The position numbers were made by a program, and so were the translations under genes. Under the pieces are notes generated by a model. The model did not search any database. It was not told the origin of the DNA and saw only the letters and a list, made by a program, of their open reading frames with translations. Below, in pieces: positions 1 to 64,000 of a DNA stretch of 64,000 nt. The stretch comes from Ascidiella aspersa (Eukaryota): assembly GCA_963924565.1 (NCBI GenBank), contig OZ004608.1, positions 16,306,001 through 16,370,000 of the forward strand. The letters are read 5' to 3'. Numbering within the stretch: the stretch's first letter is position 1; each line of letters starts with the position of its first letter.

Positions 1-379
1 GAGTTTTAATTGGTCGAATTGGCTAAACTGCAACCGAAGAGGCGTTTCGCATTGGGCACTCAACAAATTGCGCGATCTCGACACACTGATTTTATCGAGC
101 TGATTTTGACAAACGTGTTGCGAGGGCATTTATTCCACAGTTGTAAGAGTTATGATGTCGAGCGCAAAAAATGTCAAGCGCAAATATTAAACATTGCGTT
201 ATCGTGTTTCAAAAGATGTAACGACACACAATACAACGGCAATATTGCAATAAACAATATAATTTCGCGCAAAAAAAGTTCGACTCCCCCTGTTGCTATA
301 GCCTGTTATCATATATAAAATATGGATGGAAAATATAGTCCAAAAGGGCGATAGCTTTTATCGTTTATCTATAAGTTAA

Positions 380-612
380 TTTAATAGCGCGGTGAAACCG
401 TTGATTTTCTAAAAGGGAATTGGAAGATTCGCGCGCAGCGCGAAAATTTTTGCAGTTTTAATGTTAAAGTTGGCAAAAAACAGAGTTTGTATGTAGGAAT
501 TATGCCTAACCCAAACGAAACCATTAAAATCACTGCAAAAAGTTAAAATATTGAAGTCGAGCTCGCGCCCCCCCTTAGAATTCCTTGGCGCCCCCCCGGT
601 TAAGAACCGCTG
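380..612. mobile_element. hAT/Charlie-like element end (relic)
   Basis: Ends in GGTTAAGAACCGCTG (598-612), the same terminus type as other hAT MITE ends in the window (52385-99, 57165-79), preceded by GCGCCCCCC sub-terminal motifs. Left boundary uncertain. Confidence 0.4.
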
Positions 613-719
613 ATATAGATACATATATATATAAAAATAAAATATCAATATATGTGTATATATATACATATATATTGATATTTTATTTTTCATTTTCCAA
701 ATGATTCTTTTATAATCAG

Positions 720-3700
720 GCAAGGAGCACAATTTTAACACTTATGATTACGATTTCGTGGACGACCGAAGAGTTTCGTACGATTACAACTCCGTAATGC
801 ATTATGGAGATACCTCGTTCTCGTAAGTTTTATCTGTATTATGTTGTTATTCGGTGTTTTTTTTCACATCGACAACTTTCCATTCGATTCTGGTTTTAGT
901 CTGAGTACTTACTTTTCTGATATAGGTGTACAATAACGTTAAGCAAATTGTCTCTAAAACTGACTGAAATCTATATACTTACAAAAATTAAAAAAAACAT
1001 TATAATTATGCTATAGCAATTGAAGGAAATCTTATCGAAACAATTTTGGGCAAAAGAGTGTTTTTTTAAATCAAACCTGTTTTAAAAAAAAAGTTATATT
1101 ACCTTAACACTATTACAGAAACAACGGCCTTCCGACCATTGTCACCCATGACCCCGCGTTCCAAGATGTAATTGGTCAGCGTAGAACATTTAGTGAGGGT
1201 GACGTTACCAAAATAAACAGGATGTACAAATGCAGTAAGTTTTATCCTGTCTGTTTTTGAAAGACTTGAATTCTCGTTTGCTTGCAACAAAACATGAAAA
1301 AATACTTAACGATACATGTTATTTGTGAAGTATCAACTAAACAAGGAATAACAGTAACATATATGTTGTTGTGGTAAAGTATAAATTGTTGACTGATCAA
1401 ACGTGAAATATGCGTTTACTTTTTAAATTGGCAAGGCGATACGATAAGGCGATCCTATACTTGCGACTACGAGAGCACTGACGTGTGTGGATACGTGCAA
1501 GAAAATCCTACAGACGAAGCTGCTGGCTGGTTCAGGTACACCGTCGGTAAAGTAAACCAGGTAGTTACACCGGCAACTGTTCCTGGTTCTGACGGATCCC
1601 ATGGAATTACAGGCAAAGGTAATACATTGTTTTGGGGCAAATGTAACACTTTGATCGTAAAAGAAAATACCTATTTGCAAGCGAATCTTTGTAAGAACCC
1701 TTCACATAAGTGTGTGCTTTTTGTCAACATTATGTTGATTCTATCATGATTAAGAATGGTTATTTTAAAATTTCCAACTGACAGGCTCATTTATGATTTT
1801 CAACACAATCAACTCGATTGCTGGAAAAGTAGCTTCTATGAAAAGCATGGTATTCAAGTCAGTCGCCCCTCATCAATGCCTCGAGTTCTCTTACTACATG
1901 GACCTGGTTGCTGGAAGCGGTGCTCTTATGAAGTAAGCATACCGACTTAAAGCTTTTATGGATACAGGACTTAGGGTAATTCCTACTATAATAGATTTAT
2001 AGGCAACAGATGAACGAGAAAAAAAGCATTGTTTCAAAGTGTTTTGTATTATTGTCTGACATATTTTTTCTGTAATTTGAACATTGCAGAGTATACATCG
2101 CCACCATCGATCCTTTAAGCGGTGATATTCAAGAACTCGGGTCGCCAGTAACAACTTTAGCTGGAAACCACGAATCAGAGTGGAACACTGAGCGACTTAC
2201 TATCGAAGCTCCTTCGCAGTACAGACTCGTCTTTGAAGCCACCTCAGGTAATGAAAATAACCTCCGGAAAGAACAACATCCACAAAAGGTTCTCTAAACT
2301 AATTCATGTTAATAGAAAACATAAAAATGCTCTACTATTTTTTGCTTTTAAACGACGCACGAATAAACATTTTTGTATTCTAATAAACGTTAAGCCATAT
2401 AGGTTCTCAACCGGGGTGGCGCGGCACCCTTGGGTGCCATTTCTTATGCTCAAGGGTGCCGAGAAATATTTGAGAATCTTTAAGAATCTAATTTTTGCTC
2501 ATCTCTTACAACTTTTTGTGTAAGATTAGAGTGGAATTAATCCAATTATAACGTTCTACGTTGTGTAGAGTTGATGTGTGTTCTTGCAGTTCCGATATTG
2601 TGACATTCTAGTGAATTACCTACAGTGAAATATTGTAGGTATGCCGCAATCTATTTAATATTTCGGAGGGATACCGCTAGCAATAAAAGCCTGAGAAACA
2701 CTGCGTTAAGCGTGTGTGACTGTTTATTAGTGTTTGTTCATCAGAAAAAATAAAATCAGTGTATACGTTGTATGTAGGCAGTCAATCCTCCGATCTTATC
2801 GCAATCGATGACGTGAACGTGATTGACAAACCTTGCGAATCGAACTACTTCGTGATCAAGAATTACGCGGAACTAATTGACAGCGCATCACAAGGAGACT
2901 ATCTCTACAGCCCTGTCCTTTACACCGAGGATGGATACGCCGTGCAGCTTATGGTATTGCTGCTGTATTTATGAGATTGGGTGCAATTTAGCGCCTTTAA
3001 TTATGTGGCCCGAAAAAAAAAATTTTTTTTTTGGACACATGTTGTTTTTGTCCGAATTATTTTTTTTTTTTCAGTCAATTTTTTTGTTGTTCACTTTTGA
3101 CAAGGAAAAAAACATAGTTGGAACATGAAATTTTCACAACTGGTAAATACCCTCCCAAAGTTGTTTCTAATATAAAATTTTTGTGCACAAGATCTAAGGG
3201 GAGGTTTTTAGGGGGGCAAAACTGTCATTTTTTGTTAATTTTGGTTTTAAGCACTTTTCAGAGATAAAAAAATGTAACAAAATCTGATATATTTATGTAT
3301 GATGGATACATGACATATACAATGCTAAGTAACAAAATTTTAAACCTTACCCCTGAACTTTTCATCCGGGGGGTCAAAATGCACAACACTTTAGGAAATT
3401 TCAATGATATATTTACACTAGAAGGAAATGACATAAACATCTGAAAATTTCACAAATGTTAGAGAACCATTTAAAGCTGATGTTAAAATAAACATTTTAC
3501 CTCTTGAAAAAAAGGGGAGTAATTTAGGGGGGTAAAATTAAAATTCGGCCGTTTTTGTGTTTAGAGGTGTCTAAAAAACTAAAGAAAACATTGTTAAATA
3601 GTTTTCAATTATAAAGACAAATTATAGATTGCTCTTCAGGCCAATTTTGAACTCCAATTTAAAATAATTAACCTATGGGGGAAAATAACTAAACAAAAAT

Positions 3701-6700
3701 ATAGAAATTAAAGTGATTTCATTCATAGAATAAAAACTGGAAAGTGGTGTACACTGCCTCCACAATTTTTCATTTCAATCTGCGGCGGTAAAATATGTTG
3801 TTTTGTAAAAGCAATAAGTTAATTTACTAAGCCTTTTTTTAAAAGGCAAGTCGCACGCGCTTAGTTTCACTGAGACAAGCCACTTCGCACAATGAATGTT
3901 GCACGCGCTGGACAAAAAAAGCACAGTAGGCAGCCAGACGCTTCGCGGCCAGAATAAAGCAAGCGATATGAACAAATTCTGCATTGAAGGTTTTCTGCCG
4001 CTAGGTTAGAGTATATAGCTGTAAAGAACTAAATCGAGTACGTCACACTATTGACTTTTGTCCCCAATGAGAGGCGTACAGGGGTGCAAGAAAAAATTGT
4101 CAAATATTTTTTAATTATAAAGACAAGTTATAGGTTTGCTTCGCAGCCAAATTTATATTAAGACCACTGGCAATCAATCTTGTAAAAGTGCACCATGTCC
4201 AACCTATAACACGCAACTTCGGGCCACATCCGCTTTTGCCTGCTAAAGCACCGAAACTGGAAGCACAACATTGGGAGTATATTGACACTGACAAATAAGA
4301 CCCGTTGAAAGAATATAGAATAACTAAGGAATAACACCCTGGTAAAGTATAGTGGAACTGCGCTATACCCCCCTGGTATAATATAGTAGAACCGCGCTAT
4401 AACCCCCTAGCAAAATATACAAAAACCGCACACCCTGTCTAGTTTGACATTATTTTTTTGGTGCCACCGATGGTTTAAATGCCTATTGCATATTTGTGGC
4501 GCTAAATCTTTTTCTTATGTTAAGATTAAAATAGTTTTATTTGAGCGGTGTAACCTTAGATGTACGGTACACCCTGCTGGTGTGCCGTTTCTAATACTCA
4601 AGGGTGCCGATAGGTATTTAAGATATTTTTTAAATCTGATATTTGCTCAATTGGTAAGCATCTTGGTACAACTATTTTTGTGTTGCTTACAAGTTGATTG
4701 TGTTGTTTCAGTTCAATTTGTGGTGACATTTCAGTAAAATACCCAACGAAAATTCCAGTAGGTTGCCGAAAATCTATTTAATTTTTTTGAGAAATTACTG
4801 ATCTATGGCTACATTATCCAGAAAATATGGATGGTATTAGGTAACCATTATCCTTGTAGCGTCTACTTCTGCGTCCAGGCCTACGCAGACGCCCAAACGG
4901 GTACTTCAGGTTTGACGATTCCAAAACGCGCCCTCCTACACAGTTCTCTCCCCCAAAGACTCCACAAAAGCATCTAACCAAAACTTTATTATTGACACGC
5001 TTTAAAGGCTTGAAATGGCAGGACGAGCAATTATGTAGGCGAGTGAGCGGTTTTCTAAAATCAACGAATAGGCAAATTATATTTATATCAACAAAAAACA
5101 ACAAATAGCACAAATCTCACCGAAACGTTTGTGCCTGGGTCTTCAATTAAATATGTGTCGGTACGAAGCCAAACTGTAATAATAACATGATGTTTAGGTT
5201 AGTTATTGTTGGCACAATGAAAACAATTGCCGTAACAATGAACAATAATGACAATTCTTACAATTACTACACACTGAGTTATGTTTACATGTACACTTAC
5301 AACAACAACACTTACCAAAATATCAGCTTGCGATCAAATACACAGAAAATGTAACTTCACACAGTTAGGTCAAATTTAGGTTTTAAATTACTTCTGCAAA
5401 GGCATTAACAATAAAACATTAGCAGCTTAAAAACTCAGCAAACAAAACGGCTACGTTTCCAACAAAAAACGAGGCGACATCGTGACCGCATGAGGCGGTG
5501 TTTTTAACCATTTAAATTACACGGAAAGGGGAACAGTTTACAAAAATGTAGATTTGCGATGTAACAATCCTATTACCACTTTCGAGACTTTATTTATTTA
5601 AATTTTAAATATGATTACTGTAGAAAAGTGTATAAATATAAAAACTCTTTTTTGAAAACATTACAAATTTGAATAGATAGGTTTAAAAAATGCCACGAAA
5701 ATGTCGAAGGCCTGTAAAGACCTTTCACAAGTTAAATAATATTAAGTTCCTTTATCCAGGTGTACCCAGTGGGCCGAGTCGACTCAGCTCCAGGTTATAT
5801 GGCACTTTTCTTTATGTTGGCCAAAGGAGTGAACGACGACAAGCTGCAGTGGCCATTCCACAACCGACTGGTAAAAATGTCGGTGGTCGATCAGCAATCC
5901 GACACACTTACGCGCATGAATCAATTCAGTAACTACTTTACTGCGGAGGGTGGACCATGGGAAAAGCCTGTCACGGTAAATGCAATACAAGCCACTTATT
6001 AATGTCGCAAATTAAATGAACAGCTTATTTTGTTGTATTATTTTTTGGTATCTCAAACTTAAATATTGAGACATATCTTAGGTGTTTGATTAATTTTTGT
6101 TATACTTTGAAAGTGATATACAAAATACAGGGGGCAAAGGAAAGGGCAAAAGTATAAAGTGTGTATTATTTCTCATTTATTGCTTTCTAAAGAATTTTGT
6201 TTCTTTTTAAATTATTTTGCCGATAAAAAACCTTCAATTTATCCTATCATCCACAAAGGACATAATCGCTAACATGAAACAACAATGAATTTCACTCCAC
6301 TGAACAATGAATTTAACTCACAGAGTCGCAACAGTGGATATGGATACAGGTCTTTCATGTCGTTGAGTGAGATCACCAATACAAGAAATTTCATCAAGCA
6401 CAATTCGCTCATGATTTCTGTTGACGTCACTGGTAAGCAGCGTTAAAGTGCTTTGCTATAGCTGACACACTCCTTTTTTTGCTATAGCTGACACACTCCC
6501 GAAAAATTATTTAAATCCCGTACCAAAATTATTTAAAGGCAGTCTACAAGTTAGGATTCGTGTAAGAAAAATACCTTATATTACATAAAATGTTTTAACT
6601 TATTTACATATATTTACATTTTTGTATTGAATTTTTTAGTTATGTTTTTTAAAGAAAATAGGCATTTTAATAAGGTTTAAAATATATCGTACAATCAACT

Positions 6701-7639
6701 CATTTAAGTCACATGTATGATATCGTTTATAAAAATTTACCTATCCTGCCGGTAAGCCATTATACCGAGACATGTCTGTACTGATATGCTGCATACCACT
6801 TCAGAAATTTTAAAATCACTCTACAGATATGTCTCAATGGATCAACGCAACAACGTCTGCTGATCAAAGCCAGGTTGTTCGCCTGCCCAATGCCGACTAC
6901 TTGGCCGTGGAAAGTGACCAGCACGAACAGCAACGAAAGTTCTCAACAGAACTGAATTCTTCCATCGGAGAGGAAAAACACGAACAACCCGTGTCCGAAT
7001 CCGCGGCAGTTGCGATTGCAGTGGCATGTGGTTCCATCGTCTTTGTTCTGATTGTCTTCGTGCTTTTTGCTTTCAGCTACCAGCACCAGAAGCAGATGGG
7101 TGATCTTTTTGACACTTTGACGTGAGTATATACAGATGTTTTAAGTAGGATCCACAGGCGTCTTTAGAAAGCTGTGTATTTCTATAAGTAACTGATCTCC
7201 TGTTATTAGCATGTTGGGGCAAAATCTCAACTTGTACCGAAATAAGATTTTTAACTTAAGCTCTGGATATTTTTAAAGAAAACTTAAAACGAAACTTTTG
7301 TTAAAATTTAAAATTTAAATTTACGGCAAAATCACCTCGAATCAGACCTGTAAGGAGAAAAGCTCCATTGATATTACGGTAGGAATTATAGCGTTTGAAT
7401 GTATTTTGATAGCAATTTAATAAATATTTTTTGTATTAAAAGTGAAATAACATTCTACTATTTTTTTATGCGTTCCATCAATTAAAAGATCTACCTTTTG
7501 ATGTAGGACAAATGCAGGTCCTTCACTCAACTTGCATGTGTTTAACAGGAAACGAAACAGGTTTCAAACGTATCCCGACAACAAAAGTGCTTCATTTTCG
7601 GTAAAATCCAGAAAAGACAACGTTAATATGACAGCGTAG
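720..7639 (+). CDS. Meprin-like astacin metalloprotease (astacin C-terminal half, MAM, MATH/TRAF, TM); 5' exons including HExxH lie upstream of the window
   Basis: Phase-consistent GT-AG exons: 720-822 (GKEHNFNTY...YDYNSVMHYG, Met-turn), 1119-1234 (PTIVTHDPAFQDVIGQRRTFSEGDVTKINRMYKC), 1436-1618, 1785-1932, 2090-2247 and 2778-2953 (MAM: CDYE..VCGY, QCLEFSYY, IAIDDV..C; MATH start LYSPVLYTEDGY), 5760-5975 and 6324-6432 (MATH: GVNDDKLQWPF, GYG..FM, FIKHNSL), 6827-7121/7125 (TM AAVAIAVACGSIVFVLIVFVLFAF), probable last exon 7549-7639. Domain order matches meprin A subunits. Confidence 0.92.
2397..2703. mobile_element. hAT-type MITE in meprin intron
   Basis: Degenerate termini ...GGTTCTCAACC / CTGAGAAACACTG; a second diverged partial copy at about 4575-4790 (ctcaagggtgccga...tttgctca). 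Confidence 0.55.
3001..4250. mobile_element. Non-autonomous element with 12-bp inverted repeats and 3' hairpin (Helentron/HINE-like)
   Basis: ATGTGGCCCGAA 3003-14 and TTCGGGCCACAT 4218-29, followed by hairpin GCTTTTGC-CT-GCTAAAGC; no TSD seen; no coding capacity. Confidence 0.5.
4338..4429. repeat. Short tandem repeat, about 33-34 bp x 3
   Basis: ccctggta(a/t)a(g/a)tatagt(g/a)gaac(t/c)gcgctata repeated; third copy degenerate. Confidence 0.6.
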
Positions 7640-8393
7640 ATGCCGAACACCTTTAATATTGGATCATCTGCTGACAAATCGAACACTGGACCCTTATGCG
7701 CTAATTGCTTTCGATGTGTCAAATCGATTTACCGTGTGTGAATTACTGATCTAATTTAAACGTGTCAATTACCAAATCGGGTGATAAAAAAAAGAGTCAC
7801 GGACATATTTCACATTTTGATTATTCTAAGAAAAATCTTAGTCTAAAAAAACGTAGGATTATTCTACGATAAAACGCATGGCGTAACGACATAGAAAATT
7901 TCAAAATGCTATGAAACGAAAATTAAAAAATGCAGCCTGGAAAAGTGTATTCATTTCAGAAACGAGAAAACGTATTTAAGGAGTAAACAAAATTTCTAAT
8001 TAGCTTTGCACCCGGAACACAAGCTTGCGCACGAACTTATTTGTAATCGTTTATCATTTAAGGCCCCAGGCAATTGAAGGGGAAGCAGAGCAATTCCACT
8101 TCTGCGTAGAGCGTGACTGCAGTTGCTTTCGAGAACGACTCTCAAGTAAGCCGCTGTAATAATACATTTGCAGTTGCTAGTAGGTTTCGGTGATTGTACA
8201 GGCTAGTTATTTCGAAGGTGATCATGGTTAATTTAATGGTCACGTCAACCGTAAGATTAGCTCGACAGTTAAAACAAAGTTTAGTAGCTTTTAATAGAAC
8301 AAAACCAAGAAAATATTGCATATCAGAATAATTTATGTTCTTTGTAATTTGTGTCGCAGAGAATACATATGACTTCATTTTCAGTAAACTGAT

Positions 8394-10328
8394 ATGATTC
8401 CAGAAACAGATGAATCGGATTCTGAGCCAAACGAGGATGAACCTATCAAGGTTTATGACATACGATGGGCAGTTTTAGTTGTAGCTTCGATAGCAATATC
8501 TTTGAGAGGTTATAACCAATCGTGTTTTGGTATTATTAACGACGTCTATGCTGAATACTTTTCAGTATTACCATGGCAAATCGATTGGTTTGTGGTGATT
8601 CAGTCAGTTGTATTCTTCTCGGCCTCACTGCCCATGACTATGGTTACGAAACGCCTCAACTTTAAAGTGACGATATGCCTTATAACGGGAACGCTGGTAT
8701 TGGGATTTATCATTAGCGCGTGTGGAATCCTATCGCGTAATGCGGGATACGAACTTGTCTTGCTGGGTCAAGGTATCATGGGGTTTAGTAACATTTTGTC
8801 GTGGTCAATTGCCCCAGCGACTGCTGCAATTTGGTTTCCACCATCACAAGTTGCTGTGGCTGTAGCAGCACAAGTTGTGGCACGAGGGATTGGTGAAGCA
8901 ATCGGTTGTATTTTACCGCCCCTCCTCGTCAACGAAAAATCTTCACTTCAGCAGGTATTGTTTTTAGTTTGTGTTTTGATCAATAAAACTTGAGTTGTTC
9001 GAAAATAGTTATTGATCATATTTTTTCGCATGTCAAATTTGAGGTAATACGTTTACTGACTGTTTTGTGATAAATAAAAAACAAGGACGCCGAAATAACG
9101 AACAAAAATAAGTTTAAGGATCTTATTCCATGTAATAGCTAAATTGTGCTATCATTTTTGTCATTATTTTACTCGCCATCCAAAATCCCAAACATTTCCA
9201 AAATCGCATTGTTTTAACAAACTATAAGGAAACAGCAAGATAAACAACAAACGCGTTTGCGATCAAAACTACGATGCACGCATAAACGACAGTCGGTATT
9301 CCCTATAATCCCCTAGTAACATAATTTAAATTATTTTGGCCGGCCGCCACGTTGGAGCGCCGCTTGGTAAATAAACAGCCCGGACAATGCAGCAACATTA
9401 CGTAAGGATATAACAAGCCAGACCTACGTACGACGGTTGACTAACTTAACCTAATTTAGCGTAACCTTTTTTGCAGGTCGAAATGAATCTTCTTTGGATG
9501 TTCATTACTTTGGGATCACTCGCCTTCTTGCTTTTTATCGTATGCGTTACGGTGATGAAAAGCAAACCACGTTCACCGCCAAGTCGCGCCCAGGCTGCTG
9601 CCATTCGCGTAGCCCGGAGAACGCAACCTCGTGATTTCAGAAGCGCAATTGCTGAATTCTGGGCAACGGTTAAGACGCTGTTTCGTTCAAAGACATTTGT
9701 GTTTGTTTGGCTTGTTTTCGGCGCTGTAAACCCGGTTTTGCGTAACAGTAACATTTTACTTTCTTCAATGCTGAGAAAACATTTTGACTGTCAAAGGGAT
9801 ATTGATTGGCAAGTAGGCGTGGTCCTATTGATCGCGTGGTCAATGTACACGGTGGGTGGTTTTATCGCTGGTCCTTTGATCGCTTACACGCGTCGCTACA
9901 AGGAAATGGTTCTGGTAAATGTTTTATTCCTGTTTGTCACATGCCTGTTTTTGTTTGTTGGAATATACACAAGCAACCTGATAACGGTTTACATCGCCGT
10001 CAGTGCCCAGGGTCTTTTTCTAGGCATGGCAAATACTTCGCTTTTTGAACTGCTGATTGAGGTTACTTATCCTCAGCCGGCGATGTTTGTTACCATGATT
10101 GCAATAGTCGTAATGGGCCTGTTTCGGTTGCTGTACCCTATTATAGGAAGGGTGATTTTAAAGTTTGCCGGTGCAACAGCGGCAACATCTTTTCCTATCG
10201 CAACAATGTTCCTTTGCAGTCTAGTACTTTTTGCTCTGAAACCCGAATATAACCGTGAATTAGCCAACTCTAATTCTGAAAGCAGTATTTTGCTTCAATC
10301 TAATGGTGGTGAAAAAAGTAACGATTAA
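8394..10328 (+). CDS. FLVCR/SLC49-family MFS transporter, 470 aa, 2 coding exons
   Basis: Exons 8394-8954 (CAG|gtattg) and 9477-10328 (ttgcag|GTC), phase 0. Family motifs IKVYDIRWAVL, QIDW, LLGQ...AAIWFP, KSKPRSPPSRAQ, FELLIEVTYP; about 12 hydrophobic segments. Confidence 0.88.
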
Positions 10329-10692
10329 ATATTTTCTATTTGTGAAATATTTTAACACCACGACGACGCAGTGAAAAAATATTCGATTCACTTTTCTATA
10401 CATTTTGCTTCTTTATTTTTTTGCGTTACAGTCAACAAACCTGTATTGTTATTACACAGCCATTGGTTTATTTGTGAGTTATGCAATTACCATTATTATA
10501 TGTTTGACTGTTATGACGTAATTATTTTGTTAAATCTTTTTGTTTGCAGATTTTTTAAAAACACAAATCGTTTTTAACACGTGTAATCGTAGGGACAAAA
10601 AATAGCAAATATGTTTGCCAGCTCGATCCTTGGAGAAGTGGTTGCGGTAAACTCAAGGTTAGAACTCACTCGAGCAACTTGAAGACGTAAAA

Positions 10693-11275
10693 TGTTGATG
10701 ACATCGAGCAACGCGCCATGAATTCATTCCATACCCCCGCGAATTTGGCGAAGATACGTGGATGACACGTTTGGTATAATAAAAAACAACCTGATACAGC
10801 AGTTCCTGGACAACTTAAACAGCTTGTATGGAACCGATAATAAAAATCACAATGGAAACAGAGAACAAATGCTTAATTTTATTTCTGGACTCATAACGCA
10901 TTCAGATCGCTACTTGAATTTCAGATCAACACAAACGCTCGGTTGTAAACGCCCTGCTACACCGAGCTTCAAAACGTTGTACTAACAATGAGGACGAAGT
11001 TAACGAAATTGAACATGTTAAAAAGGCTATGAAAATAAACGGATACCGGCCCCGACTGGCTGTTCAAACCCCAAAACAAATCTAACCATTTAACAGCTAA
11101 ACCAGAATCTAAAGGTCTGGCTTTTATTCCTTACATTCCAGGTCTGGGAGAAAAATTAAAACGCATTTTGAAAAGTATTTTGAAAAAAGTTTTCAAACCG
11201 GCCAGAAAAATTGGAAACATTTTACCTTCACCAAAAGATTCAGTTAAACCAGAAAAATAACGTCGGTTTGTACTT
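10693..11275 (+). mobile_element. Decayed Penelope-like retroelement fragment (RT C-terminus and linker toward GIY-YIG)
   Basis: Frameshifted peptides DDIEQRAMNSF, PRIWRRYVDDTFGII, IKITMETE, THSDRYLNF.S, EIEHVKKAMKINGY, FIPYIPGLGEKLKRIL, FKPARKIGNILPSPKD, typical of Penelope-like elements. Confidence 0.8.
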
Positions 11276-11522
11276 CGTTTACACCAGAAGAGCGATTTCT
11301 ATCTATTGATATGTTGCCTGGTGGAGCTAACTCTATGTAAGATGTTGATGTTAACTTTGATCGCACACAATCACACATACTTTCCTACAGCCTTTTGTTG
11401 AGCTACCGGCAATGTTTTGAAACAACAATGGAACAATTGTTTCAGTAATTTTTATTCAACAATTCTTATCATAATTCGATGGTTGTCGGTAGCAGAAAGC
11501 GGAAGTAATTACACGCGAATGT

Positions 11523-11652
11523 GAACTATCAACAAAACAAAACTGCGGAACTGTGCTGTACTGCTGTGTATTAGGTTGCGGAAAGTCGGGAATATGAACT
11601 ATTAACGAAACAAAACTGCAAAAGTGTGCTGTGTATTAGGTTGCGGAAAGTG
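11523..11652. repeat. Local tandem duplication, about 72 bp x 2
   Basis: tgaactat.aac.aaacaaaactgc...tgctgtgtattaggttgcggaaagt occurs twice. Confidence 0.6.
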
Positions 11653-11887
11653 TACAAGTTGTGTAAAAGTTGAATATATGGATTGCAGAGCGCTGCTAAT
11701 TTTTTGTCACAACGGTTTGAGCATTTTGCATTGGCCATTTTTTCATTGATGTTTGTTGATAAAACAACAAAACAAATCGGCATTGACAATTGTGACGTAA
11801 TACATGTTTTGCTGTAAATTACTTTATCCAATTGGTTTTCATCATCCATTGTGTGTATGTTTTTTTTTATCAAATGTAGAATTAAAT

Positions 11888-12481
11888 CAGGGAGTCGAAC
11901 CGGAACCGAACCGGAACCGAACCGGAACCTTATAAACTGGTTTTGGGGCATTTTTTTCTGAACCGTAACCGAACCTGAACCGTTTTTTGTAAGATTTTTA
12001 GGAGCCGAACGGGAACTGAACCGAATAATTTTGAAAGAACCTTAACCAAACCCGAACCTGAAAACGAAAGCGGTTCACTCCAGCATGACGTCACAAATTG
12101 TATTTCACAGATTCAAGTTACGCAATGTCTGTTATTTTATGAAAAAACATGAATATTGATAAAAACGTAGATTTTTTTATTATTTAGATATTAGAATAAT
12201 GACTTGCTGCTTTTTTAATACGTCACGTAACTTAGATTAAATGACTTAAAAGTCAAATATTATACTCAACATTTATTGACCCACATTTTTAGATTTAACG
12301 CAACTTATTCTATTCGAACCGGAGCTTTGTGAACAGGTTTTGAAATAAGGACGATCTAACCGGAACTGAACCGGAACTTTTAAATTGCTCGAAACCGAAA
12401 CCGGAACAGAACCGCGTTTCGAAAAAATCCTTGAACCCGAACTAAACCTGAACCGGAAAAGTCAAACGGTTCAACTCACTG
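11888..12481. mobile_element. hAT MITE with (GAACCG)n sub-terminal repeats
   Basis: TIR CAGGGAGTCGAACCG / CGGTTCAACTCACTG (13/15); 8-bp TSD AATTAAAT at 11880-87 and 12482-89. Confidence 0.85.
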
Positions 12482-12894
12482 AATTAAATGTCTATGAAGG
12501 AAAACCAAGCTAAAATGAAAAAAGAGAGTTAAGAAGAGTGCTGAACACAGCAAGTGTACTGTTTGACAATAATTTTGAATCCTGAAACCTAAATGCATTT
12601 TTGGGAAGGTATATTTTAACACAACAGCAATGTTTTTGGCCTACTCAAATTGCCACAATCATCTTGATAAGTGCCAATGGGCTATGGTTGGCTATGGGCT
12701 ATGTGAGTACTTCACGAAAGTTAATTGTGTGGCAACACGTATCCTATCTTTCGAAATTAGACCCATAATATTTGATATTTTTTCGCGCAGTCGCTGGGTT
12801 GCCATATCTTTAAACGTATTTAAACCCGATTGCAGTTGCACATACAAGTTTCTCAAAAAATATTTGTTTGATCTCTAAAATTTTCACGACTCGC

Positions 12895-14062
12895 CAGGGG
12901 CGCCCGCAGAAAATTTTCCAGGGGTGGGGCAATCAGGGGCGTAACCAAAAAATCAAAAAGAGGGGTCCTGAATTTTCCACTTGGGGAATTCCCCTATTTT
13001 TCGTCTGACGTTTATAAATAATGACGTCATAAAACAGTGACAGCATGACGTCAAAGAATGGTGATTGCAAAACGTGATAAGAAAACTAATCAGAAACAGC
13101 CAAATACGTCCAGTAAAAGCGACCACGTCCGTCGTCGACAATCCTGTCAGGCGCCAGCTGCGAAATCACGGTGTGCAATCGTTTACATTAAGCAAAAAAA
13201 AAAAACCAAGGCCGTGAAATATATGTGATTAATTGTAGAATCACACATATTTCGACTACCAGCAGCGCACTTTTCAAGTTCCATGAACGGACCGAGCGCT
13301 AAATTACAAGCACGTGTTTCACCACTTGCTATACTAAAACAAAGATTGTTTTTGGTGTTATTATGGTGTTATTATGCCACGATTAGCGCAACATCTGCGC
13401 CAAGCTGTGTGCAAAGTAAGCTAAATTACAAGCTGCGGTTGAGGGGAAATAATTAGCTGTGTCCATTGCACACTTAGCACGTGGTCTTAGAGTACAGTAT
13501 GCTAAAAGAGCATAATTTTGCGTTAAACATCATTACTTAAAAATGGAGACTTTGAAACGCGCCCGACAGTCACCATTATACCTCCTTTTAAGAATCTGCT
13601 TCAGTTAAATGTCGATGTTACACCCACATCGGATACTAGCGGAGAGACCGAACAGCGAGGAACTTACTGCGTTTAACTCGACGTTTTTTAGCGACAAAAA
13701 AGGGAAGAAGGTTTGACTTAGCGTTGTCAATTGTCGAATACACACTTGCTAATCAGTCAACCTAAACAAATAACGAAAGAAAAAAACTTCCAGCGTTTAC
13801 GATCGACCAAACAAAAGACGAAAAACGGCGTTTTGCGCTCGATTTTGGTTTCGCGCTTCGAACAGTTTGTTAAACCATGACAAAAACGAACAAAAAACGA
13901 TAATATCACTTACAAAAAGGGGGTAAGAACTCCCGCCTACCTGAATACGCCAATGGGGGCAATGGATATTGGATGATATTTTTAACTTTCATAAGTAATA
14001 CATATTACACTTATAAATAATACTAATAATCGCATCCCCTTGCCCCCCTGCGGGCGCCCATG
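12895..14062. mobile_element. hAT-like MITE (outer)
   Basis: TIR CAGGGGCGCCCGCAG / CTGCGGGCGCCCATG; 8-bp TSD CGACTCGC at 12887-94 and 14063-70. Confidence 0.85.
12934..13955. mobile_element. hAT-like MITE nested in the previous element
   Basis: Imperfect TIR CAGGGGCGTAACC / GAATACGCCAATG; 8-bp TSD GGGGCAAT at 12926-33 and 13956-63. Confidence 0.78.
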
Positions 14063-14934
14063 CGACTCGCCCCCGTGCAAAAAACAATGAACTCCCACGG
14101 GGCCCTGCCAACTCAGCCAAACAAAAAAAATTTGCTCGGTAGAAAATTTTCCTCTAGGGAACACTGCAAGCAGCATAATTAAAAGACAGTTTCATCTTTT
14201 TAGCTTATTTGAAAATCAATTGTTTTTCAATAAATGTCAATGTGCAAGTTAGGTATAAAAAAACAAAAAATCAAACGCAACTAAAAAGTAGGTTGTGGCC
14301 TACAATGCGTTTCTTTCATATGGCCAATAAAGTATGATCAAGAACATAATATTATAACAGGCCACAACGTATACTTTTCTCACGCCCACTAAATGCAAGT
14401 GTCTTAATAGTTAAAAGAAACTTATAATGAAAATAAAGCTGAATTATTCTGCATTTTTTTTCTTCATTGGACAACGGTTATTTTGACCGGTCGCGGTAAT
14501 TCTAGCGTTTAAGGTTGAAACAAAAAAACTTTTGGGGCGGCTCAATAAGGAGATTTGAAATACATCTAATATTAATATAGTTTACTTGTGGAGTGACATG
14601 GCGTGGTTTCTCCCCTGGCGTTGACTTCATTAGTAGTTTAATGCTTGTAATTCTTTATTGCAAGCTTGACCAAAAAATTGGTCTTTAACAATTCCGAATA
14701 AGTTTTTAATAATAGATTTTGTTGGGATTATTTATGCCTAACATTAAAGTAAGTTGTTGCTTTAAGGAAAAAACCAAAAAGTAATAGGTTAGCTGATTTT
14801 TTTATTGGACATTGGCAATTCAGTTGTATATTCATCACAAAAATCTTTACTCCTTCTCTAAATTATATTTAGTCTGTAGATATTCAACCCTGATATAAAT
14901 ATTTATACGTGGCCCATAATCTTAGCCTATAGAA

Positions 14935-16203
14935 CACGGGTCACCAAACTACGGCTCGCGAGCTAGATCCGGGGCAACCAATTCGACCCACGGAATAGTT
15001 TCTTAGGGTAAGGTTGCCCATGATGGGACACGTTTTTTCAAATGATTGTAATTCTCAGGCATAACAATAATTTTGAATAATATCATGCCTACTTCATACC
15101 TCTGCCCTTTACCCTTGAAAAACACTTATAACTTTGCCTCTAGCGTTCTAACTTTTTTATAAAATCGTCTTAGAAAAAACGTTGTTGTGTCCCGTCTTTA
15201 GAAACCAGAGTTTCATATGATGGGACATTGTGATTCCCAAGATGGGACAGGAAGAATCCGTTGTTTTAAATTGATCAATTTGTACCACAAGCATTAAAAA
15301 CAACTTTAACTCCACCTGCTACACTTACATAAGTTTAAAACTAGCCTGTTTAACACAATTTCACAGAATCTTAGAACGAATTTGCTGTGGTAAGCGAAAA
15401 TTAATATTTTTAAATTAACAGAACAAGTGCGTGGTAAAGAGTGACTGCCTTGGAACTTTAGTTTAGTTGTGTCTATATTTTTACATTGAATACATTACAC
15501 AAATATTCTGCCTGTGTTGATAGCTCTCAGCACACACGACCTAGGCCAAATCTTGTCTGTTTGCTCGTTTGTATTTTAGTGGACTTTTAAACAATAATTT
15601 TGTTTGAATTCGAATAGGTATGGTTTTTGTTAAGTGAAGTTTTACCTGCATTTGCAATATTTCTTACATACATGTTGATACGGTGATCCATTTTAACCAG
15701 GTGCATTTTTTAACGTATTTTATGGATAGGGAAACCGTATAAAAGGTTTTACGTCATACATCAAAAATTTAAAATTAACTATAAAGTCCCGACTCAGGCA
15801 ACGTCCCATCTAGGGCAACCTTCTCCTAAGAAAGATAAAGTTCAGTTAAAATGTTATCGAATGCATTTCAAAACGACATCTTTAACTGTAGCCTACGACG
15901 ATTTTTGATAATGCCCACTACAGTTGTTATTGCATAGTTATTTATATTTCCCTCGTAGGCCCTAACAATAATTAAGTTAAAAAATTTCGACAAATTGTAT
16001 TTATCCGACCCGCGATTGCAAATCCCAACAGTTATCCGGTCCGCGATGGACACTCCTTTCAGTTATTCGGCCTAAAACAAAATCAAACAAAGCAAACATC
16101 TCAAAAAAGCACGTTTCTATAATATAAGCAAATTAGTTTTTTTAAGACGCTGTACTCAAAAATGAGCACAAACCGTAGAAATAGGCAATAAATGGTAACC
16201 CTG
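14935..16203. mobile_element. Old hAT/Charlie-like MITE interrupted by a younger insertion
   Basis: Left end CACGGGTCACCAAACTACGGCTCGCGAGCTAGATCCGG; right end TGGTAACCCTG; TSD only approximate. Confidence 0.45.
15006..15826. mobile_element. Tc1/mariner-pogo-type MITE
   Basis: TIR of about 24 bp, GGGTAAGGTTGCCCATGATGGGAC / GTCCCATCTAGGGCAACCTTCTCC, flanked by TA on both sides. Confidence 0.75.
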
Positions 16204-16873
16204 CCTATAAAGGACCAAGGTTTTTCCTTAAAGTATCGTTTTCCAACGTGGGCGGTACCACCCCCATGTGGACGTTAAAGAGTTTTTTCCAACTATGTTT
16301 TTTTTACTTTTTATGCCGCCTCGCAATCCAGCATCTTAAATCGATCCCCGGGTTTGCTGTAACGGGCGATCAAAGAATCTGTCGAGCTAAACGAGGGCTA
16401 GTACAAAAAAGGTTGTGAAACACTGCCATAAAGAGAGCGGGAACCTACGGACACGGTGTTAGCGTATGACCAGGGACGGGTCCAGTAGTTTAGGGGGAAG
16501 GACGTCATGTCAAAACATGACGTCTCTAAGTGAGGTCAAAACGAGGCGCAAAAACTTCCTTGACCTAGTTCAAATTGGCCAAAATAAGTTCTTTGGGTCT
16601 TGTATTTTACAGACTACACTGTTCCTGATAACGCTTTTACCACAGTAAACGGTTTGAAATAAATCCCCTAGGAGGGAAACTTCTATATTTAAATATTTCA
16701 CAAATTGTTTCCAGTAAGCTCGCAAATGACCTTTTTTAACCATCCAAATGCCCTTTAAGAACAAAAACATTTAATATTGTTAACCTGTTAGCCGTTTAAA
16801 GATAGTTATTTTGTTTAAAAAAAACAGTAACAATTAAATCCAAGTCCAAAACCAACTTTTTGTTAGTGCGGCT

Positions 16874-16879
16874 TTTATT
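16874..16879 (-). terminator. Putative CYP26 polyadenylation signal
   Basis: AATAAA on minus strand about 555 nt after the stop, followed by a G/T-rich tract (gttggttttggacttggattt). Confidence 0.5.
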
Positions 16880-17433
16880 ATCTACAAACAACACATTTAA
16901 ACAAGAGCAGAAAACTTACAAAATAACGGAACAAAATACGACACACCTTTGCGCATTGGAAGGGACTTAAACGTATAGGTAGACTTTAAAAAGGCAAAAA
17001 TGCCAACAATCGACGGGTGATAGTTTTATGAAGCTGCAGCAGTTCGTCAAAACTGACGAATGGCTTCCATTGATGTATACCCATGAGTACGATAAATACT
17101 TGCCGGTAGTTTCACGTTGTTTCGTTATTTTTTCTATGCACTGACGAGCATTTCAAAAGCAACAGTAGAAAAGTATTGGCAAGAAGGGGCAAATGTTGCG
17201 TAGATCTCTTTGCAAGGAGAATGGTAGTGGGACTGGAAGAATGCCAAAAAGTTGACACAAACGGGATAAACGATAGTCCAAACATGCGTGAGGAAATGAG
17301 TTAACGAGTAAGAATGGTGGTCACTTGGCGCAAGCTTGCGGTTACTAAAGCATCGTCAGCTCTTCCGTTAGGTGGCGTCGCGGAACTGGCTTTCTGAAGG
17401 ATTATAGTTGGAACATGCGCGAGAGACAATGAT

Positions 17434-20400
17434 TTACAAAACCCCAGGCACTTCACGCGCGTCGAGTCGGGCCGGAAGACCGTCGGATGGCCGTATCGTT
17501 GGAATCACGCTCATTTTTGGTGGGTTGGCGCCGGTGAGTTGGCAGCGTCGGAAGTGCCGGACGAACTCGATCAGGCTGAGTTTGATGACGAGTCGCGCAA
17601 ACTCCTGGCCGAGGCAGACGCGCGGACCGCAGCCGAACGGAAGAAACCTGAGACGAAAATGGAGGCATGGTCAGATTTCTGGTTTGTATGATTTTAGAAA
17701 CTGACCGAGTTTCCGAAGAGCAGCTCCTATACCATTTCTTTGGAGCATAATGGCTGGAGTTTGTAGTAAGACGTAATAAATATATCAAATCCCATACAGA
17801 AGTAGGTATCATTTTGAACGTTTCGAATAACTCTTTATTTATTTTCAACGTCGATGATTTTGTTATACCATTTCAGTGTTTCTAATTTTTGTTGAGCTTT
17901 TTTCTTCACATATAAACTCATTTCATCCCCGTTCCAAGATATTTCAATATTACCATTTGAATATAACACTAGCAAACATCGAAACAAATGAGTTCACCAG
18001 ATGAATTCCAACGACCTCAAATGTCAGTACAAAGAATGACGTCACTTGCGGTTTGAGAACAATGATTGCAAAAAGCGTCGTACCTGTATTTGGTTTGCTT
18101 TCCGTCTGCTGTGCTGGCAAATCGGTCTGGGTCGAATTGGTTCATGTCGCCGTCCTCACATTCATGTGTGTCGAGAATGTTGTACAGCACCTTCCATCCT
18201 TTCGGAATGCGGTATTCCTGTAAAAATTAAAAAATATTTAACATTTGGGTTTGTGTTGGAAAATTTGTAAGTTAAAGGTCTATAATCGTGCGATAAAAAC
18301 ACTTGAGAAATGAAGAAGGTTTATCTTTAGATGAGGCAGTCCAATAAGCAGTTAATGTTCTTATAGTGATGTTTAACATAACGTTACAGCATCTTAATAA
18401 GCTCGAAATAACAAATAGTGTGCGGTGAAACCAGATCGAAGCCGACACGCAGTGATTTGAAAAGGGTTTTATCTGCCAGATTGATTGCGACAAATCGCAT
18501 CCTCTTCCGCGCAATCACCATATTTCAATCGCAGCGTCGCGTTGGTGTTACGCGCGACAACCATCGACGCAAAAGAACTTCCTATTCCAGATTCTAACCT
18601 GACGAACCCTTAAGGCTGACGTGTTTGAATGTTTGTTTCAAGTCAACGAAAAGCGATGTTTTTGTTTTTTTAACACTAAGAAGACTATTTCTAGGTCATC
18701 CTTAACAAAAAACTTCATGTTTCAATGCTTTTTGACTTTTAACTCTTATATCAAACTTTATTCATACCATTGGCCATCGACGCTTAAGGCCTTATAAACG
18801 CATGTTAACCGCATCGGTTATCTTGTAAAGCGCCGAAAGCGAAGCAGGAACTGTTTCGATAAGATCTAAATAGGATTTTCTAGCAGCGTTTCGAACTTCA
18901 ATCATAAACACATTTCGCATTCGTCTTGCCGTCGAAGAACAGCGAGCGCGTGGCAAGACGGTCTGCAAAACTTCTCGGTATGTCGCTTGCAGCGGGAGCG
19001 TGTCGCGCAGCTTCGGGCGCTTGGCAGCGACACGCGATCGCAAATAAGCGACAAGCGGATTACACCCGGCTCAATTCGCGGCGAACTATATAAAGCGCCC
19101 AGTTCCGATGCCGCACGTGTACCATTCGCTACCGCAAAACCTTACAAGGCGACAGCCGTTGTTGAAAGCGTATTAATTGATCGCGCAACTACGCACAACG
19201 AATGGCGCCAAACAAAAATGGCAAGGTCTTGGCCGCTTTGATTCAGTTAAAGGCAGACGTTCACAAGGTCATGCAATCAGTGTGTGGCAGAAGTTTACGT
19301 CGGTATAGGTATTAAGCGCTGCCACCATTTCCGGTTTTCTTCCGAAAATACCAAGTTCGAATTAACTTACTTGGGCACATTTTCAAATACATAACATTTT
19401 GCTAAAAATTCCAGCAAAATTCTAGACTATCAGTCAAGCTAAAGGGAAATCCGAGTAAGACGTTGACGAATAACAGTTACTGTATCACTGACACCCGCAA
19501 TGTGACCTCAACCGAGTCCTCGCCCGGGTGCTTCGTCACTTTGGGCCGACCACACGAAGGCAACTTTAGCGTTGATCCAGTTGCGAAATTCAGGTTGCGG
19601 CCTCGTGTGTGATTTACATGTTGTTGCCAACAAAACGTTTTCGCCCCGGGTGAGATGTGAGCCCGTCACGACTTTTCACCGGAAAGTGTGGGTTGCGCGC
19701 AGCGGATTAGCACCGCTGATGGTGACAGAAATGCTTGTTTCCGGGCGGATAATAGTTTTGACGGAAGCGCCTGCGTTCTTTATCGCATAGGTTTAAAGTG
19801 TTTTTTTTTCGCTAAATAATAAACCAAGAGGCATAAAGTGTTGCTGTCACAACTTCATAGACTTCAAATTTAATAACTTCATAAAATTAAAATGAAGTAT
19901 TTCTCTTACCCCGAGTTGAAAAGTTTTCTTTGCTCTTCTGTAGCCTCCAAGTACGGCCGGGCGTTTTCTCAGGGTCTCTTTGAGTACTTGGTCGAGGTAG
20001 GTGAGTTGGTGGATTTCGGAAAGTTCTAATTCTTCCTCGCTTGTAATGTCTTTGCTCGGCGAGTCGGACAAGAGTCCGTGCCGGAGCATTTCTTCCTCCA
20101 TATTGCGGAACACTTCCGGGTGGTTGGAGACCTCCATGATGGCGGAGGTGAGGACACTTGAGGTGGTGGCGTGACCGGCGAACATCAGCTCCAGCACCAT
20201 CTCCTTCATCGCGAGATCGTTAGACGCGGCCTGATAAAGAGCCTCCTCCGACACCGAACGCTTCGTCTCCTCCATATTGTTTTTATTTAAGTTATTGTTG
20301 TTATTGTTCATGTTGGAATTCGTCTCTTCTCCGAGTCTGTTAAAAAAGTATAGAAGTTTTACTTTTCACCGTTCTCTGTAATGAGGATTTAGTTTTGTTT

Positions 20401-23400
20401 GTTGCGTGTAAACTCGGACGCAGCGAAGGTAAGTCATGCTATGAACGCCGGATTAGTGGCAACGCCAGCAAGTTTAGCTTGCACTGAAAAAGGTGGTTAG
20501 CCACTTCGGAGGCTGAGATCTTGCTACAAGGTTGTTTACAGAATGGAGATCGTTCGACGAAACATGCAGGCGCACGTAAACATAACGGGGATTGGGAGCA
20601 AGTTTGTCGAGCGCATCCCGCGGTTGCTCGTCCATCAGCCTTACAACGAGTCACATCAAACAACCATGAGGTAGGTTAGTGTCGTGTTTACCTCGCCTGG
20701 CGCCTCCACACGTCGACGTGGATGTTGCTGAACGCATCTCGGATCTTTTCCGTCGTGCTTTCCTCGACCCCTTCTTTTTCTTGCCTCCACTGATGGGATA
20801 GCTGGGTACGCTTCTCAACCAGCAGTTCCTGGAGTATTTTGAAGAGCCTTTCGCGGCCCTTTAGCGCCTGCGAAAATACACAATTATTAATTGGTATAAA
20901 TTTTAAACAAATCGCAAAATTTTGAAATTCAATTGTACCTTATTGAGTCCCAGACCGGGAATGTTAAAGGGAAGACTCAGCAAATTGTTGGTGATGGCAA
21001 GGAAGGCTTCGCGCAGTTCATTCCTCTTCTGAGTGTCACCCATTTGAAGACCCACGAGGACGCTGAGCGCGATGTTGAACGTCATCTTCTCAACGTGCTT
21101 TAGAATCTTCGGCTCCTCGCATTGCTTCAGGCCCTCCATCTGCGGATAGAAATCAGTTAAGAGAAAGTGCATCGTTCCGGAATACAGGTTATAATTATAC
21201 AAAAAACTGTCGCATACATTTAAAGTGATTGGTTAATAAGTGTCTTGCAACACAAGTGTCGCATAAGTAGGAAAAATAGTTCGAAAGAAATACATTTAAC
21301 TAAATAAGGGAAATTCTCCTACAAAGGTTTCACGAATTGTCACAGCGCTTTGTAATGTCAACTATAAATAAAACTATCATATCATATCGTAGTGGCAAAC
21401 CGGTTGCCCAAGATAATGAACCGTATTTATAATAACGCCCCTTGGTTTGTATTCATAAAGTACACCTCTGTTTGTCTTAATTTACAAATGCATCACATAA
21501 GCCAAGTTTCCCACGATTTTCAAGGACGAGACGACTTTAAATCGTCGTGTGACCCAAACTGTCAATTGGGCGTATTACAAATTTACCGATAAACATTTAA
21601 ATCTTGCGATGCTGATGCGTAGACGGAGTTCAACGATATACATATACACATCGTATGCACAAATCCTAGTTAGGCGATTTATGTTAGTTATTTAGAATTG
21701 CTGTTTATCTAATTTTAACCAATCACGCTGCTGTCGTAAAAATGTTTGAGGCCGATGTTTCTTGTCAATACGGCTTTAGTAATATAACGGCTTGGCGTAT
21801 AGAGCGGCGGGACAAGTTTTCGCCATTAAAGACACGTTGGCGAAATTTATATCATTTTTTTCTAAAATAGAAATTACATTAATTTCCTATATTTGGCGGT
21901 CAACTACGTTAGAGAAAAAACGACTGAAAACTTCGACATACACCGCATCCGTCACTCTGCGTTTTTAGAGGCTGTTAAGTTTTAATTGTCGCTTAATGGT
22001 AATGTGGTAATTTTCAGAAATGTTTTTTTTAACATTTACCGAGGCTTTTAAAAGTGACTTAATGGCGTTTAATCCTATCTGAAGCAAGAAAAGTGAATGT
22101 TGCCCGGTTTTACTTGTTAATCAAAATGGCCACGGTAGCGGGTAAGGAATAAATCCACAGCCAAGTTTCTTTCAGCACACCCCTCACAAGCTCACCATGT
22201 TCTGACATTCCTTGCGTATGACGGGCGCGTAGTTGTTGAGCGCCTCCCGCGTGAACGCTTTCGTGGCAATCTTGCGTCTGTGGTAGTGCATCTGACCAGT
22301 GCTGTTCGCCACCGTAAGCTCGCCGAGACTTTTCCGAATCGTGTAAGGCCAGTCGGTGGTCACCTTGTCATGTTCGCTGCTCAGCACCTATGGCAAAACA
22401 TGAGGTTGTTTGTCTTGCAGGAGACATTGTAAAACGGTTCGAGGAAAACAAATGGATTGCTAATAAAGTGTCTCCATTTACTTCACTCCATCTTGTATGC
22501 CTTACAATGTATATATTGATAACTTAAAATTAGTAAATACGATTGGGGACAAGTTTATAGTATAGGTATACATCTAAATATTTAGGTTGTGTATTTTGCA
22601 GCGTTTTCCTCAAAACCAAACGAGTTTACATCTCTAACGACTCCGAAAAATAAATAAAGGCTTACAGAAGCCTATACAAAGCGTAATAAATTTGAAAACC
22701 GTCGATATTACGGGGCCGCCCAGGCGCTCTGTGGGGCGGGGGCATTCGGGTTTGCAACAACAAAATATGTTAGTCATGTAATCTGGGATTTTCCGAGGCG
22801 AATTACCTCCTTGACGAAGTCGTGTCCCGAAACTTTCACCATTGGATCAAAAAGAACGTTGGTCTTGAACACTTTCCCGTACTTCTTGCGACGGTTGGAG
22901 TTAAATGCAGTGCCCTGAAAGGAATGTCAGGCGTTTAAAGGCTTACTTATAAATCAGACGTCACAAAACCGGTAAATTAAAATTTCTTTGTACCACTTGA
23001 AGTATAGGCAGTCGGTAAGGATGCATGCCTGACAAACCATCGCTAATAAAAACAAACAGAGCCAGGCGGCGCCACAGCATGACCCTTAACCTTGCAATTA
23101 CACTGATAAGTGGGAAAGGAACAAAGGACCGTAAAAGTTTAACGAGGGTCGCCGCAAAGGACACCAGCAGCAAAAGAAGCAGGAGCGTCGCTGTAACGCG
23201 CAGTTAAGGGAGTCGTTAAAAGGAGCAGCTTTGTTTTGCTAATTTGGTCCCGACCAGATTCGAAGACAGTTTCCATTGTGACGTAATCATGACGCATCGC
23301 GATCGCAAGTAGGGGGATGTGCGCGGTGAAACATGGATCGGTGTCGAGGGGACTCGTAAAGACCGGCGCAAGGTCGCGCTCGCGAGGTTGACCCCGACGA

Positions 23401-26400
23401 CGAGGTCACGGAAGCAAGGGGCGCGAGCGAGCAAACAAAAACAATCGGCGCTGCAGTCGCAGGTGCTGGGGCGAATAGATTGGACAAAACAACCGCAGCA
23501 GAGGTGAAGTGGGAACGTAACCGATAATGATGACGCAGCACTACGGACAGAAACCTCCATTGTGCGTGCTTACGTCAACAGCAGAGGGGTCACAAGTTTA
23601 ACGAGGGCAAGGCGAAACGTCTTAAATTTAAGCAGACAAATATATTTTTTAATTGTTGTAATTCAGAAATCGTTTTGTAAAAGGCAAGCCGTATTAAAAT
23701 GTCAACTCATTTTGATCAGACAGTTTCGTGTAGCACTTATAGCCGTGGTGGGAAATTCCTACAAACGCTTGAAACACTATGTAATCAGCAATCACGTCAA
23801 AACCGAAAATTCCCTTCAGCTAAAACGGACGCAGTTTGTCGCAGCCCGATTTGTCGATGACAATCAAGTCACGCAGCAAAGAGGCTAGGGTTGGGCTTAA
23901 AACGTTGCCTGTGCAGCCGCAGACCTCTAGAGAAACGTTTGACTATGACAACTGCAATAGTCGATCCCTCCCACGGGCGCAACGTGCAAACTCCCCCATC
24001 CAACGCTTCGATCGCCGAAATGTCGCCGTTCCGCCTTTCGAGGAGCGCGGGCTTCGAAGGCGCGCAGGACAAAACAAAGGGCGAGAACGGAAATATCATG
24101 CACATAATCCCATTCCATTTCCGCGTTGAGTAAATAGTAACTATGGGGTCAGGCGCCGGTCAAACAGGTGCCCGCGAAAGAGCGCGCGGCGCCGCCGAAT
24201 TCTGCTGGCGGCCGACGAATGAATCGATCATGATTTTCGCGTCCCGTGTTGTAACCCGGGCTGTAGTCGCTGTTCAACGCGCAGTGTGTGGAAGTTCGCG
24301 ACGGGGTTAGAGCGAGACACTTGATTTGCATTAAACGGATGAGTGTAAATCGCAATGAGGCCTTTTCGGAGTCTTGGCCGGTCAATGAACTCTATCGGAT
24401 GAGTTAGAAGCGCCCTTTAAATTTACTGCTATTAAATCGCTACCCGACAGTGCGCCTTTAAATCGCTCACGTGGTAGATAATAATTAATTGTTTATAATA
24501 GTTTAAATAAGTTTTAATTTGTTCAATCTGCAACGGGGAGAGTGCCAACTTTTGTGAAATGACCGTTTAGACAAAACCTAAGGCGAGGTTTCGAACCGGC
24601 AGAAAAATTCCGATCGGGTGAGAACGCGACCGCCGCTATCGCCACGTTTCTTTGTACGAGAGTGGACCGGAGCTGCCTTATGATGGGTTGGCTTTGTTCT
24701 GCGTCGAGTTGCGCCGCCGCAGAGACCTGCAATTAGCCGACCGTTCGGGTCACGACTCTGTACTTTTACCGCCGCGAGTCGCACTTGCTCGAAAGCTTAC
24801 CGAGAAACGGTGGCCTAATCCGCTCACACTTACACACTGACCCGTTCAACCACCGAATCAGATACAGGTCACGGGCATTCATATAAAAATCATTTTCTCC
24901 TGACGTACTATCCTAAATACGTCGTTTGTTTCATATTTTTGCCTCGCTAATCGAGTTTCTTTAAACGCTGACGTAGCTTTTTCTGGGTTTAGGTGGGCCA
25001 AATTTAGAACAAATATGCAAAGTGGTCAATGCTTGAAATACTTAAGAGTCCAACCAAAAAAGGAGAATATCTACTAACGAATACAGGAGAATATCTGCTT
25101 ACGAATATAGCGAATATTTGCTAATATGCGCAGTTCTGTCTCCAAAAGCAGCTACAATCTTAGAGTTACCGAGCGATATTTTACATAACACGGCCCATGA
25201 AAAGGAAACTGATTTACGTCAAAATCGCTCTTGGCTCTGAGGACCCGTTGTACATGTGCAACTGACGTCATTTGCGCCATGGAATACACGGGCGTGAAAG
25301 GCGCGCAACAATTGAAAGGTCTTTCAAACCGAGCGGTATGCTAATTCCGCCATGCCGATAGACAATGGTAATGACACTTGAGATTCCGACTACGCGCGTC
25401 ACCGGTCCCATGCATCACACTCTCGCTTCCACTGCCGGGAAATCGGCGCCGGGCGTCGTACACAGAACGTAGGACTAATTACGTTTCGTTGGCTCGTTCA
25501 TCTCGATTAAAGTGAAACTATTTAACTGGCGGTTTACGGCCAAAATCGATTGCTGTGATTTAAATACAACTGGCATTTCATAACAAAGCGCCCTCTAAGA
25601 GGATTGTATAAAACATTTTTTCAACCGAAAAGTATATTTGTTATCCACGCTTACCTCCATAAACCAAGCCCAGGTTTCGCCAAACATTGGGTATCCAAGA
25701 TCTCCAGGAGGAAGGGGAAGATGCGCCAGGGGTGATGACGGGTCCTCCGCCGAGCGCAAAATACGACGTCGCCACCAGATGCAGAGGAGTTGCCAGAGAA
25801 TGGTCAAAATCAGGACACCGGTGAGGCTCCACAACATCACAGAGAAGAACCAAGAAGCGGCCGCTTCGAGGAAGGAGGAGTCCTCCGGAAGATTTACCGA
25901 TCCCCCATTGACACCCAGTGGCGTCGAGTTGAGTAGAGCGTCAGAGGATGAGTCAGATGATGCCGTAATCTCCTGTTGCTGCTTCGAGATGATCACCGAC
26001 TTTTCAGTGGCTCCACTCGCCGACAGAAGATGCCATTCTTTGGAGTCGTTTTTCTCCTACAAAAACATTCGGTTTAGCATTTTGGGATTAATTTAATTCT
26101 GCCTTCTACTATTTCTTTAAGCTATTTTAAGGTGGATACTTAAGAGCCTTTAGTGTACACGCAATAAACGTGGTAAATGCTTCAAGCAGCAAACTGCTAA
26201 ACAACGTTTCAAGACAAAAGTTTTTTAAAAAATAGCTAGACATTTCCTTCACACAATAACTCATTGTTCCAGCACAATTGCTAATCAATAATCTCTCAAA
26301 AAACGCTTGAAGACGCCACATCAAACACATTTCTTTTCGAGCCATGGGCAAAAGTAACCACCAAATCAAGAGCTTGGTCACCCCATCACTCGAGATCAAC

Positions 26401-26649
26401 CGGGAGGCACATTCACACGTCAAATCAACGACTCGGCGGGTATGATAATTACAAAAGAGAAACTGCTTTTGGCCGTACCAAGTAGGCTTGTGAGGAGCCG
26501 GACCACATCGATGATTGCGCTGTTACGCTCATGGGCACTTCGGCTGAAACATTCACTCCTGTATCAACTTGTATGTCGAAGTAGGAAGACGCAAGCTTGG
26601 GCACAGCTGAAGCGACGCTCTGTAAATCCGAATTGACTTGCGGATACAT
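17434..26649 (-). CDS. CYP26: Cytochrome P450 family 26 (retinoic acid hydroxylase), about 674 aa, 9 coding exons
   Basis: Minus-strand exons 26649-26479, 26056-25655, 22914-22807, 22387-22196, 21139-20939, 20867-20692, 20336-19910, 18217-18084, 17647-17434, all GT-AG and phase-consistent. Motifs LPLPPGDLGYPMFGET, RRKKYGKVFKT, EHDKVTTDWP..LGELTVANSTG.MH..RRK (CYP26-typical), I-helix ELMFAGHATT, ExxR (KETLR), YRIPKGW..Y.I.DTH, PDRF, heme motif FGCGPRVCLG. Exon 1 is less certain than the rest. Confidence 0.93.
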
Positions 26650-26703
26650 CTGTATGTTTCGCTGCTACTGGCTGTTAATAGTTGAAAGCAACCCGAACGG
26701 AGG

Positions 26704-26764
26704 CTTTTTATTGGCTCTAATCACGAGCGCTTTTTTTCTTTTTACTTCGCTGCACCTTTGACCC
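26704..26764 (-). promoter_or_regulatory. Putative CYP26 core promoter (CCAAT/TATA-like box plus DR1-like site)
   Basis: Minus strand CCAATAAAAAG (26714-26704) about 55 nt upstream of ATG 26649; GGGTCA-A-AGGTGC at 26764-26752; in-frame stop 15 nt upstream of the ATG. Confidence 0.5.
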
Positions 26765-27569
26765 TGTTTCGTTCTGTTGCTGAGTCGCGATCGTTAAAGA
26801 CCTCGTTTCTGACCGCCGAGAGAGGTGAAGCTAACGCTGTGAGAAACAACTGAGGTGCGACGATGAGAAAACTGCAGCACGTTTAATATTTCGCGATTAA
26901 GAATACGGCGGCGAAAAAGCCTTCGCACTTTTCTTTTTCCCAGGACTACAGCGAGGTGCGTCTTCACAGGCAACTGGCGAATTTAATCTGCGCGAGAGAG
27001 CCCGCGGGTCCTATTATAATGACGCAAGAAAAAATCGCTGCACGGCGTTGTCCGAACCGACGAGGCTTGGCACACGTGCGTTTTCATTGCTAGAACGGCG
27101 AGAGAGAGAGGGTTGCACTTTTTCCTTCGCGAATCTGCTCATTAACCGCTTTTGTTTCGCTCGATTTGTAGCCGTTATTGCTCACAACTGTTTCATTGCG
27201 CTCGGTCACAACCTTTCGGTGAACCCGCGCTCGCGCCCTGCTCGCCAGAAAATCGCCCTTTTGTGGCCAACAAAAACAAAGGGCGCTTAGGCACGGTAGT
27301 GGTCAGCCTTTGATCTCCTGCGGAAAGCAACTGACCGATGGCGACGATTTGGCGTACGGCGCGAAGTTCGTAACAAACGTAAATCGCGACCTTGCCTGTC
27401 CTGTCTTTTGTCGTAAATCACTTGGCTTTGAATGGTATTAACAAGCGACCGCTGGTCGGCAAGCCATAAATTCTCGCGACAGTCACAGGGGCTCGTAACA
27501 GCAGCTGTATACGTTAGCGTTTGACACGGTGAAGCGCGCTCTTTAACAAATATTTGATTTCGGTCATCT

Positions 27570-28628
27570 TGAACCCTGATTCACCCCGCCACCGGAACTG
27601 TACGCAATGTAATGTCAAACAATGTCGAAAAGCAAATAATTGATATCGGTAACAAGTCGTTTAACCCAATATGAACTCTCGAAGATTAAAATACGAATGC
27701 GCTTTGTTTGCTTTGAAAAAGTTACACTGTACTGGCGCTATCACAACTCGCTTGCTGGGATGGCTGGCGTGGCCTTTCTGTGACCTCGATTGCTGGTTTT
27801 TGCGCAAGGGACGCGCCCCACCTGACGGCGTCACGTGATCACAGATAAGGGTGGAGACAAGGCGCACTCGGCCTTCGTGTTATCAAAATGTACACAAACA
27901 GATTCCGCTGGATGTTCTGAAGGGAAAACAAATAGCAGAAAAAGTATGGACAAAAACACGAAACAAGGCTGAATGGCAATGGACACCAAGACTATATTGA
28001 GAAAAGAGAGAAGTGTAACCCAGCTGCTGTAACAAAATGAAGAAGCATCGTTATCAGGCGCGCCTCGGCCAACATCAGGTTCTAATCGGGATCGATCACC
28101 CGCAGAAAGCCGCGATTGGGGAATCTATCATCAATGCGAGCAAAGGTCGTCGGGCGACTAGTCGGGGCACGGCCTCACGCTGACCCCACCTTTGGCCGAC
28201 GCGTTTATTTAGTTTTCACTAAGCATCGCAAAGAATAATATTTAATAACTGGCTCGTGAAAATGTTTGCATTGCTGTTGTCGACGTCGGCGTTTTTTCGC
28301 AAATGCGCTATCGTCGACAAGAAGGAAACACGCATTAAGTTTCCCCTGCCGCCGCTGCGGTCGTTCGAGCTTCACTAGTAAACAAGCGGCTTTTTAACGG
28401 TAGGCAATGAACCATCGTTAACCCTGGATTGACCGCCGATGCTCGCGTTTTGTGATTGCGGTTTTGTTCGGTGCCAGAAAGTAAGATGGCGGAAGAAGCG
28501 AGAGCGTCGCGTTATTTTTGTGGCATTTCGCGGCGATCGAATGCGAGCGCGACCTGACCGGGTGAGATCGACGCAGCGAAAGACGAGCTGCGAAAGCAAC
28601 GAGGCAAAGTGGGGTGAAGGCGCGGTCA
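27570..28628. promoter_or_regulatory. Proximal DR5 RARE candidates 1-2 kb upstream of CYP26
   Basis: TGAACC-ctgat-TCACCC 27570-86; TGGCCT-ttctg-TGACCT 27770-86; TGAACC-atcgt-TAACCC-tggat-TGACCG 28408-35; 2-mismatch DR5s at 28170-86 and 28612-28. Confidence 0.6.
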
Positions 28629-30487
28629 GCGGCTGAGAACCTTCATCCACGATCGACCGGAACATGAGAGCGGACGCCGCTTTCGATTCTTATCGTCGCC
28701 GGGCCCGACAATCACTTGCGACCTCGGCCATTTCCCATCGAACACCTTATGGGTTTATCGGCAGCCTCGCAAAATGTAGACGCGACGACGGAAGAAATTG
28801 AACCACAGGGTTTAAAAGGACGCGCGAAACAACTCCCGTCGTATTGCCCGACCTTCTTTTTCCCAAAGATTAGGCGCAACAAATCTAGGAACGCATTTGA
28901 TGAGAGTGTGGAGTAGGCTCGGAATACACGGTGGTTACGGAGCACTCGATGCAATACATTACAATTGTTTTTTATACAAATAAAATATTAAAGAAACTTT
29001 ATTTTCTTAACTATGTAATCCTTATATATTTGATCAAGCGCTTTCTTTAATTACAGTAACAGGTTTACAGAAACAACAAGACTTATCAAATGAAAAGTTT
29101 TAAATGCAGTCCAACCGTATCGCAAAGGTTTAAGCCATTAAGAGCTTGATCAGGGGTACCATGTACGGTACATACTCGAAAACATGTCAGGTCAGGTTTC
29201 AAAATGCAAGCAAACCATACAAAGGCATTGTATTCGCATCGCAGAACGGTCTCGCAACTGTGGGAGTATGTCTGGAACCGGTCGTCAGCACAATGCATAT
29301 CAGGTTCGGCGTCGGATTATCGAAATGGTTGGCGTGAGACAGCAATTACGCCGATTCATGCTGTTTCAGGGACCTCGTCCTTTTCTGACGTCACGTAATC
29401 CGATCATCACTTAAAAAACTGAAATAATGAGGCGTTTGAAAAACAAGAGGTCGGTGATCAAACGTGGTTATAGATCGCACCAAAAATGTGCTGCAGTAAG
29501 GTGTGGTGGGGAGAAGCGATTTCGCTTCAAGAGTCAAACCGGCACTTCAGTTCTACAATCCGAGCGTATTTTGCTGACATGTCAACAAGCGCAGTTCCAC
29601 TGCCTCAGCTCGTCTTCTGTGCCGAAGTAAATAGTTCTGTGAATTATGTTTTCGTGGGTTGTGAACTTTTGGACTGCGCGAGGTCGCTGAACGTGTACGT
29701 ACACGATTTCCAGTTCAAACAAAACGCGTGGCAGCTTTAACGTCAAAATTTCCTCGCTCTTAACCGAAAGCGTCCAAGTTAAAATATTTCAAATTGTTTT
29801 TTTACGCATTAGTTAGTGCCGAAGTTTTCCGTTAACGCACAACGCGTCTTGTGTGAACCAGGATTAAGAGAATAAGATACTTGGACCGCAGCACACATAT
29901 TCCAGCTTTACGGGTTATTCGATCTATTTTTCTGTTATGTTTAATGTATTTTGTTTTCTAGTTTTTTTCGCGTAAAGCTACGGCTTTCCAGTTCTTCTAT
30001 AATTCCGATGCCGCGGGAGCTTGTATACGTTTTCAGCAACAGCGAATACGTTGGAAACTTGAGAGCGCCAACATTAGTAAGCACATTCCTGGGGCAAGAA
30101 GTTATGCTCTCGACCTGGGAGAGTTTATCCAGCTCGGTTTGTTTACTGAGCTTCGCGTGTGCACGGAGTCACATACACGTCACGTGACGTATCCAAGTTC
30201 TACAAGGCAAACTTTGCATGACCCGGTGGCTTCTCCGCGCCCACAAGCTTTACACGGGTTTCGAGTCCAAAGATGTTATCCCCACCACATCACTGACCGC
30301 AATCTCTTTGGCCGTTGCGTAATCCACGCCAGCGCGAACTTTATAGCTCTGTCACGAGAGCGATTAAGTTGGAACTTTTTCGATTGCGCAAAGTGGGGAT
30401 GAGATGCGATTTGGGAATAATAAAACTTTCCTATAAGCCGACGAGACGCAGTATAGCATAACGGGGTTACATTAGTTTGAGGAATTA

Positions 30488-33400
30488 GGATCAACGTAAG
30501 GTCACGGAAAGTTTGGAGTTCATTTCCTAAGCAATCAACATATGAAGATGGATTTGTTTGGACGGCGATTTTGGCGTTTTCCCGAAAGATGAAAACACTT
30601 GGCCTTTCGGTTACACTAATTTCCGTCTTTTAAATGGTAATCAAAAAAATATTGAAAACACAAATAGTTCTTACGTCAACCAACTAACGACAAAAGTGCA
30701 CAGAAGGGGCCGATAAAACTACATTGGTATAGGATGGATTACGCTATTTACTCTGTGGCGCGTTCCACTAGAAATAAAGATAAGTGCAGACCAATCGTCC
30801 CCCGAAATAACTTCCGGTGAGGTGAAAAGTTTAATCGCGATTTTGCGGCCTTTCGTCGCTGCCATAAGCATCTCTCGCGTTAAGATTGAAATTCGATAAT
30901 AGGTCGCCACCGCGTTTCGCGCTTCGCCTGACAATTTCCGAGAAATATTTTGCGAAAGTCGGAGAGAGACGATATTCCGACCGTGTCACAGCTGTGTTGG
31001 TAATTAAATAACTTCTGGCATGTGGACAAACAAGCCAAACCTTCTATAGGTGCAATGGCGGATGGGAGCGGCATTGATTAACGTTCGCTGTTTCTGCTGC
31101 GCCGAAGGTTTATTATCATTCACCTAGGCCTCGGCTGTCTACTGGGTTGCTAATCGTTTTCGGCGAGCGCTTTTTGCAAACTCCGTCGGGGGCAAATTCT
31201 GTTGAACTTTAGGTGGCCCGATGCAGCTTGCTGAAAATTGTTTACATTAGCAAGCAGACAGTCGAGCGGCCGGGGCAAAAAAGGTGGAGACTGCAAGTTT
31301 ACACAATATTCAATCTAATGCACGCTTGGCCACGAGTGCAGACCTTGGTTGTTTTGCAGCACTCGATCGATACGTGGGGGTAATTGGCGGATTTTATAGA
31401 GATTTTGGTTTTAAAACCTACAACGTCCCTGTATTTACTGATGAACAAAACAGCGAATATCAGAATGTGTTAGAAATAGTTTCAATTTGCCCGTGTCCAC
31501 CAAACTTTACTATTCAACCAAAAAAATCACACAATCTAGGCCTAATATTAAGTGTCTTTTGGGAAGAGCGCTAAACATAGCTCAAAATTCGTCATCATAA
31601 TTAACTCAAACAACAACAATAGTCAAGGCATGCGCAAAAACCTGCAGTTGACGGTCGCAAAAAAACGGCTGTTGCGACGAGCCGTGTTTCAACTCAATCG
31701 CAGAGAAAATACTTGAATCTGAGCCGTAGAATAAGACAAATCTACCACTCACAGACTTTCGCTGAGTGAAAACCTAATTTCTGTATTTTTTTTGTTAACT
31801 AGCTAACATTACCGCATTGGATCAATTGAAAAATATAACAAACCAACAAAAGGCCACCTCATGTGAACTGTTATTTGCAAATATATACAGAGTATAAACA
31901 GAAAATCCCAGTCGCGGTATCAACAAGATGTAGATAAGATTACTACTCGACCTTCAAAAAGACTTAAGGAGTGGAGGCCCAAAATAACTTTGCGTTAGTT
32001 GTTAATATATCTTAACGTTATAAGCAGATTTACGCAGTCTGATTAAGGCTTGTCAGGTAGCTACTTTACATATACATAACAGATCAAAATAGTGACCATT
32101 TGGCCTACACAAGAATGCAGGTGGTGTGACTAACCTATAAACAAATATTGTTATCATCGAACGCGCGCCCGTAACAAATTGCATTTAAGATTGTGAAATA
32201 TAAACAAATGTCGTAGGCCTAGTAAAAGACCGAGTATATTTAAAATACAAAATTATATAAAATAATAATACTAATTTGTACGCGAAAACAAATAATAGAC
32301 TATAGCCAGAGGACACCAAATTAAATTTTAAAAGTGAATTTACAAGGAATTTTATTTTGTTAAAAATTCACTTACAGTATAATATATAATTAGCATACTA
32401 AGTAGATTTAATATGCTTTTGAATGGCCAGGTGCGCCAATATAACCACACTAAGCGATGTTTTTGAAAGTAAAATTGTTCCTTAGGAACCAACTGTATAT
32501 GGCCTCCAATAATGCGGTGACCGTTATTTCAAAAAAACAAAATTACACACTAGTTAGTTTTCAGGCGCTTTAAAAAAAACAATAAATGAGGTTTGGCTGA
32601 TTGGGCTGTTTTATTGCGCATGTCTGGTGGTCTTATACCGCCGCAAAATGGCACTTTCATATAAGTTCACGCGGCCTCTAGATCAGGTGGCCGTCCAGCA
32701 TACGTGCCAGACAACATACCGAGCAAGACGGATGTCGGTCTGAGTCTTTCCGGGAAAACAGCTTCAAGAAAGCGTCGCACCAAAGCCGGTATAGGCGCTT
32801 CGATCGGCCCAAGCGCGTGAAATTAACTCATTAGCTTGAGCTAATGGGCGCGAAATTGCAGGTTCCGCGGAATCGCTCGCAAAAGGCGGCACGCGCCTAT
32901 GAGTTCGCCGCGACCGGGTCAATTCGTTTTTATCTGCTTACAATTCCAAACACGCGCTGCGAGGCGAATCCAGGGTCAATGTTGGAATTAGTTTTCTCCC
33001 GTGTCAGGAGCCGCAAACGCTTTTCGATAACATCGCCGCGTCTTCTTAAGTACAAGGTTCAACCCAGGGTTAAAGGATGAGCCAGTGTGGTGGTACGCTT
33101 AACATCGTCATCTGTTTTTACCTCGTAACCGACCTCAGAACGTGTGTTTAAGATCGAGTTATGCAAATAAAATTCAAATATAGCGATTCTTCTGCCAATT
33201 TTAAATTCTGTGTTTTAAGACAAATAAAGTAAAAAGTGGCCAGGAACGCCTGACTTAACCACCTGTACCATTATGCAAATCCAAACTTGAATTAAAAACG
33301 CAAGCGTTTGCAAAAAGTTACATTAGGTGTTGTACTTTTAATTCTAAAGCATCCTGGAATATTTCCGACACTAGTGATTTGCAACCACAAGATGACGTGC

Positions 33401-33909
33401 GGGAGCAAGCCAGATATCCAGTGACTGTGCGACTTAGTCGCGTCTCGAAAAACCGTCACGTAATTGTGAAAATACAATAGGCTCCGTTGGCCTATAAGTG
33501 AAGGCAGTGGAAAGGCTATCTGCAGCGTAACCGTGACCTCAGCACAACAGCACTGCAATGCACGTCACTACAGGGCACAACAAATGTGCATGCGACAGGT
33601 TTCCTAAAACTTTTCATTGACTGACCGCAAGCAAGACTGGTCAGCGACCCGACGACGAAAGTTCAACGCACTAGACTCGTGATCTGTAGAGGTCAGCCAA
33701 AGGAAAGACTGAACCGGCGATATTTTTGTTGCCAACCGCAGATATTAGCGGCGACGAGAGCCAAAACGTGTTCGATTTAAAGCAGTTGCGCTAATTGGTT
33801 CCACTTAAAATCGACTGCAGTACGATTAAAATCCCCAGCGTCAATTTGAAGACAATCTGTCAATTTATTATTCATATGACTGTTTGACCCGAAAAAAGGG
33901 TCATGACCT
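30488..33909. promoter_or_regulatory. Medial nuclear-receptor element cluster
   Basis: DR5s at 30488-504, 31203-19, 33056-72; three perfect half-sites TGACCC-n7-GGGTCA-TGACCT at 33885-909. Confidence 0.58.
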
Positions 33910-36900
33910 TCTGTATATCCTAAAACGAATTAACACCCTTCTATATAAACGACATCCCACTGTTACCCTTAATATATTTTTAAAAAAATGTTTTAAAGCT
34001 CTTAAAATCCTAACAAATATTGGCAGTAGGTGGTTCTATATATCGCTTATCAGCTTTAATCGATCGAAAGTATAACGGCTACCAAACTTGTTCAGTCTAA
34101 CCTGTTAACTTGAAAACGGAAGCATTCAATCAATATTATATGAAATCGATTCTAAAATCGATTACAAAACCTCGTGGCAATGTTTTATCGCTTAACTATC
34201 GATCAAACGACAAAGCGAACACACAAAGGCGGAACGGGAATGCCTGGCATCAATGGATAAAGGTAAATTTAATGCTGAAGCAATATTTAATTTCTTAAAA
34301 TGTTTGTTGCTTGCTTGGATGTGTCACTTATTTTGATGCAATCATACGATAATTAAACAAACAATTAATGTATAGTGCTACTTGTAAATATATATAGGAT
34401 GTATTTTTCATTTTTATGTTAGTGTTTTAAATTATTAAAAACACAATAAAACATTGCACGATGCCAATAAAATATAGTATCAGAACCGAAAACAGATACG
34501 AAGTTTTGCCTAAAATTACCACTCCGTCGTATAGTAGAAATTTAGCAATGTCATATAGTAAGCATTTCAATTTATATTTTAAAGTCACCGTAAGTGAAAC
34601 CGTCCCGTGTTTTTTATGATTTATCAAATAATATTAATTAAGGTCAACTTAATAATGTAAGTTTTTGTATCGGATTAAGGTGATAAATTTTACCAAGTTA
34701 TCGGATTTTAATATCGGAATAAAAATAACTACTGGATGTCCTTTCCGACAACAGCTGTGCAGCCCACTATACGTATCCGGTTAATCATCCAAAATAATTA
34801 AAACATTATTTTAAAATATAAACAAAGGTTATTAAGTATATAATTGCGCCGTTTTAAAAGAATAAAAATATGCAGATACATTTTAGTATTAGCAGCTAGA
34901 GAGTTTACAAGGCATTTGCTCGAAGTTCGACATAACAACCTTTGTTCAGCCGCATTTAGACACGACATATTACTGCTCGAAACAGCGCTTCACCATGTTT
35001 AACGAGGCCACACTTTTCGAGCCAAGCAAGGACAAATCGACCGGCGCTCACCTGGTTAAACAAGAATTCCATTACTCGAGTTTCACGTTAAACGCGCCTG
35101 CTGAAGACCGTGCTTGCTTTCACGGGCAATACACATCCACTTGTGCGGTGTCGATACCATAAGCTCTAGCGATGAGACCGGTACAGCGTTTACGGCGTAT
35201 ACTACGAAAAGGGCGCGACAAGGCCTGCGCTGACGAGCGAGGTTTCAGAGAAAATCGGAAGGAATTCGTTCGCAGGGGGGATGCATATATCGTCGCAAGC
35301 CCAGCTAATACGGGAAGCCTGGGTTAACGCAGAGTGCAGGCGGCGGCGTTGACAGTGCGCGGTCGGGGATAATATACGTCCAATGTGCCGAGGCCACGGT
35401 TGTTATCGAATAATCGATGGGAGACGACGGTGCGCTTCATCACGGCAGGATGCTCAATTGTTTCGCGTCGCGTGGTTGCCACCGCGCGCGCGCGGATGCG
35501 ACAAGACCCTCTGTGAAACTCGCGTCAATAACCAAGTAAAACTGAGCGGCTTGTTAGAGTAAGAGACGCTTGTGACAAACTCGAAGTCTCGCAAGTCAGC
35601 GGAGCCTTTGTTGCGTGCTTTAGCTATACGCCACTCGACTTGCTAGTTTATATACCGTTGTGTATGTGATATCAAAGCGTCTGCAACGCATCTGCTGGAC
35701 GGCCACCTGAAATCGATTAAACCCAAAGATTTCCGTTGAAAAACTTTTGTTTGGTCTTTGTAATATGGTACAAGATTACATCCAACTTAAACGCCTGGTG
35801 CAAAATATATAATAGGGTTATGCAAAGATTCGGGATATAGCGGATCAGTTAAGTGCTAAACCACACTGGTTTTGTGAATCGTGGGACACTTGAGCATGTA
35901 AGCCTCAACTTCTTGGCGCGCGCAAGTCGGCGGGGCAGCGAAGCGCAGAGGGTGAATTTGCTTGTTCAGCGATGACGCACTGGACACGATTGATTACGAC
36001 AGCGGACGCGAGCTCCTGGTTGGTTTGAACAAAGCGAAATCCGAAGATGCCGTGTCAAGTTTTGTTGGGAAAGGGGCGTGCGGCTTGTCAATGGTATTCG
36101 GCTGGTTGAGTAGCACGTGAGAGATTGCTCGTTGACTGCCGGCCTTTTATTAGGAAGGAAATGAACACAGCGATCCCCCGTAACGGTATCTGGTTGCGAG
36201 GTATAGGTGAGATGTTGTGTGTACTTTAAGCGTTCACCGATATATAATGCGGACCGTGACAAAATACCACCGAAACACAAAAGGACCCGCCGAAAGAGCG
36301 CGCAACCACAAGAGAGCACTTTTCCGGATTAATGTCAGGCGGGCGATTTATTTGGACCGGCTTATGTCGGTTTCGTTACGACGAGCCGCAAATATCACAA
36401 AACGAACGTAGGAAGCAAAGCTATCCGGCGGTTAACGCGCGAACAAAGTATAAAACCCCAATGAATGGCGCATTAAGACATATTGCCGGGCAGCGCGTCT
36501 GCACACTCCATCGTAAATTCGCGAATGAGACACGCGTGACATCCCTGGCCTTTATCTGACCTACAACATCGGATTATGTTCTTTATTAACATTCTTTTAG
36601 TGAAAATATCCAAAGCGATTGACTTTTGACAGATTTATTGTCGCAGTACAGTAAAAAACAGCCACACCCCCTTGCTTTACAAGTCCACAAAAACCTTTCC
36701 AAAATATAACAGTTGGAACAGGAACAGAAACACATTACACTTTTAGTAAGGGACAATAAATTTGAGAAAAGGACAGCTTTCACGCACCATCAAGAAACAA
36801 TGATGTCACAAACCTTCATGTTTACCCAATGCCACAGGGCGCATCCGCCATGAAAAGTCTAATAGGAAACGCTGGTTGTGGGTAAGGTGTCCTTTGGGTG

Positions 36901-39900
36901 AACCTTTCAGCAATGTATCGGGTCGTCGGTTATTGAGAAAACTTTACACAGGATTTAGGTCAAAGGGGCTTCGCGCTCCCAACCAAGAGAGGATGGAGGG
37001 TGTGCCCTTTCTTTGTAATAGAGAGAAGCTTCCCAATTTACCGTACTCTCGGCTTGCGTGCGAAGGGGGTGCGACTGTTGTACGACAACCCACTGCTTTC
37101 GGTATTACCTTTCGACCCCCTATTCGCAAAAGAGCACTTTAGCGACCCAAAACGTAGGGAGACAAAATGCTGAAAAAACAAAACAGTCAACCTCTGCGGC
37201 GTGCCAATGGTCTGACAACGACGGCTAACTGGTCCGTAAAAAGTGGTTTGCCAAAATAACAGGGTGTTGCTGCTTTTTGCACCTTCAGCAAGCAAGTAAC
37301 GGAAACTCAACACAGTCTCACCGGTGTTATTACAGTAACCAGCCTTTGTTGCCCACAAATCGGTTCCATACCTTGTTGCAGCTGAAGCAGGAAACGGCTT
37401 CTTTTCTTTTTAGGCGGCGGGCACACGGACCAAAAAGTCATATAAAGGCAATCGCAATATGTTTAATTAAATAACGATCTTGGCCTGAAAAATAACGGTT
37501 TTCGCTTATCAACTTTTTTTTTGTAGCTTTTTGAGTTTGTAGCTGTTTAAGGCTGTATGTTTAAAACAATGCAACATTCTTTTGAAGCCCACACAGTGTG
37601 CACACAGACAGAATGACAGGCCTGATAAAAATATTTGTTAAACGAGGTTACCGCTCAACACAAAATTGTGCCTGTAACAAGAGCATTTTTGAACAACACC
37701 TACCTACGCTGTATTGTAGCTTTTGAACCTAATATTTACTTTCAACATCCTAATAGATTCTTAGCTTTTATAATTATTTCCAGTCTTATGTGACCTCTTT
37801 TTTTGAAATCTGAAATTTTGCTCTCTGGCCACATTGCTATTATCACTGGCTATAATAGGGACTAGGATCTTGTACGCTTTATTCTTGATTTGGTTCTCGC
37901 GTTAGTTCAGCTTCGAAAACTCGAATGAGCGACAGGTTCGAAATGTCACGAACCCACTCCACACGGCTCCCAACCTCTAAAAACCCTTACTGCGAAACCG
38001 CAACTACATAAATTGCCAGATGGATAAAGGAAGTAGATTTGTTATGCCAGACGCAAGTGTTAAAAACGGATTGCTTTTCGCCCTCGAACAAGCTAACGTC
38101 TCTGCGCAATGCCACCATGTATTAAAGGTCGTAGCCCACAAAACGCACGAGGTCAGCGTCCAATGGATTATGAACAAGTACTTCCGAGTTTTGTGCCTCG
38201 GCATCGAGACTGTACGACGCCGAGTTGCAAATTGAACTCGTAGAAGATGTAAGGTCGGGCCGTAAGTTCAACATCACGTATATTTGTGCACTCACAGAGC
38301 CAGGAATGGTGTCCGTCTGTTGACCGATTGAAAATTACCTACGTTACATGTAGGTAAATAGTAGCCGGGGAGTTTAACCGCTCCTTCTACACCTGTGTCT
38401 TAAAGTGACAAACTACCGACAACTGCAATTTAAAAACCCAGGGCCGAACGAATCTAGAATTTGTTTTAAAAATGGAGTTTCACAATTTGTTTACCAATTT
38501 TACTAATGTTATGGCGCAATTTTGTGTTTGATCTCTTTCGTTGCAATAACATTTAACAACATTATAACACAACGCCCAAATATTTGCAGTACTTTCCCTC
38601 GTTAAAATGATAGATTATCTAGTATATTTACGGAATAGTGCCGTCATTTATAATAATATCTAATCACATATATATAAAAATATACGTGTCGTGATAATAA
38701 TCAGCGACAGTTGTAGGCAAAATACGCCGTGGAAATGACGCACATTGCTTTGCACGCGGCTACTTTTTTTCTAACAGCCAATAAATCGAACCAATCGGAA
38801 ATCATGTAATGTATCACTAAATAGTCGTAGACAGCTTGGCATTAATTTTTCATTATCTTCATCCGTTGGTCGCTGCTGCAAGAATATAAAGGCGTGAACG
38901 ACCTATCTTTTATTTAATCCACTCGTAATCTAAAATTTAAATAAAGGGCTACCCAGGATCCCAGTAACAACATTTTATAGAGCATAGGTCTGACTTTCCC
39001 CATAGGTACACAGAATATTATCGATTTACCACTAGAACCTAAGATATTGTCTTTCTTTTGTATAAAGCTGACATGCTCTCGTTCTAATTTTCAAATCAAA
39101 AAATCGTTTTCCTGTCAACTAAAACGTTATAGGTTACAATGCAGTAAAATACTACCAAATGATATCATTGCGAACACTAATGGGACTATTTACGTGCCAC
39201 CTTTAGTAAGTATTTAACGTGTTTTCACCGACCGATTAATGTTTACCAAAAACAACCGCACAAATAACTGCAAAGTCGGAATGTAGGGGTGGTTCAGATA
39301 AGCATCAGGAAAGCAGCCATTAAAGTCAACAAAGGATTCGCTGAGGCCTAACCTCGTCGATCAATTGCCGACTAGTTCAAAGCTCACCGACACCCGTCTT
39401 TGTACACAACCAGCGCAAAATAGAAGGGTTATAACGTGAAAATGCTTTCTGAAATCACAGCACTGCTTTTGAAATCATTTAGCAGATGGTGTTGGAGATA
39501 AAGTGATTTAAATTTTGTTTTTTAAGCGAAGGCGATTTGAGTGTGGTCCAGCGTAACGTCGTTGACTTGTAACACGTGACCAGCGAGCGCTAACAATGAC
39601 AGATGGACGGACCCCAAACACCCGACGGCTCAAGGCGCGACGGGAAAATGGCCGCCCACCGTCGGCTGTGGCGATTTCGTTGGAGGCGGCACAAAACAAC
39701 CGGCACGAAGCGCCCGTAATTGTTGCTTGGTGGAATTTTTCTTTATCGGCTGATGCTACTGGTTGACAATACGGTAACAGACAAAAACATGTAGTGGTAA
39801 ACGACGAATTACTCGATAAATCATTGAGTACTATAGCATTGAAGGTCAACTTATGTATATTTATCAATTTTACCGCCATTTTTCGACGTCCTTTAATGAT

Positions 39901-42900
39901 CTTAGACTAGATATGTTTAAAACATCTTAAATATCCTAAAATCATTTGGAACGTCCACTAGCCAAGTTGCTGTCAGCGCAAATTTATGTCCGTATAGGCA
40001 GTACGTTACAAATATAAGTTTAAAAAAAAAACCCTAGTTGTCAACATTACAAAAACATTTAAACTTTTGAAATACAACTAATAAACAATCCTGTTAGCAA
40101 TTTAAATCAATCGCCTAAAAAATCGCTTTTTTCATAATTTTGCATCTTTTAATAGAGTTTTAGCACAATTCGAACAAACTTAGTATATATTAAAGAAGTG
40201 GTTTAAACGAACAAACTAAAACAACATTTCATAGCTCAGATTATTGACCCCTTCAAAATTAAAGCTGTTATAATGCATTCTTGCCATCAGCAAAGGCTGC
40301 GAGTTTTCGACTAGCACCTGACAAGGGCCATTGGCGGTTGAAGGGCCAGGACAAGTGTGTCCGGAACGGTCAAGTGTGATGTCACCCCTGTGCCAACATT
40401 GTTGGCCGCAGGCCACGAGGGCTCAACCATGGTCGGGACAAGTGATAGAAAGGGGTTTTCAGAGGAGCGAAACAAAAAGGGTTATCCTTAATCACAGGCG
40501 GCGACACGCATATGTCAAATTTGTTTCATAGGGCATTTTGTTGTACCTAGAATTAATTTCGTTTATCTTGATACCGTCTGCTTAGTTAGTGAATTAAAAA
40601 TGCTACATCTTTTGCAATGAACTTCCTCTCTCTAAATTTACCACAGAAAGTTAAAGGCACGCATTTACCACAAAAAGTCGTACGCCGTACGCAGTTGTAT
40701 TCCAAGCCGATGGTGAGAAAACGCACGGTAGTCTTTCGGTTGTTTTAGTGCGCCTTTGATGTAGAAGCTAATCCGCTATTAACCTGATCGCTTTGAATGA
40801 ATGAACCAGACCACGTTCTCTTTTGCAAAAGCCGCAAGCGACAAAGACTTTTAGCTGTCTAACTCATCGAGACCCGAGATGTGGCATACAACGGCAACAC
40901 CACGGGTGGCCCTGTTAGTACATCCAAATATCTCGAAAAAACTCCTTACAAAATCGCTTGGCATCCCTATGATTCGTTATATTTCGTCCCCAAATTTTGG
41001 CAAACGTTTCAAAGTCTCTCCAGAAGTAACTTTCAACATTGGTATTTTGACTTGATGCTGCGATCAATGACCGATGCGGCTTTCGGGCCAAACAGCTCTT
41101 AAATCTGCTTTGATAGATGTAAATGCACAACTGACCTCTCTTGAACCGCAAGTCATGTCTACAGAAGAGCAAGGCGTTCGTTAGTTTTCTCGGAAGGAGT
41201 GCATTAAAAACAAATCAAAGCGTGTTTGAGGACTCCAAAGAGGAATGCTTAGCTTGCTGTACGCGTTCAGGCAAAAAGTACATGTAGCGCGTCTATTAAA
41301 TATACTTCAGAACATAGCACAAGCGAACCTGGGTAAGTTAAAGATTCTAACTGCTGTTTTGTATTGCCTTTACTAAATTGAACAAATGTTGGAATTACTT
41401 CAACTAAATTTGAATAAATGTTGGATCTACTGTAATTCAAAACTTATGAGTTATGATATTTTAAATAATCCAAAAAATGTAGTGTCAAAGTAACAAAAAC
41501 ATGGCACATAAAAGCTATATATAAGGTTTTTGAACTATTTTTAATTTATCAGTAAAAAAAGCAGTGTACATATATATCCCGTACAACCAAAGTGGTGTTC
41601 GTACACATGTTGATAAATTATTGAGTAGAAAAATAATTTTCGTCTTATAGTACTGCGATTGCAAATTAAATCGCAACAACTTCCTGTACCTAAATATTCT
41701 TTTTCTAACGGCGGCATTAAAAATCGTGAGATTTTTTGTTACTATTTCTATATCACATCTTGATTTGGTAACTTTCACCTGGCTAATGTTAAAAGCAAGT
41801 GTGAATCGTTGTTAATGGAATTTGTGTTAAACGCATGGGAGCCCAAGTGTTTCGAGAAATGTCTGCAGAACATTGAGTCATTATCGCATTCAGTGATTGA
41901 CGCCAAAGAAAAGTAAATACAGGCCACATATAACACGCCATTATATTGCGATTTGATATGCGGTATTACGAGAAAGCCAGCAGTTTATTTATTTATAGTT
42001 GGAATAAAATGGAAATTGCAGAAATTTTTTAGCGTAACAAAACGTGGACTAATTACCGATTATAAAACCGTACACTTTCGTACACTTGCTGACAGAATAT
42101 TATTTTCAAGTTGAAACCAGAAAAAAAATTGTATAAGCCGGGTTTAATCGGGCGTACATTAAGTTTTTTAGAAGAATATTAACATTTACCGTAACCAAAT
42201 ATATATAACCAAACACTGTTTATGCGTTACTATAGACAAATTTTGTCATTGACCTCAAATAAAAATAGATTTTGCTGACGTTTAATGACAAAAATTAAAT
42301 ACTTCAGTAGCTTAAAATTGATAGCTTATCTGTGTGTAGCTGTGAACTAATTCAACCCCTCACCAGAACAATATGCTATTTTTATTTCTTTAAAAACTAA
42401 CTGCTATATATGCAAAAAGTATTTAAAACAATGATGTTGAACATTTCCTCTGGCCGAACGTATTAATTGTTGCGGTTCATGTTTTAAACTGTTTATTTAG
42501 TTTTTTTGACGAATAATTTCTCAATTTGAAGTATTTTTTAACACGAAAAAAATATTGCAAACAGTATAGTTAAACACTCGTTGACATCGTGACAGCGGAT
42601 TTTGCAAAACGTGACTTTTTTATTTGCCAAACGCAATCGGTGCGTAATTAGCTTTACTTTACCATATACGGCATATATAAAAAGCTGATAAATAACTCTA
42701 ATACAACACAAATAAAAACTATAATTAGAAGTTTACTGTTTTTAATATAAAAGAAAAAACAGTTTGGGCAAATAGTACGCGGTTTCTAAATCTTAAAATC
42801 GACATAGCAAATCTATATTATTTTGTCGTCGATATTGGAATGACGTTGTATGCTTAAGCATTTTAATACTCTTTGCACAAAATTGTTTTAACCCCGCTTA

Positions 42901-45900
42901 AGTCTTTTCAGGCGGTAGCACTCCTATTTTTTAATTTCGTTGATCGTTTTAATTTTGCTGTGTTTCTGAATGTAATGATTCTGCTTGGCAGCAATCCACC
43001 TAATTTGAAGTGTCATCAACGCGCAGTCAAACAAATATAATACGAACTCAAATTAAAACCAGAAGAATTCAGTTTCGATTGTAGTTTAATTGTCACATAC
43101 ATTTAACTTATAAACACAATTTGTCCTTACGTTTACTTGGCATATGTCACTCCCCAATTGTTGGCGATTGGTGCAAACTTGTTGATTGAAAAGCATCGTC
43201 CGCCACATTTTACCTGAAAATAAAATTAATTAAATCTTTAAATATGGTTGGTCACCGATAAAGATCGCGGACGAACAATGCAAATTTGTGAGCAAAAAAT
43301 TTCTTAGGCCGATTTAAAAGAGTTTTGCAATAAATCTATCCACCAAATAAAAGCGTTAAAATGAGATTGAAAAAACTTTTTCCTATTTTTATTCTCCAGC
43401 GGTTTATAAATATACAATTTAGGTAATTAACTATAAAATAAAAAATCATAGTTAACATATTGTTACCCAATAGGTCGCAATTTAACGTGCGTCCACGATT
43501 CGACAAATACATGACCGATACCTAGTTTGCATTTTAGGGAAAAAAATTAAATCACTTGCTGTGATATTTTTAGTAAATCATTATTTGGCATAAAAAAAGT
43601 ATTTGCTTTACATTATCTTGCAAAATATAAACTTTTAAAAATAATATCATTACATAAGTAAAATGATATTTCACAAAACTATGGACAAAAAAATGCTTTT
43701 TACGAATTCATTCCTTAAAGAACACTAAAATGTTTAATAACTCACTTTATTGTGCTATCTATACCGTGATAATTCTTGATTTGTTGTTCTATCTTCGTTG
43801 CGCTTCCGACAGCGAATGATCAATTCCTCCGTCAGATCGTCTCTTATGTACGCTGAACCGTGGTAGGCAGTCACGAAAGCAGCATTGTTCGACTACTAAC
43901 CTCCAACTGACCCTAAGCTAACTCCAAAGCGCTGCGGATCAAAAGTACCTAATTGTTGTTCGACGAAACTGCAGAGATACCAACTCCGAATTTTCGGGAT
44001 GCCCCAAATGCTCGGGGTTAGTTTTGCGGTTTTGTTCATTTTTACGCGCAAGGTTTTCCGTCTGGCCCGCGGAGATTTGCATTGTCGGGCGCATATCCTA
44101 CGTGGACCGACAAAGCACGCGGACACCGGGCAAGCGTTAAGTTGCCGCAATCCGATTAAGCCGCCGTCGTTACCGCTACCGCGTTTGCTCTTATAATCCT
44201 TTTGGTGGCTTTTCGGCGCGACCACCAACACGACAAATACCGGCTTAACATCAATGCAACAAGTTTTTGTTGTTGTCAAGTTGCGTCGCCGGTTGTTTAG
44301 TAGCTACATACCGCAGCAACGTCGCGGCGGGACCATCGGTTTAGTGCAACTCGCAGACTATGACCTACCCATTGCTGTCACAGTTGTCGGGCGATGATTT
44401 AGCGACATATACGTCCAGTCGTCCATTGCTGTGACGCCGTTGGTTTGCTCGCAACGACCCGCCTTCGAAGCTAATTTTACAAGGCTATCCAAATCGTGTC
44501 AAATAGCCACGCAGGCTGAACGATCACACAGCGGCTTAACTCCACTGGTGCTGATCAGCATGTGAAACAGGAAAGATTTTTGTTAAACATGATAAATTCT
44601 GCTACAACAAAACTGTATGCCGGTCCCAAAAGGCGACGCCACATCGTTGTTGCATGAATATATGCGGAAGGTTGCCGATGTTTTGCTGTGTTAGAATACA
44701 TATCTTTATCGCGCAGAACGAACGGTAAACAAATACCAGTGTCAACATTAGTCACTCAGCATAGCGGGCATGAACCTGCAAGGCAACATTTGCACTCTAA
44801 ATGACACTCTTCAAAACGTAGGATTAAGAAATAAGCCGTAAAACCTAAAGGGTGTGCTTATAGGACACCCATACTTGGAGGGTGGGACATTTATTCCTGG
44901 ACTGTTATACAAAATAGTCACTGTTATCGTCCGATTACTCAACTGTTTAAAATTTTGTTAAAAAAGTCAGTTGGTGTGCCGGCAATCGATGCGCTGTTAC
45001 AGTCGGTGGGCAAATTTCGCCGGTTCAGGTTCATTTGTGAGATCATGAAACGCATTTCCGACATGTGGCAAATTTAAATGGCTTAAAGAGTCACCTGGAT
45101 GACCGCGAGACGTGCCAGGGAGAAAGTGGTGGTGACACCCAACACGCCGCCAAACACGACCTGCAAATGACGAACCAAAAAACTTTTTAACGACTTCAAA
45201 GCCGTGGGGGGCATCCTCGGGATTGTTGAGACAAGAATCTGGGGTCTGTGGCGTGGGAACAGGGAGATAATCCGCTTTAGGCACCCCTTGATCGCCGATA
45301 CCCAGTGTACAGCCGGATAAATACGACGCTGTAATGGCGCTGCGCCTTTTCAGCTATACACTAAACGGCAACGCGGCTCTTGAATCAATCCGATTTAGGG
45401 GATTGAAATTTTAGTTTCCTTGTTTTGGCGATGCGGCGGGTGGTCCTTCCCCTTCTTTTATATTAAGCTCAATTATGGGCGCGATGTTGCGCAATTTGCG
45501 CCTGTAATGTAGTTAGCGATCGTAGGCGCGAACAAGAAGTCGTACAACTATTGCTGTCGAAGCTCAAAATGCAGTGCACAGTTGCCGATTCTCGGGGCAC
45601 ATTAGACACGCTACGGTGGACAGCTTGATTGCGCGCGCCCATACCACTGAACGAAAGGCAACAGATGCGCGGGAGATAATTATTGTAATCGGCTCGGTGC
45701 ACTTTTTACCCCAAAGTTGTTTTCGTCGAAGTTCGGGCGGCCCCCGACTGATCTGTTGGAAAACAACACAAAAAAGGCAACCGGCCGCGTAAGCCAGCCT
45801 ATTCTTCAAAACAGCACCTCTCCAGTGCGGGATGCCTGGAAGGGTCGGGAACCCTAATGAATCCGAAAGGGTAAGTTTAGTCGTACTAAAAAAACAAACG

Positions 45901-48762
45901 CAAAAAAAGATTGCTGGAAACAGCAGAAAAAGCAAAGGCGCTTGACTGGGGCGGCACTCACGCTCGGCGTTGATACATCAATAGACTTCGGCGACCCGCG
46001 GCAGCGACAAAGGCGGCAAGCTGAGCAAAGGCGCGACCAGGGGTGGCCCGGCACCGACACCGCTAATTTTACGCTCATCGGATGACAGTCGGACGAGCGT
46101 CGGCCAACGCTAATGAGCGTTTGATTGACGCGTCGCTTGACGAGTGCGCGCAGTTCGCAAGGGCGAGGAAAAGTCCGGCCGTTAAACAAACCCGACCGAC
46201 ACGTACGCAACCTGGCTTGGCCGCGAGCGAACAGCCACTGATCGGCGACTTTTACGACCACCGATGGTTTGTCCATTGATCTCATTTACAGAAATTCTTG
46301 AAAGGACCGGAAAGCGAATTATGCTGCCAGGAAACCCTAAAATAATTATGAACATATATACTTACGTTTAGATTGTTTGAGGATACGCTTACTTAATTTT
46401 TTTTTCCGAAATGCTTCTGCTGTTTCGTTGCTCGATTAGTTGATAGTATAAATTACAAACAAGGCCCCAAAAAGCCGCAAGGCAGTTAATAGGACGGTGC
46501 CCCTTGGATACCGCATTCATAAAAAAAATTATCAACCCTGAATTACAACCAAATGAACAACATGTTTAACAAGGCTCAGTTCGCGGGTGTGTGGTGAAAT
46601 TGCAATAAGTCTGCCGCGGTTTAAATTTAATCCGAAATATATTTTCAACAAAAAAAACTTTTTGTTTTGATTTCAAAAGGCACCAGCTTAAAAAGGTAAT
46701 ATTCAAAACCGTCAAGATGCCGATTTTAAAAATTGAACCTTTTTACGTAAAATAAATTATTTCACGTAAAGTTTAGGTAAAATGGAGTATTTTTCCCAAA
46801 ATTAATAAACCTATGACAAATAAAATGAGAACAAGTTGTAGCCCATTGCCGACATTGAGTGTAGCGAAGCACAAAAGGAAAATTAGTTTATAATTTGTTT
46901 TAATATAATGTTGCGTCATTATACCATTTGGTAAAAATAGCTTCCGGAATGAATGGACAACTAAATAAAAATTTATATAGTTTTGCCAATAGCCTAAGCG
47001 TACTAGTTTAAGCGTACTAGTTAAATCATCTAAAAAAATTCTTTGTTTAATCAATATATAATTGTTAGTGAAAGAAAAAACAGGTTTAAGAATTGAGAGC
47101 GGCGGACAGAAATAACAATCCTCGAAAGCATATTATTTATATAGTTATAAATGAAAAATTACAAAGCCTAAATCTCGCTAATTGAAAATCCATGAAGACA
47201 GAGGCAAAACGGTAACTGGGTCAAACATTTGTCTTTGTCAATTAAAAAGCTGCTGGCGCCAAATTTACCGCGCTGGCAGGTTGACCGCAGGCCGCAAAGT
47301 GACAACGGCGGCCTTGCTTTGCTTGTTGCCACTCCAATTAAGTTTTTTCGTTGGGCTTTATACAAACCCATAAAGCCGAAAACATGAGTTCGGTGGTATT
47401 TCTTAATTTTAAATTCGCTCACGACTGTATAACCTAAAAACACAGCTATGGTTAGCATTATCCAGAAACCAATATCTTTTAAGTTAGTAACGGCTTTTAA
47501 GTTAGTAACGACCCATAAAAAAATATATATAGGAATAAATTTAACTTCGATCGTTCAAATATGGTTGCACTCTTTCGGTCGGTTGCATTTCTTAAAAAAT
47601 TAGTTATTACTATGAAAATGGCGTTTGCAAATTTTGGCTATAACAGTTCTTTAATCCGTGATTTTAATATTGGAAAATAATTTCCTTTTAAAACCAGTAG
47701 CAAGTTTGCAGCTGCAATCCTTCCAAAATAATACCATTAAACGAGCCAAAGCATCAAGAGCACTTTCGGACATACCATGCCCTGTCAATAGGGTTTGATG
47801 GCGAAATAAAATCGCGCTGTTGAGAGCTGCGGGGATTAACCCGGGGTCCCAGGGACAGGGTGACGATTGAAGCTCCTGGGGTGGTTTACTGGGGTCAGGG
47901 CTCGGCCACGACCCTGAAGCGGAATTCACAGCCTGGTAAACGCAATTTCGCCCCGTCAACAGCCGCTCAGCATTAAAGGGCGCGATTTCGTGCTAAGAAG
48001 CAGGTTGGGACGTTGTACGGTGGTAAATTTGATTTTTTATTTCAGTTTTTAATATAAACCAAACTAAAAACGTTTCTATCTTCCGACTTATTTAATCTGA
48101 AATTTACGATTACCATGTTTTGATCGCAACTTAATTTTTAGTCTATACCATTGGGTTCATAAAAAAAATTACCGCACAACTTACTTGAAAATTAAAATAA
48201 TCGCAAATTTCTATTCGCTCTGATTGGGTTCGGGTACAGGTCTGCTGAATGTTTACCGTGGCTAGGAAAACATCGTCAGCACATTTTGGCAAGTAATTTT
48301 CGCCTGTAAAGTGGCCCTCACCTGCAAAGTGGCAACGCGTGGTTTGCGATGTTACAAAAATATCCATAAAAAACAGATGCCGCAACGACCCCTGTACTTA
48401 AGACTTCGTTCAAGCGTAAAAAGGTGAACGACGGGTTATGGCCTGGATTGCGCAAAGTAGGCTAGAGGCTCGATTTCGCAGCGGTCGCGACTTCAACAAA
48501 GCAAATTTGCCCAGCAATACGCTTGGATGGCTTTGGCTGCCACAAAATGGAGTTATTTTATTAAACTGGAGCACCACAGCTGCTGCGAACTTCGCCTGAC
48601 CCTCGTCGGTTGAGACGATATGTGAGGGGATAAAAGCAGGAAGAATGCGCACAATTGCCGTTGCCTTAGCAGTGGGCGACGACACCGTGCTTCCCAGAAC
48701 TTTGGCGATGGGGACAGCAACACAAACAAGCCCGACATGAATGCTGACGATTCTATGTGCGA

Positions 48763-48884
48763 TGAACTTTCGTCGAACTTTGCGGCAAGGACGGAAAACC
48801 ATATCCGCGCGGTTAAGCGCGAGTTCACGTGCTTACCTGCCTTAAGCCGTCGGGTCATCAAAAGGTCAGCGCCAGTAATTGGAC
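48763..48884. promoter_or_regulatory. Compound RARE module A (three DR5)
   Basis: TGAACT-ttcgt-CGAACT 48763-79; GGTTAA-gcgcg-AGTTCA 48811-27 overlapping CACGTG; perfect GGGTCA-tcaaa-AGGTCA 48852-68; CAGTAATTGGAC 48873-84. Confidence 0.8.
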
Positions 48885-49379
48885 TCGAAGTCGGCGTTGG
48901 ATGCAAATTTCGACTTTTGTAGGCAAAACACGCTGCACACGATTCTACATAAAATCATAGGTAACTTTAGGAATTCTTTAAACTCTAAAAACGTGAAACT
49001 TTAGGCCGCCCATTGTAAAGAGAAGCCACTTAAAAATCGTTGCAATTCCTAGTTTTTGAGTGAACAATATTATTAATTTCCAAAACACCTGAGTCTTTTT
49101 CATGCGTTGTTTCGACCTTATTTACCATTGATTTCTAACTTTTCGCATCTGATTTTACTTGGACCACCCAACCGGCTACTTAGTTTATTCCTTATTCTTT
49201 GCTTGAATGTGTACGTTTGGCACCTGCACCATTTTTTTTTCGCCCGCAGTGTTGGAAAAGATTGCGGGGATTCGGAAGTTAAATTTAGAAAAGGCTCAAA
49301 TCATCAAATTATCCCAACTATACGTCAAGCCACTTTGCTGGCCCCTTGTTTAAAGTCCCTTTTTTGGTTTTGTCTAAAT

Positions 49380-49892
49380 TAGGGCTATTTTAGGACGATT
49401 TGTCCCCTTTTCTCAAGAAAAGTGAATGGTCCTTCGAGGACGCTCAAAAATGCCCAAATGTCCTCTTTTTTCGCTTCGAGTTGGTTGCTTATACTTTTAA
49501 AAAGACTGTTAGGCGAGACGTTGTATTGTTTTCCAAAACATTACTGTAACCACGAATACATGTTGAATTGCTGGTTTAAAAATGTTTTTCAACGAATCGC
49601 CCTACCAGCCCTACCGAACCTAACATGTAAAAAGGCCCAATAATAAAGCAAAGGTGTGTGCTTATTTACTTTAAAACGCAGGATTTTAAATCGTTACTTA
49701 TAACTCTCTTCGTAGCAGCCAATAGCAGAACCGTCGCCCTCGAAACAAATAGATCAATATTTGCGCTCGAGTCGACCAGCAACACCAAATTTCCTATTAA
49801 AAATTTCCTACTCAAACGTAGCAATTCTACCTTCGTTTAACTTGCCGGAAAAACATGTCCTCTTTTTGGGTGCTAAAAATATGGTAGCCCTA
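49380..49892. mobile_element. hAT-like MITE (TAGGGCTA termini)
   Basis: TAGGGCTA...TAGCCCTA; near-perfect 8-bp TSD GTCTAAAT / GTGTAAAT; internal TGTCCY repeats. Confidence 0.65.
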
Positions 49893-50941
49893 GTGTAAAT
49901 GAAATTTACATCCTTTCGATCTGTCTTATTTTAACTTTATTAGGCACACGACATGCCGTTAACCTAGGCTCAATATTTATTACGTAACAACGAAATATAA
50001 GAAATACGTATAAAAGGTAACTGCACGATTTAATATACGCTAAATAATTACAAATAAATATGTAAATGCACAAAAGGGTCTATAAAAGGTACGATGAATT
50101 GTTTCTGTCTTCCACAGGCGTTCAATGACGACAATACAAAAATGTTGCACTCGTTCCATGAACAAACTGAAGACTTTTTTCAATTAAACAAGCCATATAA
50201 AACAGTTTACAACGTATTATGTCCGAAACAGGTAAATGCTGTTTAACATTTGGCGAAAAAGTTTCATAAACTATATAGGAAAGAAAGGACATCCCAGTTA
50301 GTAAAAGATATATTTACAAAAAAGTATTTGTACAAAATAATTTGCTTAAGATTAGTTTAATATATACGATTAGACTGAATAACATTACATTAGTACGAGG
50401 ATTTTCATTTTAGGGTAGAAAAATGTCTTCGATGTAGAAGTTGTTATGGGTTGTCCAGCATGTACGCAGGAATTCTGCAGAGGCAAACCTTTGTTGCTGA
50501 TTAAGAGTGATTCGGCATGTAAATTGCGGAAAATTGTTTGCTTCGTCTAAAGAGGGAAAACTAGAATGAGCTCAATCGGCGTTCCTTCGATCAAGACTAA
50601 TCCGCCTAAAAACTCGTTCATCATCTCCCCCCAAACAATGTTGATCACTGAAAGCATATGGAATCTGTTTCCAGCAACAAACGAAGGGCAATTAGTCATA
50701 ATTTTGCGCGCCGTTGCACCGGGGCAAACAGGTTTCAGGCAATTGAACTAAGCTTTGGATACAGATGCAACCAACGCTATACTGCAAGACAAATCGTCCC
50801 ACTCGTAGTCAAAATCCAAATTTCTAAGGCGGGTTTTTTTTTGCGTAACTAATCTTGGTTTGGTTCATATACCGCCACGTACAATAAACACTTTGTTGCA
50901 AAGAGGTTGTTAAGTTTACGTGACCTGAAGTCCTACTAGAC

Positions 50942-52399
50942 CAGCCTTTCTTAACCTGGGGTAAATTTACCCCTGGGGGTAAATTTCCTCACTTTAGGGG
51001 GTAAATTAGCTATAAATCAAAATATCCACATCAGCTGACGAGACAAAAAATAGTGCCAGCTGTAGGTATTGGTAGCATAGTTTCCTGAACTGCTTTTTTG
51101 AAGCTAGCCTGGCCTAACCTATTGATTTTTTATCGCCTTGTGTCGACAACGTTATGCTTCGCTAATTGATCATTTTTTCAGTTTCTTGACATTATCCTTA
51201 TCTTTCAGTTACTTCATTAATACGTCATTTACTGTTTGAATAAATCAGGTTCTTCGGCAGTCACGGCATAGATTAAGGCAGTGGTCTCCAACCTGTGGGT
51301 CTCGACCCCAAGTGAGGTCGCCTAACATTTTTGTGGGGTCGCCATAACTCACCATATTCGTAATGTTTTAGTACGATTTGTGTATTTAGTTTTCTTTACA
51401 ATGAGGTATAAAAATTGCTGTTTTTAGCTCTTAAAGACCTGCTATATCAGTTAACATACATATGACAAAATTTGTGTTTTTTGATTTAGCGTATCAAATG
51501 TCGCACTTTTTCTAAAACCACACCAAGTTACATGTACAAGTGTTTCAAATGTAAACAGTAGACGGAGATGTTTAAAATCGTCCCTCATTTGTAACATCAT
51601 AACAAATGCTGTTGATTTCTAGTAAAACATCTGCGTTTTCTGAAGTTGCATTCCACTGGCCAAATTGGAAAGCATATTCACTTAGAAACACAAACAGGCG
51701 AAGAGGCTTATCGCTAAAAACATTTTTTACTTGTCATTATGAATACATTCCCCGGCGAAGTAGGTGCCCGTTCTGCTGCATTCTATAGCACTTGTTTTAA
51801 CATTGCCTATAATTGTCACCAAAATGGGGTCGCAATGTAAATTCTAATTACATCTTATTTAAATTGGGGTCGCTTATTTCAAAGATTGGAGACCACTGGA
51901 GAACGTGTCTGCGAGCAGTTTTGAAAGTTCCGATACACTTTTTGACATTTTAGTGCTGGTTATACATGTGATTGCCTAATTTTGTCACTGGGTACGGCTT
52001 AACTGGCCAAGTTAGTTTATTGTTGATCTTTTTAGTCCAATGATTAAGGCTTTAAAGAACTCATTGACTGATTATTATAGTCTGTAAAAGTAACAAAAAA
52101 TGTAATCTTAAAAATGGCGTGTCCCAAAAGAAGAGAAAGTACCAGAAAAATTATTTTAATTTTAGATTTACATATTTTATTGAGAATGGTCTTTAAGTTC
52201 CTCAGTGTGTCTCGAACTGGAATGTTTTGACAACAACTCGTTGCCAAACGCAAGGGAACCCGTCGCATTGATTATACCTGATGTAATTTGTTACTTTCCT
52301 TTTTCTAATAGATGAGAACTATTTTATATAATGGGGGGTAAATCTGATATTTATCTTTGTTAAAGGGGTAAAACATACAAAAAAGGTTAAGAACCCCTG
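50942..52399. mobile_element. hAT/Charlie-like non-autonomous element
   Basis: Termini CAGCCTTTCTTAACCT / AGGTTAAGAACCCCTG; perfect 8-bp TSD TACTAGAC at 50934-41 and 52400-07; GGGGTAAA sub-terminal repeats. Confidence 0.85.
51279..51898. mobile_element. hAT MITE nested in 50942-52399
   Basis: Perfect 13-bp TIR CAGTGGTCTCCAA / TTGGAGACCACTG, GGGGTCGC sub-terminal motifs; TSD not preserved. Confidence 0.72.
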
Positions 52400-55300
52400 T
52401 ACTAGACAGATAGTTTTGGTAAATTTTTTTTATTTAATTCCCTGCATAAAGTTTTGTTTATGCATCTTAGTATATTCAGGTTTATCAACTAATTGTCCAT
52501 TAAAATAAATGCAAGTGGAAGGACAAACTATGGCTATCAGTCAGCCTGTTTTACGGCAAAATTCATAGACAGGATTCCAACCTGTTTCCTAAACCTACAA
52601 CAGATTCTCTGTTGTTATTAACGGGTCGGTACTAATGTTTGACAAAATTCAGATTTACGTATTTTGAATAATCTTGGACGTTAAACACTAATCATGTTTC
52701 CTATAATTTTAAAGTATTTTCGGTTCTATTCTGCGAAATTTTCATTTAGACAAATAATCAGGAAATGTCATGGGGTCAACCTAATTATGAACCAGTTATA
52801 GTTTACTAAAAGAGGTCATTAGAGCGCTTTGAACGGCACGAATGGCCAATTATGCTGATTCAGTGCGAAATACCAGACACACCATGTTTAAACTTAATTA
52901 GCATAAGATCATTGCGTCAGAATCACGAGACATATATTTCGTCATGTTTCTGCATAAAGGCGAATGAAACAGGACAAGGTCGATTGTCTCTCGTGTATAG
53001 GCGATTGTTCGAAATCGTATCGCTTTTTTACACGTCGAAGAAATAACATTTAAAAAAGCTCAACGCAGGCATCAACTTATGTTTTAAACAAATAAGCTGC
53101 AAATCCGGCACACTGATATAAAGTGCACAATTTGCTATATATTTTCAATATTATATTGTTCTTCCATTGTAAGGCATAAACACTGAAGGAAATTGTCTGT
53201 ATTTAGATTTTCGACTTGAAATTTATACTTGTTGGTATTAGGAAAGTTGGAAGATATGATGCGACTAAATGTTCCCCACCAAATAGGGTAGATTCAGGAT
53301 TAACGTAAAGGACATGAACATTTTCAGAGATGACAAATTTACGTCGCAACTTTACGTCATAAAACAAAGTAACCTACCGTGTCCAGACGGACTCATGTGC
53401 AAATATGTATCTAAAAGCGTATACAAACCCTCATAAGACCAAGAATATATTTATATTAGACGAGAATGCGTTAAAGAATTTTTATAATTGCTTTATTTAT
53501 TTTGGAAAACCGAACTTTGCGCAAAATAATGGCATTTAGTTTATGTTTTTCCAAACGAGTTTGGGTGGCTGTTGAGCCCCAAAGAGGACCAAGTCATTGT
53601 CGATGCAATAACACATTCACACTGTAAAGTTATTGGAGATTCGGTCAAAACGGCAACATTTACTGCATAATTCGCTTTATTATATCGTGATCTTAACATT
53701 ATGATATTATAGATAACCCGGCTTTAGATGTTGTTACTTCATAGGTCTTAGTTTCCATCCATATGATGTCATCATGAAGTTGAAAGATCGGACAGGAAAA
53801 GTTGTGGAGGTATAGGAAAAAGTTTTTTAAATCTCAAATGTTTGTTGACTATTGCCGGCAAAATATTTGTGTGCTTTTATTCAAAATCCGAAATGTTTAA
53901 GCGGCACTAGATTAAATCTCTGTTTGTATTCTATACAAATGCCGATAATAAAGAGAACAACCCCAAATAAGAAATAAGCAAACAAACACTTGGTTGTTGA
54001 GTTGACAAAAAGTGGGAAATTCCACGAGTTGATGTTGCAGAAGGAGTCACTCCGAGTCCGAGTTCATTGTTTGTAAGCTATACAGGGCTGATAAGCCGAT
54101 AAGTTTTTCAGTCCTTGGTGTAGGTCAAAACATGTCAATTCGAATATGCTACAATGGCAAACTGGAGGACATCACCAACCAAGCAATTTGTAACGAACCT
54201 TGTTGCGTTCATTTTGATATCCATCTGTTTATGAGAAGATGCGAAACAACAAATGAATCATCGGGAACACACGTTAGGAAATTGTTTAGTGTATATTTCG
54301 AACAAATATTTTAGAAACACATATTTCGAACAAATATCTAGATTCTAGAAACACACACTCACATTTGTAGATAGTGATTTCGCTAACGAGCAATTTATTT
54401 TCGTTTAAAATTGACTTTTTGTTTTTAACTACAGTTTATAATAGCGTAGGGAAGTATAGCTATATAGACCTAAGCTGGTAATACGTTTAGTAATTATGGT
54501 CAAATGTCAAGAGTTTGCCAGGTCATGTTCTTCACGACTCCGTACAATTATTTGATAAAAAACGTTAAAAATCGCGAAACCAAGATATAACTAGAAGATC
54601 TCTTCAGATAATGCGAAATGTTTAGTTTAAATAAAATTGAAAACAAACATTTGTGGAGTCAGACGCCTTAGCCTGATCGAGTTTTACAGGTGCAGCTTTT
54701 CACAATGATTTAAAAAAATTTGAGTTACATTAGTTAGTTCCGACTGTACGTCGTACAGTCGACTAACTAAATGTTTTAGAGGAATTTTGACTTAAACTTG
54801 AAATGTATATACTTTTTGACGTTTTAATCGTTTTTATGTTGAGAAGTTTTGCTTTTAATTCGCTTACACTAGAAAACGCTGCGCTGTATCCCGAACCATG
54901 ATTTGTTACACAGCGAAGACTGCTGATAAATATATACCAGCGGTCCATCGTTCACATTATATCTGTGGCTAAAATTAAGATTCATGACTTTCTCTGTAAT
55001 GAGATATTGTTAATTTTTTAAATAAACAGAACATTCAGCACGCATATATTTTATTGTGGCGTATGGTTGATACCAGGTGCGTCGCGGGCAAAAGGAAAAA
55101 ATAATTTTAATATATAAACATATATTTTTTTACTTTAATTTTCGTCTTAGCAATTTAGGAGAAATAAACCTACTGGCCAAAAAAGCAAAAAATGTTAAGC
55201 ACTGCTCTAGTGTAATATAGGCCAAAATACATGTTTGCTGCTCGTTTTTAACAAGTCGAATATAACGACCAGTAGTTATAGCCAGATCCAGTTATTGCCC

Positions 55301-55829
55301 CTTATTTGTTGATGATACTTCGTGAAGTGATTTGAAATAAACTACCTATATGCAGTTCAGTTAAGTATTTAAAATACTAAAACTCTTTTTGTGTGGCTAA
55401 TGTGTTATAAGAACCACTGCTTCTCCTTGAATTTAATGTTTTGACGACAGCGATTGCAGATATGAGCTGACTGATAGAAGTTATTTTTGTTCGTATCGAG
55501 TTTGAAATGTCGTATTATTTGTAACCAGTAAGTTATATGAATTATATTCTCGCTGACCAATTGTCTTCCTAGAAACCAAAAAACTATCACCTACATGTAA
55601 AAAAACATTGGATTTCATAAAATAAAATTTACGTAGTGAATGTAGCCTAAAACGGAAGAACTCCACCGACCACGGTTCAACAAACGTTTAAACATTGACC
55701 TCATAAACCAATATAGTTTCTCTGGGATTGCTTTAACCAGCCTTGAATTGAGATACAAGTAAGCGAACAAATATATAAAAAGTCCACCATTGTTTGCTAA
55801 ATAAAAGCCGAAGAAGTTATTTACCGAGC

Positions 55830-55990
55830 TTCGTTGAACTACGGTAACCGTGCGGTTCATCGTAAGTTCACGTGCGCGCGCAGCTCGTACCTAAGGTAGG
55901 TTCGGGTCAATCGAAGGTCACCGGCAGTAATTGGACACGGAGCCGGGATTAAGCCTGACATTTTCAAAGGACTGGCCGGTCAAAAGTTCA
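55830..55990. promoter_or_regulatory. Compound RARE module B (two perfect DR5 plus DR2)
   Basis: GGTTCA-tcgta-AGTTCA 55854-70 overlapping CACGTG; GGGTCA-atcga-AGGTCA 55904-20; CAGTAATTGGAC 55925-36; CGGTCA-aa-AGTTCA 55977-90. Confidence 0.82.
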
Positions 55991-57736
55991 ACGAAAAACA
56001 ACCTCCTTCGCCACGGAACCTTACATGAAAGACAATGATAAGTGGCCTTAATCAGAAGTAGGTGCGTTCTGTAAATCACTACAAACAAAAAAACGCTTAG
56101 CTCACGTAGTTTTGGGTGCAACAGTAAATTTGGCAGCTTGCGTAAGTAAAATGCTGACGGGAAGAGGGCGGGTTTAGAAGAAGCCATGGTATCCAATCAA
56201 CACCACAAAATATGGTTATAATCAACGACACAAATTACACAATTTTATATGACCTGATATTGTCATTTATTGTGGATAACTTTTTGGAGCTGATTCCAAA
56301 AATGTAAGCACGTTTTTTCTATCGTCGATCGTTTGCTGGCAGTAAGTAGATTTGGCCTAAACGGGTTATGCGTTTAGCTAACCAGCTAATAATGCACATA
56401 CACAACATGTAGAACATTAAAATTTATTAATCTTCCAAGATTATTTATATGTATAGGGCGATTATTTTTTTACTTTAGAAATAGGAAATTTTGACCTATT
56501 GGAATACATTGATTTAATCAAAGCGTTGTTGTATGAATTAGCCTACTGCAATGATGTCTTGGCGTCGTCAGTCACTTGTTTATAAATACTGACGAGTGAC
56601 GACCGGTGGAACACAAATCAATTATTGTCGGGTTTATGCAAAACTCTTTTGAAATGCCAAGTTAGTATTTTTGGTACATTAAAAAGACAAACAACTTTTA
56701 AAATGCCACAAGAAGGGCAAGACGCTGGTAATTTAGGACATTGCTGAGTAAACATTTTGATTGAATTGCAAGTAAATAGATGGCAAAATGAAATATATGT
56801 CGGTTCTGCAGTGATATTTCATAAATTACACAGTGCTTTTTTGGTTTACTACACTATAAATGCCATTATATCATTCTTTATTCTAGTTTCTTTATGTGCA
56901 TTATGTATGCCTAACTTTTTTGACCACCCCTGCTTATTACACAGCCTACTGCGATGTCAGAAAAAAAAAGCTTGCTCTTTTTACCAAGAAAATAGGACGT
57001 TTCGGATTAAATGGGAAGAGCAGCATTTTTAAAATGAAATGGACAAAACTATGCTCTATTTGCTTTAGATTTTACACTTGTTAAATTGCATGATCTATCT
57101 ACGCCCTACGGGTCGGGCTCCCTTTTAAAATCGACCGTTTAAATTTGGCTAGGATGCTAACAAAGGTTAAGAACCACTGGTCCATGCCCTTGTAGTTCTT
57201 CTTAACCACAACGGACAGCAATAGTTTAAATTGAAACAAAAATCCGCACTCGATATACATATAAACAAACCTTCCCCTTTTGCAAGAAACTGTTTCTGCC
57301 AACAGCGATTTATTTTCATGGTAAACAAACAAAACGCAAAAGAATGTGTCAGCGATATGGCAGTTCAAAGGTTATACAGCACATAGAACGCCTGGATATT
57401 TTAAATAGATTTTGGATTTAGAATATCGAATTTTCTTATGTGTAGTATTTATGCTAAATATCGAAAAATACTTGGCGTATCATATGGCCAAAACAAATAG
57501 GTAATAACTACAAAGCATAATTGTTCGTTTTTAGAAACAGATAACGTCGAGTTGGACAAAACAAAAACTTTTGTATGATGTTTGTTTATTTTCGTTTTGT
57601 TGGTATTCTTGATCGAAACTGCTGAGAGAAAGCGCACACTTTCAAATTTCAATTTTCGCGGTCACAGTAGGGGCATTATTTTTAAACCTCATTTAAGTCA
57701 TCTTCAGAAGATGTTTTACCAAATGTTCGTCGTATC

Positions 57737-60700
57737 CTATTTCGGCTTTTTTGAGACAGAGCCGGTCTTCGCGTCGCCGGGCGAAAACTTGGTGAACAGC
57801 AGCGACGGAATGCGAACCTTTGTCTGGTCAGAGTTGGAGAGGGTGCGGGAAACGGGGGTGAGGGGTCTAGCCCCAGTTTCGGTCCCGGCGGAGGCGCTCC
57901 TGTTCTGCCCGGCGATTCTCAGCAGTTTGCCGCCGGCAGCGACGGCCGCCTCTCCCCTTCTTGCAAGGAGAGCAGCGTTACTAAGATTGGCCTTCCTGGA
58001 ATTGTTATCTCCCGAGGAGGAGTTGTTGGTAGGGAGGAAGACGACACTCGCCTCACTTTGCGGTTTTCCTCCAGTCGCCGGCCGCGAAATGGTCACCGTG
58101 TGCTTTCTGTTGGTGGACAGGTTTGCTGAACTTCCTATGTTGTCAAGCTTGATAACCGCACGGGACGAGGGTCCGGGCAATATGCTTGTTGCTGTGCCGA
58201 TTGAACCACCACCGGAAGGAGATGGGGTAACCTGAAACGATAGATATCTTTAACAACAGCATTTAACAATATTCACCGCTATTTTTTTAATGATCTTCTA
58301 GTTTTTTAAATTTTTTACTCTTTTATTTGTTGTTTTGTAATTTGCTTTCCTAAAACCACAAACAATGCAACTTGATTTTCGGTATACGGTTTATACGTCA
58401 TTTTTTTAAATCTTTTAACATTTTAGCACACTCTACTGAACAAAGGGTAGCAACAAAAATTGACAATGTGGTACAACTGAATTAAAACAAAATGTGTTAC
58501 AACTAAATTACAATAAAATGTGTTACAACTAAATTACAATAAAATGTGTTACAACTAAATTAAAACAAAATGTGGTACAACTAAATTAAAACAAAATGGG
58601 GTACAACTAAACAAAATGTGGTACAACTAAATTAAAACAAAATGTGGTACAACTAAATAAAACAAAATGGGGTACAACAGAATTAAACAAGCTAAATCAA
58701 AATTCATTCACTTTCGTGTTTAGTCGCTTTCCGTCGGATTGAAAAGCGGATCCCAAAACCAGGTCAACGAGGGGAGTGGGTGTGGAGGACGAACTGGCAA
58801 CTTTGGTGCCAGGGCCAAGGCTAGAACCGATCTTATTCGAGGTGACGAACCTCACGGAAGCGCTCGGTTGGTTCGTCATATTTTTCCTGCCGCCAGGCGC
58901 CAGGACAAGCGGAATGGTGCGCGGTTTGCTGCCCGAGGATAATTGTTGCGAACTGAAAGCGGTGGGTCGGTTGGTGTAGGAGATTGGCAGGGAGCCCTTC
59001 TTGGAGGGCACAGCGGTTCCGGACGACAGGATCCCGGTAAGTCCGGATGACGTCAAGATGTACCTTGTAAATAAAAACGAAAAATGTACACTATGCAGTA
59101 TGTCTTAAAAAATGCCCGAATAAGGTGCACGTGTTAACTTTACTTTTCCCTTAATTATGGCAGCATGCTTGCCATTTATGTAGTTTAGTTGGGGCTGTAC
59201 TTATGTTACCCGGTGTTAGCCTTTATATTGCCTATTTATTTTTAGGTTACCTATGCTTATAATTAACAACATGTTATTGATTCATTCGAATTAAGGATGC
59301 TTTCATGTTAATAATAATTTACCCTAAGTAGTATAATATTTAACTCTGTGCACTTGTATGTCACAAGCTGAGTCATCACATCACTGGTGGCTTCATGAAG
59401 ATAAGTTTACAGCACGGACGAAAAAAAAGCCAACAAAAAGTATACTCAATATGGTATTGCTCAGCGAAAATAATTTGATCAAATAGAGGCAGCACAAGCG
59501 AAAACAGAAGCCTATGGAATTCTAACATACCCCAAATCCCTAAGATAGAAAATCTAAAAAGAAGTGATCCAGAAAAATAACAAACCCATCAAGATCAAAA
59601 CTCACGGGTCGGTGCATATTGATTGCGACACGGTGTGCGGCACGCACGACAACATAGTATGAGCAAAATTGTTCATTGTGCAATGAACTTTTCACAATGT
59701 CACAAATGCATATGCTCCACATTATCATTGAACGGGCGACGACCGAAAAGGAATTCCAACCGGCGTTGATGTACAATTTAACACCTCACCTCACAACCGA
59801 TGGTTTCGTTTTGACACCAGACGTCGATCCTGTAGCCGCGTTCTGATTGGTCGCCGCCAACGTCGCGGTTCGTTTCTGCTTGTAAACTCTCGAGCGCCCC
59901 TTTGCGGCGTTCGAGGCGACGCCTCTTGAGCCGATTGTGTCCAAGCTGTGGCGACGTGCGTTGGCGGCCAGACCTGAAAAGCGATACATCCAGATTTTCA
60001 GTTACGGGCAAAATGCCGTGTAAAGCTCACAAAGTGATAAACATGCAGGGATTAACAACCAGTCAAAGACGAAGAGGCTCGTTTACCCTCGATCTTACTG
60101 TGTTAAACGCAAAGAGCCAAATTATACATACTAGTATAAACCTGTGTTTCTCGACCACCTCTGCCTAGAAAAGGTTCAGTGAAAATTTGGTTGCCAAAAT
60201 ATTTGCTGCTATAGAAAGATAAATAAGATTAGTCGGCCGACAAATAGTTATGTAAAACAAAGTAATGTAAAAAAGAAAAAAAAGCAATGTTTACGACCTT
60301 GGCAATAGCAGGGCCGCCAGTCTAACAACGAAAATACAATGGCAGGTTAGCTTCGCTTGCCAGAAAAAAAGTGACTGTTAACTACTTTTTGACATGAAAT
60401 TTTCGTTGGCTAACGTGACTTTAGAAGTGAATGAATAATAGCATTCTACGCGGGTTCGTTTTTATGCAAGACACATCATTCCAACCGAAATCAGTTAGAA
60501 AAGTGTCTACAAAGCATAGAAAAGGCATGTTAAACGCAAAGAGTCAAATTATACATAATAGTATAAACTTTTTTGATCGCCGCTCTAACAACGAAAATAC
60601 GATGGCTTGGTAGTTTCGCTTACCAGAATAAAAAGTGACTGTTAACTACTTTTCTGGTATAACAGTGTCGTTGGCTAATGTGACTTTAGAAGTGACTAAT

Positions 60701-63531
60701 TAATACCATTCTACGCTGTTTCTTTTTTATGCCAGACACATCATTCTAACCGAAATCAGTTGGAAAAGTGTGCGAAGCATAGAAAAGGCACGTCGGCACT
60801 TACGAGATATGAAAAATCACACAGAATATCATGGTGTCAGAATACTAAAAAAGAAAAATCCACTGACAATATAAAACGAGGCTTCACCTTGCAGCTTTTT
60901 GCCGGCGGCGGAAGTGTTGAACTCGGGTGACGGCGACCTGCCGTCGTTGCCGGAGTCCAGCGAACTGGTCAGCTGTTCCAAAATGGCGGTGGCCTGCTGT
61001 GTTTCGCGGTCCTCCCGTCTGCTCCTGGAGGCGAGGAAGGAACGCGATTGGTCGACGCTGAAAGAGTGGGAGCGCGCGAAACCAGAGGTGGGGAGCGGAT
61101 GGCTGGCGGGAGCAGGTGTCGTTTTGTGTGAAGCAAGCAGTTTGGTCACTGTTGACGATGATTGGCAGGTTAAGGTTGATTTGGGGTATATGCAGGTTTT
61201 TTTTAAGGTTTGGTTTGGGTGACCGCTAAGTAGTAAGTTTGTGGAAGAGTTTTACAAAAAACAACGACACCCATACGCCGAGCTAGCTGCAAAACATTGG
61301 TAAAGCATTTTGATGCAGCGATGTCAGTTAGTTAAGTTTTTGAGGTTACAAACCACAGGCAAAAGATAATATTTCATCAAACATTTACGATTCGAAGCAA
61401 AATAGGACACCTCATTAAACCAAAATACAACAATAAATACTACTGAAAATAAATAGCTGTTCGCATTTGCTTCGTCGCATAAACTTGTTTTATATAATAT
61501 TTAAAAAGCTACAATAATTATATGTAGTAATGGATTAGAAAACTGCACCATACACCAAACGCTTATAAATAGTAGTTCTACTGCGGATTTTACTATCAGA
61601 TGAGATACTTGGGGAGTAAATATAAAGTAATAAGTTAACATTCTGACAAACCAGCTGGCGAATACATCGATGGTGTAGAAATGCTGAATGCGGACGAAGA
61701 TGTGTTGATATCACCTGTGGTCAACACGAAAGTGGTAATAATGGAAAGCGTTTGTTAAGCCACGAAATATCACTAACATAAAGTTATTACTTTTTTATAG
61801 CAGCCTAAGTAAATTGTAGATCAAACGCAATAAATTCTAATATAACTGAGTTCATCGAAGGGCAAGTTATATAATTTCTCTGGTAGTTTAATTACTATAA
61901 AATACTAACATTGGTATAATTTTTTGGCGAAAATTGCTATCGATTAACAACGCCATTAGTATAACCTGGACGTTGGCGTTAAACTTGACAAAGTCGGAAG
62001 TCCACTAATATAAATAGCCCCCGAGAGATGTGTTTTGATGTTAACTACTCCCTTAATGTAAGTAGGCTACAGCATTTCTTCAAAAAGAATAAACAACGTT
62101 GTAAGACCATAAAAGCCTTTTACCCAAGTTTACTGTTAAGGAAGATTCCATATTAACTTTCGGTGGTAAGCTCGTGGAAACGCTTGCGGTCACTTCCGGT
62201 TCGGTTGTCGGTTTCGGAAATCTGCACAAACCACAAATGTCATTTTAAGCTTGCCAAGCCAGGGAAATCAGTTAGGAGAATGTAACAAATAACGCCGATA
62301 CCCGTGCCGCTTTGAAAAATCAGTTCACTTTGCTCGGGGCTACAAAACCTTAATGCAATTCTATTCTTGCGACAAGTTAAAATTGAAAATATAAATAAGT
62401 AACTATTTTTTAGTTTTCCTTAACTATCTCAATTTTTTTCCGCTGTTTTTACGCCAAAAACACTACCTAACTCTAAATCGGGGTGGTCTAAGCTAAAAAA
62501 AGCTTTTCAGAGAAAATCACAATTATCTCCATTTTTCGAGTTATGTGTAAATCTTTTTTGTATGCCCAATACGCCACGCCGGATATTAAAACTTCTGCAA
62601 AGAATAGTGTGACCCCAGAAGATTTTCAGCCATGACGTTATAGCTATGAAAACAAAGAAATCACTATTCAATTAGCAAACGGGCTGTTTTTTCTTTCATA
62701 GTGTACCTGTTTAATGTATTTGTAATAAATTTTGTCTTTTTATTTTAGAAGAGTGATGATAATGTATAGATTGTTAAGTGCATATTTTTGAGATCCAGTG
62801 ACCTAAATCGCATGTTAAATAATATGTTACAGATAATATTAAAACAAAGGCGATACCCGATTAATAATATCACGACTCGTAATTTAGTAGTATCGGTGCT
62901 GATCCAATATCAAATATATTTAGGCAGTTAAGCCTTTTACAATCTAACGTGGAGTTACATTAATAAGATAAATTTCATCCACGTTAAATTATAAATTTCT
63001 CAGAAAATATTACAGTAAGATCAATGGTAAAAGGGAAAAAAAAACATTCGGCCTCGTAAGCTGAAAAGCATTACCACTGCAGTTCAATACGATCGATTTT
63101 GCCAACTAGAAGATAGCAATGACGTGTCGTAATTTAGTATTGGACGGCCGCTCGTTTTGCCAAAACAACGCTTATCGGTATCGAATTCAAACAACAAGAC
63201 GTCTCTCCTAAAGTCACGCCGCTTACCGGTACAGCATGCAGATTTTTACGCACCTGAGGTTGGAAGAAGGCGACATAACGGCAGTAGCCGGGAGCTGCTG
63301 GGCGCCCACATCCTCCGCCTTGTCGCTGTCACTTCCCAAGATGGCTGCGATCGCGTCTTCCGTCTGCTTCTCGGTGGGCTGAAGCAACTGCGACTTGCGT
63401 TTGGAGAGGGCCGACGACAGCTGGGCGTTGGGGTCCTGTGTGTGGAAGAGAATTCGTGCGTCGGAATGCGCTTCGTGTAAGCATGATGTCGTGCCCAGGC
63501 GCTCATACGATAGTGAGTTTTTTGGCACGAC
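57737..63531 (-). CDS. 3' exons of an unidentified, largely low-complexity Ser/Thr/Ala/Lys-rich protein (probably nuclear); gene continues beyond the window
   Basis: Phase-consistent exons 63531-63254 (or 63227), 62221-62124, 61714-61652, 61148-60888, 59973-59790, 59063-58712, 58231-57737 (stop TAG after ...SVSKKPK). GC-rich exons in AT-rich introns; no domain recognised. Confidence 0.75.
58464..58688. repeat. Intronic minisatellite, about 26 bp x 9
   Basis: Unit aaaatgtggtacaactaaattaaaac with small variants, head-to-tail without spacers. Confidence 0.9.
60101..60790. repeat. Intronic tandem duplication (A-x-B, A'-B')
   Basis: A 60101-141 matches 60528-568 (tgttaaacgcaaagag.caaattatacata.tagtataaac); B 60313-527 matches 60578-790 (tctaacaacgaaaatac...aagcatagaaaaggca). 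Confidence 0.8.
62354..62392. repeat. Dispersed intronic repeat, second copy at 63942-63980
   Basis: tgca(a/g)ttctattcttg(c/t)ga(c/t)aagttaaaattgaaaatat in two introns of the same gene. Confidence 0.6.
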
Positions 63532-64000
63532 CTAAGGACCAATCAATGTAGCACAACCCAGTTAAGAAACACTCGGGCTAAGCTAGAAATGCATTAATGC
63601 TAACCAGCTCCCTAGAAGTTACCCAGTTACCAACTTCAGAATAAAAATGAATTTCCTAACATAAACATTTTTAAATTTTTTTAACTTTGTGTACTATTTT
63701 AGTTTTGAGAGGTAAGAGGACGTTTGGTCTCGAAAGACACTGATTTCGAAAAACAACGTTTGTGTGGTTTCCATGGTACTGTTTGTGCTTAAAAGTAAAT
63801 AGATGTCACGGTTGGCAAAGCTTTTCATGTACTCTTCAGATCGGTGTTTTGTCACGTTTCCCATCAATCAATGTTGGCAAACCAGCGATCAGTAACAAAA
63901 ATAATTACTGTCAGTAAACACTTTAGTTTAAAGTTGGTGGATGCAGTTCTATTCTTGTGATAAGTTAAAATTGAAAATATGAGTAACTAAATTTAATTTT

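What the first reader, a model, noticed from the sequence alone, without database searches (positions are those of the whole stretch)
27570..57374. RARE archipelago: at least 14 near-perfect DR5 elements across the 31-kb desert upstream of CYP26
Seen (RGKTCA-n5-RGKTCA, at most 1 mismatch) starting at 27570, 27770, 28408, 30488, 31203, 33056, 36888, 43897, 48586, 48763, 48811, 48852, 55854 and 55904; the last three are perfect. A uniform-composition estimate for 31 kb on both strands gives about 0.06 perfect and about 1.7 with at most 1 mismatch. Ten of 14 spacers end in A (cagaa, cctaa, cccaa, acgaa, tcaaa, tcgta...), resembling the classic ccgaa/cccaa spacers, a bias my search did not impose. 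Established: CYP26 genes are direct RAR/RXR feedback targets, with only a few characterised RAREs in vertebrate Cyp26a1. Inference: a large, affinity-graded RA-sensing landscape giving dose- and tissue-specific feedback.
Basis: partly seen in the sequence, partly recalled or inferred. Interest (0 to 1): 0.8.

Follow-up and report, generated by a model that had tools for sequence, protein, structure and literature searches.

The report
DR5 retinoic-acid elements upstream of tunicate CYP26
The 29 kb upstream of a tunicate CYP26 gene (the enzyme that destroys retinoic acid) holds 16 retinoic-acid-receptor-type DR5 sites where about 2 are expected, most likely the wiring of the known retinoic-acid self-limiting loop, not yet described in tunicates.

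Summary
All 14 listed DR5 sites (RGKTCA-n5-RGKTCA, at most 1 mismatch) exist. My scan finds 16 between 27.5 and 56 kb, 3 of them perfect.

- **Excess:** every other direct, inverted or everted spacing gives 0-5. Block-wise dinucleotide shuffles give 1.2 ± 1.1, the whole genome 2.2 per 31 kb, and flanks and random controls are at background.
- **Not repeats:** the sites tested are single-copy. None lies in a tandem array or a recent internal duplication.
- **Unimposed RARE features:** G-first 5' half-site, A-ending spacer and A-first 3' half-site match classic RAREs.
- **The gene:** a seven-exon CYP26 on the minus strand, closest to Phallusia and Ciona CYP26, so the genome is a tunicate.
- **Receptors:** the genome encodes two RAR-type DNA-binding domains and one RXR-type.
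- **Internal control:** the only two single-copy tandem pairs of perfect DR5s in 308 Mb lie here and about 11 kb upstream of an RAR gene.

Best reading (0.75): a homotypic cluster of RAR/RXR response elements that lets retinoic acid induce CYP26. Binding, RA response and the "affinity-graded" idea are untested. This is a new member of a known kind, like the vertebrate Cyp26a1 RAREs and the 13 conserved DR5s of amphioxus. The scan had already noted parts of this same stretch (s1-794400, s1-794457).

The parts
17443..26056 (-). CYP26 gene with seven coding exons: 26056-25655, 22917-22777, 22387-22193, 21139-20891, 20221-19910, 18223-18071, 17655-17443. At least one more 5' exon lies upstream.
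   Evidence: tblastn of Phallusia CYP26B1 (P0002) and a Ciona savignyi P450 (P0004) gives collinear exons. Pfam p450 scores 3e-17 on one exon. The haem motif FGCGPRVCLG is present. The named relatives are all CYP26. An RNA-like contig covers 25654-26058 and carries 109 more 5' letters.
24146..24162 (+). Intronic DR5 with 1 mismatch, GGGTCAggcgcCGGTCA, in CYP26 intron 1
27570..27586 (-). DR5, 1 mismatch: GGGTGAatcagGGTTCA (proximal island)
27661..27677 (-).
27770..27786 (-). DR5, 1 mismatch: AGGTCAcagaaAGGCCA
28408..28424 (-). DR5, 1 mismatch: GGGTTAacgatGGTTCA
30488..30504 (+). DR5, 1 mismatch: GGATCAacgtaAGGTCA. A divergent marine-metagenome contig keeps both half-sites while the spacer and flanks change.
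31203..31219 (-). DR5, 1 mismatch: GGGCCAcctaaAGTTCA
33056..33072 (+). DR5, 1 mismatch: GGTTCAacccaGGGTTA. It overlaps a DR1 at 33049.
36546..36562 (-).
36888..36904 (-). DR5, 1 mismatch: GGTTCAcccaaAGGACA
43897..43913 (-). DR5, 1 mismatch: GGGTCAgttggAGGTTA
48422..48438 (+). Weak DR5, 2 mismatches: AGGTGAacgacGGGTTA, at the edge of module B
48586..48602 (-). DR5, 1 mismatch: GGGTCAggcgaAGTTCG (module B)
48763..48779 (-). DR5, 1 mismatch: AGTTCGacgaaAGTTCA (module B). It is one base from the AGTTCA-n5-AGTTCA signature of vertebrate Cyp26a1 R1.
   Evidence: PMC5247814
48811..48832 (+). DR5, 1 mismatch: GGTTAAgcgcgAGTTCA, with the CGTGC extension (overlapping E-box CACGTG), module B
48852..48884 (+). 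Perfect DR5 GGGTCAtcaaaAGGTCA followed by the shared 12-mer CAGTAATTGGAC (48873-48884), module B
   Evidence: The module is single-copy in the genome.
55854..55875 (+). Perfect DR5 GGTTCAtcgtaAGTTCA with the CGTGC extension (E-box CACGTG), module C
   Evidence: The module is single-copy.
55904..55936 (+). Perfect DR5 GGGTCAatcgaAGGTCA followed by CAGTAATTGGAC (55925-55936), module C
55977..55990 (+). DR2, 1 mismatch: CGGTCAaaAGTTCA, beside module C

Best explanation
The 29 kb upstream of a tunicate CYP26 gene is a homotypic cluster of DR5-type retinoic-acid response elements, spread over about six islands. RAR/RXR heterodimers, both encoded in this genome, would sit on these sites and switch CYP26 transcription on when retinoic acid (RA) rises. 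RA would thereby induce its own breakdown, which is negative feedback.

Shown here:
- the spacing-specific excess of DR5 sites;
- RARE-like sequence features that the search did not impose;
- the identity of the gene as CYP26;
- the presence of RAR-type and RXR-type DNA-binding domains in the genome;
- a parallel tandem DR5 module at an RAR locus.

Inferred, not shown:
- receptor occupancy of the sites;
- RA-dependent enhancer activity;
- that CYP26 is the gene they act on;
- any division of labour among the islands (robustness, sensitivity or tissue specificity).
For: 1. **Excess.** There are 16 DR5 against 1.2 +/- 1.1 in shuffles, 2.2 per 31 kb in the genome, and 0-5 for every other DR, IR or ER spacing. 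Flanks and random controls are at background.
2. **Not repeats.** Modules B and C are single-copy. No site lies in a tandem array. The region's only internal similarity that touches a DR5 is one 45-bp match at 80% between modules B and C.
3. **Features not imposed by the search**. The 5' half-site starts with G in 12 of 16 sites. The spacer ends in A in 11 of 16 (binomial P = 0.0015). The 3' half-site starts with A in 12 of 16. That gives GGKTCA-nnnnA-AGKTCA. From my own knowledge, this is the form of the RARbeta2 and Hoxa1 RAREs. The spacer bias is also near the amphioxus consensus (PMC5247814).
4. **The gene is CYP26.** The best relatives that were looked up are all CYP26: Phallusia CYP26B1 and a Ciona savignyi P450 at 58%, then Styela, amphioxus and vertebrate CYP26A1/B1/C1. 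Seven exons are collinear with them. The haem motif is present.
5. **Receptors.** Two RAR-type DNA-binding domains score 71-75 bits against RARalpha/beta/gamma, with the next family at 59-63 bits. One RXR-type domain scores 86.5 bits.
6. **Internal control.** Genome-wide there are 16 matches for tandem perfect DR5 pairs 15-45 bp apart. By their sequences, 14 are satellite or repeat-family copies. The other two are CYP26 module C and a site about 11 kb upstream of the RAR DBD exons on C9, both single-copy.
7. **Literature.** RA strongly up-regulates Ci-cyp26 in Ciona, and DEAB removes its anterior expression (PMC3458022). Twelve of 13 conserved DR5s in the amphioxus CYP26 cluster bind RAR/RXR (PMC5247814). 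A distal RARE enhancer controls mouse Cyp26a1 (PMC13738024).
8. **Weak footprint.** A metagenome contig that differs at 15 of 143 bases keeps both half-sites of the DR5 at 30488, while two spacer bases and the flanks differ.
Against: - There are no binding, chromatin or RA-treatment data for this organism.
- About 2 of the 16 sites are expected by chance. Thirteen have a mismatch, some at positions that weaken binding (GGGTGA, AGGCCA, GGTTAA).
- The transcription start site is not mapped.
- Target assignment rests on proximity alone. CYP26 is the nearest promoter, and the next recognisable gene is a methyltransferase at about +82 kb whose 3' end faces the cluster.
- Ciona has been described as having a reduced ability to respond to RA (PMC3227721).
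Confidence: 0.75

Rival explanations
1. The DR5 sites are real regulatory elements, but another nuclear receptor uses them instead of RAR/RXR. Candidates are COUP-TF/NR2F-like, TR-like or NR1I/J-like receptors. CYP26 would then be controlled by a different ligand or an orphan receptor.
For: The genome has about 21 nuclear-receptor genes, several with the same P-box. Half-sites as such are also enriched, 86 against 47 expected. Many receptors recognise RGKTCA.
Against: The excess is confined to the 5-bp spacing, which is the RAR/RXR preference. From my own knowledge, TR and VDR-type partners prefer DR4 and DR3, and both are at background here. The same module type sits at the RAR gene itself. 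RA induces cyp26 in Ciona (PMC3458022).
Confidence: 0.1
2. Only a few sites work as RAREs, namely the two distal double modules and perhaps the proximal trio. The other near-matches would be decaying or neutral by-products. Alternatively, the cluster serves another gene or a non-coding transcript rather than CYP26.
For: Thirteen of the 16 sites are imperfect. Only modules B and C share extended grammar. No transcript or contact data exist. RNA reads at 27.1-27.5 kb are unexplained.
Against: Chance accounts for only about 2 of the 16 sites. The imperfect sites share the unimposed G...A-A asymmetry. No protein-coding gene was recognised between 27 and 82 kb, and CYP26 is the nearest promoter.
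Confidence: 0.12
3. The cluster is an artefact of base composition, low-complexity sequence, transposons or segmental duplication.
For: Elsewhere in this genome many perfect DR5s do come from an 11-bp-period repeat family and from satellites. A dispersed 160-bp repeat sits at 29709-29870.
Against: Block-wise dinucleotide shuffles never exceed 5. Other spacings are at background. The modules are single-copy. No DR5 lies in a tandem array or in the dispersed repeat. Self-comparison finds no duplication beyond one 45-bp match between modules B and C.
Confidence: 0.01

Closest known systems
Amphioxus CYP26 cluster RAREs (Carvalho et al. 2017, PMC5247814)
   Same: Many DR5 elements are scattered around CYP26 genes of an invertebrate chordate: 13 conserved DR5s, 12 bound by RAR/RXR in EMSA. 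The half-site consensus and the purine-rich end of the spacer are similar, and the feedback logic is the same.
   Different: Here there is one gene with 16 sites in 29 kb of upstream desert, against about 4 per gene for three tandem genes in amphioxus. This is a tunicate lineage. No binding or conservation data exist here. Two composite double modules have no described amphioxus counterpart.
Vertebrate Cyp26a1 proximal and distal DR5 RAREs (R1, R2 and a distal enhancer; PMC13738024, PMC5247814)
   Same: DR5 elements upstream of CYP26 mediate direct RAR/RXR induction, with proximal elements plus a distal enhancer. Site 48763 (AGTTCGacgaaAGTTCA) is one base from the conserved AGTTCA-n5-AGTTCA signature.
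   Different: Vertebrates have a handful of characterised elements, whereas this locus has 16 candidates over 29 kb. No sequence homology of the enhancers can be claimed.
RARbeta2-type autoregulatory DR5 at RAR genes (my own knowledge of the vertebrate promoter)
   Same: A tandem pair of perfect DR5s, GGTTCAaacatAGTTCA and AGTTCAtgcagAGTTCA, lies about 11 kb upstream of this genome's RAR DBD exons in the gene's orientation. It shares the AGTTCACNTGC extension with the CYP26 modules.
   Different: It is a single compact module, not an archipelago: 3 DR5 in 30 kb. Its position relative to the RAR transcription start is unknown.
Ciona Hox1 epidermal RARE (Kanda et al. 2009, as cited in PMC3227721 and PMC3458022)
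   Same: It is the only RARE stated in those papers to have been identified in a tunicate. It shows that tunicate RAR/RXR can use such elements.
   Different: It is a single element at a Hox gene. The library searched holds no paper describing RAREs of a tunicate CYP26.

Membership tests
DR5-type retinoic acid response element (RAR/RXR) | Two RGKTCA half-sites in direct repeat, separated by exactly 5 bases | tested here: met
   16 sites with at most 1 mismatch, 3 of them perfect
DR5-type retinoic acid response element (RAR/RXR) | Occurrence beyond chance and specific to the 5-base spacing | tested here: met
   16 against 1.2 (shuffles), 2.2 (genome) and 0-5 for other DR, IR and ER spacings
DR5-type retinoic acid response element (RAR/RXR) | The organism encodes RAR and RXR | tested here: met
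   Two RAR-type DBDs and one RXR-type DBD on C9. Their best solved relatives are RARalpha/beta/gamma and RXRalpha. Ligand-binding domains were not examined.
DR5-type retinoic acid response element (RAR/RXR) | Physical binding by the RAR/RXR heterodimer | not testable with these tools
   Needs EMSA, ChIP or CUT&RUN
DR5-type retinoic acid response element (RAR/RXR) | RA-dependent activation of the linked gene | not testable with these tools
   Shown for Ci-cyp26 in Ciona (PMC3458022), not for this species
DR5-type retinoic acid response element (RAR/RXR) | Half-sites conserved in related genomes | tested here: inconclusive
   At one site (30488), a divergent metagenome contig keeps both half-sites while the spacer and flanks change. 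Other species' loci could not be fetched.
CYP26 (retinoic acid hydroxylase) gene | P450 domain with a haem-binding Cys motif | tested here: met
   Pfam p450 at 3e-17 on one exon; FGCGPRVCLG
CYP26 (retinoic acid hydroxylase) gene | Closest named relatives belong to CYP26 rather than other P450 families | tested here: met
   Ten of the best-scoring full-length hits were looked up. Seven are named CYP26A1, B1 or C1. Three are unnamed P450s of Ciona savignyi, Owenia and Lottia. The rest of this genome matches Phallusia CYP26B1 at 36% or less, against 50-55% for this gene. Searching solved structures could not discriminate.
CYP26 (retinoic acid hydroxylase) gene | Full-length collinearity with a CYP26 protein | tested here: met
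   Seven exons cover residues 49-658 of Phallusia CYP26B1 and 2-500 of the Ciona savignyi protein.
CYP26 (retinoic acid hydroxylase) gene | Oxidation of retinoic acid | not testable with these tools
   Needs an enzyme assay
Repeat- or transposon-borne DR5 | Sites lie in multi-copy or tandemly repeated sequence | tested here: not met
   Modules are single-copy. No DR5 lies in a tandem array. The one dispersed repeat found (29709-29870) holds no DR5. The 18-kb search was saturated by that repeat, so low-copy repeats at the other sites are not excluded.

The most novel reading that the evidence does not exclude
The tandem double-DR5 module, whose first 3' half-site overlaps an E-box (AGTTCA-C-N-TGC: CACGTG, CACCTG or CACTTG), is a dedicated cis-code for retinoic-acid feedback genes in this tunicate. 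The pattern RGKTCA-n5-AGTTCAC[CG]TGC has exactly two perfect matches in 308 Mb, at CYP26 and at RAR. With one mismatch allowed, four of the nine matches fall in these two loci. The module would integrate RAR/RXR with a bHLH-type factor. At CYP26 it would also integrate a homeodomain factor through the shared CAGTAATTGGAC. Together with 12 or more further DR5s, this would make CYP26 the most heavily RA-wired gene of a lineage that has been described as having reduced RA responsiveness.
Probability: 0.3. Interest if true: 0.65.

Novelty: new member of a known kind. Interest (0 to 1): 0.5.

Why it matters
Direct induction of CYP26 by RAR/RXR is the core negative feedback of retinoic-acid signalling. 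Its cis-elements are known in vertebrates and amphioxus. For tunicates, the papers I read mention only one RARE, at Ciona Hox1, and one of them describes Ciona as having a reduced ability to respond to RA.

A 16-site DR5 landscape at CYP26, with a matching module at RAR, would show that the feedback wiring is intact and elaborate in a tunicate. It would close the gap between amphioxus and vertebrates. It also supplies a compact, testable set of candidate enhancers for electroporation assays. The two distal double modules are the obvious first candidates.

Tried and rejected
**Explanations rejected**
- Composition artefact: rejected by block-wise dinucleotide shuffles.
- A general half-site effect: rejected because the other DR, IR and ER spacings are at background.
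- Transposon or satellite origin: rejected for modules B and C and by the tandem-repeat scan.
- Segmental duplication: rejected by self-comparison.
- Structured RNA genes in the desert: none in Rfam and no tRNA.
- Protein-coding genes in the desert: the larger ORFs have no Pfam match.

**Steps that gave nothing**
- The word-index protein search with one exon gave a single unnamed fragment.
- The solved-structure search could not separate CYP26 from CYP3A or CYP120.
- "Organism B" (run X3) turned out to be the same species, so it gave no phylogenetic footprint.
- The metagenome scan for the module grammar found nothing.

- The protein Atlas and the look-up of encoding contigs were closed. I could not inspect the Styela, Ciona or amphioxus CYP26 flanks.
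That limited the random controls to 130 kb and left parts of the flanks unread.

**Left out by rule**
- The spliced CYP26 model was searched exon by exon.


Full report
**1. The observation**

An exhaustive scan of both strands for RGKTCA-n5-RGKTCA with at most one mismatch finds 16 sites between 27,570 and 55,920. The two extra sites are 27661(-) and 36546(-). Three sites are perfect: 48852, 55854 and 55904. One further site lies in CYP26 intron 1 (24146).

The excess is confined to the 5-base spacing.
- Direct repeats with spacers 0-4 and 6-12 give 0-4 hits in the same 31 kb.
- Inverted and everted repeats give 0-2, with one value of 5 at IR11.
- With two mismatches allowed, DR5 still leads: 47 against 11-29 for DR0-4 and DR6-8.

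**2. Is it more than chance?**

Three independent backgrounds agree.
- Dinucleotide-preserving shuffles in 1-kb blocks, 300 replicates, give 1.23 +/- 1.09 DR5 (maximum 5) and 0.04 perfect.
- The whole 308.6-Mb assembly holds 1,231 perfect DR5s and 21,554 with at most one mismatch. That is 0.12 and 2.17 per 31 kb.
- Poisson P(>=16 | 2.17) is 1.5e-9. This is about 1.5e-5 after allowing for roughly 10,000 windows of this size.
- The genome figure is itself inflated. An abundant repeat family (GGTTCAGCTCCGGTTCA, an 11-bp period) creates DR5s automatically.
- Ten 10-kb stretches of the flanks hold 0-2 DR5 each. 130 kb taken at fixed positions on nine chromosomes give 0.95 per 31 kb.

So the cluster is local and ends at about 56 kb.

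**3. Not repeats**

- Modules at 48,350-49,000 and 55,600-56,100 are single-copy in the genome.
- The three small tandem arrays in the region hold no DR5.
- Self-comparison of 26-58 kb finds three short matches. Only one touches a DR5: a 45-bp, 80% match between the two distal modules.
- A dispersed 160-bp repeat at 29,709-29,870, with more than 300 candidate copies, holds no DR5.
- That repeat saturated the 18-kb search. Low-copy repeats at the other sites are therefore not formally excluded.

**4. The sites look like RAREs in ways the search did not impose**

When the sites are oriented as direct repeats:
- the 5' half-site begins with G in 12 of 16;
- the last spacer base is A in 11 of 16, against a 0.30 background (binomial P = 0.0015);
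- the 3' half-site begins with A in 12 of 16.

The consensus is GGKTCA-nnnnA-AGKTCA. From my own knowledge, this is the form of the classic RARbeta2 and Hoxa1 elements (GGTTCA-ccgaa-AGTTCA). It is also close to the spacer bias reported for RAR/RXR-bound amphioxus DR5s (NNN(A/G)(A/C/G); PMC5247814).

**5. The gene and the organism**

A P450 gene lies on the minus strand.
- tblastn with the two best full-length relatives gives seven collinear exons from 26,056 to 17,443.
- The haem motif FGCGPRVCLG is present.
- An exhaustive profile search with the largest exon was followed by a name look-up. It gives Phallusia mammillata CYP26B1 (58% identity), a Ciona savignyi P450 (58%), Styela clava CYP26B1-like, amphioxus CYP26 and vertebrate CYP26A1/B1/C1.
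- No other locus in this genome matches Phallusia CYP26B1 nearly as well: 36% or less, against 50-55%.

The exons were searched one by one.

The genome is therefore a tunicate, nearest to phlebobranch ascidians. It has nine chromosome-scale contigs and about 21 nuclear-receptor genes.

An RNA-like contig covers 25,654-26,058 with 109 further 5' letters. So at least one more 5' exon exists and the start site is not mapped. The proximal DR5 trio (27,570-27,786) lies 1.6-1.8 kb upstream of the first Met of the mapped exon.

No Pfam-recognisable ORF lies between 27 kb and a methyltransferase ORF at about 82 kb, whose 3' end faces the cluster. CYP26 is therefore the nearest promoter.

**6. The receptors exist**

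Among the nuclear-receptor DNA-binding-domain exons:
- two loci on C9 (13.85 and 14.34 Mb) read ...YKPC(F/C)VCGD(K/R)SSGYHYGV.SCEGCK / GFFRRSVQKN...;
- they score best against solved RARalpha/beta/gamma (71-75 bits), with the next family at 59-63 bits;
- a third locus (9.96 Mb) is RXR-type, at 86.5 bits.

**7. An internal positive control**

I searched the whole genome for two perfect DR5s 15-45 bp apart and found 16 matches. By their sequences, fourteen are satellite or repeat-family copies. The two single-copy ones are:
- CYP26 module C, at 55,854-55,920;
- C9:14,356,341-14,356,392, about 11 kb upstream of the RAR-type DBD exons and in that gene's orientation.

CYP26 and RAR are the two classic feedback targets of RA signalling. 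The chance that a random site falls within 15 kb of either of two RAR genes is about 2e-4.

The RAR locus has only this compact module, 3 DR5 in 30 kb. The archipelago is peculiar to CYP26.

**8. Module grammar**

- Modules B (48.8 kb) and C (55.9 kb) have the same order of elements: [GGTT(A/C)A-n5-AGTTCA]CGTGC, then 19 or 28 bases, then [GGGTCA-n5-AGGTCA], then 4 bases, then CAGTAATTGGAC.
- The 11-mer AGTTCACGTGC and the 12-mer CAGTAATTGGAC each occur only twice in the 64-kb window.
- Both DR5s of the RAR module are followed by CCTGC or CTTGC.
- Genome-wide, RGKTCA-n5-AGTTCAC[CG]TGC has exactly two perfect matches, at CYP26 and at RAR. With one mismatch allowed, 4 of the 9 matches are in these two loci.
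- The total count equals that of the reversed control pattern (9 against 8). The motif is therefore not common. It is concentrated at these loci.
- The 3' half-site thus overlaps an E-box (CANNTG). What reads it is unknown.

**9. Footprint**

Run X3 ("organism B") proved to be the same species. The marine metagenome X5 contains a divergent contig over 30,415-30,557 with 15 differences in 143 bases. Of the nine differences listed for it, none falls in the 12 half-site positions of the DR5 at 30,488. Two fall in its spacer and the rest in the flanks. This fits constraint on the half-sites but is not significant on its own (P about 0.26).

**10. Literature**

- In Ciona, RA strongly up-regulates Ci-cyp26 throughout the tail epidermis, and DEAB abolishes its anterior domain (PMC3458022).
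- Vertebrate Cyp26a1 is driven by proximal DR5s and a distal RARE enhancer (PMC5247814, PMC13738024).
- In amphioxus, 13 conserved DR5s lie in the three-gene CYP26 cluster, and 12 bind RAR/RXR in vitro (PMC5247814). That study screened several other phyla for the AGTTCA-n5-AGTTCA signature. The passages I read do not report tunicate loci.
- For tunicates, only the Ciona Hox1 epidermal RARE is mentioned (PMC3227721).
- Three full-text searches returned no paper whose title or abstract concerns RAREs of a tunicate CYP26.

**11. Verdict**

The best explanation is a homotypic cluster of RAR/RXR DR5 elements through which RA induces CYP26 (confidence 0.75).

The "affinity-graded, dose- and tissue-specific" reading is untested. 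The only relevant pattern is that the perfect sites are distal and the imperfect ones proximal.

It is a new member of a known kind. It is notable for its density at a single gene and for the shared composite module at the RAR locus.

**Limits**
- There are no binding, chromatin or RA-response data.
- The genome-wide rank of the cluster was not computed.

Noticed in passing
G000:C9:14356336-14356392 (locus L048:5336-5392, minus strand): Tandem pair of perfect DR5s (GGTTCAaacatAGTTCA, then 18 bases, then AGTTCAtgcagAGTTCA), about 11 kb upstream of RAR-type DBD exons. It is single-copy. A third DR5 with 1 mismatch lies at 14355604. This looks like an RAR autoregulatory element.
   Followed up: partly
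window 48822-48832 and 55865-55875; L048:5371-5381: The 3' half-site AGTTCA is followed by C(G/C/T)TGC, so an E-box (CACGTG, CACCTG or CACTTG) overlaps the DR5. The extended pattern has only two perfect matches in the genome, at CYP26 and at RAR. What reads it is unexplained.
   Followed up: partly
window 48873-48884 and 55925-55936: The shared 12-mer CAGTAATTGGAC, with a homeodomain-like TAATTG core, sits 4 bases after the second DR5 of both distal modules. It occurs nowhere else in the window.
   Followed up: partly
window 29709-29870: A dispersed repeat of about 160 bp, with more than 300 candidate copies at 73-88% identity. It reaches very high depth in RNA-like and metagenome contigs. It has no Rfam or tRNA match, so it may be a SINE- or MITE-like element.
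   Followed up: partly
window 11896-12454, and genome-wide (e.g. G000:C1:11422557): An 11-bp-period GGTTC-rich repeat family (GGTTCAGCTCCGGTTCA and variants) produces many perfect DR5s by construction. Any genome-wide RARE scan of this species must mask it.
   Followed up: partly
window 25655-26056, and upstream to about 26649: The CYP26 protein has a long N-terminal extension before the membrane anchor. Phallusia CYP26B1 (660 aa) aligns from residue 49 or 50, so this may be a tunicate feature. An upstream exon is implied by an RNA-like contig.
   Followed up: partly
window 8394-10328 (+): Two large exons of a major-facilitator (MFS_1) transporter gene lie downstream of the CYP26 3' end.
   Followed up: no
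G000:C3:22399193-22434877: Three P450 genes with large C-terminal exons are 33-36% identical to Phallusia CYP26B1. They may be divergent CYP26-clan paralogues. This was not resolved.
   Followed up: no
G000:C2:32842803-32858608: A tandem array of intronless P450 genes: five full-length copies (495-501 aa, E about 1e-100 against Pfam p450) plus one split into two matches.
   Followed up: no
L021:8107-9063 (window-equivalent 82107-83063, minus strand): A single-ORF class I methyltransferase (Methyltransf_11, 1.9e-20). It is the next recognisable gene beyond the DR5 desert.
   Followed up: no

Follow-up and report, generated by a model that had tools for sequence, protein, structure and literature searches.

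A duplicated pair of DR5-containing modules upstream of CYP26 in the sea squirt Ascidiella aspersa: candidate retinoic acid feedback enhancers

Two sequence modules of ~125 bp, A and B, lie in the intergenic region upstream of the CYP26 gene of Ascidiella aspersa and are old paralogous copies of one ancestral sequence. They occur nowhere else in the genome, their mismatches fall preferentially outside the half-sites of DR5-type repeats, and the intergenic region that holds them is enriched in such repeats. We consider it probable, at about 0.6, that A and B are a paralogous pair of RAR/RXR-responsive feedback enhancers of CYP26, because sites of the RAR type were kept while the spacers between them changed.

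Two homologous modules at the CYP26 locus

All positions refer to the window, which is the whole 64-kb stretch of DNA that was examined (Table 1). An earlier note on this DNA had described two similar sequences here, and both were found where it had placed them, with all of its listed blocks present in A and B in identical order and orientation. Comparison of the window with itself by blastn yields a collinear, same-strand alignment of A with B at 48.3 bits (E=1.2e-5), which exceeds the maxima of 32.6-41.1 bits obtained with 30 shuffles that preserve local composition. The shuffle-controlled local alignment that the note had proposed as a check is therefore significant. Similarity continues 10 bp beyond the 3' ends first given, up to 48894 and 55946, and includes two ungapped blocks (25/31 and 36/45 identical), with two indels of 9 and 18 nt between the copies and a separation of 7.05 kb between the collinear blocks.

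Table 1. Positions of the modules, their sites and surrounding features in the window
Feature	Position	Strand	Remarks
CYP26 gene exons	19847..25996	-	ORF 19847-20311, I-helix region; ORF 25595-25996, membrane anchor and PPG motif
Three DR5s	27570..27786	-	At most one mismatch each; near CYP26 5' end; candidate promoter-proximal RAREs of the same DR5-rich landscape
Module A	48763..48894	+	Proximal copy, ~22 kb upstream of CYP26 5' end; GC-rich, CpG-rich; at the 3' margin of ~500 bp with raised GC
DR5 in module A, AGTTCG-acgaa-AGTTCA	48763..48779	-	One mismatch; includes the TTCGTCGAACT block
Module A DR5-1, GGTTAA-gcgcg-AGTTCA	48811..48827	+	One mismatch to RGKTCA
Module A E-box, CACGTG	48826..48831	.	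Palindromic; overlaps DR5-1 3' half-site; same in module B
Module A DR5-2, GGGTCA-tcaaa-AGGTCA	48852..48868	+	Perfect consensus
Module A 12-mer, CAGTAATTGGAC	48873..48884	+	4 bp past DR5-2; TAATTG core (reverse strand CCAAT); identical in A and B
Multi-copy ~1.47-kb element	50936..52405	.	Terminal inverted repeats; young transposon inserted between A and B
Module B	55824..55946	+	Distal copy, ~29 kb upstream of CYP26; ~1.4 kb past 3' end of neighbour gene; narrow GC/CpG island in AT-rich DNA
Module B DR5-1, GGTTCA-tcgta-AGTTCA	55854..55870	+	Perfect; CACGTG at 55869-55874
Module B DR5-2, GGGTCA-atcga-AGGTCA	55904..55920	+	Perfect; followed by n4 and 12-mer at 55925-55936
DR2-like element, CGGTCA-aa-AGTTCA	55977..55990	+	One mismatch; directly 3' of module B; no counterpart at module A
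Neighbour gene, last exon and 3' UTR	57300..58231	-	Expressed, Ser-rich; intron 58232-58711 GT-AG; far boundary of intergenic region

The first shared block reads TTCGTCGAACT / TTCGTTGAACT, and it is followed by CG(C/T)GCGGTT(A/C)A-n5-AGTTCACGTGC, TAAG, and TCGGGTCA-n5-AGGTCA-n4-CAGTAATTGGAC, all as previously described. A block that had been given as ACGG.AACC holds for copy B (ACGGTAACC), but copy A carries one additional base (ACGGAAAACC). The flanks exhibit no further collinear similarity by k-mer diagonal analysis, as the note had observed, and a larger segmental duplication was rejected since no diagonal is enriched near offset 7,043-7,052. A further pair, at offset 6,744, is AT-rich and looks compositional. 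The similarity between A and B reaches through bases that belong to no recognised site, which indicates descent from one ancestral sequence, and the copying is old, with flanks and spacers randomised. These observations bear out the old duplication that had been suggested. A transposon has since been inserted between the modules, so their original spacing was at most ~5.6 kb; further multi-copy pieces lie at 54.9-55.3 kb and 56.3-56.7 kb.

Searches of the 308.6-Mb genome by BLAST, with the 20-nt pattern AGGTCA-n4-CAGTAATTGG (one mismatch allowed) and with a sequence-only profile each find two copies, A and B. The profile was a sequence-only covariance model, run over the genome and also over the window with filters off. 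The remaining matches to the pattern have flanks unrelated to the modules. The note had named membership in a high-copy repeat as a refutation of its proposal, and at the sensitivity of these searches A and B are not fragments of such a repeat. Two metagenome pattern scans for related sequence returned nothing or only GC-rich bacterial chance matches, and among contigs from other sequencing runs none spans module B.

The CYP26 gene itself is single-copy in this genome, as judged by a search with one exon as query. The neighbour gene at the far end of the intergenic region has no match in Pfam or in an atlas search and no domain that would tie it to RA; nearby ORFs likewise have no Pfam match. 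Over 6 kb that include module B, RNA-seq reads cover the neighbour gene, and their depth on the module is zero. From module B, the 3' end of this expressed neighbour is only 1.4 kb away, whereas CYP26 is at 29 kb.

Conserved sites and the DR5 landscape

A DR5 consists of two direct copies of (A/G)G(G/T)TCA with 5 bp between them, which is the classical RAR/RXR geometry. By this definition three elements of the modules are perfect (48852, 55854 and 55904) and one carries a single mismatch (48811), and all are candidate RAR/RXR sites. The additional minus-strand DR5 of module A has left only one half-site in module B (55835-55840). As judged from one paralogous comparison within a single genome, 23 of 24 half-site bases are identical between A and B, compared with 3 of 10 bases in the 5-bp DR5 spacers (p=1.6e-4) and 35 of 42 other in-block bases. 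Part of the half-site conservation reflects ascertainment, since the modules drew notice through containing DR5s.

The central claim of the earlier note, that half-sites, CACGTG, the n5 and n4 lengths and the 12-mer are retained while the bases of the DR5 spacers vary freely, agrees with these values. Indels have remodelled both inter-block spacers, while n5 and n4 have kept their exact lengths. The gap between the two DR5s was confirmed as 24 bp in A and 33 bp in B; however, the suggestion that this change approximates one helical turn is not demonstrated by two copies (n=2), and the 9-bp difference (DR5 start distances of 41 and 50 bp) falls short of a full turn. The conservation of CACGTG and of the 12-mer is real, and from their sequence these are putative bHLH and homeodomain/NF-Y sites, respectively.

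Between 27 and 57.5 kb, the window holds 16 DR5s at no more than one mismatch, compared with 1.23±1.2 in 200 shuffles, a 13-fold enrichment. Repeats with other spacings (DR0-4 and DR6-9) occur 0-4 times each in this same interval, so the enrichment is specific to 5 bp, and DR5s are more frequent than expected by chance across an intergenic stretch of ~30 kb. Of the four strict (RGKTSA) DR5s in the 64-kb window, the modules hold three; the remaining one is close to the CYP26 5' end. Across the genome, strict (RGKTCA) DR5s occur at ~4 per Mb, which predicts ~0.03 in the 7.2 kb in which three are observed. Both modules also form GC/CpG islands within AT-rich surroundings.

The combined arrangement is not a feature of other loci. 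A genome search for DR5 plus CACGTG returned module B and a single unrelated site, and DR5 plus CACGTG together with DR5-n4-12-mer, in module form, was found nowhere else genome-wide. The 12-mer is not over-represented in the genome (30 copies, compared with 35 for a control). The notion that this grammar might recur near other targets is not supported by these counts, and a combination confined to A and B does not qualify as a code shared by RA targets in general.

Interpretation of the module pair

We hypothesize that an old local duplication, in the same orientation and inside the intergenic region upstream of CYP26, gave rise to modules A and B. The two DR5-type RAREs in each copy would bind RAR/RXR heterodimers, and rising retinoic acid would act through RAR/RXR at these DR5s to increase CYP26 transcription, forming a negative feedback loop of the kind known from vertebrates, amphioxus and Ciona. 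Along with the other DR5s of the region, A and B would be distal enhancers that are redundant in part. Two further invariant sites, the CACGTG that shares bases with a DR5 half-site and the 12-mer located 4 bp after the second DR5, would then be probable co-factor sites that set tissue competence. A more elaborate version of this scheme is possible but doubtful: each module might be an obligate composite switch, kept by selection in two copies, in which one RAR/RXR site is fused to CACGTG and a second is placed 4 bp from a homeodomain-type 12-mer. Induction of CYP26 by RA would be gated by bHLH and homeodomain proteins, and the duplication would provide robustness or a graded dose response. 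If the composite version were true, A and B would represent a rare natural shadow-enhancer pair that is traceable to duplication and readable as its own footprint.

Several other explanations were considered. The modules could be genuine enhancers that serve another target, such as the neighbouring minus-strand gene or a more distant one, or that respond to a nuclear receptor other than RAR/RXR. Module B is indeed close to an expressed neighbour, and RGKTCA half-sites are common to many nuclear receptors, but the enrichment at this locus is specific to the 5-bp spacing and extends to the CYP26 5' end (27570-27786), whereas the neighbour lacks a recognisable RA-linked domain. CYP26 is moreover the archetypal RA-induced gene, Ciona included (PMC3458022), and we judge a different target or receptor to be unlikely. 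A neutral relic, in which ~125 bp were copied locally (e.g. by templated repair) and have been decaying with inherited rather than selected DR5s, would require neither copy to be an enhancer. The high identity of in-block bases outside the half-sites is what a moderately young copy would present, the comparison is limited to two sequences, and the reads gave no sign of transcription or any other activity on module B. Against this stand the strongly uneven distribution of mismatches between spacers and half-sites, the exact preservation of n5 and n4 despite indels that reshaped both inter-block spacers, and the surrounding 13-fold enrichment of DR5s specifically. These findings make simple decay quite improbable.

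The modules might instead encode or drive a pair of paralogous RNAs, either small or non-coding, or they might be small coding exons. ORFs on both strands cover module A, and both indels are divisible by three, but a pair of protein-coding exons was rejected because module B carries stops in all six frames and every difference in the shared frame changes an amino acid, leaving none that is silent. A structured RNA gene was likewise rejected, as there is no Rfam match at E≤1 and no convincing fold shared by the copies (fold z-scores of -0.5 to -1.2, with differing predicted structures for A and B), and RNA-seq depth is zero on module B where the neighbouring gene is covered. We thus regard transcribed or coding functions as very unlikely. 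That A and B are pieces of a transposon or of another kind of dispersed repeat is scarcely credible: although transposons are found nearby (50936-52405, 54.9-55.3 kb and 56.3-56.7 kb), the whole-genome searches return only A and B, other pattern matches sit in unrelated flanks, and membership in a repeat family is refuted at the sensitivity of the BLAST, pattern and profile searches.

Relation to known CYP26 control

The earlier note did not recognise the compound module as described, which is only partly right. Feedback on CYP26 through multiple DR5s has been amply documented in both amphioxus and vertebrates (PMC5247814, PMC13738024). In the open literature, however, we found no description of ascidian CYP26 DNA elements or of the A/B combination, and reports on ascidians are confined to the gene's response to RA. 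In Ciona, RA strongly induces cyp26, whose expression is lost with DEAB (PMC3458022). The Ciona Hox1 epidermal enhancer, which is RA-responsive (Kanda et al. 2009, as cited in PMC3227721 and PMC3458022), is the only functional ascidian RARE found in this literature. As described in those citing papers, it shows that RAR signalling in ascidians works through DNA elements directly, but unlike A and B it is a single element, and it belongs to another gene and another species.

Among vertebrates, the Cyp26a1 promoter contains a DR5 'R1' (AGTTCA-n5-AGTTCA; PMC5247814), further RAREs lie upstream, and a distal enhancer of mouse Cyp26a1 has two cooperating RAREs (PMC13738024). The Ascidiella locus resembles this organisation in having several DR5s upstream of the gene for the RA-degrading enzyme and two RAREs per predicted enhancer, and by analogy the expected logic would be the same, with ligand-activated RAR/RXR inducing the clearance of its own ligand. 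However, there is no alignable sequence between the systems, and the predicted enhancers A and B are recognisable paralogues of each other, a relationship not reported for the vertebrate elements. Carvalho et al. (2017, PMC5247814) describe 13 conserved DR5s in the amphioxus CYP26 cluster, of which RAR/RXR binds 12 in vitro. Both loci have many DR5s over tens of kb, with the same half-site consensus and a purine-rich spacer end. In amphioxus it is the genes that were duplicated, with DR5s distributed among three paralogues, whereas in Ascidiella one gene is present and the regulatory block alone was duplicated; the amphioxus sites were also validated by EMSA and three-species conservation, whereas those of A and B are predicted.

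A and B are physically separate, lie at one locus and agree in site content, in n5 and n4 spacings and in predicted transcription-factor input. They have the structure of a shadow-enhancer pair, a class assigned here by site content and defined by overlapping activity. Most shadow enhancers described so far have sites in common but are not known to align with each other; A and B, in contrast, are visibly homologous.

Direct control of CYP26 by RA through DR5s is already known in vertebrates and amphioxus. If the feedback-enhancer reading is confirmed, the tunicate branch would be added to the evidence for this wiring across chordates, and the pair would illustrate how duplication can make enhancers redundant, with nothing overturned. 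Because sea-squirt embryos are easily electroporated, the enhancer prediction is cheap to check. The locus supplies short candidates for this purpose (four DR5s in all, and an E-box and a 12-mer that both modules carry), and comparison of the paralogues already tells retained bases from bases that have drifted.

Alignment of the two modules

Modules A and B each contain a DR5 (two nuclear-receptor half-sites in direct repeat with a 5-bp spacer) overlapped by the E-box CACGTG, followed by a second DR5, a 4-bp gap and a 12-mer. An earlier note described them as an ancient enhancer duplication. The sequences it listed for both copies were read back as written, with the exception of the ACGG.AACC block, which holds for copy B but carries one additional A in copy A. 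The two main blocks of similarity are collinear, and are separated by 17 nt in A versus 26 nt in B. Upstream of these blocks, the 11-mer TTCGT(C/T)GAACT matches at 10/11 positions between copies, and this upstream part is ~18 nt longer in copy A than in copy B. The similarity also runs 10 bp past the 3' limit originally assigned, and no enriched diagonal was detected in the module flanks, which agrees with the reported lack of flank similarity. The gap between the two DR5s measures 24 bp in A and 33 bp in B, as previously given, and the corresponding start-to-start distances are 41 and 50 bp. This single 9-bp difference is the whole basis of the suggestion that the change may approach one helical turn.

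Table. Modules and nearby features (window coordinates)
Feature	Position	Strand	Details
CYP26	~19.8-26 kb	minus	sole CYP26 in genome
DR5 group near CYP26 5' end	27570-27786	minus	three DR5s, <=1 mismatch, within 220 bp
Module A	48763-48894	plus	
Third DR5 of module A	48763-48779	minus	one mismatch; includes the 'TTCGTCGAACT' block
Block 1 (A; B)	48802-48832; 55845-55875	same	ungapped, 25/31 identical (repeat finder)
Block 2 (A; B)	48850-48894; 55902-55946	same	ungapped, 36/45 identical (repeat finder)
TIR element	50936-52405		~1.47 kb, 22-nt inverted repeats at ends; >90 genome copies, 83-99% identity
Module B	55824-55946	plus	
Expressed Ser-rich gene, last exon	57300-58231	minus	stranded RNA reads; GT-AG intron 58232-58711

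Local alignment and a shuffle control, as proposed in that note, establish the pair as a duplication. A blastn self-comparison of the whole window scores the modules at 48.3 bits (E=1.2e-5). Because the best off-diagonal scores from thirty versions of the window, reshuffled in 1-kb blocks under a first-order model, reach only 32.6-41.1 bits, the pair is significant even allowing for the search over all position pairs in 64 kb. The further proposal that an enhancer was duplicated is a reasonable one. The same window also holds an AT-rich same-strand pair (43563-43673 and 50307-50407; 49.7 bits, 69% identity over 111 nt) whose offset of 6,744 is not collinear with that of the modules, and which may be due to composition or be a low-copy repeat. 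The top-scoring internal repeat of the window (213 bits) is a ~263-bp unit tandemly duplicated at 60315-60793 with 85% identity.

Candidate receptor sites in the modules and upstream of CYP26

Aligned positions were classed by the standard nuclear-receptor half-site, (A/G)G(G/T)TCA. Half-site positions are identical between copies in 23 of 24 cases, compared with 3/10 in the 5-bp DR5 spacers (Fisher p=1.6e-4) and 35/42 at other positions within the blocks, such that half-sites are indeed kept and spacer bases changed. Likewise retained are the n5 and n4 lengths, which are exact in both copies, CACGTG over the second half-site of the first DR5, and the 12-mer CAGTAATTGGAC located 4 bp past the second DR5 (both identical, n=2 sequences), with the DNA between blocks reshaped by indels. 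This pattern is what a selected receptor-site pair should look like, with the caveat that the modules were noticed through their DR5s. The 12-mer includes TAATTG, which we take to be a generic homeodomain core, and, on the reverse strand, CCAATTA, presumably a poor NF-Y site. Copy B retains one half-site alone of the third, minus-strand DR5. Both modules have a CpG observed/expected ratio of 1.6-1.7 and a GC content of 0.55, against a GC of 0.3-0.45 in their flanks.

The modules reside in a ~30-kb intergenic region between the 5' end of CYP26, encoding a retinoic acid (RA)-degrading enzyme, and the 3' end of the Ser-rich gene, at 22 kb (A) and 29 kb (B) upstream of CYP26. This region is extraordinarily DR5-rich, with 16 sites at <=1 mismatch versus 1.23±1.2 (maximum 5) in 200 shuffles, and each other spacing from DR0 to DR9 yields 0-4 sites in the same interval. 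Three of the four strict (RGKTSA) DR5s in the window are in the modules, and the fourth adjoins the CYP26 5' end. The DR5s at 27570-27786 are candidate promoter-proximal RA response elements (RAREs), in a position similar to that of R1 and R2 in vertebrates. Genome-wide there are 1,231 strict (RGKTCA) DR5s, or ~4 per Mb, a count that overstates independent sites because many matches are one string, GGTTCAGCTCCGGTTCA, from a dispersed repeat family.

The earlier note had proposed a genome-wide search for the arrangement near other RA targets, and genome searches find the full combination at this locus only. DR5-n4-12-mer matches the two modules alone. DR5 plus CACGTG matches module B and one unrelated site, AGGTCACGTGGGGGTCACGTG (genome position G000:C7:98660-98680), a DR5 whose two half-sites each continue into CACGTG. 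The 12-mer itself has 30 genome copies versus 35 for its reversed control. Because the grammar as a whole is confined to this locus, a general RA-target code cannot be claimed from this genome. Metagenome pattern scans returned bacterial chance matches only.

Explanations for the duplicated modules

That the modules are fragments of a repeat family, the least probable explanation considered, was ruled out at the sensitivity of several genome searches; the earlier note had named a high-copy repeat as a finding that would refute its proposal. A BLAST search of the 308.6-Mb genome with module A as query recovers no match but module A itself. AGGTCA-n4-CAGTAATTGG has three exact genome matches: the two modules and one further site, which, like the one-mismatch matches, has unrelated flanks and no DR5. 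A sequence-only covariance model made from the aligned cores retrieves both modules at 90-104 bits and nothing else in the genome better than E=3.6, and running it on the window without filters adds no third copy. The TIR element, probably a young DNA transposon of the non-autonomous kind, was inserted into the 7-kb gap and takes up 1.47 kb of it; the modules were thus once closer together. Short multi-copy sequences at 54900-55300 and 56300-56700 draw partial reads and contigs with many loose ends, both from the RNA run and from runs of other organisms; this signal derives from repeats and does not indicate local transcription. An RNA gene or coding exon is very improbable. Rfam gives no match at E<=1 across 44-60 kb, and neither copy folds remarkably on either strand (z -0.5 to -1.2), with different folds for A and B. 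Module A is open in some frames, module B has stops in every frame, and every difference in their common frame changes an amino acid. One RNA-seq run from this species has reads on the neighbouring gene from position 57300 onwards and zero depth on module B, and no contig of the other runs covers that module.

The simplest reading, to which we assign a probability of about 0.6, takes the modules to be two paralogous enhancers that act on CYP26 from a distance in response to RA, with two RAR/RXR dimers bound to each. We infer this binding, the enhancer activity, CYP26 as target and the co-factors. In Ciona, RA strongly up-regulates cyp26, whose expression is lost with DEAB (PMC3458022). DR5 RAREs drive vertebrate CYP26A1, and 12 of 13 conserved DR5s in the amphioxus CYP26 cluster bind RAR/RXR in vitro (PMC5247814). 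The mouse Cyp26a1 distal enhancer has two cooperating RAREs (PMC13738024). Real enhancers serving another target gene or another receptor are unlikely alongside this CYP26-upstream DR5 density, and a neutral small duplication, to be set beside the half-site and spacer identities, is slightly more doubtful. As CYP26 enhancers, both modules would belong to a feedback landscape with multiple RAREs. Feedback enhancers of the DR5 type are already known at CYP26; new is this candidate pair, which usefully acts as its own footprint.

Neighbouring genes

CYP26 was searched with a single exon, with no exons joined; this exon matches a Ciona savignyi P450 (56%) and, in Phallusia mammillata, 'cytochrome P450 26B1' (53%). 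The best named relatives of an FLVCR-like ORF are from Clavelina lepadiformis (52%) and Ciona intestinalis (44%). These matches identify the source as an ascidian, one that is absent from the protein sets searched. The Ser-rich gene (57300-59104), with its Ser/Thr/Pro-rich C-terminus, matches nothing in Pfam or the atlas. A 26-bp minisatellite (58439-58683) lies in its last intron. RNA reads from another individual show a deletion of 5 nt at 57473 (21/23 reads) and a probable 6-nt in-frame deletion at 58222-58227.
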